From an archaeon (GTDB lineage Archaea; Undinarchaeota; Undinarchaeia; Undinarchaeales; JBDRKL01), in NCBI GenBank assembly GCA_043814055.1, contig JBDRKL010000004.1, forward strand, positions 32,001 through 96,000: a stretch of DNA of 64,000 bases. The letters run 5' to 3'. Positions 1-64,000 of this stretch are shown in pieces. The notes under the pieces were generated by a model. It did not search any database. It was not told where the DNA came from and saw only the letters and a list, made by a program, of their open reading frames with translations. Numbering within the stretch: the first letter of the stretch is position 1; the number at the start of each line of letters is the position of its first letter. The position numbers and the translations under genes are program-made.

Positions 1-638
1 TCATCCATCCGCAGCACTTGAACTTTCTCATTCTCAAGCCGGTTTACAAGCTTCTTGGCTATGGTGCTCTTCCCTGAGCCAGGCAGTCCAGTTAGCCAAA
101 TGCAGAAGGTCATTTCCACTCCGCGTTTACAAGCATCTGAAATCTTTTGTAGGGCATTTTTATGGAGGTTACTTCTTTTTTTTTGCAATGTCTCTTCCTC
201 AATTAACTCTCCGTTTCTTTCAGCCCACTCCCTAAACTTTTTTGAGGCTTTAAATCCAAAGAACCGCGCGAAAAAGTCAATGCCCTTTGTATAGGTATTG
301 TTCATTATCAAGGATGCATCTCCTTTTAGCTCGTTTTTCTTAAATTTTTCAATGCAATAAATCGCCCCGAGCACAAGCAAAGGTCCGCATTTTTCAATGT
401 CGTTCTTGTTTATGTTTTGCAGAATTACTGAGCCGTCTTCCAGGAAGCCCCACTCAAGAAACGCGTTTCCACAGCATATATTGTAACCGCTGACCTGTGC
501 CCCCCACATTGTTCCTCTTGGTCCCAATTCATCAATTTGGGTGAATTCAAGATTATTTTTTAGGTGCGGGTATTTCATACCAAGTGATTCTAATCTTCTG
601 TATTCTTCACATATTTCCTCCCAAGTTATTATTACCAT
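1..638 (-). CDS. Partial ORF running off the window: ~175-aa unknown N-terminal region in frame with an adenylylsulfate kinase-like P-loop kinase (internal ATG at 113)
   Basis: Manual translation: MVIITWEEICEE...KRGVEMTFCIWLTGLPGSGKSTIAKKL. Walker A GLPGSGKST; absent from the ORF track because there is no stop in the window. Confidence 0.75.
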   Translation of the reverse strand, partial: MVIITWEEICEEYRRLESLGMKYPHLKNNLEFTQIDELGPRGTMWGAQVSGYNICCGNAFLEWGFLEDGSVILQNINKNDIEKCGPLLVLGAIYCIEKFKKNELKGDASLIMNNTYTKGIDFFARFFGFKASKKFREWAERNGELIEEETLQKKRSNLHKNALQKISDACKRGVEMTFCIWLTGLPGSGKSTIAKKLVNRLENEKVQVLRMD

Positions 639-1684
639 TTCAAAATCTTCTCCAATTTAACCTCTTCAGTTTTCAAAATCTTCTTTGTAAAATCAATCAA
701 GCTTTTCCTGTACTCCTCAGGCTCAGCGCCTCGCTCCTTAATCCACTCGTCCGGGTAAAATATTGGATTCGCTACCACAATCGCACGGAACGCGAAGAAC
801 GGCTGAATAACTTTGAGCAGTTCAGTGTCTCCGGTTTCCTCAATGTAAGTATTCATAAACAAGTCAAACAGTTCTTTGAAAGAACCATCCTTTTTGATAA
901 ACTCCAAGCGCAGATAATTAATTGCCATTGCCGCGACATCCTCCCCTGGCTCTCCAAGCTCTCCCCTTGACCTGTCAAGCACGATGAACTCGTCCTTGTC
1001 AAACATTATATTATACGGGTGGAAATCTCCGTGCACTACGCAGAATCTATGTGCATATCCTTGAAGTGTTTGCCACCAATCCACGCAGAGCTTGACAATC
1101 TCAACTTTCTCATCCGCGCTGAGGAAAGAATCCTTAGCATAACCATCCAAAACGCCCATTATGTACTCGCCGTGCCCAACAAGGTCCCTTGCCCTGCGGG
1201 TGCAGAGCGCCTGGTCTGGTTTCTTTTCGCGGTGAATCTCCGCAAGGTATTTCGCCAACTGCTTGGTGCGCTTCTTGTCTTTTTCAGTTATGCCCCCTTT
1301 CAGCATCTTTTCAAAATCATCATTGTATTCTTTCCCGCGCGCCTCTTCCATCAAAATGTAGTATTCCTTTGCATCGCCGATTGAAATCAATTCTTTCCCG
1401 TCAAACGCAGCAACGTCGTAGCTCTTGATGTGCTTGTCCAATTTGTTGAAAGTATCGTTCGCAAGAATCAAATTTGCAGCGACATCAGCCTTGAAGTCGT
1501 GCCCGAACCCGCCGAGCCCCATAGTTTTTAAAACTAACCGCTGATTCTCTTTTCCAGCATCAAAATCAACAAGATAAGCAGTGCCATAAACGCCCTTTCC
1601 AAGCTCTTTGAACTCGTTGAGTTTTGCATCTTTTCCAAACTTGTCTTTTAGATATAACTCAATCTCTTTGTCAGTAATATTCAT
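632..1684 (-). CDS. Aminoglycoside phosphotransferase (APH)-family kinase
   Basis: Gly-rich loop LGKGVYG, Brenner motif VHGDFHPYNI, LDRSRG motif. Confidence 0.85.
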   Translation of the reverse strand: MNITDKEIELYLKDKFGKDAKLNEFKELGKGVYGTAYLVDFDAGKENQRLVLKTMGLGGFGHDFKADVAANLILANDTFNKLDKHIKSYDVAAFDGKELISIGDAKEYYILMEEARGKEYNDDFEKMLKGGITEKDKKRTKQLAKYLAEIHREKKPDQALCTRRARDLVGHGEYIMGVLDGYAKDSFLSADEKVEIVKLCVDWWQTLQGYAHRFCVVHGDFHPYNIMFDKDEFIVLDRSRGELGEPGEDVAAMAINYLRLEFIKKDGSFKELFDLFMNTYIEETGDTELLKVIQPFFAFRAIVVANPIFYPDEWIKERGAEPEEYRKSLIDFTKKILKTEEVKLEKILKW

Positions 1685-1732
1685 GCCTCACTCCCAACCT
1701 TCTTAAACCCTTTCGCATATATTAAGGTTTAG

Positions 1733-2809
1733 ATGGCCATTGAAGACCAAATCAAGGAAATCGAGGAAGAGATACGCGACACGCCCTACAACAAGGCGAG
1801 CCAGCACCACATAGGCAAGCTCAAGGCGAAGCTTGCCAAGCTCAAGCAGGACCAGCAGAAGGGCGCCTCAGTTGGGCACGCCCAGTCACTTGGCTACGGC
1901 TTGAGAAAGTACGGCGACGCCACAGTCCTCTTTGCAGGATTTCCTTCAGTTGGAAAAAGCACCCTGCTCAACGCGCTCACGAACGCAAAATCTGAAGTTG
2001 CGGCCTACGAGTTCACAACTCTGACAGTGGTTCCTGGAGTAATGAAATACAAGCATTCTAACCTCCAGCTCTTTGACATCCCAGGGCTCGTGGAGGGCGC
2101 TTCTCAGGGAAAGGGCCGCGGCAGGGAAGTCCTCTCAGTAATGCGCATCGCTGACCTGATAATTTTTGTGTTTGACGCGAACAAGCCGGAGCAATTGAAC
2201 AAGATGCGCCACGAGCTTGATGAGGCGAACATCCGCCTTGACCAGGCGCCGCCGCAGGTAGTTATTAAAAAGAAAACCATCGGCGGGGTTCAGGTTGACA
2301 AGGTCAGCAAGGCGGGAATTGACAACGAGGCAATCCGCGACGTGCTAAACGAGTTCGGAATCCACAACGCGTATGTCTCAATAAAGGAGCCGATAACAAT
2401 TGACCAGTTCATTGACGTTGTGACAGGCAACAGGAAATACGTTCCAACTCTTGCTGTAATGAACAAAATTGACTCTGTTAAAAAGCTCCCTTCTGTTGGC
2501 AATTGCGTGAAAATTTCCGCGCTGAATGGCGAGGGCCTTGACGAGCTGCGCGAGGCAATCTTCCAAAAGCTCAGGTTTATCCGGATTTACCTAAAGCGCC
2601 ATGGCAAAAAGGCTGACCTTGAGGAGCCGCTGATTATGAAAGAAGGATGCACAGTTGAGGATGTCTGCCTGCGGCTGCACAAGTCATTCCGGGACAACTT
2701 CAGGTACGCCGAGCTCAACGGCCCTAGCGCCAAGTTTGACAACCAGAAAGTTCACCTGCGGCACGTTTTAAAAGACAAGGACATTATTTGCATATTCAAG
2801 AAAGATTAG
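1733..2809 (+). CDS. drg: DRG/OBG-family GTPase with TGS domain
   Basis: GFPSVGKST, YEFTT, DIPG, NKID motifs; C-terminal TGS domain. Confidence 0.95.
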   Translation: MAIEDQIKEIEEEIRDTPYNKASQHHIGKLKAKLAKLKQDQQKGASVGHAQSLGYGLRKYGDATVLFAGFPSVGKSTLLNALTNAKSEVAAYEFTTLTVVPGVMKYKHSNLQLFDIPGLVEGASQGKGRGREVLSVMRIADLIIFVFDANKPEQLNKMRHELDEANIRLDQAPPQVVIKKKTIGGVQVDKVSKAGIDNEAIRDVLNEFGIHNAYVSIKEPITIDQFIDVVTGNRKYVPTLAVMNKIDSVKKLPSVGNCVKISALNGEGLDELREAIFQKLRFIRIYLKRHGKKADLEEPLIMKEGCTVEDVCLRLHKSFRDNFRYAELNGPSAKFDNQKVHLRHVLKDKDIICIFKKD

Positions 2810-3408
2810 GGTTTTATGCTTATCAGGAATTTGAATATCTCATAGCCCCAAGTTGTTGCCACGATATAGCCAATCAGGAATTCCAGGCTGTGGTTCACAA
2901 TGAGCTTTGGTATTGGCACTGGCGCTATTCTTGGAGCCAGCAAGGTATCTGCTATTAGCCAAAGAGCGAGCGAGAACAGCGATGCAAACAAAAGCTCACC
3001 CGAGCTTATTCCAATTCCATATATGTACAAAAATATTCTCGCTGTCACAATCATTCCCATCAGGACAATGAAGTGCGCCACGAGCCCCTGCCCCTCATCC
3101 GGCCTGCGCTTGAACACTATTATCCACGCGAAAAGTATGACGCTAATAGTAAAGACCGCGCCGAATATGTATGAGTAGAAAAACGTGAACAAGAAAAATA
3201 CTTCAAGCCCGATTTTCCAGCTGTTGGGGAGCCGCATTGCCACAAAGAAGAATATTGAAAACACCCAGAAGCTGATGAACGCAAGGTATGGTGTAAGGAA
3301 TATTGCAGTCAGCACAACTGCTATTATCATTACAGCGAGTACAGCACCTAGCAAGTACATCTCTTTCTGCGAGAGCATTATGCCCTTAAGCTTCTTCTTC
3401 CTGCCCAT
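2806..3408 (-). CDS. Multi-pass membrane protein of unknown function
   Basis: 200-aa ORF with ~6 hydrophobic segments. Confidence 0.75.
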   Translation of the reverse strand: MGRKKKLKGIMLSQKEMYLLGAVLAVMIIAVVLTAIFLTPYLAFISFWVFSIFFFVAMRLPNSWKIGLEVFFLFTFFYSYIFGAVFTISVILFAWIIVFKRRPDEGQGLVAHFIVLMGMIVTARIFLYIYGIGISSGELLFASLFSLALWLIADTLLAPRIAPVPIPKLIVNHSLEFLIGYIVATTWGYEIFKFLISIKP

Positions 3409-3439
3409 ATTGCTCCTCTTAATGTTTTAGGCTTTAAAT

Positions 3440-3979
3440 CTATATGCTCACGACAAAAATTTCCTCAAACGCCAGCTTCTGCCGCGCAACAATTTCGCCA
3501 CCTAGCTCAACCCCTGATATGGAGCTGTTCACGAGCAGGCACTTCCCGCCTGGCTTTAAAAAATCCCTGTATTCTGCGAGGAATTTTTTCATAACTTCCG
3601 AGCTGTTCCAGCTGTGGTCAATCCACTCCTCGGTTTCTCCTTCTTTCGGCAGGTAAGGCGGGTTAAAAATTATCAGGTCAAATTTTCCCTTAATGTTCTC
3701 AAACAAGTCGCTCTGCGCGAACTTCATTTTTTCAGAAACTCCGTTCAGCTCAGCGTTCTCTTTCGCGAGCTCAACCGCGTGCGGGTTTATGTCAGCGCAC
3801 ACAACCCGCTCAGCTTGCTCAGCCGCGAGTATTCCCTGAATTCCAGAGCCGGTTCCCATATCCAAAACATCTCCTTGCGGAGCCCCGAGGTTCTCAGCGA
3901 GCAGGAAAGAATCCTCGCGCGGCTCGTAAACATTTTGGTTGGTGTTAAAAATTATGGACTTGTATTCTATCCTTGTCAT
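3440..3979 (-). CDS. HemK2/PrmC-like release-factor glutamine methyltransferase
   Basis: VYEPREDS, LDMGTGSG, NPPY motifs. Confidence 0.9.
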   Translation of the reverse strand: MTRIEYKSIIFNTNQNVYEPREDSFLLAENLGAPQGDVLDMGTGSGIQGILAAEQAERVVCADINPHAVELAKENAELNGVSEKMKFAQSDLFENIKGKFDLIIFNPPYLPKEGETEEWIDHSWNSSEVMKKFLAEYRDFLKPGGKCLLVNSSISGVELGGEIVARQKLAFEEIFVVSI

Positions 3980-4551
3980 CTAACTCTCTTATTATGGTGT
4001 TCCAGTATCATCCCGGTCAGTCTTAGCGTGTGGTCTATCAGCGTGCTTGTTGCGTTGTTCAGGTTTTCCTGATTGGCTTCTATCCACCAGTCGCCTTCCT
4101 TCAAAAACACGGTTTTCTCTTTTACTGACAAATAAGCAGTCCCGTCATTGTTCTCATCCTGCGGGAACCTGTCCCATTTCTCGTCCAGGACAATTACGTG
4201 CTTTATCCTGCCAAGGCCAACACTTGACAAATCTCCCATGGGCATTCCTTTATACGGCAGCTTGGGATTTTTCCTGGCATTTCTCAATGCAAATTCCCTT
4301 CCCCTCCTCAATACTGCTTCCAAAAGCTCGTTGCCTTTCAGAATTTTCGGTTCACTACGAATTTTTTGCTTCGGGGCTGTTGGGTTCTTTGGTGGCAAAC
4401 CATTGCGCTTCCGCGCCTTTCTTTTCTTCTTTTCCTCCTCCATCTGGCGACTTTTCTTCGCCTCCTCTTTCTTGAGCCTGCGTTGTTCCTCGCGCTCTTT
4501 TGACCTATTCTGCGCCTTTTCCCTGCCGCTCAGCTTTTTCTGCTTTTTCAT
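3976..4551 (-). CDS. Hypothetical protein with highly basic N-terminus
   Basis: 191-aa ORF, stop overlaps next start, operon-like packing. Confidence 0.7.
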   Translation of the reverse strand: MKKQKKLSGREKAQNRSKEREEQRRLKKEEAKKSRQMEEEKKKRKARKRNGLPPKNPTAPKQKIRSEPKILKGNELLEAVLRRGREFALRNARKNPKLPYKGMPMGDLSSVGLGRIKHVIVLDEKWDRFPQDENNDGTAYLSVKEKTVFLKEGDWWIEANQENLNNATSTLIDHTLRLTGMILEHHNKRVR

Positions 4552-4563
4552 AATTAATATAAC

Positions 4564-5616
4564 TTACTCCAAATCATCATCACTCATCAAAGTAACCAAA
4601 TCTTCAAGCTCTTTCTTCCAATATTTCTTCGCGCTCTTTGCAAACCCAGTGGAGCTAATCACAATCGCGGGTATTCTTCGGGAAATCGCGTCCATCCCCA
4701 CAGTCGCCAGGTCATTTTGCGAAACTCCCTTCTTCGCGTAATCAAAAACTTTAACAAGATAATTCTGCTTGCCCAGCGGCGTCGGCACTTTAACTTCAAG
4801 CTCAACCTCCTGCCCCTCCTTTATGACCTTCTCTTCCATCAGGTCAATCTCCTGCTTCTCAAACCACTGGAGCACGTTGTCCCTGAACGAGCCACGCATC
4901 TCAGCGAGCAGTTCTTTTCTTATTTGTTCCCTTTCGTCATCGCTTATCTTTCTCTCTTCCTCCTCATCTTCTGGCTCTTTTTTCCCCTTTGGAACAAGCT
5001 CGGTCTGTTTGGGTTCAACTTTTTTGGGTTCTGGTTTTGGCTCAGAGCTGCGGATTGGCGGCTTGAGCAACCCATTGTCGCGGGTCTGCGCGTCCCTCTC
5101 AACTCTCTTGGGCTCAGCTTTCGGCTCTTCCTTTTCCTCAACTTTTGGCTCTTCTCTCTCCGCTCTCTTTGGGAAAAGCCGCTTCATTATGATATCTTTT
5201 GCCTGCTCCTCCCTTATATTCGGCGTGTACCAGCAGCGCATCGTGCCGGTCTCATTTTGAAGTGTAAATGCGCTTACCAAATCCTCAAGGTTCTCAAGCA
5301 GTCTTGCCCCGCCTTCATCAACATCAGCCTCGGCAAGCGCCTTGTGGTCCATCAAAACCTGCAGAACTTCCTTGTCCTGCTGAGTGAGTATTGAATTTAT
5401 TTTCTTCTCAAGGGCCCTCTTTTGATCCGGATAATAATACAAGCGCTGGCTGCCAACCCTTCGCTTTGACGCAGCTATCCTGTTCTGCCCCGAGGCATCA
5501 ACAAGTATTGCTGAGACCACTATGGAGTCAACGCCAACCCTTTGCGATATTTCTATTGGAGTGGATGGCCCTGCCCGCTTAATGTAGTCAAGGATGGCTG
5601 CGTCTATCTTTGGCAT
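4564..5616 (-). CDS. Hypothetical protein: N-terminal winged-helix, charged linker, possible nuclease-like C-terminal domain
   Basis: wHTH-like ILDYIKRAGPSTPIEISQRVG; C-terminal IVISSTGFAKSA resembles Mrr-like ends; start placed at the MPKID ATG. Confidence 0.65.
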   Translation of the reverse strand: MPKIDAAILDYIKRAGPSTPIEISQRVGVDSIVVSAILVDASGQNRIAASKRRVGSQRLYYYPDQKRALEKKINSILTQQDKEVLQVLMDHKALAEADVDEGGARLLENLEDLVSAFTLQNETGTMRCWYTPNIREEQAKDIIMKRLFPKRAEREEPKVEEKEEPKAEPKRVERDAQTRDNGLLKPPIRSSEPKPEPKKVEPKQTELVPKGKKEPEDEEEERKISDDEREQIRKELLAEMRGSFRDNVLQWFEKQEIDLMEEKVIKEGQEVELEVKVPTPLGKQNYLVKVFDYAKKGVSQNDLATVGMDAISRRIPAIVISSTGFAKSAKKYWKKELEDLVTLMSDDDLE

Positions 5617-5688
5617 AGGTTTAAGATAACGCCGAAGCAATTTAAACTTATCGGAAAAATATTAAAGCCCAGAGGGTAAACCAATATT

Positions 5689-6297
5689 ATGGAGAATCAG
5701 GTTGTGCACGAGCTCAAGCGGCAGGCGGTTCATTTATCAGGTCTCATCTTCGTTGTGCTTTCGTATTATGTTGCCCCGGATATTATACTCGCCCTGCTCA
5801 TTATGACGTTCGTGACAATACTCACGCACTGCTTCTGCCGGCCGGTTGCGCAGAAGTTCAAGCTTACCCGCAAAATCAGCGACTTCATACACAGCTTCGC
5901 GCGCGAGGAGGAAAAGTCAAGGCGGATTTATTTCGGGCCTTCAACATTCTTCGTGGGATTAATCCTGCCGCTCGCAGTGCTGTACCCATTTGACCCTGAA
6001 CTCGCATTGCTCCTGTTCCGCGCCTCGGCAATCGTGCTCTCAATGGGGGACTCGTTTTCAACCGCGATTGGGAAAGCATTTGGAAAGCACAAGATACAAT
6101 ACAACAAGGCAAAGAGCTGGGAGGGTTTCCTCGCCGGATTCTTCGCAGCGTTCGCCGCGACCTCGCTAATTCTCCCAATGCCCATCGTGTTCACAATCTC
6201 TTTGGTCGGAATGCTCGTTGAGTCACTCCCAATCAACGTGAACGACAACCTGAGCATTCCCGTCTCAGTCTGCATAATCCTATGGTTCCTAATTTGA
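5689..6297 (+). CDS. Dolichol/phytol kinase family (SEC59/DGK1) membrane protein
   Basis: ELKRQAVH, GDSFSTAIG, KSWEG, NDNLSIP motifs. Confidence 0.88.
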   Translation: MENQVVHELKRQAVHLSGLIFVVLSYYVAPDIILALLIMTFVTILTHCFCRPVAQKFKLTRKISDFIHSFAREEEKSRRIYFGPSTFFVGLILPLAVLYPFDPELALLLFRASAIVLSMGDSFSTAIGKAFGKHKIQYNKAKSWEGFLAGFFAAFAATSLILPMPIVFTISLVGMLVESLPINVNDNLSIPVSVCIILWFLI

Positions 6298-6830
6298 ATT
6301 TCTCCAAGCTGTGGTCTATCCGGCTCGCTGTAGTATGCACAATAGTTTTTGCATTGCAAGCAATTATTCCAAGCACGGACAGCCTGGCGCTTGTCTCAGC
6401 AGCCGCGCTCTCTCACCCCTGGACAGTCCTGACTTACATTTTCCTCCACGGCGGGGTAACTCACTTGCTCTACAACATGTTCGCCCTGCTTTTATTCGGC
6501 ACAATCCTTGAGTCAATCCTCGGGCCGAAAAGATTTCTGCAAATCTTCTTTGTTGCTGGAATCCTCGCAGGCATCTCAGCAATCCCGTTCTACAGCGCAG
6601 TTGTCGGGGCAAGCGGCGCGATTTACGGAGTTATGGGCTGCCTAGCGGTTCTGCGGCCTCGGATGATTGTATGGGTCTGGGGGGTTCCAATGCCAATGAT
6701 TATCGCGCTCGGTGTGTGGACACTCGTTGACTCAGTTGGCGCGTTCTCCACGATGAGCGAGACCGCGCATATCTCGCACTTGGCCGGGCTGGCAGTTGGA
6801 GTTGCAGTTGGAGTTTATTTCTGGAAATAG
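6282..6830 (+). CDS. Rhomboid intramembrane serine protease
   Basis: HLLYNM, GASGA, AHISHLAG motifs. Confidence 0.92.
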   Translation: MVPNLNFSKLWSIRLAVVCTIVFALQAIIPSTDSLALVSAAALSHPWTVLTYIFLHGGVTHLLYNMFALLLFGTILESILGPKRFLQIFFVAGILAGISAIPFYSAVVGASGAIYGVMGCLAVLRPRMIVWVWGVPMPMIIALGVWTLVDSVGAFSTMSETAHISHLAGLAVGVAVGVYFWK

Positions 6831-6915
6831 TATGGTGAAGGGTTATTTAAAAAGAAAAAACAAGAAGTAGTCAACGACCACGAGCTTGACGCGTGGGAAC
6901 GAGACTGGATGTGAA

Positions 6916-7575
6916 ATGAAAAAAGGAATTCTAATATTTGCATTGACTCTTGTAGTCTTAATTAGCGGCTGCATTGAAGAAGTTGAAGACCAAGGCTCAA
7001 ATTATTTGCCAAGAAACATAGAGTCTGGTCTGACTCATTCTGAATGCATAGCCCAAGGTGGAAAAGTAACCTCTGTGAATTTAGAAGATGGTACTGCATG
7101 CAAGATTTCTGAAATAGATTTGGGGGTAGTTAGTGATGTGGACTGCATATGTCAATGTTGTAAACCAAAAGAAGAGCCTAGAGAAGAAATATTTGATGAA
7201 GTAATGCATGTTGGAGAATGTCAGAAATTATCTGAAGAACTTGATAATTATGTTGGAATTGGATCCAATAATCCAATTGATAATTTTTGTGATAAAGATT
7301 ATGAATTATGGATTGGTGGTGTATTACTAGATTACAGCTGTTCATATGTTCCAGCGTATACGCGGTATGAATGTGATATGACATTTCAAGGATATAAAGA
7401 AAGATTAAATTTACACATATCAAATGATGAAGCTACGCTACCTTTTGAGACTGGAAAATTCTATAAGTTTGATATAACTAAAACATGTGAAACTCGAATG
7501 TCTGCCGCTAGTAGCGGAAATTTTCCAGCAGTGAAAGAAAATTTAATATTAATTGAATGTGCATTGGTCTACTAA
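6916..7575 (+). CDS. Cys-rich secreted lipoprotein (AT-rich gene)
   Basis: MKK + hydrophobic stretch + ISGC lipobox; many Cys. Confidence 0.75.
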   Translation: MKKGILIFALTLVVLISGCIEEVEDQGSNYLPRNIESGLTHSECIAQGGKVTSVNLEDGTACKISEIDLGVVSDVDCICQCCKPKEEPREEIFDEVMHVGECQKLSEELDNYVGIGSNNPIDNFCDKDYELWIGGVLLDYSCSYVPAYTRYECDMTFQGYKERLNLHISNDEATLPFETGKFYKFDITKTCETRMSAASSGNFPAVKENLILIECALVY

Positions 7576-7577
7576 TA

Positions 7578-8111
7578 ATGAAAAAACAAACTCTGGTATT
7601 TGCATTGATTCTTGTAGTCCTATTCAGCGGATGCATTGAAAAAACTGAAGAAGAGAAATGGGAAGATTCAATTGATGACATTCTAGATGACAATGGCGAG
7701 GAGTGCGGAGGTTGGAGTTACTTTGACGGTGGTGAATTTATTTGCGAGTGCGACGGAGAGTTAATCAAGAATATGTCCTGCCCACCCAATGCAATGTGCG
7801 ACGGCGGAACCTATTACTGCACAGGGAAATGTGGGGAATGCGAACTCGTAAAACCAGAGCCATCTGAAGAAGAGCAAGACAAACCAATAGAAGAAAAAAC
7901 TCCAGAGCAGAACTGCATAGAAGAAGGTGGTAAAGTTTCAACTCTCTCCTGCTGCAAATCCGCGGGCGATTTCCCGAACCAATGCCTTGTCGGTGCATGT
8001 GGCTGCGCTCCAGACTACAGCCACGAAGTTAAAATCTGCCAGTGCGGGGCAAGCATGTGCTTTAATGGAACCCACTGCACAAGCTGGGCAATGCCATACT
8101 ACGAAGAGTAA
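7578..8111 (+). CDS. Cys-rich secreted lipoprotein
   Basis: MKK...FSGC lipobox; two Cys-rich modules. Confidence 0.75.
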   Translation: MKKQTLVFALILVVLFSGCIEKTEEEKWEDSIDDILDDNGEECGGWSYFDGGEFICECDGELIKNMSCPPNAMCDGGTYYCTGKCGECELVKPEPSEEEQDKPIEEKTPEQNCIEEGGKVSTLSCCKSAGDFPNQCLVGACGCAPDYSHEVKICQCGASMCFNGTHCTSWAMPYYEE

Positions 8112-8159
8112 CAACCTTTTTAAACCCCCTCTAACATACTAAATGCCACTCATTATAAC

Positions 8160-8210
8160 GCAGGGATGATGGATAGACTACAAGCCTGACCGCAACACAA
8201 GGAGGTGTTG
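8160..8210 (+). promoter_or_regulatory. Candidate kink-turn plus SD-occluding hairpin in the rpl15e leader
   Basis: GG-GAT-GA-TGG...CCT-GA-CC (box C/D-like); CAACAC/GTGTTG stem around GGAGGTG. Confidence 0.55.
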
Positions 8211-8213
8211 AAA

Positions 8214-8756
8214 ATGGGAGCGTACAAATACATAAGAAAAGCATGGCAAAAACCGAATAGGAAAGCTCAGCGCGAGCGCTACATTCAGTGGCGTTCAGAA
8301 GAGCGGTTCATGAGGCTTGAGCGGCCGACAAGAATTGACAGGGCACGTTCTTTGGGTTACAAGGCCAAGGGCGGCTTTGTTGTGATTCGCGCAAGAATAG
8401 GCGCTGGCGGAAGAAAGAGGCCGAAGATTAAGGCTGGGCGAAAGCCGTCAAACACTGGTCAGTTCTTCACCACAGGCAGGAGCCTGCAGGCAATTGTTGA
8501 AACCAGAGTTGCCAGAAGACATCCAAACATGGAAGTGCTCAACTCATATTGGGTTGGGGCAGACGGCAAGCACAAGTGGTATGAGGTAATTTTGGTTGAC
8601 CCATGCCACCCGCAGATTGAAGCTGATACGGACATCAACTGGATTTGCGGTCAGCGCGGCAGGGCATACCGCGGTTTGACAAGCGCGGGCAAGAAGGGCA
8701 GAGGTCTTCGAAGGAAAGGCAAGGGCTCTGAGCACACGCGAAAGACAAAGAAATAA
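8214..8756 (+). CDS. rpl15e: 50S ribosomal protein L15e
   Basis: MGAYKYI, RPTRIDRARSLGYKAK, LNSYWVG, RGLTSAG. Confidence 0.97.
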   Translation: MGAYKYIRKAWQKPNRKAQRERYIQWRSEERFMRLERPTRIDRARSLGYKAKGGFVVIRARIGAGGRKRPKIKAGRKPSNTGQFFTTGRSLQAIVETRVARRHPNMEVLNSYWVGADGKHKWYEVILVDPCHPQIEADTDINWICGQRGRAYRGLTSAGKKGRGLRRKGKGSEHTRKTKK

Positions 8757-8781
8757 ATAGCCAGTTTCCAAAACAAATTGC

Positions 8782-9072
8782 ATGCTTAACAAGAGCGGCA
8801 AAGGCGCGCACAGTTGGAAGTTTATTCTAATCCTAGTGGCTGCAATTTTCATAATGTACGGCTACTACGGCTACTTCTACGTGCAGAGTCAGTCCACTTT
8901 TGGCGGCGCTTCCACCATGTTGTGTCCGCTCGGCAGGGGTCAGGACATAATTGGCAGTTCAGGCCAGCAGTTCAGCGGATTCCAAACAGGTCCTTGCTCC
9001 TACTCAATCGCATCTCTTTTGATAGGCATAATTCTCATAGCAGTCGTGGTTCTGACCACGTTCAAGAAGTGA
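8782..9072 (+). CDS. Small two-TM membrane protein
   Basis: Two hydrophobic helices flanking a loop with two Cys. Confidence 0.6.
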   Translation: MLNKSGKGAHSWKFILILVAAIFIMYGYYGYFYVQSQSTFGGASTMLCPLGRGQDIIGSSGQQFSGFQTGPCSYSIASLLIGIILIAVVVLTTFKK

Positions 9073-9112
9073 TTTCTAAACTTATTTATAGACCTGCGCT
9101 CATCTTTTTATT

Positions 9113-9739
9113 ATGCAATTGAGTACTGACTACGCTGGGGCAGTTGGAGTAATTAAGGATGCCATACGGGCTGCGCCTTTCAAGCACAAAAGAGCTTTTG
9201 TAAAAGAATTTAATTTTTTTCTCAACATCAATTGGTTTAAGCAAATTAATTTTAGTAAAGAAAAACCTGGGGTAGATCTAGAAATTGAAAAATCCCTCGC
9301 GCTATTCGGTGTTGATTACCCCAACCGCTATCGTTTATTGGACTCTCTGGAAAAATGGGGGTTGATTATCTCTGATTTTGAAAAAATGAACTCGGATTGG
9401 CGAGACATTAGAGAACACAAAATGGAGGCGGCTGCAAGGGAATTTCTCAAAGAAAGAATCAATCCTCCTGTGAGAGCTCTTGTTGGAAACATTCTCCAGT
9501 TTCTTGAAAGAATTTTCTGGAACATGGCACCAAAAAACGTTAACAAGGAACTTCTGGGATCAGTCTGGAGCCTCGCAAAGGAGGACCTGCGCGGCGACCT
9601 TTACTACATAATCTTGGGCAAACCAAACCCTTTCAAGCCATTTGTTAACCTTTGGAAAATGGGCTTTTTAGTGTCTGGTGTAATTGATGGAGAATTTACT
9701 GTTTCTTATGTACCAACTCCCAAAATAAAAAAAGAATAA
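9113..9739 (+). CDS. Hypothetical protein
   Basis: 208-aa ORF preceded by TATA-like TTTATA. Confidence 0.65.
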   Translation: MQLSTDYAGAVGVIKDAIRAAPFKHKRAFVKEFNFFLNINWFKQINFSKEKPGVDLEIEKSLALFGVDYPNRYRLLDSLEKWGLIISDFEKMNSDWRDIREHKMEAAAREFLKERINPPVRALVGNILQFLERIFWNMAPKNVNKELLGSVWSLAKEDLRGDLYYIILGKPNPFKPFVNLWKMGFLVSGVIDGEFTVSYVPTPKIKKE

Positions 9740-9772
9740 CCTTTTTATGCAAGCAAGACCACTCTTATCCTG

Positions 9773-9933
9773 ATGTACGACCTACACAGCCTTTTGAGAA
9801 AGGCTGGCGAAAATCGTGCCACATTCGCAAACACACGAAGTGTGTTGCGCAATTCGCTGCCGCGAATTTGCGCCTTCGGCGAAGTGACACTATACGCGGA
9901 GTGCGAAACAAAAAACAATGTACGACCTACACA
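9773..9933 (+). repeat. 16-bp direct repeat of the rnp3 start (ATGTACGACCTACACA) flanking a 129-nt hairpin-rich insert
   Basis: Identical copies at 9773-9788 and 9918-9933; hairpins at 9787-9806, 9831-9845, 9851-9868, 9871-9881. Confidence 0.85.
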
Positions 9934-10580
9934 ACAATCTGCTCCTAACCAACTCGGAGTGCGACCTAAGGCGGTTCGGGTTCAGAAAAGCAGGAGTGGT
10001 ATTCGCTGACAAGTTCGAGCCCGAGAAGTTCAGGGCGCTGAAAGAGAACAGCGAGCTTGAGCTTTTTTCTGCTGTTAAAATTAACTCAAACAACCCAGGC
10101 CAGATGCGCAAGGCAGTTGAGAAATTCCGCAACCAGGTTGACGTGATTCTCGTGCACACCAAGGACAACGCGACCATGCGCGCCGTAGCTGAGAGCAATC
10201 AGGTTGATGTTATCGCGCACGCGTTCGTTGACCAAACCTCGGCAAGGGAGGCTGCAGCGCACAACGTTGCGTTGGAAATAAATCTCAAGGACATCCTCGC
10301 GGTTTACGGAATGAAGCGCGCAGTGCTTCTTTCAAAAATTAGGTTCAATTTGAACCTCGCAAGGAAATACAAAACTCCAATGCTCTTAACCACAGGCGCG
10401 TCAGAACTGAAAGACATGCGCAGTGCAAAACAAATCATCGCGCTCGCCGAGTGCATTGGATTCACGCACGACGAGGCCAAGCGCGCTTTGAATGAAGTGC
10501 CTGCAGGGATAATTGAGAAGAGCCGGGCGCAGAAGCGCGGGGAAGAAATTATGGATGGGGTTAGGAGGGTGAAGAGATGA
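9918..10580 (+). CDS. rnp3: RNase P protein subunit Rpp30
   Basis: PHP-like MYDLH start, AAAHNVALEIN, LARKYKTP..TTGA; superoperon position. Confidence 0.88.
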   Translation: MYDLHNNLLLTNSECDLRRFGFRKAGVVFADKFEPEKFRALKENSELELFSAVKINSNNPGQMRKAVEKFRNQVDVILVHTKDNATMRAVAESNQVDVIAHAFVDQTSAREAAAHNVALEINLKDILAVYGMKRAVLLSKIRFNLNLARKYKTPMLLTTGASELKDMRSAKQIIALAECIGFTHDEAKRALNEVPAGIIEKSRAQKRGEEIMDGVRRVKR

Positions 10581-10643
10581 GCAATACGGTTCTTGCCTGG
10601 GTAAAACAATATATATATATGCTAAGTCATAATTTTGTTTATT

Positions 10644-11318
10644 ATGGACTTAAACGACCCTCGAGTAAATAAGTACGAAGAATTTAACAAGACTTATCCA
10701 GCAAATATGTCTGCCCTGCTGAATGCGGGCGGGGTGCCGATGAGCATTTCCGATATTATGGAGCGAAGAGTGGAAGTGCTGGAGAAGTTCAAGGGCCATG
10801 AAGTCGTTGACAATTGGTGGGATAATTATTTTTATTCCTGCACCGGCGTTGCGCAGTTCGGCGACAGGATAAAAGTGGTTGAGCGGCCGAAGCTTCTGCT
10901 TGAGATTGGCAAGCACGTCAAAAGCATCAAAAACGGGGCATTGCAGCTGCCGAAGGATGCGTGGGGCAAGCTTGGCGGCGAGGGATTCTCTTATAATGAA
11001 TTGAAAAATGTCCTGAACAAACCTTTATCTGCATCCAAAGTATTGAAGCACCCGATTTGGAACGCGGTTGCCGGCAAAGAATTTTTGGAAAAGTATATTA
11101 AAGTGATGGGTAAGAAGTATCGGTTTAAAGAATTCATGGGCGTTTATTTGGACGACCCTAAAGAATCACAAAACAATCCAACTTTGCGGGCTTTTGTGCT
11201 CGGCAGGGGCGGCGACAGGTGGTCCGACCTCTACGGCTTCGGGGGCAGCAGGGGCCTTGGCGACTACGGCGCCCGTCTTGTTGGGGTACTTGCCGAAGCA
11301 AAGCCTCCCAAGTCATAG
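10644..11318 (+). CDS. DGR target protein with C-terminal variable region (probable CLec fold)
   Basis: 3' end matches the downstream TR except at TR adenines; ends ARLVGV. Confidence 0.85.
   Translation: MDLNDPRVNKYEEFNKTYPANMSALLNAGGVPMSISDIMERRVEVLEKFKGHEVVDNWWDNYFYSCTGVAQFGDRIKVVERPKLLLEIGKHVKSIKNGALQLPKDAWGKLGGEGFSYNELKNVLNKPLSASKVLKHPIWNAVAGKEFLEKYIKVMGKKYRFKEFMGVYLDDPKESQNNPTLRAFVLGRGGDRWSDLYGFGGSRGLGDYGARLVGVLAEAKPPKS
11183..11305 (+). repeat. DGR variable repeat (VR) including IMH
   Basis: Aligns to 11491-11604 with A-to-N substitutions and a 9-nt extra block. Confidence 0.9.
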
Positions 11319-11490
11319 TCCCAGCATTCACCGGATTCAACAAAAATAACGCATAGCGGTGGGCTTGGACTACACGCCCTCCAACAGCGCCCGCAGATTT
11401 TTCTGCGGGACATAAAATACAGCTGTGATAGCAAGTAGGCAAAAACCGAAACCTAAAACAGCAGTGGTTCCTCAAGTTGGGAAGGGCTAT

Positions 11491-11604
11491 TTTGCGGGCT
11501 TTTGTGCTCAACAGGGGCAACAACAGGAGGTCCAACCTCAACGGCAACAGGAACCTTGGCAACAACAACGCCCGTCTTGTTGGGGTACTGAAAGAAGCAA
11601 AGCC
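11491..11604 (+). mobile_element. DGR template repeat (TR), AAC-rich, non-coding
   Basis: Ten AAC codons in the VR frame; VR differences fall at TR adenines. Confidence 0.9.
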
Positions 11605-11718
11605 CTAGAATCTCTTGTTTTTTTGAAGGTAGGGGATGGGGAGTTTGGAGTTTGGGTTGCACAAACTATTTAATCGAACAAGCGTTCATTTAAATAAACA
11701 ATTGTTCAAACTATTACT

Positions 11719-12069
11719 ATGACCAAATTCAGAGTAAAACCAACACAAAAAGAAAACTGGAGATACCTAGCCTTTGAGCTAATAACAAACGCAAAGTTCA
11801 AGGAGACTGATGTAGTGAAAGCAATGGTCAGCTCAATCCTCAGATTCCACGGCGAGCTCGGCGCGTCCTACACGAACGTGTGGATGATTGAGTTCAACGA
11901 GGGCAAGCAGAACGGAATAATGAGATGTTCACACACCGCGGTACAGGAAGTGGTTGCAGCGGTCACGCTTATTACAAAAATTGACGACAAGGACGCGGGT
12001 TTTAATATTCTCGGAGTTTCAGGGACAATCAAGAAGTGCCGTGAAAAGTTTTTGATTAAGCCCAAATAG
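11719..12069 (+). CDS. rnp2: RNase P protein subunit Pop5/Rpp14
   Basis: RYLAFEL, GIMRCSH, ILGVSGTIKK. Confidence 0.92.
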   Translation: MTKFRVKPTQKENWRYLAFELITNAKFKETDVVKAMVSSILRFHGELGASYTNVWMIEFNEGKQNGIMRCSHTAVQEVVAAVTLITKIDDKDAGFNILGVSGTIKKCREKFLIKPK

Positions 12070-12179
12070 CCAGACAACTGGATAAAGAAGTGCCAACAGA
12101 ATTTCTACTGCAATACCTATATATACCACCCTGCTCATCCTCTACTCTATATTCGCTAGATTAGAGAGGTGAATTAAGA

Positions 12180-12923
12180 ATGGAAATGCAACCACCCCAG
12201 ATGATGGGTTACGACCGAGCTATAACAGTTTTCTCACCGCAAGGTCGATTATATCAAGTGGAATACGCCAGGGAAGCGGTCAAGAAAGGGACCGTGTCAC
12301 TTGGAATAGTTTACAAGGGCGGCGTCCTGCTAGGCGCGGACAAGAACGTCACAGAAGAATTAATGCTTCCAGACTCAGTGGAGAAAATCTACAAGATTGA
12401 CGAGCACATGGGCGCTGCAACTTCCGGCCTTGTCGCTGACGGGCGCAGGATAATTGACAGGGCGCGGGTAATGGCGCAGTCACACAAAATCACTTACGAC
12501 GAGTCAATGGCTGTTGCTCTCCTGACAAAGGAAATCTGCGACTATCAGCAGATGCACACCCAGGTCGCTGGGGTAAGGCCTTTCGGCACCTCGCTCATAC
12601 TCGCTGGCGTGGACGTGAAGCCGCGGCTCTTTGAGACTGACCCGAGCGGCTCGTTCTGGGAATACAAGGCCACTGCAATCGGCGAGAACAACGATGCAGT
12701 GAGGAAGATATTCACAAAGGAGTATAAAGACAATATGTCGCTTGACAACGCGATAGGGCTCGCGCTCAAGGCGCTCTACAAGGGCACTGCAGAGCGGTTC
12801 AACGAGAAGAGCATTGAGCTCGCTTACATCGGGATGGACAAGAAGTTCCACCCAATCCCTGCGGCAAAGGTCAAGGAGCACATCTTGGCCACGATTGGCG
12901 ACATAAAGAAAGGCAAGAAGTAA
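12180..12923 (+). CDS. psmA: Proteasome alpha subunit
   Basis: GYDRAITVFSPQGRLYQVEYA. Confidence 0.97.
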   Translation: MEMQPPQMMGYDRAITVFSPQGRLYQVEYAREAVKKGTVSLGIVYKGGVLLGADKNVTEELMLPDSVEKIYKIDEHMGAATSGLVADGRRIIDRARVMAQSHKITYDESMAVALLTKEICDYQQMHTQVAGVRPFGTSLILAGVDVKPRLFETDPSGSFWEYKATAIGENNDAVRKIFTKEYKDNMSLDNAIGLALKALYKGTAERFNEKSIELAYIGMDKKFHPIPAAKVKEHILATIGDIKKGKK

Positions 12924-12962
12924 AATCATGATTCATCGATTTTCGGTGTAAGGTAAATCCAA

Positions 12963-13035
12963 AAATCATGCACAAACCGCAATCCGCGGTTCGTGCTGAT
13001 TTCAAAGCTGATAAAATCGAGGAAACTTTGAAATG
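12963..13035 (+). promoter_or_regulatory. Structured pre-start-codon element, copy 1 (before the SBDS gene)
   Basis: AAATCA-T-GCAC-A-AACC...GGTT-C-GTGC-TGATTT, then ATTTCAAAG-N18-CTTTGAAATG. Confidence 0.8.
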
Positions 13036-13728
13036 GTAAGCATTGACGACGCTGTGCTCGCAAGGTATGCGCACGCAGGCAAGCACTTTGAAATATACGT
13101 AGACCCTGTAAAAGCTCTTGAGTTCAGGGGCGGAAAAGACGTTCCGCTCTCAGAAGTGCTGGCAGTGGACGCGGTATTCAAGGACGCCAAGAAGGGCGAC
13201 CGCGCAGCTGAGGGCTCGCTGAAGGAGACGTTCCAAACCTCTGACCTTGGGGAAATCACCAAGCAAATCCTTAAGAAGGGGGAGATGCAGCTTACCACTG
13301 AACAGAAAAAGAAGATGGTCTCTGACAAGAAAAAGGCCATCATAGCAAAAATCGTAAGAGAGGCCTACAACCCGCAGACCAAAGCCCCGCACACACCCCA
13401 GCGGATAGAAATCGCAATGGACGAGGCTCACGTGCAGATTGACCCGTTTGAAAGCACCACGATCCAGGTTGAAAGAGCGGTGAATGCAATACGATCCATC
13501 CTTCCCATAAGCATGGAGCGGCTAAAGATTGAAGTTACAGTGCCGCCTGCTTATACGGGCAAGGCTTACGGTGTCCTTAAGGCGCACCACATGGAGAAAG
13601 AGGAATGGCTCCCCGACGGCAACCTCAAAGCGGTTGTCACCATTCCAGCAGGACTCGAGGAAGAGTTCTACGATGAGCTGAACAACATTTCAAAAGGGGG
13701 GATAGAGTTCAGCAGGATAAAACAATAG
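13033..13728 (+). CDS. Ribosome maturation protein SBDS/Sdo1
   Basis: GKHFEIYVDP, VFKDAKKG, QLTTEQKK, PHTPQRIE. Confidence 0.95.
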   Translation: MVSIDDAVLARYAHAGKHFEIYVDPVKALEFRGGKDVPLSEVLAVDAVFKDAKKGDRAAEGSLKETFQTSDLGEITKQILKKGEMQLTTEQKKKMVSDKKKAIIAKIVREAYNPQTKAPHTPQRIEIAMDEAHVQIDPFESTTIQVERAVNAIRSILPISMERLKIEVTVPPAYTGKAYGVLKAHHMEKEEWLPDGNLKAVVTIPAGLEEEFYDELNNISKGGIEFSRIKQ

Positions 13729-13746
13729 TAAAATGGAGATGAAAAA

Positions 13747-14601
13747 ATGACTTTGAATGTACAAAACAGAGAACTGGTGGTTCCAGGAGATCTCCTGGCC
13801 GCAGGTGATTACCTGCTCGGAGACGGAACCTACAGGAAAGGAGACGAGGTATACGCAAACATATTGGGTCTTGTGGACAACAAGGAAAAGTTCATAAAGA
13901 TAATTCCGCTCAGCGGAAAGTATAGCCCAAAGGCAAAGGACCTCGTAATTGGAATTGTTGAAGATATGGCTTTTTCGCACTGGTACATAGACATTAACAC
14001 CATGGCGTCCGGCGTCCTTACAGTGGCGAACGGAACAGAGCGATTTGTGGACCTGAACGAAGAGGATCTTTCTGACATATATGGCATCGGAGATGTTGTA
14101 GTAGCCAAGATTGAGAATATCTCAGCCACTGGCTCAGCAGGCCTTACGATGAAGGACCGCGGTCTTTTCAAGCTGAAGGACGGCCGCCTAATATCGGTTA
14201 ATCCGACTAAGGTGCCGCGCGTAATCGGCAAGAAGGGAACAATGGTTCAGCTGCTCAAGAACCTGAGCGGCTGCAAGGTAATCGTCGGCCAGAACGGGCG
14301 AGTCTGGGTTTCAGGCGAGAACACTGACCTAGTGATTGAAGCGGTCAGGCTCATAGAGCGCGAGGCGCACACATCAGGGCTCACTGACAAAATCAAGGAG
14401 TTCTTGGAGGCTAAGACCGGAAATAAAGTATCTGAAAATGGAACCGGCCTGAGCAAGAGCACTGTAGAGGCGCTTGAGGCAAGAAAAGCAATGCTTGAGG
14501 CAAAGAAGGCAGAAGCAGCCATGTCTGCAGAACCTGAGGCCACCATTGACATGAGCCCGGAGCCGGCTGCAGAATCTGCAGCAACCACGGAGGTGAATTA
14601 A
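13747..14601 (+). CDS. rrp4: Exosome RNA-binding subunit Rrp4
   Basis: VVPGD, S1 and KH domains (PRVIGKKG, GQNGRVW). Confidence 0.95.
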   Translation: MTLNVQNRELVVPGDLLAAGDYLLGDGTYRKGDEVYANILGLVDNKEKFIKIIPLSGKYSPKAKDLVIGIVEDMAFSHWYIDINTMASGVLTVANGTERFVDLNEEDLSDIYGIGDVVVAKIENISATGSAGLTMKDRGLFKLKDGRLISVNPTKVPRVIGKKGTMVQLLKNLSGCKVIVGQNGRVWVSGENTDLVIEAVRLIEREAHTSGLTDKIKEFLEAKTGNKVSENGTGLSKSTVEALEARKAMLEAKKAEAAMSAEPEATIDMSPEPAAESAATTEVN

Positions 14602-15324
14602 ATGGGCGGATCACCATTACCAGAAGGCGTTTACCTCTGGAAGGACGGAAAGCGGTGTGACGGCCGAACAGAAGGCCAGATGAGGCCTTTTAAGATTGAA
14701 GCTGGAGTTCTTGAGCGAGCTGAAGGCTCGGCTTATGTTGAGATTGGAGGCACACACGCATACGCAGCGGTCTACGGTCCAAGAGAGCTTCACCCGAAGC
14801 ACATGCAGCAGGCCGACAGGGCAGTGCTCAAGACGGTTTATGAAATGGCGCCTTTCTCAGTAAGTGACAGAAAGAGGCCAGGACCGGACAGGCGCTCAAA
14901 GGAAATTGCAAAGGTCACAAGGGAATGCCTTGAGCCAATGCTGTACCTTGAAGAGTACCCAAAGGCCGGAATAGACCTGCACATTGAAATCGTTCAGGCG
15001 GACGCGGGCACGCGGGTTGCTGGAATCACAGCGGCTTCAGTTGCTCTCGCAGATGCTGGAATAAGAATGCGCGACCTCGTGGCGGCATGCTCAGCAGGAA
15101 AAATTGAGGACAAGATTGTCCTTGACCTGTGCGGCATTGAAGACAATTTCGGAAGCGCTGACGTTCCGGTTGCGTATTCGCCGGCAGAGGACAAGATTAC
15201 CCTGCTCCAGATGGACGGGCTCCTCACAAAGGAGGAGTTAAAGACCGCAATGGACTACGCCATCAAGGGCTGCAAGGACTTGTACGTGGCGCAGAAGGAC
15301 GCCCTAAGGAGGCGATACAAATGA
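14602..15324 (+). CDS. rrp41: Exosome catalytic subunit Rrp41
   Basis: AVYGPRE, MAPFSV, RRSKEI, QADAGTR. Confidence 0.96.
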
Positions 15325-16073
15325 TAAAGGAAACACTACTGCCGAACATTGAAAAGAAGGGCATGCTTGACATGCTCAACAGCGGCAAGCGGCTTGACGG
15401 CCGAAAGTTTGACGAGTTCAGGCCAGTAAGAATTGAGACCGGTGTCTATGAAAGGGCAGAGGGCTCAGCATCTGCCTGGATTGGAAAGACCTTCGTGGCT
15501 GCTGGAATAAAGATAGGCGAGGGCGAGCCATACCCGGACTCACCCAACGTCGGAGTTCTTTCAACTAACGCAGAGCTTTGTCCAATGGCTTCGCCGACTT
15601 TTCAGGCAGGACCGCCTGGAGAAGAGGTCATTGAGATAGCAAGAGTTGTTGACCGCGGAATCCGCGAGTCAAAGGCCATAGAGCTTGAGAAGCTTTGCAT
15701 AGAGCCTGGCGTGAAAACGCGCATGGTCTACATTGACGCGTACATGCTTGACTACCACGGGAACGCTATTGACGCGGCGTCACTTGCCTCAGTTGCTGCC
15801 CTTTACAACACTGAAATTCCAGACTTCGGAAAGCTCCCTATAGTCAAGAAACCGATAGCCAATACATTTATAAAGATTGGCGAAAACATATTGCTCGACC
15901 CAAGCCTTGAAGAAGAGCGCGCAATGGACGCCCGTCTTACTGTGACAATAGAAGACACGGACCGGGTATGCGCGATGCAAAAGGCAGGCAGCGGATTCTG
16001 GATGCAGGACGAGATAATGCAGTGCGTTGAGACCGCGATAAAAATGAGCAAGGACCTAAGGAAACTTATATGA
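15321..16073 (+). CDS. rrp42: Exosome subunit Rrp42
   Basis: [24 protein letters not shown]. Confidence 0.95.
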
Positions 16074-16348
16074 GTAAGACAAAAAAAGTTGGTTCGGCAG
16101 GACGATTTGGCGCCAAGTATGGGCGCAGTGTTAGAATGCAGACTAAAGTAATAGATGCAATTTCTAAGGCAAAGCATGAATGTCCGCGCTGCAGCGGCTT
16201 AAAAGTAACCAGAAAAGCTGCTGGCATTTGGGAATGCTCAAGATGCAAAAGCGTTTTCGCAGGCGGAGCGTATTCTCCGGCAACTCCTGAGCCGACTCTA
16301 AAGAAGGTTGAGGATGCGTTTGAGGCTAAAACTGAAAAACCAAGGTGA
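16070..16348 (+). CDS. rpl37ae: 50S ribosomal protein L37ae
   Basis: GRFGAKYG, CPRC...GIWECSRC, AGGAY. Confidence 0.95.
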   Translation: MSKTKKVGSAGRFGAKYGRSVRMQTKVIDAISKAKHECPRCSGLKVTRKAAGIWECSRCKSVFAGGAYSPATPEPTLKKVEDAFEAKTEKPR

Positions 16349-16405
16349 AAGTAACTACCAAGAAAGCCCAGGGAGAGGCAGAGGAAACTGTTGAGGAGGA
16401 AAACT

Positions 16406-16483
16406 AAATCAAACACAAAGCGACAAGTAATTGCTGCTTCGTGTTGATTTTAAAGCTGATGAAAAGGAGGAAACTTTAAAATG
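16406..16483 (+). promoter_or_regulatory. Structured pre-start-codon element, copy 2 (before rpo12)
   Basis: AAATCA-A-ACAC-A-AAGC...GCTT-C-GTGT-TGATTT, then ATTTTAAAG-N18-CTTTAAAATG. Confidence 0.8.
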
Positions 16484-16624
16484 GTTGAATACAAATGCGG
16501 CTCGTGCAAACACATAGTCAAGGAGCCAAGGGATGCATCAGGAACGCTGCGATGTGTGAAGTGCGGCTATAAGATAATGTTCAAGGCAAGGCAGCCTGTA
16601 GGTACTCACGTCAAGGCGATATAA
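16481..16624 (+). CDS. rpo12: RNA polymerase subunit P (Rpo12)
   Basis: Manual translation MVEYKCGSCKH...LRCVKCGYKIMFKARQP, 47 aa (below the ORF cutoff); canonical position. Confidence 0.92.
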   Translation: MVEYKCGSCKHIVKEPRDASGTLRCVKCGYKIMFKARQPVGTHVKAI

Positions 16625-16848
16625 TGCTTGAGAAAGAGCTGCTTATCCAGGTCAAAAACCCAAAAGCAGCGCTCAAGGCGCTTAAGCCAGACATTGACAG
16701 GACAGAGCGCTTTGAGGTTGAGCTAGTTGCAGAGGAAAAGGGAATCCGCATAAAGGCGAAGGCAACCGATGAAGCAGCTCTGAGAGCTGCAATCGGCTCA
16801 TACTCACGTCTCATTGAGATGATTGCAAGCACGGAGGTTAAACTTTAA
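16624..16848 (+). CDS. pcc1: KEOPS complex subunit Pcc1
   Basis: ALKPD, ATDEAALRAAIGSYSRL; position between rpo12 and pfdB. Confidence 0.85.
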   Translation: MLEKELLIQVKNPKAALKALKPDIDRTERFEVELVAEEKGIRIKAKATDEAALRAAIGSYSRLIEMIASTEVKL

Positions 16849-16849
16849 A

Positions 16850-17209
16850 ATGACTGAACAAATTTCCCCAGAAATACAACAGAAGATTATGGAATTTCAA
16901 GAGGCTCAGCAACAGGCTAGAATGGTTATGACGCAGAAGTACCAGATTGAGATTCAGCTCAGGGAAGTCCAGAATGCGCTGGGTGAGCTGGAAAAGCTGG
17001 AAAAGGCAGAGGTTCACAAGGCTGTAGGCCAGATACTAATCAAGACTGACAAGGCATCAATGACCAAGGAGCTCAAGGACAAGGAAGAAACTCTTGGCGT
17101 CCGGCTCAAGACAATTGAGAAACAAGAGGACAAGCTTAAGGAAAAAATGCAGGGTCTGCAGGACAGGCTTCAGGGCGTAATCGGCCCGGCGCCGAGCGCG
17201 GGCGGTTAG
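16850..17209 (+). CDS. pfdB: Prefoldin beta subunit
   Basis: Coiled coils flanking VHKAVGQILIK. Confidence 0.93.
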   Translation: MTEQISPEIQQKIMEFQEAQQQARMVMTQKYQIEIQLREVQNALGELEKLEKAEVHKAVGQILIKTDKASMTKELKDKEETLGVRLKTIEKQEDKLKEKMQGLQDRLQGVIGPAPSAGG

Positions 17210-17215
17210 TCTGAA

Positions 17216-18259
17216 ATGGAAGTTCTGCAAGTTCTCAGGGAATCCACTGAAAAGAATATACTTCTTCTAGCGCACCACAACGCGGACCCTGATGCAGTGT
17301 GCAGCGCAATCGCGCTATCCGAAGGGCTCAAGCAAATCGGATGCAAAAGCGTAAGAATTGGATTTGTTGAGAGCATCAGCAAGCTTTCCCAGAAAATTGT
17401 TAACAAGCTTAATTATGAGATAGACCTGAACCCTAACCTGAACGCGGACTTGATTGTTCTTCTTGACACTTCAACAGCGGGCCAGCTCTCAAAAATGGCA
17501 GATAAGTTCAAGAGCGCAAAGGCAGAGAAAATTATCATAGACCACCACACTCCTACAGAGGAGCCGCTTGAGGCGGACCACAAGCTCGTTGACGAGAAAG
17601 CAAGCTCAACTGTTGAGCTTGTCTACGACCTGCTCAAGGAACTCGGTGTGGAAATTTCAAAAGAGGTTGCTGAAGCAATGTGCTTCGGCCTCGTCGCAGA
17701 GACAGCGCACCTGCAGTTCGCCACGCCAAAAGTTTTCAGGATTCTTGCCGATCTTCAGGAAAAGCACGGCATAGTGCATCAGGATATTCTTGAACTCCTT
17801 CGGACTCAAGTTGACGTGTCTGAAAAAATCGCGCACTTCAAGGCAGCGGGCCGGACAAACGTTACCCGCGTCAAGAACTATCTCATAGTCACAACACGCG
17901 TTGGCTCTTTTGAGGCCTCGTGCGCCCGTGCGTTAATGAGAATGGGTGCTGACCTTGCTGCGGTCTCGTCCAAGCCGGATGAGCTTCGCATAAGCATGCG
18001 CTCTTCGCATAGTTTCCTCACTGAAACCGGCATAGACCTTGGCAGGGACATAATGCCAGGGCTCATAAAAATCATAGACGGAACCGGAAGCGGTCACCCG
18101 ACAGCAGCAGGCGCCAACGGCAATGCGCTTGACAAGGAAAAGGAAGCGATGGCATTCATAGTTTCATTTGTCCAAAATAAACTGGAGAATCAGCACACGT
18201 TGCAAAGCAACGTGTGCGTGACAGCCGCTGATAAAAAGAAGGGAGTGGCTGGAAAATGA
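17216..18259 (+). CDS. DHH-family phosphoesterase (NrnA-like)
   Basis: HHNADPDA, LLDT, IIDHH, GSGHPTAAG. Confidence 0.92.
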   Translation: MEVLQVLRESTEKNILLLAHHNADPDAVCSAIALSEGLKQIGCKSVRIGFVESISKLSQKIVNKLNYEIDLNPNLNADLIVLLDTSTAGQLSKMADKFKSAKAEKIIIDHHTPTEEPLEADHKLVDEKASSTVELVYDLLKELGVEISKEVAEAMCFGLVAETAHLQFATPKVFRILADLQEKHGIVHQDILELLRTQVDVSEKIAHFKAAGRTNVTRVKNYLIVTTRVGSFEASCARALMRMGADLAAVSSKPDELRISMRSSHSFLTETGIDLGRDIMPGLIKIIDGTGSGHPTAAGANGNALDKEKEAMAFIVSFVQNKLENQHTLQSNVCVTAADKKKGVAGK

Positions 18260-18507
18260 ATCAACTAATCCAGGAAATCTGCGAGACCTTTGAAGACATA
18301 GCCTGTAGCGACGGCGTGCCGCGCAACATCAAGGACTGCGCTAAGAACATTTCCACAATAGTTGGCAACGATTCGGAGACCCTAAGCAGCAGAAAAGAGC
18401 GCGCCCTAACTTTGCTAACTGGCATGATTAATGATCCAAACATAGATACTCCGACCCAAATGTCGCTTTACAATGCGATGAGCGTCGTGGAGTCATTGGA
18501 CCTATAA
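18256..18507 (+). CDS. UPF0147 family protein
   Basis: VPRNIK, NDPNI motifs. Confidence 0.85.
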   Translation: MNQLIQEICETFEDIACSDGVPRNIKDCAKNISTIVGNDSETLSSRKERALTLLTGMINDPNIDTPTQMSLYNAMSVVESLDL

Positions 18508-18561
18508 AACGAAAGAGAAAAACATATATAAGGCAAATGCGCCTAATACGGAATATAACCA

Positions 18562-19008
18562 ATGGGCATGATAGACAACATTTTTGGACCAAAGCACAAG
18601 GTGGCAAAAGCACACACCTCAGTTTCACGTGAACCAAAGTACGTGGAAGTTGATTGGAAGAGCCACGAGCAAGCAGCCAGGGAATACGTGCGAGTTGTGA
18701 ATCTCAATGATTTCGCAGACGTAGAGACTATCTTGGACGTTCTCCGAGAGAGAAACAGCATCGTAATCCTCAAGATCAAGCCAAGGCTTGTAGAGGAGAA
18801 GATGGAGCTCAAGCGCGCACTGAAGAGAATCCAGAGGACATGCCAGGCAATCGGTGGCGACATCGCGGGAATCAAGGAAGACATAATTGTGATAACCCCT
18901 CCGAATGTTGCAATCTGGCGCTCAGGCGAATCTGTAATAAGAAAGCCAATCGCTTCTGACGACGACGCTGACGTGCGAGTCTTCTCTGACGACGCTGACG
19001 CTGAGTAA
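18562..19008 (+). CDS. sepF: Cell division protein SepF
   Basis: GGDIAGI..DIIVITPPNV. Confidence 0.85.
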   Translation: MGMIDNIFGPKHKVAKAHTSVSREPKYVEVDWKSHEQAAREYVRVVNLNDFADVETILDVLRERNSIVILKIKPRLVEEKMELKRALKRIQRTCQAIGGDIAGIKEDIIVITPPNVAIWRSGESVIRKPIASDDDADVRVFSDDADAE

Positions 19009-19167
19009 AGCTAATTTTAAGGTATGGAATTGTTTTGCTTAGCGACCTTTTTATTTGTTAATTTTGTGAAAAAAGCTCAGACGCGCAACAGCGCGTTGAG
19101 CAACCCGCTGTCGCGGGTTTGCTGGACCAAAAAGAAAATTGCTTCGCAATTTTGTGCGCCTTCGGCG

Positions 19168-19226
19168 CTACCTAAGTCTTATAGCTTCCAAGTTCTTCAT
19201 CGCGTAAGTATCCAAACTATACATCT
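19168..19226 (-). repeat. Recoded duplicate of the aCPSF1 3' end
   Basis: Encodes MYSLDTYAMKNLEAIRLR*; 34 nt identical to 19361-19394, the rest synonymous. Confidence 0.9.
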
Positions 19227-19335
19227 GTGTGCAACCTTTTTCTGTGAAGTTTGTCAAAAAAGGTTGATCAAAAACAAGGTGCCATAAGATATTTGTCAGG
19301 CAATGGCACTACCAATCAATTTGTTTTAATCCAAC

Positions 19336-21246
19336 TTATCTGAGCCGTATAGCCTCTAAATTCTTCATCGCGTAAGTATCCAAACTATACATCTTGTGAA
19401 GCGAGCTCGCCAGGTCAAGGCACTTTGTGTGGTCTCCGTGGACAACGAGCACGCGGTCCGGCTTCGGGTTTAAATTCCCGACAAACCTCATCAGCGAATT
19501 CCTGTCGCTGTGACCTGAGAATCCCTCTATGGTATCAACCTGCATTTTCACTTCAGTTATTTCCTGTTTGCCCTTCTGGTTTTCAATCGTTACCTTATCC
19601 CAACCCTTTTGTATTCTTTTACCCATCGAGCCCTCGGCTTGGTATGAAACAAAAACAAGATGGTTCTTCGGGTTATCAGCAAGGTGTCTTAAGTACTCAA
19701 CGCTCGGCCCGCCTGCGAGCATTCCAGAAGTTGCCAGTATGACCGCTGGCTCAGCGCTTTCTATGAGCGCCTTCCTCTCCTTCTGGCTTCCAATCCTCTT
19801 GAATATCGGTGACATGAATGGGTTCTGATCCTCGTGGAATATGAGCTGCCTCAGCCCCTTGGACAAGCACTCCGGATATGCGGTGTGTATCGCTGTCGCG
19901 TCCCATATCATCCCGTCAAGGTAAACGTGGATATCCTCTCGCTTGGTTCTGCGCGCCCACTTCTCCAGCACGATCATGACTTCCTGCGCCCTTCCAACAG
20001 CGAGCACAGGGATGAGCACCTTGGACTTGGTTCCTATCGCTTTTTCAATTATGCTGATGAGTTTTGCTTCCCCATCCCTTGCCGATGGTTGTATGTCGTT
20101 CTTGCCGCCATATGTGCTCTCCATTATGAGCGTTTCAAGCCGCATGAATTTTGAAGTCGCACCCTCAAAGAGGTTGGTTGGCTCGCATTTGATGTCGCCC
20201 GTGTATATGATATTGTGCAGACCCTCGCCGATGTGCAGGTGCACCTGCGAACTGCCAAGTATGTGCCCAGCGTTGTAAAGCGTCAGGCGAATATCTGAAG
20301 CAATGTCCGTAACCTCTCCATATTCAAGCGATATGCTGTGCTTAATTACTTCCTGGATTTCCTTGTTTGTGTACGGGACTTTCTTGCCCTCGCGTTGTGC
20401 AATGTCAACATAATCAAGCTGAAGCAAAGTCATTAAATCCCTCGTTGGAGCGGTACAATAAACAGGTCCGTCATATTCATATTTGTAAAGATAAGGCAGG
20501 AATCCGCTGTGGTCCAGGTGGGCGTGGCTTATAACAACTGCATCCAGGCTCTTAAGGTCAAACTCTGGAGCGTTCAGGTACGGGTAAGCGTTTGGCCCGT
20601 CTATCGCAACGTTCACGCCGCAGTCAAGCAGGACCTTGCTGTCCGGAGTTTGCACAAGATTGCAGCTCCTTCCAACTTCTCTTGAACCGCCAAGCGCAGA
20701 AATCCTAATCCACCGTGAATCATCACCCTCGGCGGAGTCCAGCATTGCACTTGGTTTCACTTTCTTCCCAAGCGACTCCAAGAACTTGCCCCTGTCGTCA
20801 AGGTTTGTGTAAAGAACATGCCGTATTGTCGTGATTATTTTTGAAGGAATTACAGGTGTTCTCTCAACGCGCGGAGACCACTTAATGTGTTTCTTTATCT
20901 CGTGCAGTGTCGTCCCATTCTTGCCTATGACAAGCCCTGGTTTCTTCGCCTCCACAATAACCCTGCTAGTGTTTTTTAAAAATGTAATCTCAGTAATCTC
21001 CGCCTCTTTCGGAACAAGCTCATTTATGACCTTCTTCGCAAGATCCTGGTCCACAAGAATTGACTCGTCTGCCCTCAGGTCAACGCGCTTCTTGTACTTG
21101 TCCACGAGCTTCTTTATTATCTCAGAGTGCTCGGCGAAATACTCCGGAATGGGTGTGTAAATAACGATGTTAGAGCCTTCCAGCCGTGCATCGCTTACCT
21201 CAGCGTCTTTTGGTAATTCCTTTTGTAATTCCTCTAAAAATGCCAT
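19336..21246 (-). CDS. fttA: Beta-CASP ribonuclease aCPSF1 / termination factor FttA
   Basis: Two KH domains, SHAHLDH, AGHILGS, GFSGHSD, VHGD. Confidence 0.96.
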   Translation of the reverse strand: MAFLEELQKELPKDAEVSDARLEGSNIVIYTPIPEYFAEHSEIIKKLVDKYKKRVDLRADESILVDQDLAKKVINELVPKEAEITEITFLKNTSRVIVEAKKPGLVIGKNGTTLHEIKKHIKWSPRVERTPVIPSKIITTIRHVLYTNLDDRGKFLESLGKKVKPSAMLDSAEGDDSRWIRISALGGSREVGRSCNLVQTPDSKVLLDCGVNVAIDGPNAYPYLNAPEFDLKSLDAVVISHAHLDHSGFLPYLYKYEYDGPVYCTAPTRDLMTLLQLDYVDIAQREGKKVPYTNKEIQEVIKHSISLEYGEVTDIASDIRLTLYNAGHILGSSQVHLHIGEGLHNIIYTGDIKCEPTNLFEGATSKFMRLETLIMESTYGGKNDIQPSARDGEAKLISIIEKAIGTKSKVLIPVLAVGRAQEVMIVLEKWARRTKREDIHVYLDGMIWDATAIHTAYPECLSKGLRQLIFHEDQNPFMSPIFKRIGSQKERKALIESAEPAVILATSGMLAGGPSVEYLRHLADNPKNHLVFVSYQAEGSMGKRIQKGWDKVTIENQKGKQEITEVKMQVDTIEGFSGHSDRNSLMRFVGNLNPKPDRVLVVHGDHTKCLDLASSLHKMYSLDTYAMKNLEAIRLR

Positions 21247-21279
21247 TTAAATCCCTGCGTTAGTTGTTGACAATAAACT

Positions 21280-21933
21280 CTATCCTTTTATGCTTGCAAG
21301 TCCGTTGTAGATGGTCTGTATGGTCTCTTCCGGCACGCGCTCAAGCCCGTTTTCTTTTATGGTTATGACATCAACGCCATTGCCTGTTCCAGCATCTCTC
21401 TCAAGCGCCGCCCTTATGCACTTTACCGCAAGCTTGATCCCCTCTTCAACTGTTATGGTCTCGTTGTACTGGGTCTCAAGCACACCATATGCGGTCAATG
21501 AGCCTGAGCCTGTTGAGCACACGCTCTTCTCGGACATCCCCCCTATTGGGTCCAGTTCAAATATGGTCGGCTTTTCGTCGTAGCCGCCGACTATGAGTTG
21601 TGCCATCAGGGGATAAAACCTGTTGCTGTGCAGTATGTTTGAAAGAAGGGTTGAAGCGCTCTTTACGCTCATTGGCTTGCCGTCCATCTTGTAAAGCGCT
21701 GTCTGCGCGCGCATGTTCCTTACGAGCACCTGATTGTCCGCGACCATTCCTGCGGTTGTCATCGCGAGCTTGTCATCTATCTGGTATATCTTCTGCGCGT
21801 CCTTGTCCGCTATGAAGAAGCCCATTGTGGCTCTCCTGTCAGATGCCAATACAACGCCGTCAGCGCAGATAAAACCAACTGTAGTTGTGCCTTTCAAATA
21901 TTTTTTAACTTTTTCTTCGTCCAAAAACTCCAC
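21280..21933 (-). CDS. psmB: Proteasome beta subunit
   Basis: Propeptide then GTTTVG, DRRATMG, TGSGS. Confidence 0.96.
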   Translation of the reverse strand: MEFLDEEKVKKYLKGTTTVGFICADGVVLASDRRATMGFFIADKDAQKIYQIDDKLAMTTAGMVADNQVLVRNMRAQTALYKMDGKPMSVKSASTLLSNILHSNRFYPLMAQLIVGGYDEKPTIFELDPIGGMSEKSVCSTGSGSLTAYGVLETQYNETITVEEGIKLAVKCIRAALERDAGTGNGVDVITIKENGLERVPEETIQTIYNGLASIKG

Positions 21934-22016
21934 CTCTAATATTCTAAAACGTGCTCAGTTGCATCGTTTCTATCGGAAGGATGGTTTATATACTTTATGA
22001 TTCAAATAATTGGAAA

Positions 22017-23231
22017 ATGACAATAGAAAAAATAATCCTACGCGAAATACTGGATTCCCGGGGTAATACCACTGTAGAAGCCGAGGTTTCATCCGCGGAT
22101 TTCACTGCAATAGCCTCTGCGCCGTCAGGCGCCTCGGTCGGCACGCACGAAGTGCAGGCGTTTCCAAAAGGCGGAACAGAAGAGGCAGTTTCAGTATTCA
22201 ACACGAACTTCAGGGACAAGCTCAAGGGGCACGAGGCGAACTACCATGAGTTTGAGAAGACTCTCAGCGACTTGAACGCAATTGGCGAGCTCGGCGGGAA
22301 CTCATTCCTCGCATTGACGCTCGCGGTTGCAAAGCTTCACGCTGCGATTTCAGGCATTGACCTTTACGAGATCTTCGGCTCAAGCTACACTCTTCCCTAC
22401 CCAATCGGCAACGTAATCGGCGGCGGAGTTCACTCTGGCCCTGGTAGTCCGGAGATTCAGGAATTCATGTGCATACCTGTTGGGGCAAAAACATTCAAGG
22501 ATGCGGCACTCGCAAACTGCGCAGTCCACAAGACCATAGGCAAGAAGCTTATGGAGCTGGACAAGAATTTCACTCGCGGCAGGAGCGACGAGGGCGCCTG
22601 GGCACCTGCAATCAAGCGCGAGAAAGCATTGGAAATACTTACAGAGGCATGCGCTGCGGTTTCGGACAAAGTTGGCTTTGATGTGAAAGGCGCCTTGGAC
22701 CTGGCCGCCTCTGAATTCTACGACACCAAAGAAGGCAGTTACGCTTACAAGGACTCAAAAAAGACCACAGAAGAGCAGGTTGAATATGTTGCCTCACTCA
22801 TAGATGAGCACGGCCTCTTCTACGTGGAAGACCCTTTTCACGAGGATGACTTTGACGGGTTCACAGCTCTTACAAAGCAGTCTGGCTCAAAATGCCTGAT
22901 TGTTGGTGACGACCTCACAGTAACAAACACTGAAAGATTGCAGAAGGCAATCGGGCTCAAGGCCTGCAACGCGCTCATCGTGAAGCCTAATCAGATTGCC
23001 TCGCTCGTGGAGACAGAAAAGGTTATAAAGCTCGCAAAGGATAGTAACGTTCTCCCTATCGTATCACACAGGTCCGGGGAGACAACTGACAATTCAATAG
23101 CGCACATTGCGGTCGGTTTCTCATTGCCTATCATAAAGACGGGCGCGGTCGGCGGCGAACGGCTCGCAAAGATAAACGAGCTAATTCGGCTTGAAGAAAA
23201 GATCGGCGCAAAAATGGCAAAATTACACTAA
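22017..23231 (+). CDS. eno: Enolase
   Basis: EILDSRGNTTVE, APSGAS, IVGDDL, VSHRSGET. Confidence 0.95.
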   Translation: MTIEKIILREILDSRGNTTVEAEVSSADFTAIASAPSGASVGTHEVQAFPKGGTEEAVSVFNTNFRDKLKGHEANYHEFEKTLSDLNAIGELGGNSFLALTLAVAKLHAAISGIDLYEIFGSSYTLPYPIGNVIGGGVHSGPGSPEIQEFMCIPVGAKTFKDAALANCAVHKTIGKKLMELDKNFTRGRSDEGAWAPAIKREKALEILTEACAAVSDKVGFDVKGALDLAASEFYDTKEGSYAYKDSKKTTEEQVEYVASLIDEHGLFYVEDPFHEDDFDGFTALTKQSGSKCLIVGDDLTVTNTERLQKAIGLKACNALIVKPNQIASLVETEKVIKLAKDSNVLPIVSHRSGETTDNSIAHIAVGFSLPIIKTGAVGGERLAKINELIRLEEKIGAKMAKLH

Positions 23232-24004
23232 TGGAAAAGAAAGACGAAAAACCAGAGGAAACAAAGCCCGAGCTTCCAGCTAAAGAAGAGAAAAAGGCAG
23301 AAAAGAAAGAAGCTGTACTTAAGGACTCAGAAGCAAAAGAGAGCTCAACAGGATTGGTTCCGCTTGACATTTATCTAGCTGCTGGAGTGCACATCGGCAC
23401 GCAGCGCAAGCTTAACGACATGAAGAAGTTTATTTACAAAGTAAGGGCAGACGGTCTTTCAGTTCTTGATATAGGCACAATTGACAAGCGCATCGGAATA
23501 GTCGCGAACTTCCTTGCGCAGTACACTCCTGAAAAAATTGTTGTCGTATGTGCAAGAGACGTTGGCAAGCGGCCTGCGAAGAAGTTCGCCGAGATGATTG
23601 GCGCAACTCCAATTATTACGCGTTTCATGCCAGGTTCGCTCACAAATCCTGATTACGAGAAATACTTTGAGCCTGAGGTTATGTTTGTTGCAGATCCAGG
23701 GGCGGACAAGCAGGCTGTGCTTGAAGCCTTGAAAATGAACATGCCGATTGTGGCTCTCTGCGATACTAACAACATGACACAGCACCTTGACGTGATTCTG
23801 CCTGTAAACAACAAGGGCAAGAAGTCGCTCGCACTCGTTTACTGGCTGCTCGCCCGCGAGGTTCTCAAGAAGCAGGGCAAGATAAAGAAGGACGACGAGT
23901 TCAAGGTCAAGGTTGAGGACTTTGAGGGCGAAGAGTCCGCACCGCGCAGAGCGCCGCCGAGCAAAGAACCGAGCAGGGATTCGCGCAGAGGCTCTCGCAG
24001 ATAA
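23231..24004 (+). CDS. rps2: 30S ribosomal protein S2
   Basis: YLAAGVHIGT, RFMPGSLTNP, PVNNKG. Confidence 0.97.
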   Translation: MEKKDEKPEETKPELPAKEEKKAEKKEAVLKDSEAKESSTGLVPLDIYLAAGVHIGTQRKLNDMKKFIYKVRADGLSVLDIGTIDKRIGIVANFLAQYTPEKIVVVCARDVGKRPAKKFAEMIGATPIITRFMPGSLTNPDYEKYFEPEVMFVADPGADKQAVLEALKMNMPIVALCDTNNMTQHLDVILPVNNKGKKSLALVYWLLAREVLKKQGKIKKDDEFKVKVEDFEGEESAPRRAPPSKEPSRDSRRGSRR

Positions 24005-24048
24005 TACTGAACAAATAAGATTTATACTATCTTTTTGAATTAGTTTCT

Positions 24049-24870
24049 ATGATTAGACCCCCCGCTGTTGCAGGAACATTTTATCCGCTCAGCACAGAGG
24101 ACTTGAACAAGGCAATTGCAAATTGCTTTACGCGCGAGTTCGGCGCAGGAACTCCTAAATCAAAGGGCGAGAAAGTTATCGCAGCCGTGGTGCCGCACGC
24201 TGGTTACACATACTCCGGCCCTGTTGCAACGTACATTTACAAAAAGCTCAAGAATTCTGAAACCAAAACCTACGTAATCCTCGGGCCGAACCACACCGGA
24301 GCAGGGCCGGCAATTTCAATAATGGCGAATGGCAAATGGGCTACTCCGCTTGGGCAGGTTGAAATTGACGCAGAGCTTGCCGCGCGAATACTCTCGGACT
24401 TCCCGGATGCTGAGATAGATGAGACTGCTCACGTAGGGGAGCACTCAATTGAGGTTCAGCTTCCTTTCCTTCAATACGTTGCAAAAGATTTCAAAATAGT
24501 TCCAATCTGCATGATGGACCAGAGCCCTGCAACCGCAATCTCAATGGGCAGGGCGCTTGCTACTGCGTGCGATGACTCAGTTACAGTCCTGGCGAGCTCA
24601 GACTTCACTCACTTTGAGCCCCAGCCCATTGCTTCTGAAAAAGACCACGAGGCAATCTCAGCTATTGAAAAGCTTGACATTGAAAAATTCTACTCAATCC
24701 TCCAGAACTACTCAATGAGCGTGTGCGGCTACGGGCCAATCATCGCGGCGATGGCTTATGCGAAGGAGAAAGGCGCGAAGGCAGGAAAGCTTTTGCAGTA
24801 CGCGACTTCAGGTGATATTACTGGAGATAAAACAAGCGTAGTTGGTTATGCAGCTATTGAGTTTGAGTGA
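24049..24870 (+). CDS. MEMO1 / AmmeMemoRadiSam protein B
   Basis: PAVAGTFYP, PHAGYTYSG, EHSIEVQLPF, SSDFTH. Confidence 0.94.
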   Translation: MIRPPAVAGTFYPLSTEDLNKAIANCFTREFGAGTPKSKGEKVIAAVVPHAGYTYSGPVATYIYKKLKNSETKTYVILGPNHTGAGPAISIMANGKWATPLGQVEIDAELAARILSDFPDAEIDETAHVGEHSIEVQLPFLQYVAKDFKIVPICMMDQSPATAISMGRALATACDDSVTVLASSDFTHFEPQPIASEKDHEAISAIEKLDIEKFYSILQNYSMSVCGYGPIIAAMAYAKEKGAKAGKLLQYATSGDITGDKTSVVGYAAIEFE

Positions 24871-24879
24871 GCTTGTTCG

Positions 24880-25692
24880 TCATTTCTCTTTTTTCGTATT
24901 TTTGAGAAGGTTTATCCCTTTGACATCTATACTAAAACGTTTTAAAATTTTTCTTGGATCAGTTGCGCTGTTCCATTTTCTCCCGTCCAGTACTTTTCCT
25001 GCATATTCAATAAGCTTTGTCTGAACTTCTGCTGTCTGCAAACCCTCATCATATAATGTTCTATATTCTCTCATTATAGTGATGTTGTCAATTCCTCCTT
25101 CTCCAATAAATTTTTCAAGTTTTTTCAAAACCGTAAAGCACTTTTTTTATCTTCAAAATAGTGAATATAGTCCATAACAGCTCGGCTAAGCGCCCAAGAC
25201 TCATTTATCTCTTCAAGCCGTTTTAATACAGCTTTTGCTTTTTCAGGCTTTCCAATCTTTTGATAACCCCAAATCAGAATGCCTTCACGCAAAGCATCAC
25301 GATACTTGAATTTGAAACTGTCTTCCAACACCTCATCAATCCCCCTTTTCATAATTTGCCAGCGTAAAAGCATAGACCGTATACTCTGTTAGTGTGTAAC
25401 CGAAAACATACTCCAAGCTATTGTTCCCTATCAAATCTCCAAAACTATCCTTGAGCGGGATTTTTATTTTTAGTTCGTTATAAACCCACCACAGCAGTTT
25501 TTTCTGCTCATCATCCATATGGTCTACGTTGGTCCTTTTTGGAAGCTTGTAAATTTGTTTTCAAAGTTCCCATAGTCTCTCTCCAAACTTAATGAAAATT
25601 TCGCGGTCACTGCCAGCCTGAATATCCTGAGAAAGAACTGGTAATATTTTTTTTATCCTTTCTATTTCTTTTGGAGTTTCTTCTTTAGTCAT
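24880..25692 (-). pseudogene. AT-rich disrupted gene (~270 codons)
   Basis: ATG at 25692, in-frame TGA at 25561-25563, frameshifts at a G5 run (~25343) and a T4 run (~25128) join four short ORFs. Confidence 0.7.
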
Positions 25693-25779
25693 ATATTATT
25701 TACTTGGTTGGTTTGCATTATAACTTTAACCCTTCCAAGTTAACAAACCCTTATAAACCAAAACTTCTTATCTCAATTA

Positions 25780-27120
25780 ATGACAATCGAAGTTTTCGCA
25801 ATCGGCGGCTACGAAGAAGTCGGCCAGAACATGACCGCGGTCAAGGTTGGCGACAAAATTGTTATTCTTGACATGGGCATCGCGCTTGACAAGCTCCTCC
25901 TGTGGGGCGAGCACACGAATTTCCTTGACCAGCCCGAGCTTTTGCAGATGGGCGTCCTGCCAGATGATTCAATCCTTGACAAATACCGCGACAAAGTCAT
26001 CGCAATCGTTGCCTCGCACGCGCACCTTGACCACATCGGCGCAATCGGCAAGATGGCTGCGAAATACAACTGCCCGATTGTCGGCACTCCTTTCACAATA
26101 GAACTGCTCAGGGCGAACCTCAAGGACGAGAAATCCAAGCTCAACAATTTCATGGTCCTAAACCCCGGCGAAGTTCTTGAAGTTGGAGATTTTGCAATTG
26201 AATTTGTCCACATAACCCACTCAGTTCCGCAGACCACGTTCACCGCGCTGCACACTCCTGAAGGCATTGTCTTTTATGCCAACGACTACAAGTTTGACAA
26301 CTACCAAGTGCTCTCTGCTAAACCTGACTACAAGCGCATCAAAAAGCTTGGCCAGGAAGGCATCAAGGCAGTCATTATGGAATCTGTCCGCGCGGACAAG
26401 GCAGAGAAAACTCCGTCCGAGATGGTTGCAAAAGAACTGCTCAAGGACACTCTCACAGAAACTCTGAACGAGGACAAGGGAATAGCAATAACGTGCTTTG
26501 CCTCGCACATAGAACGCTTGAACTCAATACTTGAAGTATCAAAGAACATGAACCGCCAGGTTATATTCGCCGGCCGCTCTCTTGAGAAGTACTGCAAAGT
26601 TGCTGAAAAGGTAGGCGTTAGAAGCTTTAAGAATGTTGAAATCCTTGGCAAGCAAAACGAAATCAAGGAAGCGTTTAAGACAGCGTCCAAGAACAAGAAG
26701 GATTATCTTCTTGTGACAACTGGTGGGCAGGGCGAGCCGAATGCGGTTCTCTCTCGAATTGCAAACGGCGAATACGCATACAAGCCAGCACCGGGCGATG
26801 AAATAATTTTCTCATGCTCAACAATCCCAAACCCGAGCAACATAGCAAACAGGAGCACTCTTGAGAAAAAACTCAAGTTCTACGGAGCAAGAATTTTCAG
26901 GGATGTGCACACAAGTGGCCACGGCGGGAAAGAGGACCACAGGGACCTTTTAACTATGCTCAACCCAGAGCACGTGATACCGTGCCACGGCGACCTGTCA
27001 AAGCTCTCAGCGTTCGCAGAGCTAACCAGTGAAATGAATCAGGAGCTGGAGGTGGATAAATATCTCCTTGGAGAAACAGTTCACATTCTAAGAAATGGCC
27101 AAAGGCTAGTCATCCAGTAA
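25780..27120 (+). CDS. rnj: Ribonuclease J (beta-CASP)
   Basis: GGYEEVGQNMT, SHAHLDHIG, THSVP, HTSGH, PCHGD. Confidence 0.95.
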   Translation: MTIEVFAIGGYEEVGQNMTAVKVGDKIVILDMGIALDKLLLWGEHTNFLDQPELLQMGVLPDDSILDKYRDKVIAIVASHAHLDHIGAIGKMAAKYNCPIVGTPFTIELLRANLKDEKSKLNNFMVLNPGEVLEVGDFAIEFVHITHSVPQTTFTALHTPEGIVFYANDYKFDNYQVLSAKPDYKRIKKLGQEGIKAVIMESVRADKAEKTPSEMVAKELLKDTLTETLNEDKGIAITCFASHIERLNSILEVSKNMNRQVIFAGRSLEKYCKVAEKVGVRSFKNVEILGKQNEIKEAFKTASKNKKDYLLVTTGGQGEPNAVLSRIANGEYAYKPAPGDEIIFSCSTIPNPSNIANRSTLEKKLKFYGARIFRDVHTSGHGGKEDHRDLLTMLNPEHVIPCHGDLSKLSAFAELTSEMNQELEVDKYLLGETVHILRNGQRLVIQ

Positions 27121-27218
27121 GCGTATTTTTAAAATTAGCTTGGTCAGCGAACTGTTATTTAATTCTTAAAAATTGGTAGCGGCCAACCCTGCATTGGACC
27201 AGCCGCTGATAGCAGGTT

Positions 27219-27575
27219 TTATCTCCTTCTTGAAGAGCTGCTTTTTCGTGCTGTGCTGCTCTTTCTTGAGGATGATGTTCTCCTTGCTGTGCTCGTCTTT
27301 CTTCGTGCAGTGCTGGTCTTTCTCCTTGCAGTGCTCGTCTTTCTCTTCTGTCCGCCGCGTGCCATCTTTGCTCTTGCAGCGTTTCCCTGCTTGTCTACGA
27401 AGTACAGGTATCCTGACTCTCTTCGGATATTGCACCTAGAAACGACTTCCTGCCTCCTGCTTGTTGTTTTTCCTGCGCGTGCCATTTGCGTTCTTGCAAC
27501 ATTTCCACTCTTGTCAATGAAATACAAGTAGCCTGACTCACGCTTTATTCCACATCTATTTATTACTTCAGCCAT
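27219..27575 (-). CDS. CC1-like chromatin protein (two domains) with Arg/Lys/Ser/Thr repeat tail
   Basis: Two (K/R)RESGYLYF(I/V)DK.GN..R..MAR units; RKTSTAR x3; SD GAGGTGA upstream. Confidence 0.75.
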   Translation of the reverse strand: MAEVINRCGIKRESGYLYFIDKSGNVARTQMARAGKTTSRRQEVVSRCNIRRESGYLYFVDKQGNAARAKMARGGQKRKTSTARRKTSTARRKTSTARRTSSSRKSSTARKSSSSRRR

Positions 27576-27745
27576 GGTTTATTTCACCTCTTCAATTCAT
27601 TACTCTCGTCGAGTATAAATAGTTTTCTCGTCGAGGAATTAGGGTTTATTCTCGGGAAATTGCAGATATTATAAACAATTGGGGGTGTAGATGTCAAATA
27701 CTTAAGGCGTAAACACTATTTTCAGTCACGAAGGGGCAAATAGGC

Positions 27746-28777
27746 TTATGGAGTAAAAACGACCTTACCAACGTCGCCAGTTTTCATCGCTTCAAAGCCT
27801 TTCTCAAACTCTTCAAGCTTGTAGCGATGCGTCACGAGCGGCTTGAGGTCAATCTTTCCTCCTCCCACGAGCTCGTGCGTTGTCTCCCAGCTGTCAAATA
27901 ATTTCCTGCCGTAGATTCCTTTCAGGCTCAAATCCTTCAATACAAAATCAGATGCCCAGTTAATCGTAACCGGCTTTGACGGAAGCCCGAGGTAAACAAC
28001 GCGCCCGGTCTTCGCCACAACCCTGAGCGACTGCTCAATCGCTGCAGGAGCTCCTGACATTTCAAGAACCACATCAGGTCCGCGGCCGTCGGTCTCTTCC
28101 TTGGCTCTCTTTTCAACATCCTCGTCGTGCCTGTTTATGCAGACATCAGCGCCCATCTGCTTCGCCATGTCCAGATGAATCTGCCTTCCGCTGACTCCAA
28201 TAACTTTCTCAGCGCCCATCGCCTTGGCGGCGCCGACCGCCATTATTCCGATTGGCCCGCAGCCGAGCACAAGAACATTCTTGCCCTCTACATGACCCTC
28301 GTCAACAGTGTAAACAGCATTTCCGAACGGCTCAAGAAGTGTCGCGACCTCTGGGTCAAGGCTCTTGTCATTCTTCCAGACGCTTCGCCCTGGTATTTTA
28401 ATATATTCAGCGTAAGTGCCGTCTGCACCGCCCATTCCCAAGCCGCGCATATTCTCGCACAAGTGCTTCTTCCCATTCTTGCACATGTAGCAATTGTCGC
28501 AGTGCAAATGCGATTCGCAGGAAACAAAATCCCCCTCTACAACATTGTCAACATCCTTCCCAACCTCAACAATCTCTCCGCAGCCTTCGTGTCCTATGGT
28601 GTGCGGCGGGGTTATCTTTGTGTTCCAGGGCACTTCCCAGTCATAAATATGAATGTCTGTCCCGCATATGGAGCAGCGGGTAGTCTTTATCAAAATCTCG
28701 TCATCGCCAATTGTAGGCGTGTCAATCTCTGTCAGCTCCAAGCCTGAAGCTACGCTGGTTTTTCGTAGTGCTTTCAT
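27746..28777 (-). CDS. tdh: L-threonine 3-dehydrogenase
   Basis: SICGTDIHIYDW, GHEG, Zn Cys cluster, EPFGNAV, GIYGR; paired with kbl. Confidence 0.9.
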   Translation of the reverse strand: MKALRKTSVASGLELTEIDTPTIGDDEILIKTTRCSICGTDIHIYDWEVPWNTKITPPHTIGHEGCGEIVEVGKDVDNVVEGDFVSCESHLHCDNCYMCKNGKKHLCENMRGLGMGGADGTYAEYIKIPGRSVWKNDKSLDPEVATLLEPFGNAVYTVDEGHVEGKNVLVLGCGPIGIMAVGAAKAMGAEKVIGVSGRQIHLDMAKQMGADVCINRHDEDVEKRAKEETDGRGPDVVLEMSGAPAAIEQSLRVVAKTGRVVYLGLPSKPVTINWASDFVLKDLSLKGIYGRKLFDSWETTHELVGGGKIDLKPLVTHRYKLEEFEKGFEAMKTGDVGKVVFTP

Positions 28778-28861
28778 GCCAATTCCCTCCTAATTTTACG
28801 TTGTAATTAGTTATTTATATAACCTTTTACTACGTTTTAACCCTCAGAGGTGAGGTGAATA

Positions 28862-30046
28862 ATGACAAGCTTAGTAGATTTCTTAACGGAGAAAATAAAT
28901 GCTCTAAAGGAGCAGAATCTTTTCGGAGAACTTCCTGTACTGGAAGGTCAGCAGCAGGCGCGCGTGAGGCTTAACGGCAAGGACGTTATCACGCTTTCAA
29001 CAAACAATTACCTCGGCTTCGCGAACCACCCAAGGCTCGTAGAGGCTGCCAAGAAGTTCATGGACAAGTGGGGCTTTGGCACTGGCGCTGTGCGCCAGAT
29101 TGCCGGGACCATGTCTATTCACAACGAATTTGAGGCGCAACTCGCCAAGTTCCACGGAACCGAAGCTGCGTTGACTTTCGTTGCAGGAATCGCTGCAAAC
29201 AGAGGAACTATCCAGGCAATTATGGAGCCTGAGGACGTAATCATAAGCGACCAGCTCAACCACGGCAGTATTATTGACGGTGTCCGATTAACCAAATCAG
29301 CGCGTGAGATTTACGAGCACCTGAACACTGACGCGCTCCGCGAAGTGCTCAAGAAGCCTGAAGTCAAGGCAGCAAAGAAGCGACTCATTGTTACTGACGG
29401 TGTTTTCTCAATGGATGGAGACATCGCGCCGCTCAAGGAAATTGTTGAGCTCGCTGAAGAGTTTGACTGCATGACAATGGTTGACGACGCTCACGGAGAC
29501 GGTGTTCTTGGAAAGGACGGCAGAGGTATCTGCGACCACTTCGGCGTTGAAGGCCGCGTTGACATTGACATGGGCACAATGTCCAAGGCGTTCGGCTGTA
29601 TCGGCGGATTCGTCTGCGGAAGGCAGGAGCTACGCGAATACCTGTCAAACACTGCGCGCTCTTTCATCTTTACAACTGCGCACTCACCGGCAATCGTCGG
29701 TGCCTGCATGGAGTCAATAAAGATGGTCCAGGACGAGCCTCAGCACTTCAAGAATCTCTGGACAAACACAGATTACTTCAAGAAGGAAATGGGCTCACTC
29801 GGCTTTGACATTGGCAAGAGTGGAACTCCAATCACGCCGGTTATGGTCGGAGAGCCAAGAATCGCGCAGGAGCTCAGCAGGAACCTGTTCGCAGAAGGGC
29901 TTTACGTTAAGCCGATTGTGTTCCCGCTTGTTGCAAAGGATGCATCACGAGTTAGGAACATCGTGACCGCGCAGCACACTAGGGAAGATTTGGATGAGTG
30001 CCTGCGGATTTATGAGAAAGTCGGCAAGGACATGAAGCTCATCTAA
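28862..30046 (+). CDS. kbl: Glycine C-acetyltransferase (2-amino-3-ketobutyrate CoA ligase)
   Basis: NNYLG, LNHGSIIDG, DGVFSMDGD, DDAHG, GTMSKA. Confidence 0.88.
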   Translation: MTSLVDFLTEKINALKEQNLFGELPVLEGQQQARVRLNGKDVITLSTNNYLGFANHPRLVEAAKKFMDKWGFGTGAVRQIAGTMSIHNEFEAQLAKFHGTEAALTFVAGIAANRGTIQAIMEPEDVIISDQLNHGSIIDGVRLTKSAREIYEHLNTDALREVLKKPEVKAAKKRLIVTDGVFSMDGDIAPLKEIVELAEEFDCMTMVDDAHGDGVLGKDGRGICDHFGVEGRVDIDMGTMSKAFGCIGGFVCGRQELREYLSNTARSFIFTTAHSPAIVGACMESIKMVQDEPQHFKNLWTNTDYFKKEMGSLGFDIGKSGTPITPVMVGEPRIAQELSRNLFAEGLYVKPIVFPLVAKDASRVRNIVTAQHTREDLDECLRIYEKVGKDMKLI

Positions 30047-30089
30047 GCGCGGGATTAGTTATTTAAGAACCTCGCTCCTATTCAGCACT

Positions 30090-31748
30090 ATGTCCGTGAA
30101 AGATTTAATTAGAAAGCACGCGCTCGCCAACGCGCTCGCGCACAACGGGAAGGCTAACCCAGGCGCGATAATCGGCAAGCTCATTTCTGAAGACGATAAA
30201 TTAAAGAGCAAAATCAAGGAGCTCCAGCCTGATATTCAAAAAATCGTGAAAGAGGTCAACGCTCTCAAGCCTGCTGAGCAGGAAGCAGAGCTGAGGAAAA
30301 TCTTCCCGGAATTCTTTGAAAAGAAAGAAGCAGTGTCAAAGGATTTGCCTGAATTGCCAAACGCGGTTCAGGGAAAAGTTGTAACACGATTGGCTCCTGA
30401 GCCGAACGGGCACCTGCACATCGGCCACGGCATAGCGTTCTTTTTTAATCATTACTACGCCAAGCGCTACAATGGCAAATGCGTCCTGCGCTTTGAGGAC
30501 ACGAACCCGCAGGCGGAGAAGAAGGAATTCTACGAATCAATCGCAGAGGATCTGGACTGGCTCGGCATTGAATACGCTGAGCGCAAGAACAACTCTGACG
30601 ATGTTGAACTATTTTACAAGCACGGCGAAGCGCTTCTTGAGAAAGGCGAGCTCTATGTTTGCCAGTGCCCAGTTGAGCTTATGCGCGAGAACAGGGGCAA
30701 GGGCAAAGAGTGCGAGTGCAGAAAGAACACGCCTGAGCAGAACATCGAGCTCTGGAAAAAAATGCTCAAGGACCTTCCAGAAGGCATCGCAGTCGTGCGG
30801 TTAAAGGGTGATTTGAAAGCAAAGAATTCAGTTATGCGCGACCCAACAATGTTCCGTGTCATACTCGGCGACCACCCATTCCAGGGCACGAAATACCGGG
30901 TCTGGCCGCTCTACGACTTCGCGAACGCGATAGAAGACGCAGTGTGCGGAGTAACTCACGTAATCCGCTCGCACGAGTTTGACCAGCGCAACGAGCTCCA
31001 GAACCACATCCGCGACCTGCTCGGCCTAAAGAATCCTGAAATAATATCCTACACTCGCATACAGGTAGAAGCGTCCCCAACCTCAAAGCGCTTCCTCAAG
31101 CCGATGGTTGAGTCCGGCGAAGTAATGGGCTGGGATGACCCAAGGCTCGCAACAATCAAGGGCCTGAAGCGCAGGGGCATAATCCCGGAGACCGTGCACG
31201 AGCTCGGTCTGGAAGTGAGGATGACCCGCGGCTCAACAACAATTGACTGGAAGGCAATCTGCGGAGTGAACAAAAAGCTGCTTGAAGAAAAATCAGACCA
31301 TTACTACTTTGTTCCTGAGCCTGTAAAAGTTGAAGTCAAAGACGCTCCTGAAAAAACCGCAGAGCTCGCCCTGCACCCGTCGCTTGGCAAGGGCACTCGT
31401 AAAATCAAGGCAAAGAACATTTTCTACATTCCAAAAGAGGACGCGAAGAAAGGCAAGATGCGGCTCAAAGGGCTGTATAACATAAACTACCTCGGCAACG
31501 GCAAGGCAGAATACGCGGGCGAGGAATTGGTTCAGAGCATGCCGAAAATCCAGTGGGTCACAGACGACAATGTTGAGCTTGAATTACTCATACCTGATGT
31601 TTTAACAGCCAAAGACTCCCTCCAGACTGTGAAAGGCTTGGGTGAATTTGCGGTAGGAAAGCTCAAGGCGGGTGACATCGTCCAGTTTGAGCGAGTTGGT
31701 TTCTGCAGGAAAGACTCGGACAAAGTGTTCATTCGGGCGCACAAATGA
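30090..31748 (+). CDS. gltX: Glutamate--tRNA ligase
   Basis: APEPNGHLHIGH, RFEDTN, GWDDPRL. Confidence 0.95.
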   Translation: MSVKDLIRKHALANALAHNGKANPGAIIGKLISEDDKLKSKIKELQPDIQKIVKEVNALKPAEQEAELRKIFPEFFEKKEAVSKDLPELPNAVQGKVVTRLAPEPNGHLHIGHGIAFFFNHYYAKRYNGKCVLRFEDTNPQAEKKEFYESIAEDLDWLGIEYAERKNNSDDVELFYKHGEALLEKGELYVCQCPVELMRENRGKGKECECRKNTPEQNIELWKKMLKDLPEGIAVVRLKGDLKAKNSVMRDPTMFRVILGDHPFQGTKYRVWPLYDFANAIEDAVCGVTHVIRSHEFDQRNELQNHIRDLLGLKNPEIISYTRIQVEASPTSKRFLKPMVESGEVMGWDDPRLATIKGLKRRGIIPETVHELGLEVRMTRGSTTIDWKAICGVNKKLLEEKSDHYYFVPEPVKVEVKDAPEKTAELALHPSLGKGTRKIKAKNIFYIPKEDAKKGKMRLKGLYNINYLGNGKAEYAGEELVQSMPKIQWVTDDNVELELLIPDVLTAKDSLQTVKGLGEFAVGKLKAGDIVQFERVGFCRKDSDKVFIRAHK

Positions 31749-32050
31749 AAATCAAGAAGGAAAAGAAATGCAGCGAGTGTGGCGAGAAATTATCTAAGCA
31801 GGCCAAGGTCTGCCCTGAGTGCGGTGAAAACCAAACTAAAAAAAACATGAGTTTTAAATTCTGGAACTTTGACTCAGTATTCTGCTTAACCCCTATGCTC
31901 CTGTTGATTCTGGTTGTTGTGTTGTTCTACAAGAGCCCTTTATTGCAGTCTTTTGTCATGGTGCTCCTCGTTATAGCGCTGGTTTTAATAATTTTTATAT
32001 TGCTGATGGTATCTGGAGCAATCTACAAGTTCAAAAACATCTTTGGCTAA
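31745..32050 (+). CDS. Zinc-ribbon membrane protein
   Basis: CSECG...CPECG followed by two TM helices. Confidence 0.7.
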   Translation: MKIKKEKKCSECGEKLSKQAKVCPECGENQTKKNMSFKFWNFDSVFCLTPMLLLILVVVLFYKSPLLQSFVMVLLVIALVLIIFILLMVSGAIYKFKNIFG

Positions 32051-32566
32051 TTACTTGCCAAGCGTGACTGATTTCCTGGACTCGTCCAAAAGCACATAGC
32101 AGTCAAGGTCAACTTCGTTGCCGCAGGCGCTGTCATACCAGTAAACCTGGAGCGCTGTGTTTCTCCTGTCCTTGCTCGCCAGCTGGTCGCTGTCCACGCT
32201 TATCTTGGCTGTGTATTCCTGAGCTGCGGTTCCCTCATAGCTGAACGCGTCGTTCGCAACCATAAATACCTCGTAGGTGTCTCCGTCAAGCTTTGTCAAG
32301 CCGAAGCGCTCGTAATTGTTATCCCGGATGTTGCCCTCAACGCTGAACGCGGTCGGGACTAGAATCGCAACATAGGTCTCGCCTTTGCCTTCTACTGCGC
32401 TGAGCTTGAACTTCACGTTTGCTGTGCCGTCCTCGTCAACTAATCCGTCTTGGCTGTAGCTGTCAATGCTGATAGAAACTGGTGTTGTGTCTGCATCCTC
32501 GCTGGTGATGCAGCCGCTGAAAGCGACTAGAATAATTAGTATAAGTGCTAGCAGTAATTTTTCCAT
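32051..32566 (-). CDS. Secreted lipoprotein
   Basis: FSGC lipobox, beta-rich mature part. Confidence 0.75.
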   Translation of the reverse strand: MEKLLLALILIILVAFSGCITSEDADTTPVSISIDSYSQDGLVDEDGTANVKFKLSAVEGKGETYVAILVPTAFSVEGNIRDNNYERFGLTKLDGDTYEVFMVANDAFSYEGTAAQEYTAKISVDSDQLASKDRRNTALQVYWYDSACGNEVDLDCYVLLDESRKSVTLGK

Positions 32567-32620
32567 AGAGCGGAGTAGTGAGTTGGGGTTTAAATAATTT
32601 ATTTAAGCTCCGTAACCTCT

Positions 32621-33550
32621 TTACATGTCAAAATCAGTCGGAACTCTACTAAGAAGATCAACAACTTGTTCTGGCAGTTCTTTTAAGGTGGTTCTGAACT
32701 CTCCGCTTGCACAGCCCTTTCCACTATTTGACAATCCTTTCTCTTTTAATTTTGCAATGAACTTATCTGTTATTTTTGGAATTCCCCAATTAATAATAAC
32801 TGGGTCGTGTTTCCCTTTGTACTCTATCGCAACTGTTGTAGCGTGCCCAATATCCCTAAGGCTAATATGTTTGTAACCTTCTATTGTTATGAATTCAACC
32901 CACGTGTATCCAATTCTTGATTCTATCAAAGCATCTGCAATACTCTTGGCAACGTTGTCAACTTCTCCGTAGAAATTGATAGTTCTCTTATATCCAAGAG
33001 CCTCTCCTGCATCAACTTTTTTTGTTATTTTCCCTTTGTACTCAACTATTCCATACTTGTGTATTACATGCAAAAGTTCATTAAATGAATACGTCTCATC
33101 TGAAAGCTTCGCAAGGCCTTTTTCATTTGCAATACCACATCCAAATATATTGTCTACAACACTTAGCGCAAACTCGCTTCTGAGCATTGATACTTTTTTG
33201 ATATATGCAAGTGAATATGAACTGTGAACTGGGCCTCCAAACTCTTTTTGCACATCAAGTTTCTTTGTGCTGTACCACTTGTGCAATTTGCTCATATTTT
33301 CTGGTTTTTCCAGCTCTTCGTGGTATTCGCCATAAACTCTTTGAATGTTCCCCATTAATTTTTTTTCAACATCATTTGGTATGTCAGTCATACCGCGCAA
33401 AAGGTCAACCTGTCCTTTTATTCTCTTGCGAAGCATCTCGGCAACCTGTTCTTCAGAATATCGGAATTGATGTTTTGTTGCTTCCATCAGATTCTTAATG
33501 TACGTATCATTTTCAACGAACATTATGAGATACTTGAGTTTTTTATCCAT
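32621..33550 (-). CDS. AT-rich hypothetical protein
   Basis: 309-aa ORF with no recognised motif. Confidence 0.7.
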   Translation of the reverse strand: MDKKLKYLIMFVENDTYIKNLMEATKHQFRYSEEQVAEMLRKRIKGQVDLLRGMTDIPNDVEKKLMGNIQRVYGEYHEELEKPENMSKLHKWYSTKKLDVQKEFGGPVHSSYSLAYIKKVSMLRSEFALSVVDNIFGCGIANEKGLAKLSDETYSFNELLHVIHKYGIVEYKGKITKKVDAGEALGYKRTINFYGEVDNVAKSIADALIESRIGYTWVEFITIEGYKHISLRDIGHATTVAIEYKGKHDPVIINWGIPKITDKFIAKLKEKGLSNSGKGCASGEFRTTLKELPEQVVDLLSRVPTDFDM

Positions 33551-33556
33551 ACTATT

Positions 33557-34594
33557 CTACTGGTTAGGCTCAATTATAACCTTTATGGAGTCCTCAGCCT
33601 TCAGCACCAATTCAAACCCTTTTTGAGTCTCCTCAAGCGGAAGCCTGTGCGTGACCATATCAGCCACATTAACTTTTTTAGATTCAATTAGCTCAATCGC
33701 TTCTTTCAAATCATAATGCACCGCGGCGTATGAACTGGTTAGAGTTGCGCACTTTGACCACAGCTCCTGCAAAGGCATCTCAACATTAACGCCTGGGTCA
33801 GTTGGCGCGAAGAACAGAATTGTCCCGCCTGGCGCAACTGACTTAATCGCCTGCTGTATCGCAGGCAAAGCGCCTGTGCAAACTATCACGCGGTCAAACT
33901 CTTTCGCACACTGACGCTCCGCGCCAGTGGCGCGCTTGGCTTCGCCAAGCTGTGCCTTGTAGTCCTTTGCATTAATCGCTTCATCCGCGCCGAACTTCTT
34001 TGCAGCGTCAAGTCTGAACTGCGAAACATCAGTTGCCGTTACTCTGCAGCCCTTTGACTTTGCGAGCTGAATATGCAAAAGCCCTGATATTCCGCTCCCT
34101 AAAACCAGCACGCTGTGCTCTGGTTTCACTCTTGCTTTCCTCTGCGCCCGAACCACGCAGCCCAGCGGCTCAATGAAAGTTCCTTCCTCAAAGCTCATCG
34201 AGTCCGGCAGCTTAAACGCGCCTTTCTGAACATTAATCTCAGGCAGTTTCAAGTACTCAGCAAACCCGCCTGGGTAAAACTTGGTAGAGCGCAGGGTCTC
34301 GCACACAGTCTCGTTCCCGTCTTTGCACGCCTTGCACTCGTCGCAGGGCACGTGGTGCGTTGCAAAAACTCTGTCTCCTTTCTTGAACAAATCAGATTTT
34401 GATTCTTCAACAATCCCAGCAATCTCGTGACCAAGCACAAGCGGCGCTTTCTTAATGCGATACCACTCCATCACGTCAGAGCCGCAGATGCCTGAAGCCA
34501 TAACTTTCACAAGAACTTCGCCCTGCTTGAGCTCTGGCTTGGGCTGGTCTTCAATTCTTATATCCTTGTTGTTGTAATACATTGCTGTTTTCAT
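33557..34594 (-). CDS. Zn-dependent alcohol/polyol dehydrogenase (MDR family)
   Basis: GICGSD, LGHE, CDECKAC...C, GSGISG. Confidence 0.92.
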   Translation of the reverse strand: MKTAMYYNNKDIRIEDQPKPELKQGEVLVKVMASGICGSDVMEWYRIKKAPLVLGHEIAGIVEESKSDLFKKGDRVFATHHVPCDECKACKDGNETVCETLRSTKFYPGGFAEYLKLPEINVQKGAFKLPDSMSFEEGTFIEPLGCVVRAQRKARVKPEHSVLVLGSGISGLLHIQLAKSKGCRVTATDVSQFRLDAAKKFGADEAINAKDYKAQLGEAKRATGAERQCAKEFDRVIVCTGALPAIQQAIKSVAPGGTILFFAPTDPGVNVEMPLQELWSKCATLTSSYAAVHYDLKEAIELIESKKVNVADMVTHRLPLEETQKGFELVLKAEDSIKVIIEPNQ

Positions 34595-34641
34595 TTTAAC
34601 CTTTGAATGATTTTATATAGTCCAGTCAGCTATTTATTTGT

Positions 34642-35445
34642 ATGACTAAAAATACTTTACTCATCACAGTTCTTTTCGGAGTGATACTGTTCAGCGGCTG
34701 CGTGCAGGAGCAGGAACCAGACGGACCTGCCACCGGAGGAGCTTCTGAGATATGGATACAACCCGCGGAGATCACAATATATGATGACTACCTAACCGTT
34801 ATCCAAGGCAGGGTCGGGTCTCCTCATGACTTAGGAACCATTGAGGCAACCATAGTTTCAATTGTGGAATCCGAGGTATGCCCGTACACAGAGGAGGATT
34901 GCAGCATGGAAACTTATCCAAAAGATGCTGGCATAATAAGGATAGATAAAATCGTTGAATACACATCTTATTCCGAACAGCTCGAGGATCAGCCAGTTGA
35001 AGAATCTGCCGATGAGGTTTCTGAAGAAGGTGTAATTTCAACTCCCGGATCCCCCGGCATTGGTGTGCCAGCCCAACTGCCTGAGTATGAGCAGCTTGCA
35101 GAAGACCGTGAGGTTTCTGCAATTTTTGTGCTCACCACGCGTCCAGTGAAAGTCAATTACATTTCAGTTGAGCCCAGTACTGGCGGGCCTGAGTCCGCAA
35201 CCAGCGGAACTGAATCAGCAACTGATGTGGTTTCGCACAGCGTTGACCAACAAGGTGCAGAACCGTTGCAAAAGGTTTTCAAGCCTATTCCAAAGCAGGG
35301 CAATTACTTTGTATTCACAACCAAAATACTGCCATACCCTCAAACAAGCCAGAAGACCCTGCCCGGTTTGGAAGTTGGGTCAAAATTCCGCGCAGAAATT
35401 GAGTATGACGGAACAGTGTTTATTGAGGAATACAGCATAATTTAA
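34642..35445 (+). CDS. Secreted lipoprotein
   Basis: FSGC lipobox, acidic mature region. Confidence 0.75.
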   Translation: MTKNTLLITVLFGVILFSGCVQEQEPDGPATGGASEIWIQPAEITIYDDYLTVIQGRVGSPHDLGTIEATIVSIVESEVCPYTEEDCSMETYPKDAGIIRIDKIVEYTSYSEQLEDQPVEESADEVSEEGVISTPGSPGIGVPAQLPEYEQLAEDREVSAIFVLTTRPVKVNYISVEPSTGGPESATSGTESATDVVSHSVDQQGAEPLQKVFKPIPKQGNYFVFTTKILPYPQTSQKTLPGLEVGSKFRAEIEYDGTVFIEEYSII

Positions 35446-35483
35446 AAGTTTAGGTTTGAGTAGCTGCTATTTTTTAACAGAAT

Positions 35484-36674
35484 TCAACTATTGTTTTCCA
35501 TAACAATTGCTTCAGTTGGATAACCACTATCTATATTAAAATCTACACGGTTGTTTGTCATCCTGTTGTTTCTGAATATGGCCTTTTTTCCTTCTTCCTC
35601 TCCATACAGGAAATTCTGATTCAAGTATACACCTGCGTACTGTCCCTCAATGACATTCTCTTCGACAACAGGATAAGCATTTTTATAAATAACAATTCCA
35701 ACACCACCTCTATCTGGGTCAGGCTGCAGGCTTCGGTCACCCAGATGGAAATAATTGCCCTTGATTAGGGAAGAACCGCCAGCATAATCAATTCCTTCAT
35801 GGCCGCAATTATATATTTCATTATTAAGTATTTGCGGGCTTATTGGTTTATTATGGCCAATGCAAATACAGCATTCCAGGCTATTTCTAATAATACTATT
35901 GGCTAAGACAACATCAGAGGATTCTTGAAAATTATTATATCGGGAATATTCAACAATTGCATACTCCAGTTTTCCATGATTAATACTCAAGCCATCCCAG
36001 TCATATGTTGTTGGCGTATCACTGTCTGAAGTAAAGAGTATTTTGTTGTCTTGAGTTCCAGATGCATTCAATGTACCAGCTATCATAATTCTTGTGCTTT
36101 TTGTTTCAATTCTATCAGGATCTTTTGGAAATGGCGGATCATGTGGATGATCCACTCCGCCATGCTGGTCATCACTCATAGCAGCTACTTCAATAATCGT
36201 TCCAGGCAGTATCGTCAAAGTTGCCCCTTCTATCACATTTATATCGCCTGTAACATGAATTGTCCCACCCCATACGTCATCTTTATTTAAAACACCACTT
36301 TTTACACAGTCAACTGCGCATTCTTTATATGTCTCTCCTACATCACAAAGACCATTGCCGCAGCAAGGGATTATTGGCTCATTTGTGCACTTCTGCCCGG
36401 GATAATCATAGCTGTCTGTTGTGCATTTGTTTTCATCGTTGCAATTTGGGCAGTCAGTCAGGCAACTTGAGTGCGTTTCAGCACCCTCGTCGCATATTTC
36501 ATTGCCGCAGCAGGGAAGTATTTCAGAATAAGAGCAATTATAATCAGTACAGCCCTTGGTAAAGCATTGCTTGTTCGGGCAGTCTTCTGCGGATTTGCAT
36601 TCTTTTTCTTGAATGCATCCGCTAATCAAAACAATTCCTACCAGCAATCCGATTAAGATTATTTTTTTATTCAT
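35484..36674 (-). CDS. Lipoprotein with Cys-rich repeats and a right-handed beta-helix domain
   Basis: ISGC lipobox, CCGN..CD repeats, LTILPGT and NNEIYN beta-helix pattern. Confidence 0.8.
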   Translation of the reverse strand: MNKKIILIGLLVGIVLISGCIQEKECKSAEDCPNKQCFTKGCTDYNCSYSEILPCCGNEICDEGAETHSSCLTDCPNCNDENKCTTDSYDYPGQKCTNEPIIPCCGNGLCDVGETYKECAVDCVKSGVLNKDDVWGGTIHVTGDINVIEGATLTILPGTIIEVAAMSDDQHGGVDHPHDPPFPKDPDRIETKSTRIMIAGTLNASGTQDNKILFTSDSDTPTTYDWDGLSINHGKLEYAIVEYSRYNNFQESSDVVLANSIIRNSLECCICIGHNKPISPQILNNEIYNCGHEGIDYAGGSSLIKGNYFHLGDRSLQPDPDRGGVGIVIYKNAYPVVEENVIEGQYAGVYLNQNFLYGEEEGKKAIFRNNRMTNNRVDFNIDSGYPTEAIVMENNS

Positions 36675-38092
36675 TTTACTCGAAGTATCAGTGGATAATC
36701 CCTGACAATCAAATCCTGGATTACCAGGTCCCCGTTTTCATTGCTTATTATTATATTTTGTTGATAGTCATTCAGGGTATCAGTGCCCACCACTTCCTGG
36801 GCAGTAACATCTGAGATAGTCAAGTTGGCGTTTATTCCAGGATCTTCATCAACTGCCACGCCGTCCGTCCACAGCGCGACCATCCTCTCGCCGCCTGGCA
36901 GCGAAAAAGCATAGCTCCTCATATCCGTTGCCCCGCTTTCTATCTCCATCGGCAAGTCCATGGGCTCAGCCCCTGCCATAGCCGTGGCCAGATTTTGGGT
37001 CACAATTACCTGCTTCCTGTTGCTCGCGGCGAGCCCGGTGGTGCAGTCCATGCCCCGAACCATCACAGTGCCCCTGATAAGGTACTTTGCAGCCGCTGTT
37101 TCAGTGTACTCGTCGTATTCAGAGGGATGGGCGCTTTCGGAGGTCCGCCAGTGCAGCTCCTCGGCTATGTACTCGCCCTCAAAGCCGTTGGCAGAAGCCG
37201 TATCCTTGATTTCCTGGATTAGGTTTGGATAGTCATAGTAGTATTCCGCCCTGTATTCCGGCGAGCTTCCGGAGCCAAAGTGCCAGGAAACACCGTCCAC
37301 CAAAGGCATTACATCCGACTCCAGGATGTTGAAGAAGTAGTCACGGCTGCCAGGCTCGGTAAAAGGGGAGACTGCCCCAACCACTATCTTCGCGTCCGGG
37401 TCCTCCTGGCGGATGACTGGGATGGTCCGAGTAGCCAGATTTATGTAGTCATCCGATTCCACATACTGCTGGTCACCCTCTCCCTTCCCAATGTCCGGCT
37501 CATTCAGCAGTTCATAGTATTCTATGCGGCCTTTGAAATGGCTGGCAACGAACTTCACATAATCTAGATAACGCTCTATTTCCTCCTCTGTCTTGAATCT
37601 TGAATAGTCCGCTTCCAGCTTGACCGGGATTTCCTCATCCCAGTAGACCAGGGTATGCATGACCTTTATGCCCTTCTCATTCAGGATCGTTACCGCCCTG
37701 TCCTGCTCGGGATAAACATAGTGCTCGGAATACGACGTATCCTCCACTTCATTCCAGTCAAAAACGTCAATGCTCACGCGCATCCAACTCAGCCCCATCT
37801 CATTGATGCGATTGGCGAAGCGTTCCGGGGTCTCGGACGTCTCCGGGTTATCCATGAAGAGGTCCTTCTGTATTGTATACATCTCCCCCATCTTGTTGTC
37901 TTCGAGGTTCTCTGACCACTCTAGCGGGATTTTGCGTATGGACTGCGTGTTTCCGCTCTGAAACCACTCAAATCCGGGTTCAGTCTCCGGTTCTTCCTCT
38001 TCCGCAGGCTCTATCTCTTCTTCCTTTTCTTCAACACAGCCGCTAATAAAAATAATTCCTACCAGCAATCCGATTAAGATTATTTTTTTCAT
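36671..38092 (-). CDS. Lipoprotein with clan GH-A-like glycoside hydrolase domain
   Basis: ISGC lipobox, YYELLNEPD acid/base motif, DGVSWH, YIAEE. Confidence 0.75.
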   Translation of the reverse strand: MKKIILIGLLVGIIFISGCVEEKEEEIEPAEEEEPETEPGFEWFQSGNTQSIRKIPLEWSENLEDNKMGEMYTIQKDLFMDNPETSETPERFANRINEMGLSWMRVSIDVFDWNEVEDTSYSEHYVYPEQDRAVTILNEKGIKVMHTLVYWDEEIPVKLEADYSRFKTEEEIERYLDYVKFVASHFKGRIEYYELLNEPDIGKGEGDQQYVESDDYINLATRTIPVIRQEDPDAKIVVGAVSPFTEPGSRDYFFNILESDVMPLVDGVSWHFGSGSSPEYRAEYYYDYPNLIQEIKDTASANGFEGEYIAEELHWRTSESAHPSEYDEYTETAAAKYLIRGTVMVRGMDCTTGLAASNRKQVIVTQNLATAMAGAEPMDLPMEIESGATDMRSYAFSLPGGERMVALWTDGVAVDEDPGINANLTISDVTAQEVVGTDTLNDYQQNIIISNENGDLVIQDLIVRDYPLILRVK

Positions 38093-38122
38093 TTTCTAAC
38101 TATCATCATTTCATGTGTGTTC

Positions 38123-40168
38123 TTAGCTTATAACGATACGTTCAGTAGTCATATCACCTTTAATAATCACTATATCACCTTCACGGTAGATCTCTAGCAT
38201 TTGATTTGGTTCAATAAAAATACCAGATGGGACATCTTCTATGTTATATGGAACGTCTCCTTCAACAACTGTTGGATCTAGCCGCGGGTTTCTATATATT
38301 TCCGGATCTGCGTAAACTTTACCTTCTTCATTTATGAGTTTAAGATTATCAAACTTGGTCCAGTTTCTATTCTCATCACGAAGATTCATCATTATTCCTG
38401 TTTGGTCTGCACTAAACACCATCATAATATTTTGAACTATAATCATGCTGTCTATTTTAAAACGTATATCGAATGCTGTAAGGTTTTCCCTACCTAAACC
38501 ACCATAAGTGGTAATTGAATATTCTGTTCCCTCTTGAATATATTCAGGCAAGTGGAAGGTTGTGGAATTTTTTTCTTTGCTTGCTACACTAGCAATTTCA
38601 ATTACAAGATTCTTTAAGAGTTCAGGCGTTCCTATAGTTAAGTCTTGGTACGCCGTTTCAAGAGTATCTACGTCTTCTGGGTCAAATATATTAATAGCGA
38701 CTGCATCACTCAGGAGGCCGCACGTAGCTTCATAATGTGCAAAGAAGAAGTATATTTCCCCTTGGAAATGCTGTTTAATTTCTGGTATAAGCGTGTTGAT
38801 CTTTTCAAGTGGAAACGCCGCCCCGGCACCACTCGCCATGTATGGGATTCTGCCTTTTCCTGTAACGTCATAAATTGAAATTACTTTTGCTTTTTCGAGT
38901 TCGTTAAGGAAAGTTTCCTCTTTTATTAACTTATCCCAATCCCATAAATCTAATACTTTGATGTCTTCTGGTTCATAGCCGTCCTGTTTTGCTATAATTT
39001 CACTAATGCATATTTCCATGATGTCTTGTGCATAGGCGTATTTATTAGCAAGGTCACTCTCTTTTTTGTATTGGGCAAAAATTTCTTCTGCTTGTTTAGT
39101 AGCGCTAGTTTCACCAACCACTTCTTTTGTGTGCTCTATAATCAAATCTAACATGTCTGTGTTGTAAGATAATGAAACATCCATCACTCTATCGTTAAGC
39201 GGGTCATAAGCGTATACAGTATGTAACCACTTTTTTTCTTCTGGATTGTCTTCTAAGGCTCCAGTTGAATCCACCATAATCCATTCCCCATTTACATAAG
39301 CTTCTGTCCAGGCATGTCCTCCTGGATAAGGAATACCACCACCAAACATACCAGCCACCTCTCTTGCAGGTATTCCAGATGCCCTACAAAGGGCAGTAAT
39401 TAAAGTAGCCCAATAATCACAATGAACTGGAACTTCTTTTTTTTCTAATATTGCTTTTGGTGTATCCTGACCTATTTCATAACCAGCAGTCCAAGTGACA
39501 TTAATATCTTCCCTAACCCATGAAACAATTTTTTCAATCGATTCCATGTCCCCGGAACTCCCTTCTGTTATATTATTAGCCAGAGGAATAAGTTCTTCTA
39601 CAAAGTACTCCAGGTCCATAGCATAATTCTTGCTTGTAATCATATCTGGTTCAATTGTATCAGTCACCAAATAAGCTAAAACTTCTTCATCAGCCTGGTG
39701 CAGGTCAGTTTTCGATTTGAAAATATCAAAAAGTGATTTAAAATATTTCATTTCAGAATCAGTAAATCCACCCAAAGAGTATAAATCCACAAAAACCTGT
39801 TCAAGTTTTGGATATTCCTCTATCCCAGGCATATTTTCCTCTAATACAGCTTTGGGTTCTGGACAATCCTGCGGACAGGTTAAATATGTTTCTCCACCAA
39901 ATTCTTTACCAACTCCTTTTCCTCTAGGGAGTATTGTTCCATTACCCAGACCGGTTGAATATGTGTCCCCAGAGTCACATTCCCCATTTCCACAACAAGG
40001 AATTATTTTAGAATAAGAACAATTATTACCAATACACTCCTTATTAAAACAAGTCTTATCCGGACAATCCTTTGTAACCTTGCATTCTTTTTCTTGAATG
40101 CATCCGCTAATCAAAACAATTCCTACTAAAATTACAACTGCCCAAACATGGCAACTCTTAAGCTCCAT
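38123..40168 (-). CDS. Lipoprotein with Cys-rich module and transglutaminase-like domain
   Basis: HCDYWA..ALCRASGIPAR, HAWTEAY, WIMVDST (Cys-His-Asp triad). Confidence 0.82.
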   Translation of the reverse strand: MELKSCHVWAVVILVGIVLISGCIQEKECKVTKDCPDKTCFNKECIGNNCSYSKIIPCCGNGECDSGDTYSTGLGNGTILPRGKGVGKEFGGETYLTCPQDCPEPKAVLEENMPGIEEYPKLEQVFVDLYSLGGFTDSEMKYFKSLFDIFKSKTDLHQADEEVLAYLVTDTIEPDMITSKNYAMDLEYFVEELIPLANNITEGSSGDMESIEKIVSWVREDINVTWTAGYEIGQDTPKAILEKKEVPVHCDYWATLITALCRASGIPAREVAGMFGGGIPYPGGHAWTEAYVNGEWIMVDSTGALEDNPEEKKWLHTVYAYDPLNDRVMDVSLSYNTDMLDLIIEHTKEVVGETSATKQAEEIFAQYKKESDLANKYAYAQDIMEICISEIIAKQDGYEPEDIKVLDLWDWDKLIKEETFLNELEKAKVISIYDVTGKGRIPYMASGAGAAFPLEKINTLIPEIKQHFQGEIYFFFAHYEATCGLLSDAVAINIFDPEDVDTLETAYQDLTIGTPELLKNLVIEIASVASKEKNSTTFHLPEYIQEGTEYSITTYGGLGRENLTAFDIRFKIDSMIIVQNIMMVFSADQTGIMMNLRDENRNWTKFDNLKLINEEGKVYADPEIYRNPRLDPTVVEGDVPYNIEDVPSGIFIEPNQMLEIYREGDIVIIKGDMTTERIVIS

Positions 40169-40224
40169 GTTAAATTATTAAATTCAACTCAGTTATAAAG
40201 GCTTTTAAAAGGCAAATTAAGCGG

Positions 40225-41007
40225 TTACTTCTGCTTACCCTTGAAAACCTGCAATGCCTCTTCCGGCTTTGCGCCCTTGTGCACAACTTCCTTAATCGCT
40301 TTCATCATGCCTACTGGGTCGTGGCTCTGGAAAATATTCCTTCCCATGTCAACTCCGACAGCGCCGGCCTGTATCGCGTCATAGGCCATCTGCAGAGCGT
40401 CCTTTTCAGGAATCTTCTTCCCGCCGGCCATTACAATCGGCACTGGGCAGGTCTCAACAACCTTTTCAAACCCGTCGCAGTAATACGTTTTTACAATATG
40501 GGCTCCAAACTCCGCGGCCATCCTGCACGCGAGTGACAAATACCGCGCATCCTTGTTTAATTCTTTCCCAACTGCAGTAACCGCAAGCACTGGAACTCCG
40601 TTCTCCTCTCCCCAGTCAACCCACTTCGCCAGGTCAAGCAGAGTGTCTCTTTCAAACTTTGAGCCAACCATAATTGAATATGCAACCCCTGCGACGTTTA
40701 ACCGCAAAGCGTCGTCCCCGCTGACTATGCTGCCTTCGTGCAGCAGCTCTTCACTTAAAATGCTCGTGCCGCCTGAAACTCTCAGAACAATTGGAATGTC
40801 AGTCTCAGGTGAAATGTAATTCCGCAAAGCTCCGCGCGTAAGCATAAGCACGTCAGCGTGCGGTATCAAGGGCTCTACTGCGGTTTTGATATTCTCAAGC
40901 CCGGTTGTCGGGCCCATAAAGTAGCCGTGGTCAACGGCGAACATAACTGTCTTTCCAGTATCTGGCTTGATTATTCTTGATAAACGATTTTTCATTCCCC
41001 AGTCCAT
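40225..41007 (-). CDS. lsrF: LsrF-like class I aldolase/thiolase (DhnA family)
   Basis: MDWGMKNRLSRI, AVDHGYF, VKTYY, AGGKK, DMGRNIFQ. Confidence 0.85.
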   Translation of the reverse strand: MDWGMKNRLSRIIKPDTGKTVMFAVDHGYFMGPTTGLENIKTAVEPLIPHADVLMLTRGALRNYISPETDIPIVLRVSGGTSILSEELLHEGSIVSGDDALRLNVAGVAYSIMVGSKFERDTLLDLAKWVDWGEENGVPVLAVTAVGKELNKDARYLSLACRMAAEFGAHIVKTYYCDGFEKVVETCPVPIVMAGGKKIPEKDALQMAYDAIQAGAVGVDMGRNIFQSHDPVGMMKAIKEVVHKGAKPEEALQVFKGKQK

Positions 41008-41168
41008 TTTGAAAATACCTCCCTAAGGTAAGTTTATGATAGTTAGTGGTTTATAAAAGGGTTGTGGAGCGCTATCCACTATCTTTATATACTCCCGTCC
41101 ATATCTAATACCTCCACATCGTGATGGATCTTAGCATTCGTTAGGATGCGATGAAGAGGTGATATACA

Positions 41169-41690
41169 ATGGCTAAATTTGAAGTGCCACAGGCACTAGT
41201 AAACAAGACGTATGACGCTTTCAATTCCGCTTCTGCTAGCGGCAAGATTAGAAAGGGAACTAATGAGACCACAAAGGCTATCGAGCGAAAACAGGCTCTC
41301 CTCGTGGCAATCGCCGAGGACACAAGCCCTCCTGAAATCGTTGCGCACATTTCAGTGCTCTGCGACGAGAAGGGCATACCTTACGTGTATGTTCCGAAGA
41401 AGGAAGAGCTCGGCAAGGCAGCTGGAATGTCAGTTCCAACCTCATCCGCAGCAATAACCGAGGCGGGCGAGGCAAAGAAGGCAATTGACGATGTTGTCAA
41501 CGACCTCAAGGCGCTAAAGGCAGGCAAGTCCGAAGGCAAGAAGGCTGAGAAGCCAGCTGAGAAGAAAGAGGAAAAATCCGAGGCCAAGAAGGAAGCCCCA
41601 AAAGAGGCCAAGAAGGAAGAGAAGCCAGTGGCAAAGGCAGAAGTAAAAGAGGCTAAGCCAGCTGAGAAGAAAGAAGCTAAGAAGGAATAA
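41169..41690 (+). CDS. rpl7ae: 50S ribosomal protein L7Ae with long K/E/A tail
   Basis: [27 protein letters not shown]. Confidence 0.96.
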
Positions 41691-41695
41691 TTAAA

Positions 41696-41776
41696 AAATG
41701 ACGAGACAAAGCTTGACAAATAATTCCAGCTTCGTCTGCATTTCAAAGCAGATGAAGAGCAGGAGACTTTGAAATG
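41696..41776 (+). promoter_or_regulatory. Structured pre-start-codon element, copy 3 (before rps28e)
   Basis: AAATG..AGAC-A-AAGC...GCTT-C-GTCT.CATTT, then CATTTCAAAG-N18-CTTTGAAATG. Confidence 0.8.
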
Positions 41777-42040
41777 GCTGAACAAAAACCGCAGCAGCAA
41801 AAGGGCAAGAGCAGGGAGGACAAGCAGGCAGGAGCCTCTGAGTCTTACCCCTCCAAAGTTGTTGAGATAATCAGGCGCACCGGAGCAACTGGCGAAATCA
41901 CCCAGGTGCGGTGCGAAGTTCTTGACGGCAGGGAAAGGGGCAAAGTCCTCAGGCGGAATGTCAAGGGCCCGGTCCGGATGGGCGATATCCTAATGCTCAA
42001 GCAGACCTATATAGAAGCTGCGGAGATAAGGCAGGTGTAA
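41774..42040 (+). CDS. rps28e: 30S ribosomal protein S28e
   Basis: [24 protein letters not shown]. Confidence 0.95.
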
Positions 42041-42042
42041 AA

Positions 42043-42360
42043 ATGGCAAGATGCTCATTCTGCGGAGATGATGTTGAACTCGGAACCGGGAAGATGTTCG
42101 TCAAGAAAGACGGCGCTGTCCTGCACTTTTGTTCAATGAAATGCGAAAAGAATATGCTAAAGCTCAAGCGCAATCCAATCAAGACGCCGTGGACGTATGC
42201 TTACAAGAAATTCAAGGGCAAGCTCAAGGTCGGCGAGGAAAAGGTCATGACCGAGGAAAAAGTCAAGTCAGGCCCGACGCCGAAGATGGTTGACGGCGGC
42301 GACGCTTCAAAGGAAGAAAAAAAACCAGCCAAGGAAGCTCCAAAAGAGGGGAAAAAGTAA
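42043..42360 (+). CDS. rpl24e: 50S ribosomal protein L24e
   Basis: CSFCG, GTGKMFV, FCSMKC. Confidence 0.95.
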
Positions 42361-42431
42361 AATGAGACGCAAACTGCTCTCGCAGTTCGCGTTCATCTCA
42401 AGGCTGAGTATATGGAGGAAACTTTGAAATG
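42360..42431 (+). promoter_or_regulatory. Structured pre-start-codon element, copy 4 (before ndk)
   Basis: ATGA-G-ACGC-A-AACT...AGTT-C-GCGT-TCAT, then CATCTCAAGG-N18-CTTTGAAATG. Confidence 0.8.
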
Positions 42432-42851
42432 GAAAAAACTTTCTCAATGATTAAGCCCGACGCTGTTGGGAAAAATCTTATTGGTGAAATTATAAAGCGC
42501 TACGAGTCAGCAGGCTTGCAAATCTGCGCTGCAAAGCTAATCAACCTACCAGAGGTACAGGTCCGCGAGCTCTACAAGGAGCACGAGGGCAAGGAGTTCT
42601 ACGAGGGCTTGGTTGAGTTCGCTCTCTCAGGACCTGTTGTTGTTATGGTCGTGTCAGGCGAGAACGCGGTTGCAAAGCTGCGCAAGGTAATCGGCGCAAC
42701 TAACCCAAAGAACGCAGAACCTGGCACAATACGAGGGGACCTTGCGAAAGAACAGGAGCTTCCGGCGAACATGGTGCACGCATCGGACTCACCTGAGAGC
42801 GCGGAAAGGGAGATTGCGATATTTTTTAACGAAGACGAGATTGTAAAATAG
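42429..42851 (+). CDS. ndk: Nucleoside diphosphate kinase
   Basis: MIKPDAV, PGTIRGD, NMVHASDS. Confidence 0.96.
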   Translation: MEKTFSMIKPDAVGKNLIGEIIKRYESAGLQICAAKLINLPEVQVRELYKEHEGKEFYEGLVEFALSGPVVVMVVSGENAVAKLRKVIGATNPKNAEPGTIRGDLAKEQELPANMVHASDSPESAEREIAIFFNEDEIVK

Positions 42852-42937
42852 TTCTGTGGGATTATTTGACTGAAGGCCATCAATTTGATTAGTGTTTTTG
42901 CAGCTCAGCATCTCGCTTTCTCTTTTCTCTCAGAGCT

Positions 42938-43031
42938 GTTACACCTTTATAACAACTAAATTACTTATCCGTAACATTTATATAGCACTAAAATAACAGA
43001 ACAGTTACATTTATATATGAGGTAATGTAAC
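42938..43031 (+). promoter_or_regulatory. Three GTWACA + TATA-like units at 33-bp period upstream of a wHTH gene
   Basis: GTTACA 42938, GTAACA 42971, GTTACA 43004, inverted TGTAAC 43026. Confidence 0.6.
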
Positions 43032-43033
43032 AA

Positions 43034-43282
43034 ATGAATAACAAAACCGAGGACAATGCAGTGACCAACGACGCCGACGCGCCAGTGACCGCAGACCTCG
43101 TTGGGCGAATCGCCGAGTACATTAAAAAAAATGAACACGGGGTTTCAATCCAACAAGTCGCAAAAGAATTTGAAATGTCGCGGTATCAAACGAACTATTA
43201 CCTCGGAATGCTGATAGGACTCGGAAAAGTTGGCGTCAAACAAATTGGACCTGTAAAGGTTCATTACTATAAAAGGAGGTGA
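43034..43282 (+). CDS. Small winged-helix DNA-binding protein
   Basis: VSIQQVAKEFEMSRYQTNYYLGMLIGLGKV. Confidence 0.8.
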   Translation: MNNKTEDNAVTNDADAPVTADLVGRIAEYIKKNEHGVSIQQVAKEFEMSRYQTNYYLGMLIGLGKVGVKQIGPVKVHYYKRR

Positions 43283-43285
43283 AAT

Positions 43286-43945
43286 ATGGCAGGATACGTG
43301 GTTGGTCCCTTGTACATAGCGTTTGCGTCAGTCTGGGGCGCCTTTGCAGCATCCCTTCCAGGAATCATAGCAGCTACAATTTTGTTGATAGTGGGTTTCA
43401 TTATCGGTAAGATTGTCGGCGCGGCAGTGAAGGAAGTGTTGCTCAAGGCAAACATAGACAGGCACATTGAGCTGAAGAGGGAAGAACTTAAGCTCAGCAA
43501 CTTCTTCTCAGAGCTAGTTAAGTGGATAATATATCTGTTGTTCATACAGCAGGCAGCATTATCCATGGGTATTATGGCAGTAGCCGCAGCATTCGGTGCG
43601 CTTCTAGCGTTCCTCCCGAGCGTTGTTGAAGCAGTCATCGTTGTAGCAGTCGGTTATGTCTTGGCTCGCTACATAGAAGACGTTGTCTTTGATTCCAGAG
43701 TATCATACTCCGGACTCATGAGTAAAGTGTTCTTCTTCTTCGTAGTGTACGTGTCGATCTCAATTGCGTTACCACTCGTTGGCATCGGTGGAGCACTCCT
43801 CCAGAACATACTGTTAATAATAGTCGGTTCTGTTGGTCTTGGCTTCGCTATTGCAATGGGTCTCGGACTGAAGGATATGTTCGAGGACATTTCAGACGTA
43901 GCTGGTCGCAACCTGATTCGACAGATGAAGAAGCCAAAAAAATAA
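43286..43945 (+). CDS. TM-helix repeat membrane protein (MscS-associated/CmpX-like)
   Basis: LPGIIAA..LIVG and FLPSVVEA repeats, AIAMGLGLKD. Confidence 0.8.
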   Translation: MAGYVVGPLYIAFASVWGAFAASLPGIIAATILLIVGFIIGKIVGAAVKEVLLKANIDRHIELKREELKLSNFFSELVKWIIYLLFIQQAALSMGIMAVAAAFGALLAFLPSVVEAVIVVAVGYVLARYIEDVVFDSRVSYSGLMSKVFFFFVVYVSISIALPLVGIGGALLQNILLIIVGSVGLGFAIAMGLGLKDMFEDISDVAGRNLIRQMKKPKK

Positions 43946-43957
43946 GCCAATACCTTC

Positions 43958-44151
43958 CAAAAAATTTGCTTGCAGGGCGGCATCAGAACTTCTTGTTCTA
44001 AATGCCATTCTCCCACCTCCCCAAGCTGTTCTGCAAGCACCTTTTTATTTTTGGAATGTTGGCTCTCTCAAAAAATTTGCTTGCAGGGCGGCATCAGAAC
44101 TTCTTGTTCTAAATGCCATTCTCCCACCTCCCCAAGCTGTTCTGCAAGCAC
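43958..44151. repeat. Two identical 83-bp structured repeats separated by 28 bp
   Basis: 43958-44040 = 44069-44151; each folds into a 15-bp stem. Confidence 0.92.
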
Positions 44152-44165
44152 TCAATTTTAAAAAT

Positions 44166-44546
44166 TCACCGCAATTCTATGTCTGATTCCCGCCCGAAGA
44201 CCGACGGCAAACTGATTATGTAGGAACCGCTCTTTGAAAGAACCACTATTGGACGTCCCTTCATCAGCGCGTCAATATTAATTTCGTAAACGCCAATGTC
44301 TTTGATCTTTATGGTCTCAATTCCAAACCTCTTCTTAGGTTTCTTTGCAGGCGCAGTTTCCTCAATTTTTGCCTCCTGCTCAATCTCCTGAATCTTTGAC
44401 TCAAGTTCATCTCGGATAATTTCAATGCGCTCAATGTCGTCATCCTGCTTGATAAAAAGAAACATTCTGCTGCCGCACGTACAGCCGTTCAGGATTGGAA
44501 CTGCGTCATCTTCATATGTTGCCTTGCATTTCAAACACTGGTGCAT
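44166..44546 (-). CDS. oapC: OapC/DUF2072 zinc-ribbon protein
   Basis: HQCLKC, ILNGCTCGSRMFLF, GVYEINI, GSYIISL. Confidence 0.88.
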   Translation of the reverse strand: MHQCLKCKATYEDDAVPILNGCTCGSRMFLFIKQDDDIERIEIIRDELESKIQEIEQEAKIEETAPAKKPKKRFGIETIKIKDIGVYEINIDALMKGRPIVVLSKSGSYIISLPSVFGRESDIELR

Positions 44547-44572
44547 TTTATTTCACTTCCATCACCATAGAA

Positions 44573-45025
44573 TCAAACCTCTGCGGAAACCTGGAATGAA
44601 TCTGGGTCTCTTTTTATCTTGCGTATCACGCTTGAAGGCCCTACCAGGGTCAATCCAGGGATCCTTGCGTTCTTTCTTGTTACAAAACCCACAACTTTTG
44701 ATATGGTGGCGTAAACAGGATTCTCTCTCTTCGGCAGGCTGCAGAACTCTATGCCGGCGAACTCTGTGTCTATGCTCTCCATTGTCCGCGCAACCAGCCG
44801 CGCCTCATCGTTCGGGTCAAGCGCTTCATCCAGTATCACGATGTGCCCGCCTTTAACATAGTCAAGAACGTTCAACAGCTTCTCTTCCACAGTATGCCCT
44901 TCCACTTTTTCCATTGACAGGAAGTCCATCTCCAGACTCTTTGACCTGCGGGCTGGGCTAGAAGCCTTCTTCTTGGGCTTGATTTTTTTCTGTGCCTTTT
45001 TCTTTGGTTTTGCTTTTTTTGCCAT
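44573..45025 (-). CDS. oapB: OapB/DUF2073 protein
   Basis: IVILDEALDP..EARLV..TM, FAGIE, GLTLVGP. Confidence 0.88.
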   Translation of the reverse strand: MAKKAKPKKKAQKKIKPKKKASSPARRSKSLEMDFLSMEKVEGHTVEEKLLNVLDYVKGGHIVILDEALDPNDEARLVARTMESIDTEFAGIEFCSLPKRENPVYATISKVVGFVTRKNARIPGLTLVGPSSVIRKIKRDPDSFQVSAEV

Positions 45026-45032
45026 TTTTGTA

Positions 45033-45887
45033 TCACATTGAATGGTCTGATATTGCCTTGTATAACTCATTCAGGTTGTTCCCCTTCAGGGCGGATATTG
45101 AAACAACCGGGTGCTGCGGGAACGCGTTCCTTATCGAGTCCGTGTCTGACTTTTGAAGGTCATTCTTGTTTGCAACAATGATTATTGGGATGTTCTTTGC
45201 CTCCAAGTTTCCAATCAGCATTATATTTACCTGCGTGAGCGGATCCTTGGTTGAGTCCATCATCACGAGAACCGAGTCCACCTTGTCCAGCCACTTTATG
45301 GCTTCAACAACGCCCTTTGTTGCTTCTTCTGCTATTGTTTTTGCTTCTTCTTTTGTGTATTTCCTGCTCGCTGAGTTCTTCTTCTTCTTTTTCTTTATGT
45401 CAAGCTCCTTGCAGAGTTCTGCGAGCTCGTTTTCCTTGATGTTTTCCTTAACTTTCTTTAATATCGTGGTTTTCTTCGTGCTTTTTGTGAATTCAATATC
45501 TTTTTCCTTTGCAATTTTCTTGAGATTTGCTAGTGTCAAATCACTCCACTTTGGCGTGTCTGAAATCCCTGAGGCGCTTTTCTTGTACTTCAGGAAATCC
45601 CTGTAGTCAATCTGCGTCGCGAGCCCCGGCATGTCCAAAAGATTCATAACTAGTTTCTTGTTGCCAGCGCGTATCTCAACGTGCTCAACCTTCTGAATTA
45701 TTCGCGTGGTGTGCGGCATCTCTGAAACTTCGCCAACGGACTTTCCAAGCCAGTCCATGGAAATCTTGTTTGCCAGAGAAGTCTTGCCCGTGTTCGGCTC
45801 GCCATATATGCCCAGCCTCACGGTTTTCTTGCTGCCAAACAAACTGCTAAATAGCTTCCTGATGCGATGTACTATTCTCTTAACCAT
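45033..45887 (-). CDS. oapA: OapA Era-like GTPase with internal basic insertion
   Basis: GIYGEPNTGKTSLANKI, PHTTR, DMPG, EATKGVVEAIKWLD, NKND. Confidence 0.9.
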   Translation of the reverse strand: MVKRIVHRIRKLFSSLFGSKKTVRLGIYGEPNTGKTSLANKISMDWLGKSVGEVSEMPHTTRIIQKVEHVEIRAGNKKLVMNLLDMPGLATQIDYRDFLKYKKSASGISDTPKWSDLTLANLKKIAKEKDIEFTKSTKKTTILKKVKENIKENELAELCKELDIKKKKKKNSASRKYTKEEAKTIAEEATKGVVEAIKWLDKVDSVLVMMDSTKDPLTQVNIMLIGNLEAKNIPIIIVANKNDLQKSDTDSIRNAFPQHPVVSISALKGNNLNELYKAISDHSM

Positions 45888-45931
45888 TGCTCCCGCGCAG
45901 GTATAAGAATTATGTCTATTTAAACTATTTC

Positions 45932-46510
45932 CTAAACCAGCCCTGCCAGCATCATCACGTAGAATATAACCGCAATCACAAGTCCTGCAAGCAGCATAAT
46001 CACGCCGTGCTTAAGCACAGGCTCCTGGGAAATCTTGCCGGTAAACACGCCGAGCAGGAAGAGTATAATCGCGACTATTGCAATTGAGGTGTAGTAGGCA
46101 TAGGCAATGCTAAGCATGTCAGTGTACACAAAAAAGAATGGTGATATTATCAAAAACGCAACGAGCATCGGGCTTACCCCGTCAACAATCGCGATTATTA
46201 TTGCCATTGTCTCCTTCTTCCTAACCATAATGGTGTTATGGAGCTTTCTAAGCATGTGCTTCTCCATCTCCTTCCTTGAGCGGGTGAGCTCGGCTTTTTC
46301 CGCGGCGTACGCGCCCCACATTCCTGAAATGCACATCGCGATTCCGGCGCCGACACTCGGTAGAATAATATAGTGCGGATCTGTAACTCCAGCGAAGAAG
46401 CTCACCAGCACAATGCCCAGAATCGTCAGTCCGCCGTCAAACGAGTTCATCACGACGTAGCGCCGTATAATGTCATTCTTTGCTATTTTCTTCAGAAATT
46501 TAAGGAGCAT
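45932..46510 (-). CDS. VIT1/CCC1-family membrane protein
   Basis: RRYVVMNSFDG, SGMWGAYAAEKAE. Confidence 0.85.
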   Translation of the reverse strand: MLLKFLKKIAKNDIIRRYVVMNSFDGGLTILGIVLVSFFAGVTDPHYIILPSVGAGIAMCISGMWGAYAAEKAELTRSRKEMEKHMLRKLHNTIMVRKKETMAIIIAIVDGVSPMLVAFLIISPFFFVYTDMLSIAYAYYTSIAIVAIILFLLGVFTGKISQEPVLKHGVIMLLAGLVIAVIFYVMMLAGLV

Positions 46511-46511
46511 T

Positions 46512-46829
46512 TCAATATTTGTCGTCTGCCAACTTTGGCACTGGAACGATTTCCTTCTTGCCGGTAACTACCTTGTCTATGCTGTGTATCACGCCGCCGT
46601 GCTCTTCTATAAGCCCCTTTATCGCACCAAAGTTTATGTCCTTGCCCTCTAGAACCATCTTTACTGACTCGGTTTTCTCGTCAATTTCGTCAACAGACAT
46701 GTTCACAATTTCAACAGTCGGATTCTTGCAGATTAGTTTGCTGAAATCAACTAGGTCCGGCTTGTGCGGCTTCAGAATGTCAAGTACAAGAATCCTCAGG
46801 GGTGATGTTGTTGATCCTTTTTTTGCCAT
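46512..46829 (-). CDS. DUF211 protein
   Basis: LVLDILKPHKP, GGVIHSIDKV. Confidence 0.88.
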   Translation of the reverse strand: MAKKGSTTSPLRILVLDILKPHKPDLVDFSKLICKNPTVEIVNMSVDEIDEKTESVKMVLEGKDINFGAIKGLIEEHGGVIHSIDKVVTGKKEIVPVPKLADDKY

Positions 46830-46855
46830 AGCTATGCCTTAATGAATCGTGTTAT

Positions 46856-48088
46856 TTATACCTTACTCCACTTACCCAGCGCAGTATCCAGCTCAATATG
46901 ATTCTTCGCGTATTCCTTGAGAGTTTTTCCCTTCGCAACTGCCTCAACTGCCTGCCGCATTGCTCTCGCTCCTGTGAGCGTGCCGCCTGGGTGCCCGTGT
47001 ATACCTCCGCCGGCTTGTATTACAATGTCCTTGCCAAAATTCTTCACAAGCGGTTCAACATGCCCTGGATGTATCCCTCCGGAGCAAACTGAGAAAACAG
47101 ATTTAATTCCAGCAAGCTGCTCATACATTGCGTCGTGAATCTCCTTAATCTCCTTGACCGGCCCTTCCATCTTCCCAACCGCAGTTCCGATGTGTAATTG
47201 GTCAACTCCAGAAAGTCGCGCAAGTTTTGCCAGGACAAGCATGCTTATCCCGTGTCGCCTGTTCCTTGTAATTGCTGCGTGCATTGCCCTGTGCGCGTGT
47301 ATCGGCATTCCAAAGTTTATGTTGCGAATCTCCTGCGTGGCTGCATACCCTGCAGTGAGAATGTCAATCATAATGCAGTTCCCGCCGTGGTCCTTCACGA
47401 ACTGCGCCCTTTCCGCCATGTTCACTCCTGTGATGTTTGCGCAGTAAATCTTCTTCTCGCCGGTTTCACTTCGCGCAAGGTCCATTGCCGCAAGCACTTT
47501 GATAACCCTGTCTTCAAACGGGCAGAACTTCTGAGAAGTCAGGTTCTCGTCGTCTTTTACCAAGTCAAGCCCGCCAGCCCACGCGTGGTACGCAACCGAA
47601 GCAGTCTCTTCCGGGTTTAATCCAACCTTTGGCTTCACTATTGTGCCGCAATGAGGCCTCCTACTCTTTGAAGTTCCAATAATTTTCCTAACTCCCTCCA
47701 TTCCAAACTGCGGGCCCTTGAAAGTTTTCAAGTAGCTCTTTGGAAATGTCAAATCATTCAGGCGCAAATTCTTGACGATTTTCATTCCAAAAATATTCCC
47801 TGCGACGTCGCTGAGCAGCTGCGGAATATTGCCATCCTCAAAAATGTCAACAGGATACGCGACCTTAACCTGATTGCCGCGCAGTTTGTAAACCTTTGCC
47901 GCTAGCCTGTCAATGCGCCTCTTAGTTGTGGTAACCTTGGTCCAAGTTCCAGTTGAGCTCTCGGCGGCAAGTCCGGCAGCGCAGGCTTTCTCAGCCCCGC
48001 ACTCCATGTAAAAATCAGCAAGAACATACTTGTCCGGGTCTGGGTTGAATTTCAGGTCTAAATATTTGTCCTGGTTCGCGTATTTCAT
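46856..48088 (-). CDS. rbcL: RuBisCO large subunit, form III-like
   Basis: AAESSTGTW, GTIVKPKVGL, DLVKDDENL, HAHRAMH, SGG, QAGGGIHGHP. Confidence 0.93.
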   Translation of the reverse strand: MKYANQDKYLDLKFNPDPDKYVLADFYMECGAEKACAAGLAAESSTGTWTKVTTTKRRIDRLAAKVYKLRGNQVKVAYPVDIFEDGNIPQLLSDVAGNIFGMKIVKNLRLNDLTFPKSYLKTFKGPQFGMEGVRKIIGTSKSRRPHCGTIVKPKVGLNPEETASVAYHAWAGGLDLVKDDENLTSQKFCPFEDRVIKVLAAMDLARSETGEKKIYCANITGVNMAERAQFVKDHGGNCIMIDILTAGYAATQEIRNINFGMPIHAHRAMHAAITRNRRHGISMLVLAKLARLSGVDQLHIGTAVGKMEGPVKEIKEIHDAMYEQLAGIKSVFSVCSGGIHPGHVEPLVKNFGKDIVIQAGGGIHGHPGGTLTGARAMRQAVEAVAKGKTLKEYAKNHIELDTALGKWSKV

Positions 48089-48130
48089 TATGAGAAAGAC
48101 TAAATAAGCGAACTTAATAAACCTTATGAT

Positions 48131-48964
48131 ATGGACAAACTTTACTTTGGTACAGCAGGCATTCCCTTGAGCACAAAGGGCAAAGGAACTCCTGCAGGCA
48201 TTCGCCGCGTCAAGGAGCTCGGTCTCGGCGCAATGGAGCTAGAGTTCGTGCGCGGGGTTCATATGAAAGAGCCAACAGCAGAGGAAGTGGACAAAGTGAG
48301 AAAAGAAACCGGCATCAAGCTCACGTGCCACGCGCCTTATTATGTTAACTTAAATTCAGAAGAGAAAGCAAAAGTGGAGGCAAGCAAAAAAAGAATTTTT
48401 GAGTCAGCGCGGATTGCTAATATCTGCGGAGCAACTTCTGTTACGTTCCACGCAGCGTTCTATCAGAAACAAGACTCTGAGAAAGTTTACAAGAATGTTA
48501 AGAAAGAGCTTGAGGAAATAATTAAAACCCTGCGCAAGGATGGCAACGATATTGAAATCCGACCCGAGCTTACAGGGAAAGCAACGCAGTTCGGCAATCT
48601 TGACGAGCTCATCCGGCTCAGCCAGGATATTGAAGGCGTTCTGCCGTGCATTGATTTCGCGCACATGTTTGCGCGCACTGGGAAGTTCAACTCGTACGTT
48701 GAATTTATGTCAATGCTTGAAAAGATTGAGGTCAGCCTCGGCAAGAAAGCCCTGCAGAACATGCACTGCCACGTGTCAGGCATAGAATTCACTGAGAAAG
48801 GTGAGCGCAGGCACTTGGAAATGCCAGATTCTGACTTTCATTACTTAGATTTGGCAAAAGCGTTCAAGGACTCTGGGATGCGCGGCATAGTGATTTCAGA
48901 AAGTCCTAATATTGAATTAGATGCTTTGCTGATGAAAAAATTGTATGGTCAATCAGCTCGGTAG
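48131..48964 (+). CDS. Endonuclease IV-like TIM-barrel protein
   Basis: HAPYYVNLNS, PELTGK, CIDFAH, HCHVSGI, ISESP. Confidence 0.88.
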   Translation: MDKLYFGTAGIPLSTKGKGTPAGIRRVKELGLGAMELEFVRGVHMKEPTAEEVDKVRKETGIKLTCHAPYYVNLNSEEKAKVEASKKRIFESARIANICGATSVTFHAAFYQKQDSEKVYKNVKKELEEIIKTLRKDGNDIEIRPELTGKATQFGNLDELIRLSQDIEGVLPCIDFAHMFARTGKFNSYVEFMSMLEKIEVSLGKKALQNMHCHVSGIEFTEKGERRHLEMPDSDFHYLDLAKAFKDSGMRGIVISESPNIELDALLMKKLYGQSAR

Positions 48965-49052
48965 TCCCGCAATGAATCGCCAGAAAATGTAAAAATAATA
49001 TTGCTGACGTTTCATTGCGCCCGCAGCATCATCAAAGTAATGCGGACAGCCA

Positions 49053-49072
49053 TCCTCCGCGACCAGGCGGAG
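49053..49072 (+). repeat. REP-like hairpin CCTCCGCG(A/G)(C/G)CAGGCGGAG (also at 50271-50290 and inverted at 63875-63893)
   Basis: Three near-identical intergenic copies. Confidence 0.7.
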
Positions 49073-49090
49073 TGATGAAGAAATTGTATT

Positions 49091-49741
49091 CTATCTAACC
49101 ACTACGTTTCTAGCTACGTGGTAGACCTTGAGTAAAATAGTTATTATTATTCCTGCCAGAGCAATCCAGAGCGCTGTTGTGTAGCTTGTGATTGATATTG
49201 CAGCCAGAGTCAGGTAAGTTACCATAAGCAAGCCAATTATGGAGCCGATTATCACCGCGGCAAATACTCTGCCCTTGTCAAGTCCGATTGCCCTGCCGAG
49301 CAACGATGCCATTACAGCGCCTGTGCCCTGAAATGGTATTATCATCCAAAGCGTACAGCCAGCGAACGACATTCTTTCAACCCATTTATGGATGCCGATT
49401 ATTCTCTTGGTCTGCGTTGTTATCCATCTCGCGTATTTCCCAACTATTTTTGAGTGCTTAAAAAAGTCCAGGCTTGTGTAAAACCCGAGCCCCACAAAGA
49501 AGTCAATCATGAAAAACGAACTCACAACCACTATCGGGCTGAGTCCCATGTATATCCCAAGCGGTATGGCGGACTCCTTGCCAATCGGCGGCAGGAAGTA
49601 AATCGCCATTAGAAAACCAATTTGGCTGAAGCCAATCTCGTCCAGTGAATAATACAGCAGAAAAACCCAGGCAATCATCAGCAGGAAGGGCGTGTACAGC
49701 TTGACGAAAGTGTTAAGGTCTTCTGGACGCGTGAATCTCAT
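49091..49741 (-). CDS. Putative small multidrug export family membrane protein
   Basis: PPIGKESAIPLG, IPFQGTGA. Confidence 0.8.
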   Translation of the reverse strand: MRFTRPEDLNTFVKLYTPFLLMIAWVFLLYYSLDEIGFSQIGFLMAIYFLPPIGKESAIPLGIYMGLSPIVVVSSFFMIDFFVGLGFYTSLDFFKHSKIVGKYARWITTQTKRIIGIHKWVERMSFAGCTLWMIIPFQGTGAVMASLLGRAIGLDKGRVFAAVIIGSIIGLLMVTYLTLAAISITSYTTALWIALAGIIITILLKVYHVARNVVVR

Positions 49742-49792
49742 ATAATTCCCTAAGTGCAGAACATTTAAAGCTTTTCTTTCCTAATATAAATT

Positions 49793-50203
49793 ATGCCTTT
49801 TGAATATATTGAGCACGAGGCGGACATTGGAATTAAAGGAACGGGCAAGACAGTGGAAGAGGCCTTTGCAGAGGGAGCCAGGGCAATGTTCGGTATTATG
49901 GTTGATTTGGAAAAAGTTGACCCTGTCAAAAGAATTGAGGTTGAATGCGAAGCTGAAAACATCGGGTCTCTTTTTGTTGAATTTCTTAATGCCCTGCTCG
50001 CTCAAGTCAACATTGCAGAAATGTTCTTTTCAAAGTTTGAAGTTAAGATTGACGGTACTCATCTGACTGCAACTGCGTGGGGTGAGCAGATTGACCAGGA
50101 GAAGCACCAGACCAAGATTGAAGTCAAGGCGGCGACTTTCTCTGGGTTGAAGTATGAAGAGAAAGATGGGGTTCACTCAATTCAGTGTGTGGTTGATGTG
50201 TAG
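49793..50203 (+). CDS. Archease
   Basis: FEYIEHEADIG, EVKAAT, C-terminal VDV. Confidence 0.94.
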   Translation: MPFEYIEHEADIGIKGTGKTVEEAFAEGARAMFGIMVDLEKVDPVKRIEVECEAENIGSLFVEFLNALLAQVNIAEMFFSKFEVKIDGTHLTATAWGEQIDQEKHQTKIEVKAATFSGLKYEEKDGVHSIQCVVDV

Positions 50204-50289
50204 AGTTAACCAAAGGCAATCAAATGGCTTGGTAAAGTCACAGCTTCATTTATTTCTTGTGGCTTGCTCTTCCTCCGCGAGCAGGCGGA

Positions 50290-50373
50290 GAAGTCAAGGC
50301 GGCGACTTTCTCTGGGCTGAAATATGAGGAGAAGGACGGGGTGTATTCAGTAATTTGTGTTTTGGATGTATAA
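50290..50373 (+). repeat. Recoded duplicate of the archease 3' end
   Basis: EVKAATFSGLKYEEKDGVYSVICVLDV*; first 27 nt identical to 50120-50146. Confidence 0.9.
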
Positions 50374-50406
50374 TTTTTTTTATAACAATATATAAATACA
50401 TTCAAA

Positions 50407-50435
50407 TTAACAATCGTTAAGTTCACAATTGTTAA
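50407..50435. promoter_or_regulatory. Tandem imperfect palindromes (putative operator)
   Basis: TTAACAATCGTTAA and TTCACAATTGTTAA just downstream of TATATAAA. Confidence 0.5.
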
Positions 50436-50489
50436 TACAGCGACTTTTTGAAGAGACATCCAGCGACTCTGGAACTGCTGAACTAGGAG

Positions 50490-50729
50490 GTGATACAATT
50501 GCTCAATGCATTTTTGCTGATAAACACGAAACCGGGAAGGGGGAGAGAGGTTGTTGAGAAATTGTTGGAACACGAGGAGTTTGAAGAGGTAAGGCAGGTC
50601 TACGGCGACTATGACATATTTGGCAAGGTGAGCATATCAAGCATGGATGAGCTGAACAAGTTCCTGCTTGAAACAATAAGGAACATGCCGGATGTTGAGC
50701 TCTCAAACACACTGGTGCAAATGGGCTAA
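50490..50729 (+). CDS. Lrp/AsnC ligand-binding-domain protein
   Basis: AFLLINTKPG, VYGDYDI. Confidence 0.88.
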   Translation: MIQLLNAFLLINTKPGRGREVVEKLLEHEEFEEVRQVYGDYDIFGKVSISSMDELNKFLLETIRNMPDVELSNTLVQMG

Positions 50730-50764
50730 AATACTTAAATAGCCGGGAGCAACAGAGCTGCGAC

Positions 50765-52207
50765 ATGGACCTTACCTTGAAGCAAACCGAAGAGCTAGTA
50801 TGGGAGCTCCCAAAAACTGGCGAAATGCTTGTTCCTGGAAGAATCTACGGCGACGAAGAAATCGTGAAGCACCTTAACAATGACGTGAAAGCCGGAAAGG
50901 ACTGGAACGCTCTGAAGCAGGTTTACAACGTGGCGTGCCTGCCAGGAATTCAAAAAGCGTCGCTCGCGATGCCAGACGTGCACCCAGGATATGGCTTTCC
51001 AATCGGCGGTGTCGGGGCATTTGACACTGAAACCGGGGTAATTTCAGTTGCAGGAGTTGGCTTTGATATCAACTGCGGAGTCCGGACTTTAAAGACACCG
51101 CTCAAAAAGGATGATGTTGAAAAGAAAAAGAAAGAGCTCGCTGAAGTTTTATTCAGGGTAATCCCAGCTGGACTCGGCTCAACCGGCGACATCCGCCTGA
51201 GCATAGACCAGATTGACGAAGTGCTGGTAAATGGTGCTAAGTACTCAGTAGAAAATGGATATGGCTTAAAGGAAGACCTTGAATTCATTGAAGAAAATGG
51301 AAAAATCGCAAATGCAAATCCTGAGAATGTCTCACGAACCGCGAAGCAGAGGCAGTTCAAGCAGATAGGCACGCTCGGCTCTGGGAATCATTATCTTGAA
51401 GTGCAGTATGTTGATGAAATCTTTGACGAGGTGGCTGCAAAAGCATATGGGCTGGAAAAAGGCCAAATCCTGGTTTCAATTCACTGCGGCTCCCGCGCGC
51501 TCGGCCACCAAATCGGAACTGACTACCTCAAAACTTTGGAAGCTGCGTCAAAGAAATACAAAATCCCAATCCGCGAGAAAGAGCTTGTATGCGCCCCGTT
51601 CACGAGCGAAGAGGGCCAGCAGTACTTCACCGCAATGAACTGCGGAATAAACTGCGCGTTTGCGAACCGCCAGGCGCTTGCTCACTTGACGCGGAAGGGT
51701 TTCACAGAAGTATTTGGTCTTGGAGAAAAAGAAGTTGAAACCTTTTACGAAATCGGGCATAATACCTGCAAGCTTGAGGAGCACGACGGCAAAAAGCTCA
51801 TCGTGCACAGGAAAGGCGCAACAAGAGCGTTCGGCCCTGGGCGAAAAGAAGTGCCGAAAAAATACCGAGAAATCGGCCAGCCAGTCCTGGTCGGCGGGAC
51901 AATGGGGACGTGCTCTTACATACTCCACGGGACTCAGAAAGGGATGGACGAGACCTTCGGAAGCGCGTGCCACGGGGCAGGGAGAAATATGAGCCGCCAG
52001 CAGGCCAAGCGCGAGTACTTCGGGGAAACAGTTATAAAAGAGCTCGCCGCAAAGGGCATAATAATCAAGGGTCATTCAAAGTCCGGAGTTTCAGAGGAAG
52101 CGCCAGGTGCCTACAAGGACGTTACTGAAGTGGTTGACGTAATGCATACTTCAGGAATTGCGAAGAAAGTTGTGAAAGTTAAACCTTTAATATCAATAAA
52201 GGGATAG
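50765..52207 (+). CDS. rtcB: RNA ligase RtcB
   Basis: MPDVHPGYGFPIGG, DINCG, GSGNHYLE, HCGSR, HRKGATR, HGAGR. Confidence 0.97.
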   Translation: MDLTLKQTEELVWELPKTGEMLVPGRIYGDEEIVKHLNNDVKAGKDWNALKQVYNVACLPGIQKASLAMPDVHPGYGFPIGGVGAFDTETGVISVAGVGFDINCGVRTLKTPLKKDDVEKKKKELAEVLFRVIPAGLGSTGDIRLSIDQIDEVLVNGAKYSVENGYGLKEDLEFIEENGKIANANPENVSRTAKQRQFKQIGTLGSGNHYLEVQYVDEIFDEVAAKAYGLEKGQILVSIHCGSRALGHQIGTDYLKTLEAASKKYKIPIREKELVCAPFTSEEGQQYFTAMNCGINCAFANRQALAHLTRKGFTEVFGLGEKEVETFYEIGHNTCKLEEHDGKKLIVHRKGATRAFGPGRKEVPKKYREIGQPVLVGGTMGTCSYILHGTQKGMDETFGSACHGAGRNMSRQQAKREYFGETVIKELAAKGIIIKGHSKSGVSEEAPGAYKDVTEVVDVMHTSGIAKKVVKVKPLISIKG

Positions 52208-52223
52208 GGGGTGAAAAAAAATT

Positions 52224-52322
52224 ATGCAGGACGATGATGAAGATTATCCAAGGGATCTTGAGGATCTAGATGACCTGGAAAACCTGGATGATGTAACCGA
52301 CCCATGCGACGGTTCTATTTAA
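52224..52322 (+). CDS. Putative 32-aa acidic microprotein
   Basis: GGGGGTGA SD, then MQDDDEDYPRDLEDLDDLENLDDVTDPCDGSI*. Confidence 0.45.
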   Translation: MQDDDEDYPRDLEDLDDLENLDDVTDPCDGSI

Positions 52323-52442
52323 TAAAATTCTCTGCGCGGGCAGTTGGCGAAGTTTAATATTCAATTACTTCGGAGTAGCCGGCGCTAACAATAGCTCCAA
52401 AGCAAGATTTATTAATTACTACTGCTCATTCCTACTGAAACC

Positions 52443-53084
52443 ATGATAAAGTCAATAAAAAACTTTATGTTCAGGATGTCCGCGACCCAGATAATCGCAG
52501 GCATCATCCTATTGGCATCCGTCCTCATATTCGTGCTTTTCTCTGCAATATCATCCGCCTCAGGCATTGGCAGCCATCCGATATTTGGGTTTCTCCTGCT
52601 CTGTTTTCTGCTCCTGCTCACGCGGCTTTCAATCCTTGTCAAGGTCGGAATCGGGTTTGTGAACATAATACTCCTCCCTGTAACAATGTATTATGGCCTA
52701 CTACCTGCGTTTGCAATGATACTCCTTACCAGCTACATTTACATAAAAATCGCGACCAGGCCAACCCCGATTGACTTCTTAATCACAAAGGGCGTGCAGG
52801 GCGCAATCGCCCAGTCAATTTACTTCTCAATCTGGGTGCTAACTATCCACTTGATGTTCAAGTTTGTGAGCTTTGAGTACTTCTTCATCCACTTGACTTT
52901 CATGTATATGCTCTGCATTGCAATCTACATAATTTACATGGTGCCAGCTCTTCACATTATCGCGCTTGACCCTCTCCCAATCACGCTGGTCAATGGAATG
53001 ATGATGATGGCGGTTCAGTTCATACTCATAACCCTAACCGGGAGCAGCTTTTTTATGTTTGTTAAGTCGCTTGCCGGAGTCTAG
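52443..53084 (+). CDS. Multi-pass membrane protein of unknown function
   Basis: ~7 hydrophobic segments. Confidence 0.7.
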   Translation: MIKSIKNFMFRMSATQIIAGIILLASVLIFVLFSAISSASGIGSHPIFGFLLLCFLLLLTRLSILVKVGIGFVNIILLPVTMYYGLLPAFAMILLTSYIYIKIATRPTPIDFLITKGVQGAIAQSIYFSIWVLTIHLMFKFVSFEYFFIHLTFMYMLCIAIYIIYMVPALHIIALDPLPITLVNGMMMMAVQFILITLTGSSFFMFVKSLAGV

Positions 53085-54559
53085 TTGTAGAACCTGCTCC
53101 ACTTGTGGCTGCCGATTGTCGCGCCTATCCAAACCAGAACTGGCAATATTTCAAGGCGGCCTATCCACATCTGGAAAATGAGGACTATTTTTATCAGCAT
53201 CGGCGCGGTTGCGGAAGTTATTCCAGTGCTCAACCCGACTGTTGCAGCAGCTGAAGTTGTCTCAAACAATGAGTCAATGAAGCTGAAGCCATACGCTGTT
53301 ATTATAAGGGTTCCAACAATGATAAAGAGCATATAAATGAAGAAGTACCACGAGACCTGATTTGCCTCCTCCTCTGAGAACACTTTCTTCCCAACTTTCA
53401 GCGGGAGAACCGAGGTCTTCGGCAGGAGGAACTTGTTTATTATCCAGGGCACTGAGCTGAGGAGCATTAGCAATCTTATGATTTTCAGTCCGCCAGCTGT
53501 TGACCCGGCTGACCCGCCGATGAGCATCAATACTATCATAACGCTCTTCACGAAATCATCTGCCAATGCTATGTCCATCGTCGCGTAGCCAGTGGTTGTG
53601 CTGGCGCTCATAACCTGGAAAGCGCTGTGCCGCAGAGGCTCTGGGTCTCCCTGACCCTGCAGGTACAGGGCAAGTATTCCAGTGAACACTATAAATATGA
53701 CAAGCAGAGCCTGCACTTCTCTGCTCTTCGCAAAGCCCCTAAGTTCCTGCCACTTCCAGCCAAGGAGCTTGTAGTGAAGTATGAACGGTATTGAGCCGAC
53801 AAGCATCAATGCCATTATTGCAATTTCAATCCCAACGCTTGAGTAAGCGCCTATGCTCACGGCCTTGATGGAGAAGCCGCCTGTTGAGACAACTGTGAAC
53901 ACGTGGTTGATAGCGTCGTAAAGCGGCATTCCAAGCAGGTAAAGAATGAGCGCCCCAACCGCAGTGTACAATAAATATATCTTTGCCATGTTGCGCACAG
54001 TGTGGTGCACGCTCGGCTCAAGTCGCTCTTCCCTCGCCTCGCCCCTGAACAGGTAAGAAGCTGACATTCCAGGCCCGACCATAACTGTGAGGAAAAGCAC
54101 AACTACGCCTATACCGCCTATCCATTGCGTCAAACTGCGCCAGAACAACAAGCTTAGCGGCACTGCTTCAATATCTGGCAGAGTGCTTAATCCCGTTGTT
54201 GTAAATCCGGACATTGACTCAAAGTAGCTGTTCACAAATGCATCCGCCCCAAGCCCGCCATAGAGCTGCGGCGAGAGCATGTAGTAAGGCGCAGCTCCAA
54301 CCAGCGCCATTATTGCGAAAGCACTGGCACCAAGAACCATAGCCCGGCCAAGTGTCAAATGCCCTCGCTGGTAACGCTTGAACAGCGTGAATCCAAAACT
54401 AAGTGATATCACGGACGCGATTACATAAGGCAAGAACGGCTCACCGTAGTAGACCGCGAGAATAACCGGGAGCAGAATTAAATTGCCTACAACCAGGAGA
54501 ATTATGCCTAGGTAATGCAGTACTGTTGAAGCGAATTCAGGAGTTATCTTGGCTCTCAT
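53081..54559 (-). CDS. trkH: Trk potassium uptake membrane subunit
   Basis: FESMSGFTTTG, QWIGGIG, GSTAGGLK, GRLEI. Confidence 0.95.
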   Translation of the reverse strand: MRAKITPEFASTVLHYLGIILLVVGNLILLPVILAVYYGEPFLPYVIASVISLSFGFTLFKRYQRGHLTLGRAMVLGASAFAIMALVGAAPYYMLSPQLYGGLGADAFVNSYFESMSGFTTTGLSTLPDIEAVPLSLLFWRSLTQWIGGIGVVVLFLTVMVGPGMSASYLFRGEAREERLEPSVHHTVRNMAKIYLLYTAVGALILYLLGMPLYDAINHVFTVVSTGGFSIKAVSIGAYSSVGIEIAIMALMLVGSIPFILHYKLLGWKWQELRGFAKSREVQALLVIFIVFTGILALYLQGQGDPEPLRHSAFQVMSASTTTGYATMDIALADDFVKSVMIVLMLIGGSAGSTAGGLKIIRLLMLLSSVPWIINKFLLPKTSVLPLKVGKKVFSEEEANQVSWYFFIYMLFIIVGTLIITAYGFSFIDSLFETTSAAATVGLSTGITSATAPMLIKIVLIFQMWIGRLEILPVLVWIGATIGSHKWSRFYN

Positions 54560-55212
54560 TATTTGACCAGTGACTTTATCACATCAGGCGCCGCCTTGCT
54601 CTTTGCGGTTATCCAGAGCAGGTCGCCGGCGTTAAGTGTTTCATCGCCCTGCACTAGTATGATGTCCTCTTTCCTCTCTATCACGACTATTTTTGAATCC
54701 TTTGGCAGCCCGCACTTGTTCGCAGCCTTGCCCACTGCAGGCGAATTGTCAGTCAGGTAAAGCTCAAGAAGCTCCATCTTCCCGCCTGCCAAAGTCACAG
54801 CGGTCTTCGCGCCCTTTAGCCGGAAAGAGTTCATGAAATCACTGACAATTGAGCTTGTTACTGATATTGCACCATCAACCCCTGCCTGTATGAATAGGGT
54901 TTCATTCGCAGGATTATTTACTCGTGCGGCAATTTTTCCAACCTCGGCTTTCTTCGCGAGGTGGCAAATCATCAAATTCACGTTGTCATCGTTGGTCAGC
55001 GCCGCGATCGCGTCCGCGCGGTCTATGCCCGCGTCCTTCATTATCTTCGCGTTCGTGCCGTCGCCCTTGATTATGAGCGCGTCAAGCTCGTCAGCAAGCT
55101 CTTCTGCTCTCTCGTCGTCCTGCTCAATGATTACAACGTCCTCGTTCTCCGCAACGAGCGTCTTCGCTAGAATCTCTCCTGTTTGCCCGCCGCCTACAAT
55201 TATAACGTACAT
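54559..55212 (-). CDS. trkA: Trk potassium uptake regulatory subunit
   Basis: IIVGGGQTG, GDGT, RCK-N and RCK-C domains. Confidence 0.93.
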   Translation of the reverse strand: MYVIIVGGGQTGEILAKTLVAENEDVVIIEQDDERAEELADELDALIIKGDGTNAKIMKDAGIDRADAIAALTNDDNVNLMICHLAKKAEVGKIAARVNNPANETLFIQAGVDGAISVTSSIVSDFMNSFRLKGAKTAVTLAGGKMELLELYLTDNSPAVGKAANKCGLPKDSKIVVIERKEDIILVQGDETLNAGDLLWITAKSKAAPDVIKSLVK

Positions 55213-55307
55213 ATTTCAGCATAAGGAGCTGGATTATAAAAGCTTTTGGCAGATAGAAAGCTATTTATAAACACATTTCTACATATACAACTCACTTAGT
55301 GATTCTT

Positions 55308-55583
55308 ATGCAGCACTCACGAGGATTCCGCGCAAAGTCAAGATACAAGCTCAGTGGAGGGCGATTTTCAATAGCCGAGGCTTTGCAGGAGTTCAAACCG
55401 GGGGACAGAGTTCGTGTAAACATTAATCCAGCTGTGCACAAGGGTATGCCTCACCCGCGCTTTCAGGCGGCGGACGGGTGCGTTGTGGAGAAGCGCGGCC
55501 GGTCCTTCAGGGTTGAGGTCAATATAGGCAATGCGACGAAGCAAATACTGGTAAAACCAGAGCACCTTAAGCCGCTGAAATAG
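55308..55583 (+). CDS. rpl21e: 50S ribosomal protein L21e
   Basis: SRGFRAKSR, KGMPHPRF, KPEHL. Confidence 0.95.
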   Translation: MQHSRGFRAKSRYKLSGGRFSIAEALQEFKPGDRVRVNINPAVHKGMPHPRFQAADGCVVEKRGRSFRVEVNIGNATKQILVKPEHLKPLK

Positions 55584-55595
55584 GGGGAGTAAAAA

Positions 55596-55934
55596 ATGGT
55601 AGGAAAAAAAATATTATCTCAGAAAGCAGTGCCTCTTGTTGAGGTCCAGAAAATTGTGGAGACCCGCAAAAAAGAGGGCGAGCTCAGCTATGAACAGAAC
55701 CTCACGCTGGAGTACTGCAAGAAATTCGCAAAGCTTAATCAAAAAGATACTGCGGCAGCTATCAAGGAGCTCATTGATCTTGAAAAAGTAACAGAAACAC
55801 ACGCCGTATCGCTCACTGACCTTATGCCAAATAACGAGGGTGAGGTAAAGCTTATTTTTGCCAAGGAACATTTTATCCTTGCTGAAGATGAAATCAGCAA
55901 GATTCTTGAGGTATTAGGCAAGTACAGGAAGTAA
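55596..55934 (+). CDS. rpo4: RNA polymerase subunit F (Rpo4)
   Basis: LSYEQ..TLEY..KF, DLMP, IFAKE; canonical position. Confidence 0.92.
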   Translation: MVGKKILSQKAVPLVEVQKIVETRKKEGELSYEQNLTLEYCKKFAKLNQKDTAAAIKELIDLEKVTETHAVSLTDLMPNNEGEVKLIFAKEHFILAEDEISKILEVLGKYRK

Positions 55935-55935
55935 G

Positions 55936-56601
55936 ATGCCAACTGACGAGAATGCGATTGTTTTGGACTATTTGGCCGAAGGGCGGGCAGACTCAAGCGT
56001 GCCGGGATACAAGCGCGAAAGGCGAGTAGCGCAGGTGCTTGGAATTGATTACTTCAGCCTGCTTGAGATTTCAATCCGCGAAGATGACAGTGCTGCGCAG
56101 GGCGACCACATTTACATCGGCAAGGGAGTGCGCGACAAGGTTCACCACATAATCAGGCGGCTCAACCACAGCGATTTGACCTCAACTGCAAAGGTTGAGC
56201 TTGAATATGTTCTTGAAAAGCTCGTGAAGACGAACGAGGCAAAGTTCGTGAAATTCTTCAACGAGTGCGGGTCATTGACAATGCGCCTGCACAGGCTTGA
56301 ACTGCTCCCTGGCGTGGGGAAGAAGCACATGTGGGATATCACGAAAGCGCGCAGCGTGAAGAAGTTTGAGAGCTTCGCGGACATAGCGGAGCGCGTGAAA
56401 CTGCTCCCAGGCCCAGAAAAGCTAATAGTCAAGAGAATCATATGGGAGCTAAAGGGCGAGGACGACAAGCTCAAGCCGATAAAGTACAAGATATTTGTGG
56501 GCGCGCAGCTTCTGCCTGGTGAGGCTGAAAAGCCAACTGCCAAAGCTGAGGAAAAGGAAAGTGGAGCTAAACCAGCTGAAAACCCTGCTGAATCAGAATA
56601 A
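55936..56601 (+). CDS. DUF655 putative RNA-binding protein
   Basis: IVLDYL, RLHRLELLPGVGKK. Confidence 0.92.
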   Translation: MPTDENAIVLDYLAEGRADSSVPGYKRERRVAQVLGIDYFSLLEISIREDDSAAQGDHIYIGKGVRDKVHHIIRRLNHSDLTSTAKVELEYVLEKLVKTNEAKFVKFFNECGSLTMRLHRLELLPGVGKKHMWDITKARSVKKFESFADIAERVKLLPGPEKLIVKRIIWELKGEDDKLKPIKYKIFVGAQLLPGEAEKPTAKAEEKESGAKPAENPAESE

Positions 56602-57349
56602 CCTGAAGCTTTCTTCCAGGTTGGATCAGAACTTTTTATACGATTCTGAAATTCTTAAGCGCGAGGTTGAATACGCTGAGCTTTCAGCAGACGATGTTGT
56701 GCTTGAAATTGGGCCTGGAGTCGGAACTCTCACTGAGGAAATTCTGAAGAAAACAAAAAATGTCACAGTGATTGAAAAGGACGCAAAGTTCAAGCATATT
56801 CTTGAAAAGCTCGGTTGTAAAGTGATAATCGCGGACGCTATGGAAGTTGAATGGCCCATGTGCAGCAAGATTATCTCAAACCTTCCATACTCAATCTCAA
56901 GCCCATTAACTTTTAAAATCCTTGCGCAGGACATTGAACTCGCAGTGCTTTGCTACCAGAAGGAATTCGCGCGGAGAATGTCCGCGCGGCAGGGCGCAAA
57001 GGGCTACTCGCGGCTCAGCGTGAACTGCTACCTCCGCGCGGTTGTTGAGCTCAAGGAAGACATTCCAAAAGAGAAATACTTCCCAATTCCAAAGGTTGAT
57101 TCCACAATTGTTAAATTAATTCCAAAAAGTGGCACAGTGCCGGAGCATTTTGACAGCATTTGCCGCGCGTTATTCCAGCACAAGAACAAGAAAGTACGCA
57201 ACGCGCTGATGGATTCTGCGCACGAGATTGACAGCGACAAGGAAAAAGTCAAGGCCTGGGCTGAAGGGCTTTGGGAAATAAAAGACAGGAAAGTTACACA
57301 GCTCACGCCTGAAGAAGTTGTGGCGCTTGCTGGAAGTTGGACTAGTTAG
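56561..57349 (+). CDS. rsmA: 16S rRNA m6,2A dimethyltransferase KsgA/Dim1
   Basis: QNFL, VLEIGPG.G, SNLPYSISSP, PKVDS; start position uncertain. Confidence 0.93.
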   Translation: MELNQLKTLLNQNNLKLSSRLDQNFLYDSEILKREVEYAELSADDVVLEIGPGVGTLTEEILKKTKNVTVIEKDAKFKHILEKLGCKVIIADAMEVEWPMCSKIISNLPYSISSPLTFKILAQDIELAVLCYQKEFARRMSARQGAKGYSRLSVNCYLRAVVELKEDIPKEKYFPIPKVDSTIVKLIPKSGTVPEHFDSICRALFQHKNKKVRNALMDSAHEIDSDKEKVKAWAEGLWEIKDRKVTQLTPEEVVALAGSWTS

Positions 57350-57388
57350 TGGAGAAAATATTTAACGAACCCAAACCATACTACAGTT

Positions 57389-57922
57389 ATGGAACTGCCA
57401 AAGCTGAAAGAATGCAGGGGTTGTGATAAGCATTGCTGCAGGGGTGGCGCACTTGTAACTCTGGCGGATGCTGAGCGGGTGCGCTCCGCAGCATGCAAAT
57501 TATTTGGGGAAGAACTACTTCTTAAAGACATAGTCAACTGGGGGTGGTACAGGCCTCAGCTTGAGATAAAGACGCGCAAACAGAGTAAGCTTGTTGAGGA
57601 AAAGGACCGCTATTGCCTCTTCTTCTCCAAAGGCAGGTGCAGAATATACAAGGAAAAGCCGCTTTCGTGCAGCCTTTTTCCTTTCATAGTGAATGAAAGC
57701 GTCAGTGTATCCCTGAGATGTCCTGCACGGAAATCTGCGAAAAAACTGCTCTCTCGCGGAGAATACCGGGCAAACGTGGAGCGCGTTGGGGGTATAATTA
57801 AGGCAGAGTACGCCAAGAGTGTGGGGCTCTTCAGCAGTATGAAGGGCAGGATAACGCTTGAACGGCTTGACAGGCTCAGAGCGAAGGATGAGCTGGCATA
57901 CCTGAAGAGAATTATGGTTTAG
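57389..57922 (+). CDS. YkgJ-family Cys-cluster protein
   Basis: CRGC..CC, CLFF...CRIY..KPLSC..FPF. Confidence 0.85.
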   Translation: MELPKLKECRGCDKHCCRGGALVTLADAERVRSAACKLFGEELLLKDIVNWGWYRPQLEIKTRKQSKLVEEKDRYCLFFSKGRCRIYKEKPLSCSLFPFIVNESVSVSLRCPARKSAKKLLSRGEYRANVERVGGIIKAEYAKSVGLFSSMKGRITLERLDRLRAKDELAYLKRIMV

Positions 57923-58000
57923 GTTTTTTGGCAGTAGGACAGGAAAGTCATATCACTGAGCCCTGAGGAAATCATAACGCTTTCTGAGTCATTTTAGTTA

Positions 58001-58028
58001 TTTCGAAAATTTCCGAAAAGTATATAAA
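58001..58028 (+). promoter_or_regulatory. Palindromic operator adjoining the TATA box of the regulator/ABC operon
   Basis: TTTCGAAAATTTCCGAAA followed by TATATAAA, ~25 nt before the ATG. Confidence 0.6.
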
Positions 58029-58050
58029 TCACTATTTTCTACCTCTGCGC

Positions 58051-58542
58051 ATGGGAGAAAAGGAAGAGCTTGCTAACCTAAAGAAGGATGTAATCAACAT
58101 ATACTCCACAATCCCTGAAATGATGGGGATTAACCGCGCGCTTGGCGTTATATGGGCTACACTAGCTTTTGAGGGTTCATTGACGATGGCAGAGCTCTCG
58201 GAAAAAACCGGCTACTCGCTTTCAACTCTTAGCCCATACCTGAAAACGCTTGATTTAATTGGCCGCATAGAGATCCGCAAGGAGGGCAAAGTAACAAAGT
58301 ACCAGGCTTTGACTTCTATGCGCGAGATTATGGACAAAATGATGGCGTCAATTCAGCTGAAATTCTCAACCTGCATAGCTGCACTGAAACAGGCAGAAGC
58401 GCATCTCAATACAATGAAGAAAACCGAAGATGTTAAAAATACGCTTGAAGTAGTACGAAAGCTAAGAGAGGAGCAGGAAGGATGTTTTGATCATATGATG
58501 AAAAATCTTTCAAAAATGCCAGAGGGATCAATAAATGGCTAA
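58051..58542 (+). CDS. GbsR/MarR-family transcriptional regulator
   Basis: LTMAELSEKTGYSLSTLSPYLKTL. Confidence 0.85.
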   Translation: MGEKEELANLKKDVINIYSTIPEMMGINRALGVIWATLAFEGSLTMAELSEKTGYSLSTLSPYLKTLDLIGRIEIRKEGKVTKYQALTSMREIMDKMMASIQLKFSTCIAALKQAEAHLNTMKKTEDVKNTLEVVRKLREEQEGCFDHMMKNLSKMPEGSING

Positions 58543-59230
58543 GGAAAACATGTTTGAAATAAAGGACGTCTGCAAGACCTACATGATGGGTGATGTTGAG
58601 ACCCGCGCAGTATGCAACGTGTCTGTAAATATCACGAAGGGCGATTACACAGCAATAGTCGGCGCCAGCGGCTCAGGCAAGAGCACGCTGATGCACATGA
58701 TTGGCTGCCTTGACACCCCAACCAGCGGAACCATACTCGTGGACGGCATTGACATCTCTGAAATGACCGAGGATGAACTAGCGCTGGTCCGCAGGGACAA
58801 AATCGGCTTTGTCTTCCAGTCATATAATCTTATAACAAGCTTCTCTGCGATAGAAAATGTCGCGCTCCCGCTCAGGTTCGCAGGAACCTCACGAGAAGCG
58901 GCTAACGCAAGGGCAGAAGATCTCCTTGAGAGTGTCGGTCTCGGCCACAGGATGAAGCACAGGCCGAACGAGATGTCCGGCGGGGAGCAGCAACGCGTTG
59001 CAATCGCCCGCGCAATAGTGAACGACCCTGATGTAATTCTCGCGGACGAGCCAACGGGAAACCTTGACTCAACAGTCGGGGCTCAAATTTTTGACCTTCT
59101 AGAGAACCTGAACAAGAAAGAAAAGAAGACATTAATCATAGTCACGCACGACGTGCACTTGGCCGAACGAATAGACAAGCAAATACGCCTAAAGGACGGT
59201 CAAATCATAAACAAGGGGGTTTCTATATGA
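58535..59230 (+). CDS. ABC transporter ATPase (LolD/MacB type)
   Basis: [28 protein letters not shown]. Confidence 0.95.
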
Positions 59231-60378
59231 AGAAATTTTTGGTTTTAGCAATTGCATTAATGATGCTGGTGTCGGTAAGCGCTGTTTCAGCAGCCGAGGC
59301 TGACCTTAGGTTGTCCGGAGAAATTCCGGACGGCGCAGTCCAGCCAGGGGACAGTTTTACCCTGCGTTTGGTCTTTGATAACATTGGCACAACCGGAGCC
59401 ACGAGCATTGACTATGAGATAATTGCCGGCTCTGCCATATCTGGGTATTCAACTGGGCACAGTGAAATCGGCGGCGTCCCTGCGGGAGAATCTCGAATAG
59501 TTAAAGTGCCGCTTACAGTTGCAAGCGATGCGAGCACTGGCGCCCACCCGCTAACCGTCAAGGTTAGGTACGGCGGCGGTTCAAACTCGCCGTTACAGGA
59601 AGAGTTCACTGTGCAGGTTGGCAACCGTGCTGACTTATATCTGCAGAACATCTGGCTTGAGCCCGAAGTTTTTGAGCCAGGTTCAGATGTAACACTTTAC
59701 GCAAGCTTCAAGAACGTTGGCGAGGACGCTGCAAGAAAAGTCTCTGCAGTGATTGTGGCGAACTCAACTGACATAAAGCCAGTCCTATCCGGCGGCGAGG
59801 CGTATGTGGACATAATAGGCAAGGGTAGCACAAAGGCGCTTCCTTTCACAATAGCTGCAGAGAGTGGAACCAGCACCGGAATGTACGATGCCACCATAAC
59901 CGTGAACTACGAGGACTCAACAGGAGTATCAGCTAGCGAAGAGTTTGACATAGGAATTCCTGTTTCCGGAACTCCAAGCCTGGAAATCCTAAACACCAAG
60001 ATAGAAACAGGCGAGTACAAGATTGAGGTGCAGAACCTCGGAACTTCAAAGGCAAAAGCAATCAAGGTAACCCTGCGCCAGGACGGCCAGATTGTCGGCG
60101 TTGACATTGAGAACGAGATAAAAGCTGACAAGAAGAGCACTTTCCGCTTTACAGCCTACACTGCGGGTGTTGGTGAAGTGACAATGGAGTACCTTGACGA
60201 AGAGAATCGCGAATACAGCGAGACGATTCCTGTTTCAATCAGCGGCTCTGCAAGCGGAGGCTCAGGTGCCAGTGGTATAATTTTCTTCCTAATTGCTGTT
60301 GTTGAAGGAATATACATCTACAAGCTGAGAAAGAAGCTCAAGAAACAGAATAAGCAGGAAAAACAGCAGAAGAAGTAA
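59227..60378 (+). CDS. COG1361 S-layer-domain/Ig-like surface protein
   Basis: Signal peptide, repeated PG...N.G Ig-like units, C-terminal TM. Confidence 0.8.
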   Translation: MKKFLVLAIALMMLVSVSAVSAAEADLRLSGEIPDGAVQPGDSFTLRLVFDNIGTTGATSIDYEIIAGSAISGYSTGHSEIGGVPAGESRIVKVPLTVASDASTGAHPLTVKVRYGGGSNSPLQEEFTVQVGNRADLYLQNIWLEPEVFEPGSDVTLYASFKNVGEDAARKVSAVIVANSTDIKPVLSGGEAYVDIIGKGSTKALPFTIAAESGTSTGMYDATITVNYEDSTGVSASEEFDIGIPVSGTPSLEILNTKIETGEYKIEVQNLGTSKAKAIKVTLRQDGQIVGVDIENEIKADKKSTFRFTAYTAGVGEVTMEYLDEENREYSETIPVSISGSASGGSGASGIIFFLIAVVEGIYIYKLRKKLKKQNKQEKQQKK

Positions 60379-60384
60379 AACAAG

Positions 60385-61488
60385 ATGCTTGACCTTGCCC
60401 TTAGGGACCTAACCAGCCACAAGCTTAGAAGCTTTCTGACCGTCCTAGGTGTAATCATAGCAATTGCCGCCATAGTGTCCCTGGGCTCTTTCACTGCCGG
60501 AATAAACGAGCTTGTTCAGGGTCAGGCTGAGATGGTATCTGGAAAGATATTGCTCACCCAAGAGGGGGCTAGTACTATGCAAGGTCCTCCTTCTGGCGAG
60601 ATAACAACAGACGATTTGGACGAAATCCGGCAGATGGACGGTGTTGACGCTGTTGCAGGTCTATTTCTCAAGCAGTCCGGCCAGCGAATGCTGGTCGGCG
60701 TTGACTTTGACAATATGGAACTCCTTGAGATGGACGAGATAAAAATGGAGGAGGGGGATTGGCCAGAGGCTGGAGATTACAAAATTGCTGTTGGCCACAC
60801 GGTTTCTGAAACCTCCAATCTTGGAATAGGAGACACGGTCAAGTTTGAGGATACCGAGCTTGAGGTCTCTGGAATTGTGGAAGAGCTCGGCACATTCATA
60901 GACCTGGGCATGATAACTTCTTTAGAAATCGCGCAGGAAGCTTTTGATGCCAAAGATGTGGTGACAATGGCTTACGTGAAGCCGAATGACATTTCAGACG
61001 TTGAGAGCATAGTTGAGGATATTGAAGAGGAGTTTTCAACAATTAACGCAGGAACAGTTGAGGAAGAGATAGAGAAGGCGCAGGAGGGGATAAGGCAGAT
61101 ACAGCTCATAACACTCAGCATCGGCTTTATCACTTCGCTCGTAGCGGCAATCGGAATCATAAACACGATGTTCATGTCAATCACTGAGAAGACCAAGCAA
61201 ATAGGCATAATGAAAGCAGTTGGCGCCAGCCACAGGGACATAATCATGGATGTTCTCCAGCAGGCGCTTCTGATGTCATTTTTCGGCGGGTTCGTTGGAG
61301 TTATGATTGGTTTAATAGGCACAGCTGGCGTGAACGCGGCAATGGGAATGCCGCTCGCGCGCGTGACTTGGTCTTTAGCGCTCTACAGTTTCTCTTACGG
61401 CGTGGTCCTTACGCTCGGCTCTGCGCTCTACCCAGCAATTAAAGCATCCAAAATTGACCCAATCAAGGCAATACAGGGTGGTGCCTGA
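60385..61488 (+). CDS. ABC permease (MacB/FtsX type)
   Basis: RSFLTVLGVIIA, GIINTMFMSITEKTKQIGIMKAVGA. Confidence 0.92.
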   Translation: MLDLALRDLTSHKLRSFLTVLGVIIAIAAIVSLGSFTAGINELVQGQAEMVSGKILLTQEGASTMQGPPSGEITTDDLDEIRQMDGVDAVAGLFLKQSGQRMLVGVDFDNMELLEMDEIKMEEGDWPEAGDYKIAVGHTVSETSNLGIGDTVKFEDTELEVSGIVEELGTFIDLGMITSLEIAQEAFDAKDVVTMAYVKPNDISDVESIVEDIEEEFSTINAGTVEEEIEKAQEGIRQIQLITLSIGFITSLVAAIGIINTMFMSITEKTKQIGIMKAVGASHRDIIMDVLQQALLMSFFGGFVGVMIGLIGTAGVNAAMGMPLARVTWSLALYSFSYGVVLTLGSALYPAIKASKIDPIKAIQGGA

Positions 61489-62600
61489 TGATTCTGGACT
61501 CTACCCGCTCCGAGCTCACGCGGAACAAAACCAGGACAATGCTCACAATAACTGGCATAGTAATTGGCATTTTGCTCATCACCACAATGGCCTCGCTCAC
61601 TGAGGGAATCAAAGTCTCGCTTGACGAAAATATGGGCTTCCTTGAGGGTACAATAACAATAGTTGAGGACGCGGAAGGTATGAGCTTTATGAATTTTGTT
61701 ATGATGAGCGAGCTGGATGAAGACATTGTTGAGGAGCTTGAGGCATATGGCGAGATTGAGCAGGTGGCGCCAGTGCTTGTTGTAACCACTAGCGAAGGTA
61801 CTGTCCAGGGTATGAACTGGGGTGATATGAATATGTTTGATGGCTTTGACATCGGTTTCCAATCCGGTGGGCCATATGAAGATGATTCCAATGAAATAAT
61901 AATTGGAAGCATGATTTACGAGAACTATGACTATGACGTTGGTGATATCATCCGATTCTCTGGCGAGAATTTTGAAATAGTTGGAGTCCTGGAATCTGTT
62001 GGGAATCCACAGGACGACAGTTCAGTGATGACCTCTGTTAAAACCGCTCAGAGAATAGGGGGCAAGGAAGGTATTCTAACTGCGGTAATGGCGAAAGTTT
62101 CCGACCCTGAGGAGGCCGAAAGCATAGCAGAGAAGATAGAAGAGGACTTTGACGATGTAATCGCGCTGGTTGACAAGGACATTCAGCGCGAAGCTGGGAA
62201 GATGCTCGCGCAGATAAACGCAATGATTTACTCAATCGGCGGCATCGCATCCATGATTTCAATAATAGTCATAATGAACGTGATGTTCATGAGCGTCCGC
62301 GAGCGCACACGCGAAATCGGAACTATGAAAGCCATCGGAGCCACAAACCGGCAGATTCTTCTTGAAATAATGGGCGAAGCAATAATCATGGGTTTCATAG
62401 GCGGCTTGATTGGGCTTGGCCTAAGTTTCCTGGCTGTAATGGCAGTGAACGCAGCGATTGGCAGCCAGATGGCGCTCATATCACCTCGGCTTGCAGCAAT
62501 GTCAATCAGCTTCGCCTGCGTCATAGGTCTTATTGGAGGCGCGCTTCCTGCGAGGCAGGCGGCCAGGCTTGACCCGATTGTGGCGCTAAGATACGAATAA
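61488..62600 (+). CDS. ABC permease (MacB/FtsX type)
   Basis: RTMLTITGIVIG, SVRERTREIGTMKAIGA, LDPIVALRYE. Confidence 0.92.
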   Translation: MILDSTRSELTRNKTRTMLTITGIVIGILLITTMASLTEGIKVSLDENMGFLEGTITIVEDAEGMSFMNFVMMSELDEDIVEELEAYGEIEQVAPVLVVTTSEGTVQGMNWGDMNMFDGFDIGFQSGGPYEDDSNEIIIGSMIYENYDYDVGDIIRFSGENFEIVGVLESVGNPQDDSSVMTSVKTAQRIGGKEGILTAVMAKVSDPEEAESIAEKIEEDFDDVIALVDKDIQREAGKMLAQINAMIYSIGGIASMISIIVIMNVMFMSVRERTREIGTMKAIGATNRQILLEIMGEAIIMGFIGGLIGLGLSFLAVMAVNAAIGSQMALISPRLAAMSISFACVIGLIGGALPARQAARLDPIVALRYE

Positions 62601-62649
62601 AAACTTATTTAAAGCGCGGTTCTCTAGCTTTCTCAAGGAGGTAATTAAA

Positions 62650-62985
62650 ATGACAGATTTACCAAATGCACCAATTAAGAGGATTATGAACAAGGCAGGC
62701 GCAGAGAGAATGTCAGCAAGCGCAGTTGTGAAAGCAGCAGAGGCAGCCGAATCATACCTTGCAGACCTTGCAAAGCAGGCACTGGACAACGCAGCAAACG
62801 ACAGGCCGGCACGCAAGACCATCATGGACAAGGACATTGACGCCGCGCGCGAAGCACTCAGGAGCGGGGCAAGCTTCTCAGCACCAGTTCCATCAGAGCC
62901 AGTTGCAGAAGAGAGCTCAGAGCCAGCAGCTGAAGCATCAGCAGAATCTTCAGAATCCGCAACAGAAGAGAGCACGAGCTTCTAA
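62650..62985 (+). CDS. Archaeal histone with acidic C-terminal tail
   Basis: LPNAPIKRIM..AGAERMS, RKTIMDKDI, then ~40-aa S/E/A/P tail. Confidence 0.9.
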   Translation: MTDLPNAPIKRIMNKAGAERMSASAVVKAAEAAESYLADLAKQALDNAANDRPARKTIMDKDIDAAREALRSGASFSAPVPSEPVAEESSEPAAEASAESSESATEESTSF

Positions 62986-63038
62986 GAAATTTTTTAATTC
63001 GGGAATTTATGCCTAGCGTGAGCTGAGGGCTTATTTTG

Positions 63039-63794
63039 CTAGTCTATTTTCCCAAGCATCCTGAGAACCCCGCCTAGCTCGCCTGCAGTCGGGGTATATG
63101 AGCGTACGCAGTCAATCGCGCAGAGCGCGCCTGTGAAGAAGGATTTCCGCAGTTCATCCATAAGTTCCTCAATTTCAAGTTTGTCCTTATCAGACCGCGT
63201 TATTGAGTGAACATATTTACGTGTGCAGTTTTTTATTTCATCAAGCATTTCAGTAGAATTGTCTGGTTTTGGGGTTTTGCCAAGTTTAGCGCCTGCCTCT
63301 TCTACCAACCCTTTAAGTTTCGTGGTTTCTGCGTTGTCCACATTTGAATCCTTCAGTATCTTTATAGCTGCAAACACTCCCCCTATAAAAAACCTGTTGT
63401 TCCTCGCGCGCCTTTTGTCTAAAAGCACGCTGATTATCGCCTCTTCTACTAGCATGAGCTTTTTGACGCCTTTCTCTGCCTTCATCTCTTCCAGCTGCTT
63501 TACCATTTCCTGATGCTTTTTTACCTCCTTCTCCCCGTCCGCAACATCAAGATAGAATGCAAGGCTGTAATGCTCACTCCTCAGTATTTTTCTCGCCTCT
63601 TCGCACGCTTTCTGGAGGCTCTCCGCTCTGCCTCTAGTTTCGCCTATCCTTTTGTCCATCTTACGGAGCTCTTCCCGTATTACTAATACCCAAGCCAGAT
63701 TCTCCTTTAGGCTCTGCTTGCTGTCAATAAATATCCTGTTCGCAATAGCATATTGGCCTTCAAGCTGCCTGAATAAGTCGCCTGCGTTGGTCAT
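63039..63794 (-). CDS. Hypothetical helical protein
   Basis: 251-aa ORF, coiled-coil character. Confidence 0.7.
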   Translation of the reverse strand: MTNAGDLFRQLEGQYAIANRIFIDSKQSLKENLAWVLVIREELRKMDKRIGETRGRAESLQKACEEARKILRSEHYSLAFYLDVADGEKEVKKHQEMVKQLEEMKAEKGVKKLMLVEEAIISVLLDKRRARNNRFFIGGVFAAIKILKDSNVDNAETTKLKGLVEEAGAKLGKTPKPDNSTEMLDEIKNCTRKYVHSITRSDKDKLEIEELMDELRKSFFTGALCAIDCVRSYTPTAGELGGVLRMLGKID

Positions 63795-63873
63795 AAATTA
63801 TACGTGTATTCCCCTGCCTATAAACTTTCCCCAAAGTTTAATTATTTGAAGAACTTATTCTTCTTTAATGAAA

Positions 63874-63992
63874 GCTCCGCCTGGCCGCGGAGGTGGGCCA
63901 CGTCGGGGGATGCTCGCTTCAGCACGCAGCTCGTGCTGAGGCATGCGCTGCGTGTCTCTGCATGCTGGCGCATGCAGATCACTCGATCCCCC
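63874..63992. other. GC-rich multi-hairpin non-coding segment (unidentified)
   Basis: GGGGGAT/ATCCCCC enclosing GCTTCAGCACG/CGTGCTGAGGC and TCTGCATGC/GCATGCAGA. Confidence 0.5.
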
Positions 63993-64000
63993 ATATTGAG

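Follow-up and report, generated by a model that had tools for sequence, protein, structure and literature searches.

The closest described relatives of the element reported here are the diversity-generating retroelements (DGRs) of DUSEL4 Nanoarchaeota and their variable protein AvpA (PMC4372165, PMC5006420). Shared features are differences between variable repeat (VR) and template repeat (TR) that are confined to adenines, a C-type-lectin (CLec) target of the AvpA type, an IMH motif, a reach of ~1e13 variants and a hairpin inside the gene after the IMH, which in our case has a stem of only 4 bp. Partial DGRs without reverse transcriptase (RT) were described in DUSEL4 as well, where a fossil state was weighed against remote diversification (Paul et al. 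2015, PMC4372165). According to that description they consist of target, VR and cis elements only, whereas the present module also holds a TR and an RNA leader. It further differs from the DUSEL4 elements, in the form given there, by a TR that ends in an IMH-type rather than an IMH*-type motif, by the missing C-terminal extension of the target and by its host, a phylum of 17 species distinct from that of the relatives.

In the DGR of Bordetella phage BPP-1, as outlined in the preprint on its RNA (bioRxiv 10.1101/2023.10.23.563531), cis-priming is established by the RNA regions flanking the TR on either side; the scaffold (Sp) follows the TR at its 3' side, and Avd is required. Pairing across the TR and adenine-specific mutagenesis are shared with our system; in contrast, the scaffold is here located 5' of the TR in a gene of its own, and the relatives use an RT-HTH fusion without adjacent Avd. 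DGR parts at a distance and Avd-less cassettes are also found in Wu et al. 2018 (PMC5758913), whose account of remote targets has them use the TR of the RT locus, while this module has its own. TR-VR pairs without RT appear among the partial systems of Ye 2014 (PMC4159848) and are ascribed in that context to fragmented contigs; ours lies in the middle of a long contig. The partial DGRs in the counts given by Yan 2019 (PMC6642488) are only those having both TR and RT.

The Rfam motifs RT-1 to RT-19 were found near RT genes, and in the main article only RT-10 is tied to a DGR, the role of the others being speculative (Weinberg et al. 2017, PMC5737381). A full-text literature search combining RT-16 with 'diversity-generating retroelement' returned no paper; the supplement of PMC5737381 may say more. 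The present locus contains a full-length match to RT-16 (RF03019) above the gathering score. Beyond what that article states, RT-16 stands in the present family directly before a TR, as the 5' part of a longer RNA with pairing ends; the copy described here has no RT nearby.

The window, a stretch of 64,000 nucleotides, carries the module summarized in Table 1. We regard three aspects as new: the link between RT-16 and AvpA-type DGRs, the fusion of a promoterless template RNA to its target, and the host phylum. As an element it is probably dormant and a copy of a system already known. Since the cassette contains no DGR-clade RT it is filed as a partial element; by membership it is not a complete DGR, yet it works or worked like one.

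Table 1. Features of the module and its flanks (positions in the window).
Feature	Position	Strand	Basis or remark
rnp3 (RNase P p30), left flank	9918..10580	+	PF01876, E 5e-28
AT-repeat, TATA-like element	10611..10621	+	~25-30 nt before target start; sequence
DGR target gene, 224 aa, predicted AvpA-type C-type-lectin fold	10644..11318	+	frame intact; structure model and 280 relatives
Variable repeat (VR) with IMH-like tail	11183..11305	+	15/15 core substitutions at TR adenines
In-frame tandem duplication of a 9-nt TR block	11235..11252	+	both copies altered only at adenines
4-bp hairpin after IMH	11290..11301	+	broken in TR copy; positional counterpart of the relatives' in-gene hairpin
RT-16 RNA, the structured leader at the 5' end of the template RNA	11318..11495	+	RF03019, full length
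Long-range leader helix, 11376-11385 with 11476-11487	11376..11487	+	compensatory changes; closes just before TR
8-bp hairpin, RNA helix within RT-16	11390..11409	+	aligns with family hairpin; inside Rfam match
Template repeat (TR), in non-coding DNA	11491..11604	+	ten AAC codons; VR-type motif at end, not the adenine-bearing TR type
3' tail of the template RNA and T-tract	11590..11625	+	terminal helix degenerate, 5/8 pairs
TATA-like element before rnp2	11689..11696	+	sequence
rnp2 (Rpp14/Pop5), right flank	11719..12069	+	PF01900, E 2e-23

VR and TR are found where the first-pass annotation had placed them, the VR at the 3' end of the 224-codon reading frame. That annotation had counted 12 substitutions, all at TR adenines; the restriction to adenines holds, whereas the number has to be corrected. 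The 99-nt core (TR 11491-11589) contains 15 substitutions, twelve A>G and three A>T, with none at a non-A position (hypergeometric P = 1.5e-11 for 15 of 15 at adenine, given 25 A among the 99 core nucleotides). The duplicated block noted earlier is present as well: nine extra VR bases represent a tandem copy of TR 11543-11551, and this copy shows three further differences, at adenines only. In-frame indels beside AAC are interpreted as RT slippage where they are discussed by Wu et al. 2018 (PMC5758913). In the tail of the repeats, 21 identical nucleotides are followed by four adjacent differences, so that the only non-A mismatch, placed in the tail by the first-pass annotation, is a G>T and is accompanied by three differences at A. 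The TR ends in the motif named IMH, not IMH*, in the relevant part of Paul et al. 2015 (PMC4372165). Folded as DNA, the VR tail reaches -5.6 kcal/mol and the TR tail -1.8 kcal/mol. Through its ten AAC and four AGG codons the TR could give rise to ~4.7e13 proteins, and no stop codon is reachable. The substitution pattern leads us to conclude that an adenine-mutagenic RT acted here in the past, and the 15 of 15 substitutions support the DGR origin that had been proposed for the cassette.

The genome was also compared with itself in a search for further TR/VR pairs. Of 358 repeat pairs with lengths of 60-400 nt, two passed an adenine-bias filter. One is the VR/TR pair, with 18 of 19 differences at adenine. 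The other (G000, C4:112780-112841 and C12:3804-3743) extends over 62 nt with five of six differences at adenine and is probably an unrelated chance hit among the 358 pairs.

The target was not recognized in Pfam, NCBIfam and PDB sequence searches, and phmmer revealed 280 relatives at E<=0.001, the nearest being 44% identical. In these relatives the variable end is rich in glycine, aspartate and tyrosine and is followed by a conserved last strand; most carry a C-terminal extension that is missing here. The CLec assignment suggested earlier was followed up by structure prediction. A model built from 129 sequences (pLDDT 93.5) matches AvpA, the Nanoarchaeota DGR variable protein (PDB 5IOO), across the whole domain, with a Foldseek E value of 1.5e-10 and a TM score of 0.70. 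By VIA the same pair gives Z 20.7 with an rmsd of 2.6 over 194 residues, in comparison to 5.8 for the next entry. On the basis of this model the target is predicted to be an AvpA-like C-type lectin, with the VR at residues 181-215 of the 5IOO-like fold. Of the three motifs of Handa 2016, the target shows the last (R-x-x-G-V) and, from the second, the HP at its start, whereas the first is not recognizable. Neighbours in the ESM Atlas belong to clusters without names, mostly from Nanobdellota. The target falls into a subclade of nine proteins (support 0.91), for which no DNA context was found among 401 genomes of the relatives' phylum, in 401 genomes of one order of that phylum (cut-off 1e-30) or in 251, 70 and 31 genomes of three other small-genome phyla. 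A word-index protein search returned the target itself only, single-protein locus scans of viral and genome contigs returned nothing, and viral contigs gave no match by alignment or by the TR-end pattern. In metagenome contigs a TR-end pattern yielded a single locus, in which a VR without TR sits at the end of the contig.

The relatives have an alignable counterpart of the spacer that separates target and TR. RNA searches used a leader-core profile and the Rfam RT-16 model; the match to RT-16 covers model positions 1-158 of 158 with 82.8 bits against a gathering score of 50. In all 22 family loci tested RT-16 stands directly before the TR; their scores range from 51.9 to 100.8 bits, and the copy described here thus scores as high as those beside intact RTs. 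The relatives show the order TATA box, RT-16, TR, short tail and T-tract, in a unit of ~235-380 nt. RT-16 is therefore the leader of a stand-alone template-RNA gene in AvpA-type DGRs. In 41 non-redundant RNA genes of the family, a set that leaves out the window copy and one copy at a contig edge, a TATA box at -26 to -32 was found 35 times, and in 38 the terminal duplex reaches at least -8. The adenine-bearing TR end is seen in 38, three could not be parsed, and a VR-type motif at the TR end occurs in none of the 41.

By RNAalifold the RNA is predicted to form a terminal helix and two hairpins as well as an 11-bp helix whose closure lies immediately ahead of the TR, with 19 of 41 pairs changed on both sides. 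A clamp helix between the inner leader strand and the bases past the TR was added to this structure. Across 18 relatives, 20 of 42 pairs are changed on both sides, a number reached by none of 500 shuffles, slid controls being 30-45% paired; the structure was drawn from the same 18 sequences on which it was tested. The clamp itself is only 71% paired in this alignment, partly via a register slip of one base. In the A4 alignment of 18 family RNAs the local stem of the Rfam model, which pairs the 5' end with the inner leader strand, covaries too. As both pairings of the 5' end covary, two conformations may alternate, which suggests a folding switch that is completed only once the tail has been transcribed. 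The internal loop at 11434-11454 resembles what we take to be a loop E / sarcin-ricin motif. The 8-bp hairpin mentioned in the first-pass annotation exists, but as a helix of the RT-16 leader: an interpretation as a DNA cruciform behind the VR, as in other DGRs, was rejected because the hairpin lies inside the leader and aligns with an RNA hairpin of the family.

Several features distinguish the template RNA of this genome from those of the family. It starts on the final base of the target stop codon, and no TATA box precedes its 5' end. Ahead of the TR, compensatory changes have preserved the inner helices of the leader, which is 47-60% identical to that of relatives and has a GC content of 0.49 compared to 0.34-0.44 in 18 relatives. 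In contrast, the terminal helix has a probability of 0.00 here and at least 0.93 in 17 of 18 relatives, and the terminal duplex amounts to -1.8 kcal/mol versus -9.2 to -18.5 in these relatives. Of the second clamp helix the outer part is kept (6 bp, 11361-11366 with 11600-11605). Three changes in the 8-nt terminal strand stand against none in 74 TR sites, for which uniform drift gives ~1e-3; slow neutral decay of the tail was rejected on this ground. The uneven change implies that the tail was altered either as a single block or earlier than the last retrohoming, and it points towards block deletions or a variant that worked in its present form. Non-A differences between VR and TR are absent here and number 0-2 in 23 of 24 RT-adjacent loci, compared to 9 in L027 and 10 in L073, which are both RT-less. 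Since L027 and L073 retain TATA box and terminal helix, losing the two is not a regular outcome of orphaning.

In a groundwater metatranscriptome, one contig of 187 nt matches 11290-11474 without mismatch and is the sole good cover over 8.5 kb. This contig runs across the end of the target and on into the leader, as would a read-through transcript; it is single and unstranded, has a depth of 4.5, stems from a run found with this very query and does not include the variable positions. Two other RNA runs and a second short X1 piece gave nothing usable, no DNA run came up, and missing cover elsewhere carries no weight.

The absence of an RT from the 64 kb, as noted earlier, was confirmed and extends to the whole assembly of 979,685 bases on 14 contigs, which is 82% complete. 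Neither PF00078 in the window and the assembly nor a single family RT as query against the assembly at E<=10 gave a match, and an HMM made from 22 family RTs reached a best E value of 0.63 in six frames. The genome holds one RT-16 and one target only. Avd was searched for in the genome with PF05635 and PF22296 without a match, so that the reported lack of avd is correct; it is not an unusual trait, since the RTs of this clade are RT-HTH fusions (RVT_1+HTH_40 in six of six scanned), and three of four comparator genomes with such fusions likewise show no bAvd match, the fourth a weak one. A DGR architecture without accessory genes has already been described as architecture A in the classification of Wu et al. 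2018 (PMC5758913).

On genome contigs, 54 family loci were found, 28 of them with template RNA, and 25 of these 28 have an RT or an RT piece within <=6 kb. The RT lies downstream on the same strand in ten, downstream on the opposite strand in eight, upstream and divergent in five and upstream on the same strand in one, while in one locus RNA and RT are inverted. Frameshifts often interrupt the RT genes of the family (L039, L048, L054, L091, L092, L094, L112). RT loss is seen among the relatives: the RT of L044 is truncated, genome G061 has only a 38-residue RT scar, and in G063, whose target is frameshifted, none was found. The scar in G061 (contig C2) corresponds to an RT N-terminus and lies ~10 kb from loci L027 and L123, a target with RT-16 and TR but no RT, in which VR and TR have drifted. 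In the 16 other genomes of the host phylum no DGR-type RT was detected, a single PF00078 match being present. This RT (L005, G011:C179) was rejected as a partner, as it is group II intron-like and situated on a low-GC contig of 1.9 kb that is possibly a contaminant.

The target family together with RT-16 occurs in one of the 17 genomes of the host phylum, the present one. In comparison, the target family was found in 70 of 401 genomes of a Nanobdellota-type phylum (that of a Pacearchaeota record), a tally including one unpublished genome (G425) that enters no other result, and in none of 251, 70 and 31 genomes of three other small-genome phyla. The genes rnp3 and rnp2 abut or overlap at ten of twelve rnp2 loci (11 genomes of the same order; one partly N-masked), the remaining two having unrelated short inserts. 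From this adjacency and the distribution of the family it follows that the 1.14-kb module is an insertion. A donor was not found among the genomes of the relatives' phylum and the three other small-genome phyla.

We consider it fairly probable that a Nanobdellota AvpA-type DGR lodged in the rnp3/rnp2 junction, was once functional in this lineage and lost its RT only recently. In the intact system, the transcript of the stand-alone RNA gene would fold with its 5' end pairing to its 3' end, and the inner leader strand would clamp the bases just past the TR, as supported by covariation. By analogy to the Bordetella phage DGR, the template RNA might serve the RT as scaffold and primer in cis. Judging from the VR/TR pattern, the RT-HTH fusion would copy the TR without Avd and with errors at adenines, and the cDNA would replace the VR, which according to the modelled fold forms the binding face of the lectin. 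In this genome the RT would be gone together with the DNA from target stop to RNA start, comprising C-terminal extension and TATA box. The tail would no longer close the terminal helix, block deletions being probable over slow decay. The target would still encode one fixed variant, whereas the leader would be made, if at all, through read-through from the target promoter. The missing RT, the broken RNA ends and the loss of RTs in relatives argue for this recent orphaning. The lack of non-A drift, the uneven change of the tail, the intact RNAs of L027 and L073, a leader score like that of copies with intact RTs, the RNA contig and the incomplete assembly argue against it.

An alternative that we regard as rather unlikely is a live satellite, its target and template RNA being served in trans by an RT-HTH whose gene lies in a part of the genome missing from the assembly. 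Here the RNA would be co-transcribed with the target, and its 3' end would be rewired such that the 5' end pairs with the TR end and the tail with the leader; alternative helices of this kind are predicted at 0.4-0.55 probability. The undrifted VR/TR pair, an intact leader with compensatory changes and a GC shifted towards that of the host, and the RNA contig spanning target end and leader are in accordance with activity, and the free variation of RT position and strand over the 25 loci is compatible with service from elsewhere. Genome G383 offers a potential precedent, since a module lacking RT but with its RNA gene intact coexists there with one full-length RT located on a different contig. 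In its modules L053/L120 (C91) and L090/L119 (C36) each VR fits the TR of the other locus, with 2 and 3 non-A differences compared to 12 and 12 against its own. This cross-wiring suggests trans action or a swap; trans service looks real there, with recombination or misassembly as the alternative, the longest shared stretch being 26 nt. Against a satellite in the present genome stand 980 kb without a piece of an RT, a TR end free of the VR-type motif in all 41 family RNAs, most of which have TATA box and terminal helix, and the limits of the single RNA contig. Taking up the G383 pairs, which suggest free-standing guides acting in trans, one might go further and view DPANN DGRs as a two-part programmable system of one RT-HTH and any number of trans-acting RT-16/TR guide RNAs. 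The module would then represent a cassette of guide and target that is still live and has reached a new host phylum, with the guide RNA fused to the target mRNA and its 3' end rewired; we consider this unlikely. The pair of options given in the first-pass annotation, a satellite served in trans or a recently orphaned DGR, is supported. We lean to the orphan because TATA box, terminal helix and an assembled RT are all missing.

Horizontal transfer of an already RT-less module from a DGR lineage, leaving a fixed binding protein that never diversified in this host, appears improbable. It would account for a family that is frequent in Nanobdellota-type genomes and missing from the 16 other genomes of the host phylum, and for the clean insertion at the rnp3/rnp2 overlap. 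The host-like GC of target (GC3 0.56) and leader and the distance to the nearest protein suggest a long residence instead, which without RT should have left non-A drift; none is seen, and no donor was found. An assembly artefact, by collapse of an RT-bearing region or a chimeric module, is very improbable. The genome is metagenome-assembled, and variable repeats often break assemblies. The module is nevertheless embedded in a 150-kb contig within a syntenic operon, and the independent RNA contig reproduces the junction of target stop and RNA start exactly, the junction after the TR having no such independent cover. All these gradings of the four explanations, from orphan to artefact, express our judgement and were not computed.

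With these findings the orphan Rfam motif RT-16 gains a role as template-RNA leader in Avd-less archaeal DGRs and is therefore usable to find DGR modules missed by RT-centred surveys. An RT-HTH together with an RNA of ~250 nt represents a compact system for studying priming with the scaffold before the template, and the copy described here is a natural mutant of the terminal helix. AvpA-type hypermutation is extended to a small DPANN phylum, in whose 16 other genomes it was not found.

The module is located in a gene string that we take to be rpl15e-rnp3-rnp2-psmA-SBDS-exosome, rnp3 and rnp2 being the two assigned by search. The rnp3 stop codon overlaps the ATG of the ancestral rnp3/rnp2 junction. 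The earlier observation that rnp2 follows the TR was borne out by the PF01900 match, the gene starting 114 nt past the TR end. A functional link of the module to the flanking RNase P genes was rejected, only position speaking in its favour. The AT-repeat before the target is presumably the sole promoter for target and template RNA, judged by the archaeal promoter spacing we assume; the TATA-like sequence before rnp2 probably restores expression of the downstream operon. A scan for bacterial promoters and terminators remained at chance level. In two relatives, L014 and L009, independent short inserts lie at the same junction, that of L014 duplicating the rnp2 start, and the junction may be an insertion hot spot. 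Within the same operon a 208-aa reading frame (9113-9739, 40% GC, no Pfam or NCBIfam match) is inserted; in six relatives the small gene preceding this site runs directly into rnp3. An exact 16-nt direct repeat (9773-9788 and 9918-9933) duplicates the rnp3 start, as from an insertion at the start codon. Further upstream, 6886-8111 encodes two neighbouring cysteine-rich proteins without Pfam match that are probably secreted.

Follow-up and report, generated by a model that had tools for sequence, protein, structure and literature searches.

Four short structured elements, each lying across the start of a gene, occur in the window (the whole stretch of 64,000 nucleotides of archaeal DNA that was analyzed), and they raise the question of what such a sequence does at a start codon and how it arrived there. 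A preliminary description had offered three options: a translational-coupling RNA switch, a protein-bound leader, or a miniature mobile or intron-like element that targets start codons. In our view, the element is probably a duplicative, protein-less DNA repeat specific to one lineage, whose insertion at start codons is tolerated thanks to translational coupling.

All four copies were present where they had been described, and each of them ended on the ATG of the gene named in Table 1, as claimed. Pfam supported SBDS, S28e and NDK as targets; the RpoP-like ORF, previously called rpo12, had no Pfam match at 1e-5. Copy 2 had been thought to begin at or near a stop codon through the shifted tail of rpl37ae, which proved wrong: the last position of the rpl37ae ORF is 16348, which leaves 57 nt to the copy, and the TAA at 16405-16407 is in a different frame from this ORF.

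Table 1. Positions of the four element copies of the window and of their parts
Feature	Position	Strand	Remarks
Copy 1, C-type	12967..13035	+	5' junction AAAT/C
Copy 1, P1	~12967-12998	+	
Copy 1, P2 stem	12999-13007 / 13026-13034	+	18-nt loop 13008-13025 with GAGGA
Copy 1, target SBDS, ATG	13033-13035	+	
Copy 1, short ORF, 23 codons	from 12968	+	shifted internal ATG at 12968; TAA 13037-13039
Copy 2, C-type	16406..16483	+	no 5' ATG, hence no uORF
Copy 2, P1	~16410-16446	+	
Copy 2, P2 stem	16447-16455 / 16474-16482	+	UUUUAAAG/CUUUAAAA, compensated; loop 16456-16473 with GGAGGA
Copy 2, target 47-aa RpoP-like ORF, ATG	16481-16483	+	
Copy 3	41698..41776	+	old start ATG 41698-41700, 7 nt past L7Ae-like stop 41688-41690
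Copy 3, uORF, 24 codons	41698-41772	+	TGA 41770-41772
Copy 3, P2 stem	41740-41748 / 41767-41775	+	loop 41749-41766
Copy 3, target S28e, ATG	41774-41776	+	
Copy 4	42358..42431	+	L24e stop TAA 42358-42360; old start ATG 42362-42364
Copy 4, uORF, 21 codons	42362-42427	+	TGA 42425-42427
Copy 4, P2 stem	42395-42403 / 42422-42430	+	loop 42404-42421
Copy 4, target NDK, ATG	42429-42431	+	

The family is much larger than the four copies first reported and comprises ~31 element units at 29 gene junctions of a 980-kb genome, the assembly of which is 82% complete. Searches of this genome with model R1 gave 38 matches, and those with model R2 gave 35 at E<=0.01 and 31 at E<=0.001. Without exception, the 26 downstream ORFs examined begin at the 3' ATG of the element. 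Pfam families were assigned to 22 of them and their functions are unrelated, examples being SBDS, NDK, S28e, both transketolase halves, EF-2, PyrI, topoisomerase VI A and B, and Spt4. A co-directional upstream ORF ends no more than ~15 nt from the 5' ATG in 17 of 26 cases, six of which have an ATGA overlap.

Applied to the four copies of the window, RNAalifold recovered both hairpins, P1 and P2, and 6 of their 20 pairs were compensated. In the alignment of 29 distinct genome copies, fitted to the model, 93% of the cells pair and 14 of 20 pairs show double changes; the copies are kin, so these figures, like the reading-frame counts given below, overstate independence. None of 500 shuffles reached the covariation of the 29 copies, the slid controls were paired in 23-47%, and the fold z-scores ranged from -1.8 to -5.1. 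The covariation of the two hairpins was thereby confirmed. The P2 stems conserve complementarity, not sequence, with CAAAG/CTTTG replaced by CAAAC/GTTTG, CGAAG/CTTCG or TAAAG/CTTTA. The placement of the Shine-Dalgarno sequence in the P2 loop, with the stem reaching the start codon, also held: the sequence lies inside the loop in every one of the 34 units, with the stem adjoining the start codon. Other details had been drawn too strictly. The A.C mismatch, described as invariant, occurs in 17 of 27 copies, 9 others having A-U and 1 having G-C; the P2 loop measures 18 nt in most copies and 16, 19 or 26 nt in some; and the loop opening C(T/A)GA failed as a rule, only 14 of 29 copies having the GA in this place.

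Such a structure could belong to a host regulatory leader, either an RNA switch or a protein-bound structure, in which upstream translation or a bound factor would gate the Shine-Dalgarno sequence and the start codon. The strong covariation of both hairpins and the position of the ribosome-binding site would suit this reading, as would the failure to find a mobility enzyme. Two competing pairings point the same way: a 4-bp extension of P1 that competes with P2 can form in 88.8% of the cells, and an alternative helix between the 3' strand of P1 and the 5' strand of P2 in 85.5%, the latter being the minimum-energy fold in 2 of 8 copies. However, the covariation of the extension is weak, and the alternative helix, with no compensated pairs, did no better than shuffles. 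Nor is the wobble clearly strand-specific, since there are 23 G.U versus 11 A.C cells and the fixed A.C of 17 copies would be a G.U on the opposite strand. Moreover, the target genes have no common function, searches of 16 further genomes of the phylum did not bring up the element, and tandem and nested copies together with a 99%-identical pair indicate copying, not recruitment. We therefore regard a regulatory leader as an unlikely account of the family.

Most copies open with the old ribosome-binding site and ATG of the gene, a feature overlooked in the preliminary description. The old ATG starts a frame of 21-46 codons which runs through the element and stops 1 nt before the new ATG or overlapping it in 22 of 25 units (within 4 nt, i.e., -4 to +4, in 23 of 25), with the reservation on kinship made above. 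The other two frames stay open and stop within -4 to +4 of the true start in only 1 and 4 of the 25 units. The distance from ATG to ATG, modulo 3, is 1 in 13 units, 2 in 11 and 0 in one. This arrangement suggests that ribosomes translate the uORF and that the downstream gene is coupled to it. Of the RNA switch for translational coupling, the coupling part is supported, by way of a short, putatively translated ORF with its end at the true start; the switch part is unlikely, with an alternative helix devoid of covariation and weak support for the P1/P2 overlap. Coupling is not universal, because four C-type units have no 5' ATG and one copy lies in a first-gene leader without a uORF.

Taken by themselves, the short ORFs might encode small functional peptides, basic or hydrophobic, which form a family and to which the hairpins are secondary, as many full-length copies have a common frame and motifs such as SFV(F/C)ISKL, and each ORF has its own Shine-Dalgarno sequence and ATG. 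We find this very improbable: the peptide is read in two different frames (the 13 and 11 units above), the changes that compensate the stems are nonsynonymous (e.g., H/R together with V/A), the C-type copies have no ORF from a 5' ATG, and the ORF runs through nested unrelated hairpins. There is likewise only a slight chance that the element acts as DNA, as a protein-binding palindrome (operator or promoter element) 5' of genes. P2 is indeed a 9-bp inverted repeat that lies ~30 bp 5' of the start, and a TATA-like TTTTAAAG occurs in copy 2, but the stems keep complementarity at the expense of sequence, and most copies are internal to operons, a few nt past the stop codon of the preceding ORF. 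It is scarcely credible that L7Ae, the gene of which lies just 5' of copy 3, binds P2 as a K-loop or K-turn and represses translation of the marked genes: the window copies open the loop with C(U/A)GA and close it with GA(A/G)A, so that the tandem sheared G.A pairs conserved in K-turns and K-loops might form, but GA occupies loop positions 3-4 in just the 14 of 29 distinct copies counted above and the conserved loop feature is the purine-rich Shine-Dalgarno sequence. With the G.A motif not conserved, a protein-bound leader of the K-turn type is not supported either. Inspection by eye revealed no intron-like features. In archaeal bulge-helix-bulge introns, the two junctions carry 3-nt bulges on either side of a 4-bp helix; here, both element junctions pair with the same internal AUUU segment and not with each other.

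The duplicative repeat proposed here is supported by the junctions of related genomes, from which we infer that the copies arise by insertion. The ndk junction is without the element in 12 relatives and the rps28e junction in 10, i.e., in those where the gene was found. In the comparison of ndk and rps28e, the G000 flanks align with the G003 junction once the element is removed. Deletion of copy 3 or 4 had been described as giving an ordinary junction, and plain junctions are what the relatives have at these two genes. Tandem pairs occur twice, three composites contain nested hairpins, and one composite of 134 nt is 99% identical at two unrelated loci with flanks ~51% identical, which marks a recent copying event. 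The median pairwise identity of the copies is 68%; most of them are therefore old and may have gained a role in the host.

The bases past the 5' ATG match those past the 3' ATG, with a mean run of 1.76 versus 0.80 in permuted pairs (none of 10,000 permutations was as high); among background second codons, GCA accounts for 6.6% and ACA for 6.4%. Direct repeats at the junctions measure 3 to 16 nt and so fit no fixed staggered cut. The element ends with GAAAT, and AA precedes the 5' ATG at 12 of 25 junctions versus ~28-31% of 376 background starts, which is an enrichment rather than a rule. Palindromic elements derived from IS200/IS605 (PATE), by comparison, insert 3' of a fixed tetra- or pentanucleotide with which they themselves end.

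The eight families searched (Y1_Tnp, RVT_1, GIY-YIG, TnpB, Cas1, Phage_integrase, DDE_Tnp_1 and rve, with zero matches each) brought up no transposase, integrase, reverse transcriptase or homing nuclease in the 82%-complete assembly. A classical MITE does not agree with ends that are not inverted copies of each other, two internal hairpins and direct repeats of 3-16 nt; an IS-derived element, or a MITE with an autonomous partner, was set aside on the lack of a transposase among these eight families in that assembly; and an integron attC site, which belongs at the 3' end of gene cassettes near an integron integrase, does not agree with zero Phage_integrase matches and a location 5' of core genes whose operons are conserved. 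Small, protein-less, structured repeats that spread inside single lineages include the Rickettsia palindromic elements, the double-hairpin elements of fungal mitochondria, REP/PATE and MITEs of the Correia/ERIC type. Like them, the archaeal element is tolerated in or next to genes and, judging from its position, is probably co-transcribed with them. It differs in having no terminal inverted repeats, no fixed-length target duplication and no transposase found; the start-codon placement and the built-in Shine-Dalgarno sequence, ATG and coupled ORF are not known from those families.

The element was not found in 40 other archaeal genomes searched, 16 of which belong to the same phylum (12 from the same order and 4 more). 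A match in one of the genomes (G011, E 1.4e-3) was rejected after reading by eye, as the sequence motifs of the element were missing. A P2-hairpin-only pattern run over the whole collection of genome contigs was too unspecific, with at least 113 single chance matches in unrelated bacteria, and a crude regular expression for split P1...P2 pairs flanking a gene was too noisy. In Rfam 15, the whole window at the gathering score gave only RT-16, located elsewhere in the window; copy 1 at E<=10 gave two chance-level matches (17.9 and 12.8 bits), and four loci holding five copies gave none at E<=1. The literature searched yielded no account of such an element for archaea or Undinarchaeota, and neither did the main text of PMC7414124. 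The statement that the element belongs to no known family holds for Rfam, whereas a functional analogue, discussed below, is in print. The miniature mobile element that targets start codons is the best fit among the three options, given occurrence in one genome, empty junctions in relatives, tandem and nested copies and the 99%-identical pair.

The following course of events is proposed. New copies of a repeat of ~75-85 nt with two covarying hairpins would land exactly on start codons, mostly at junctions within operons, leaving the old ribosome-binding site and ATG of the gene at the 5' edge. The P2 loop would bring a new Shine-Dalgarno sequence, with the ATG of the gene directly 3' of the P2 stem. 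Ribosomes that initiate on the old ATG, in many cases by coupling to the stop codon of the gene before it, would read a short meaningless ORF across both hairpins and terminate either 1 nt short of the true start (UGA A AUG) or in overlap with it (AUGA), from where re-initiation may occur; the Shine-Dalgarno sequence of the loop could serve as a second, independent entry for ribosomes. With the restart built in, insertion would be nearly neutral, so the repeat could accumulate in a gene-dense genome. As to copying, our guess is template switching or recombination guided by microhomology at (A)AUG plus a few following bases and aided by the hairpins.

Mycobacterial interspersed repetitive units (MIRUs) reportedly go back to Supply et al. 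1997. By analogy, our best reading is that they, and not a riboswitch-like regulator, would be the closest counterpart of the element, which falls into a functional class of MIRU-like start-codon repeats by its junction placement and by an ORF stop that abuts or overlaps the downstream start. According to a review (PMC12548453), MIRUs are inserted at start codons and have an ORF that is coupled with a spacing of -4. Both are short, non-coding, apparently mobile repeats at start codons in operons, with an ORF coupled to the downstream gene through an overlapping or adjacent stop/start, little harm to expression and occasional tandem copies (PMC12548453). The differences are that the archaeal element has two covarying hairpins with a Shine-Dalgarno sequence displayed in a loop, uses two stop/start spacings (+1 and -4) and is mostly single-copy per site, not a variable-number tandem repeat. 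Its host is an archaeon and that of MIRUs an actinobacterium; the two are likened by function and not by sequence, and homology between repeats from hosts of different domains is unlikely.

In the bicistronic design (BCD), a short leader ORF contains a second Shine-Dalgarno sequence, its stop codon adjoins or overlaps the start codon of the gene, and translating ribosomes unfold the local structure and so deliver initiation. The element has a similar leader ORF with an internal second Shine-Dalgarno sequence and a stop at the gene start, and would act likewise; in contrast to the synthetic BCD it is natural, repeated and equipped with stable hairpins. The use of BCD couplers is cited in the review PMC12548453, where the mechanism of termination-reinitiation coupling is said to be still not fully understood. 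The ~30 sites described here offer a natural archaeal test bed for this coupling. They would also illustrate how a reduced, gene-dense genome can be colonised by a selfish repeat and keep its genes intact, the repeat landing on start codons with a ready-made re-initiation module, and spreading without an enzyme, if true, would be a new route of sequence mobility. More speculatively, start-codon cassettes may form a general, convergent selfish class in ultra-small genomes (this archaeon, mycobacterial MIRUs) that spreads without a dedicated transposase; hairpins would stall replication, microhomology at (A)ATG and the next few bases would guide template switching between gene starts, and each copy would be a self-contained coupler that the host might later use to tune operon stoichiometry. 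We advance this only tentatively. For annotation, the element junctions call for caution, as they contain decoy starts and short ORFs, and the C-termini of the genes upstream are altered.

The sole RNA run with matches held 7% of the sampled words, and both of its exact contigs map within ndk and farther 3', outside any element; no polymorphism between filled and empty junctions was seen within a population with this run. The stricter sequence pattern gave no matches among viral contigs and a single contig among those from metagenomes, L146, on which one further copy lies 5' of an L19e-like gene (R2 70.6 bits); no counterpart of its coding part was found in this 82%-complete assembly. A closer relative does exist, with an EF-2 that is 83% identical, encoded on a 64-kb contig.

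The four copies of the repeat reported in the preliminary description, at the starts of SBDS, the RpoP-like gene (rpo12), rps28e and ndk, were all found in place, and their conserved blocks were confirmed by a MAFFT alignment (mean column identity of 75% over the four copies). A profile built from them (nhmmer) added about 30 copies, spread over 9 contigs of the assembly (979,685 bp, 14 contigs, 82% complete), in which the window corresponds to C4:32001-96000. The covariance model of the four copies (R1) gave 38 matches at E ≤ 1, and the model built from 33 aligned matches (R2) gave 35 at E ≤ 0.01 and 31 at E ≤ 0.001. After merging the halves of composite copies, the genome scan with covariance models left approximately 31 units at 29 gene junctions. 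The four copies are real, and the family extends well beyond them. The element corresponded to no known Rfam family across the window and four further loci: the sole match in the whole window at the gathering threshold lay elsewhere, both matches of copy 1 at E ≤ 10 were at chance level, and the four further loci gave none at E ≤ 1. The match elsewhere in the window was an RT-16 RNA (RF03019; 82.8 bits versus the gathering score of 50, full model covered); the assembly, which is 82% complete, yielded no RVT_1 reverse transcriptase to go with it.

The preliminary description overlooked the 5' ATG and the short ORF that it opens. Most copies begin with an ATG, the presumed old start of the gene, preceded 6–9 nt upstream by its own locus-specific Shine-Dalgarno sequence, and end with a conserved Shine-Dalgarno sequence, CTTTGAAAT and the ATG of the gene. 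The short ORF has 21–26 codons, or 39–46 where tandem or composite copies are read through. In 23 of 25 units its frame is open across both hairpins and stops at −4 to +4 of the true start (UGA A AUG in 13 units, AUGA in 9, +4 in 1), whereas the other two frames attain this range in just 1 and 4 of the 25 units. The spacing of the two ATGs, taken modulo 3, was 1 in 13 units, 2 in 11 and 0 in 1, hence the in-frame length is avoided. The peptide is not conserved, with two frames in use and stem-compensating changes altering residues. In 17 of 26 rows an upstream ORF on the same strand has its end no more than about 15 nt from the 5' ATG (six being ATGA overlaps), and downstream ORFs began at the 3' ATG in all 26 cases examined. 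Pfam families were assigned to 22 of these 26 (SBDS, NDK, S28e, L18Ae, L31e, EF-2, both transketolase halves, PyrI, topoisomerase VI A and B, Spt4 and Mnh subunits among them) and had no common function. In the proposed chain, the stop of the upstream gene would meet the old start, the short ORF would cross the element, and its stop would meet the true start.

The covarying hairpins P1 and P2 were corroborated. In RNAalifold the four copies form P1 and P2 side by side, and 6 of the 20 pairs are compensated. In the 29 distinct rows, pairing holds for 93% of cells, 14 of 20 pairs changed on both sides and the observed values were reached by 0 of 500 shuffles, figures that overstate independence, since these related copies were aligned to fit the model. 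Sliding the partner by 1–3 columns reduced pairing to 23–47% in the same rows. The compensations are plain in the raw sequences, both in P2 (CAAAG/CTTTG to CAAAC/GTTTG, CGAAG/CTTCG or TAAAG/CTTTA) and in ACAC/GTGT to ACGC/GCGT, and single-sequence folds of eight copies were more stable than shuffles (z-scores of −1.8 to −5.1). Some details did not survive the larger sample: among 27 copies, the position of the A.C mismatch described as invariant held A.C in 17, A-U in 9 and G-C in 1, and the P2 loop, said to be always 18 nt, has this length in most copies and other lengths in some. Wobble use was not clearly strand-specific (23 G.U versus 11 A.C cells, plus the fixed A.C, which is G.U on the opposite strand), thus a palindrome acting as DNA fits at least as well as a sense-strand RNA.

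Of the three readings offered previously, the start-codon-targeting miniature mobile element was the best supported, by empty sites, tandem and nested copies and a 99%-identical pair. The translational-coupling RNA switch stood only in its first part. The short ORF stops at the true start, and coupling via its predicted translation is supported rather than a switch. A switch would need an alternative helix pairing the 3' strand of P1 with the 5' strand of P2; this can form in 85.5% of cells and is the lowest-energy fold for 2 of the 8 copies folded, but it has 0 compensated pairs and no excess over shuffles. As for the claimed competition between P1 and P2, the 4-bp P1 extension that would compete can pair in 88.8% of cells, with weak covariation, and a preference for AA in front of the old ATG (12 of 25 junctions versus about 30% of background starts) accounts for it equally well. 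The protein-bound leader, considered as a K-loop bound by L7Ae, was not supported: the GA of the loop opening described as C(T/A)GA is present in just 14 of 29 copies.

The mobile-element reading was examined at orthologous junctions, a comparison already proposed in the preliminary description. The element was absent from the L24e-ndk junction in 12 relatives and from the L7Ae-S28e junction in 10. In two genomes (G002 and G006) the stop at the element-free junction is immediately followed by ATGG, and the S28e junction of another (G003) aligns with the flanks of copy 3 once the element is taken out. Tandem units occur at two loci, in each of which the 3' half of the first unit, peculiar to that locus, recurs in the second; other hairpin modules are nested between P1 and P2 at three loci. 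Two loci share a composite of P1, nested hairpin and P2 with 99% identity across 134 nt, the flanks of these loci being at the background level of about 51%, which shows that the unit is copied whole. Its nested module has 54 nt with 16-nt arms, and the short ORF still crosses it (42 codons). This pair marks the most recent copy event; the median identity across all copy pairs is 68%, hence most copies are old.

The base runs shared after the 5' and 3' ATGs averaged 1.76 versus 0.80 in permuted pairs (0 of 10,000 permutations as high). All three ATGGCA elements precede ATGGCA genes and both ATGACA elements precede ATGACA genes, the background second-codon frequencies being 6.6% for GCA and 6.4% for ACA; in one ATG-less copy an identical 10-nt stretch stands at each junction. 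With lengths of 3 to 16 nt, the direct repeats look more like microhomology than the product of a staggered cut of fixed size. The element may spread by template switching or recombination from one gene start to another, for which (A)ATG and the next few bases would be the guide and the hairpins the stimulus. Searches for Y1_Tnp, TnpB, DDE_Tnp_1, rve, Phage_integrase, Cas1, RVT_1 and GIY-YIG, whose controls matched in known genomes, gave 0 matches in the assembly, which at 82% completeness does not prove their absence.

The R2 scan of 40 other archaeal genomes, among them all 12 from the same order and 4 others from the phylum in the collection searched, gave no real match. The single weak one (G011) was rejected, since none of the sequence motifs of the element were seen by eye. 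The host is the sole member of its family and genus in that collection; by EF-2 it lies nearest to records named Candidatus Undinarchaeales (73% identity) and Naiadarchaeales (68%). A specific pattern search found 0 copies in viral contigs and one in a metagenome contig, before an L19e-like gene (R2 70.6 bits), with 13 nt common to both junctions. At the L7Ae-S28e junction of a relative from another genus (L152, relative G005), upstream of the S28e start, an unlike insert, palindromic, GC-rich and about 80 nt long, occupies the place of copy 3; gene junctions with hairpin inserts may be widespread in this order.

According to a 2025 review (PMC12548453), mycobacterial interspersed repetitive units (MIRUs) appear mobile and insert at start codons, carrying an ORF coupled to the downstream gene at −4 spacing, synthetic bicistronic designs use short leader ORFs, and archaeal termination-reinitiation coupling works at spacings of about −4 to +1, a range containing both stop/start spacings of the element. 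The element is a MIRU-like start-codon repeat: it would do the same job in an archaeon, and is built of two covarying hairpins with a loop-displayed Shine-Dalgarno sequence. A literature search confined to main articles found no such element in archaea or Undinarchaeota. The domain, the clean architecture and the apparently enzyme-less spread make it noteworthy.

Loci discussed in the text (C4, C9, C10 and C11, contigs of the assembly)
Location	Strand	Feature
C11:6808-6948		99%-identical composite, outside the window
C10:26381-26521		99%-identical composite, outside the window
C10:112092-112166		module related to the nested one, preceding a P2; no obvious start
window 11319-11495	+	RT-16 RNA
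window 12921-12967		AAAATCATG twice, ~37 nt apart, between the stop (end 12923) of the 247-aa ORF upstream of SBDS and copy 1
window 16346-16407		rpl37ae-like ORF ends at 16348; Lys/Glu-rich stretch in another frame runs to TAA 16405-16407, adjoining copy 2
C9:38004-38090	-	copy outside the window, 3' ATG reads ATC; frame of the 440-aa downstream ORF takes in a TTG of the P2 stem, overlapping the short ORF's TGA (TTGA)
C4:23507-23598	-	divergent member outside the window, stems fully compensated, 26-nt loop, no 5' ATG; upstream 469-aa ORF appears to run through the whole element, stop 7 nt beyond the downstream ATG

The doubled motif before copy 1 may have been left by an older insertion, and a frameshift, an error in sequencing or chance might account for the Lys/Glu-rich stretch before copy 2. 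With ATC in place of the 3' ATG, the 440-aa ORF may start at the TTG or at a downstream ATG. The 469-aa ORF would gain an element-encoded C-terminal tail.
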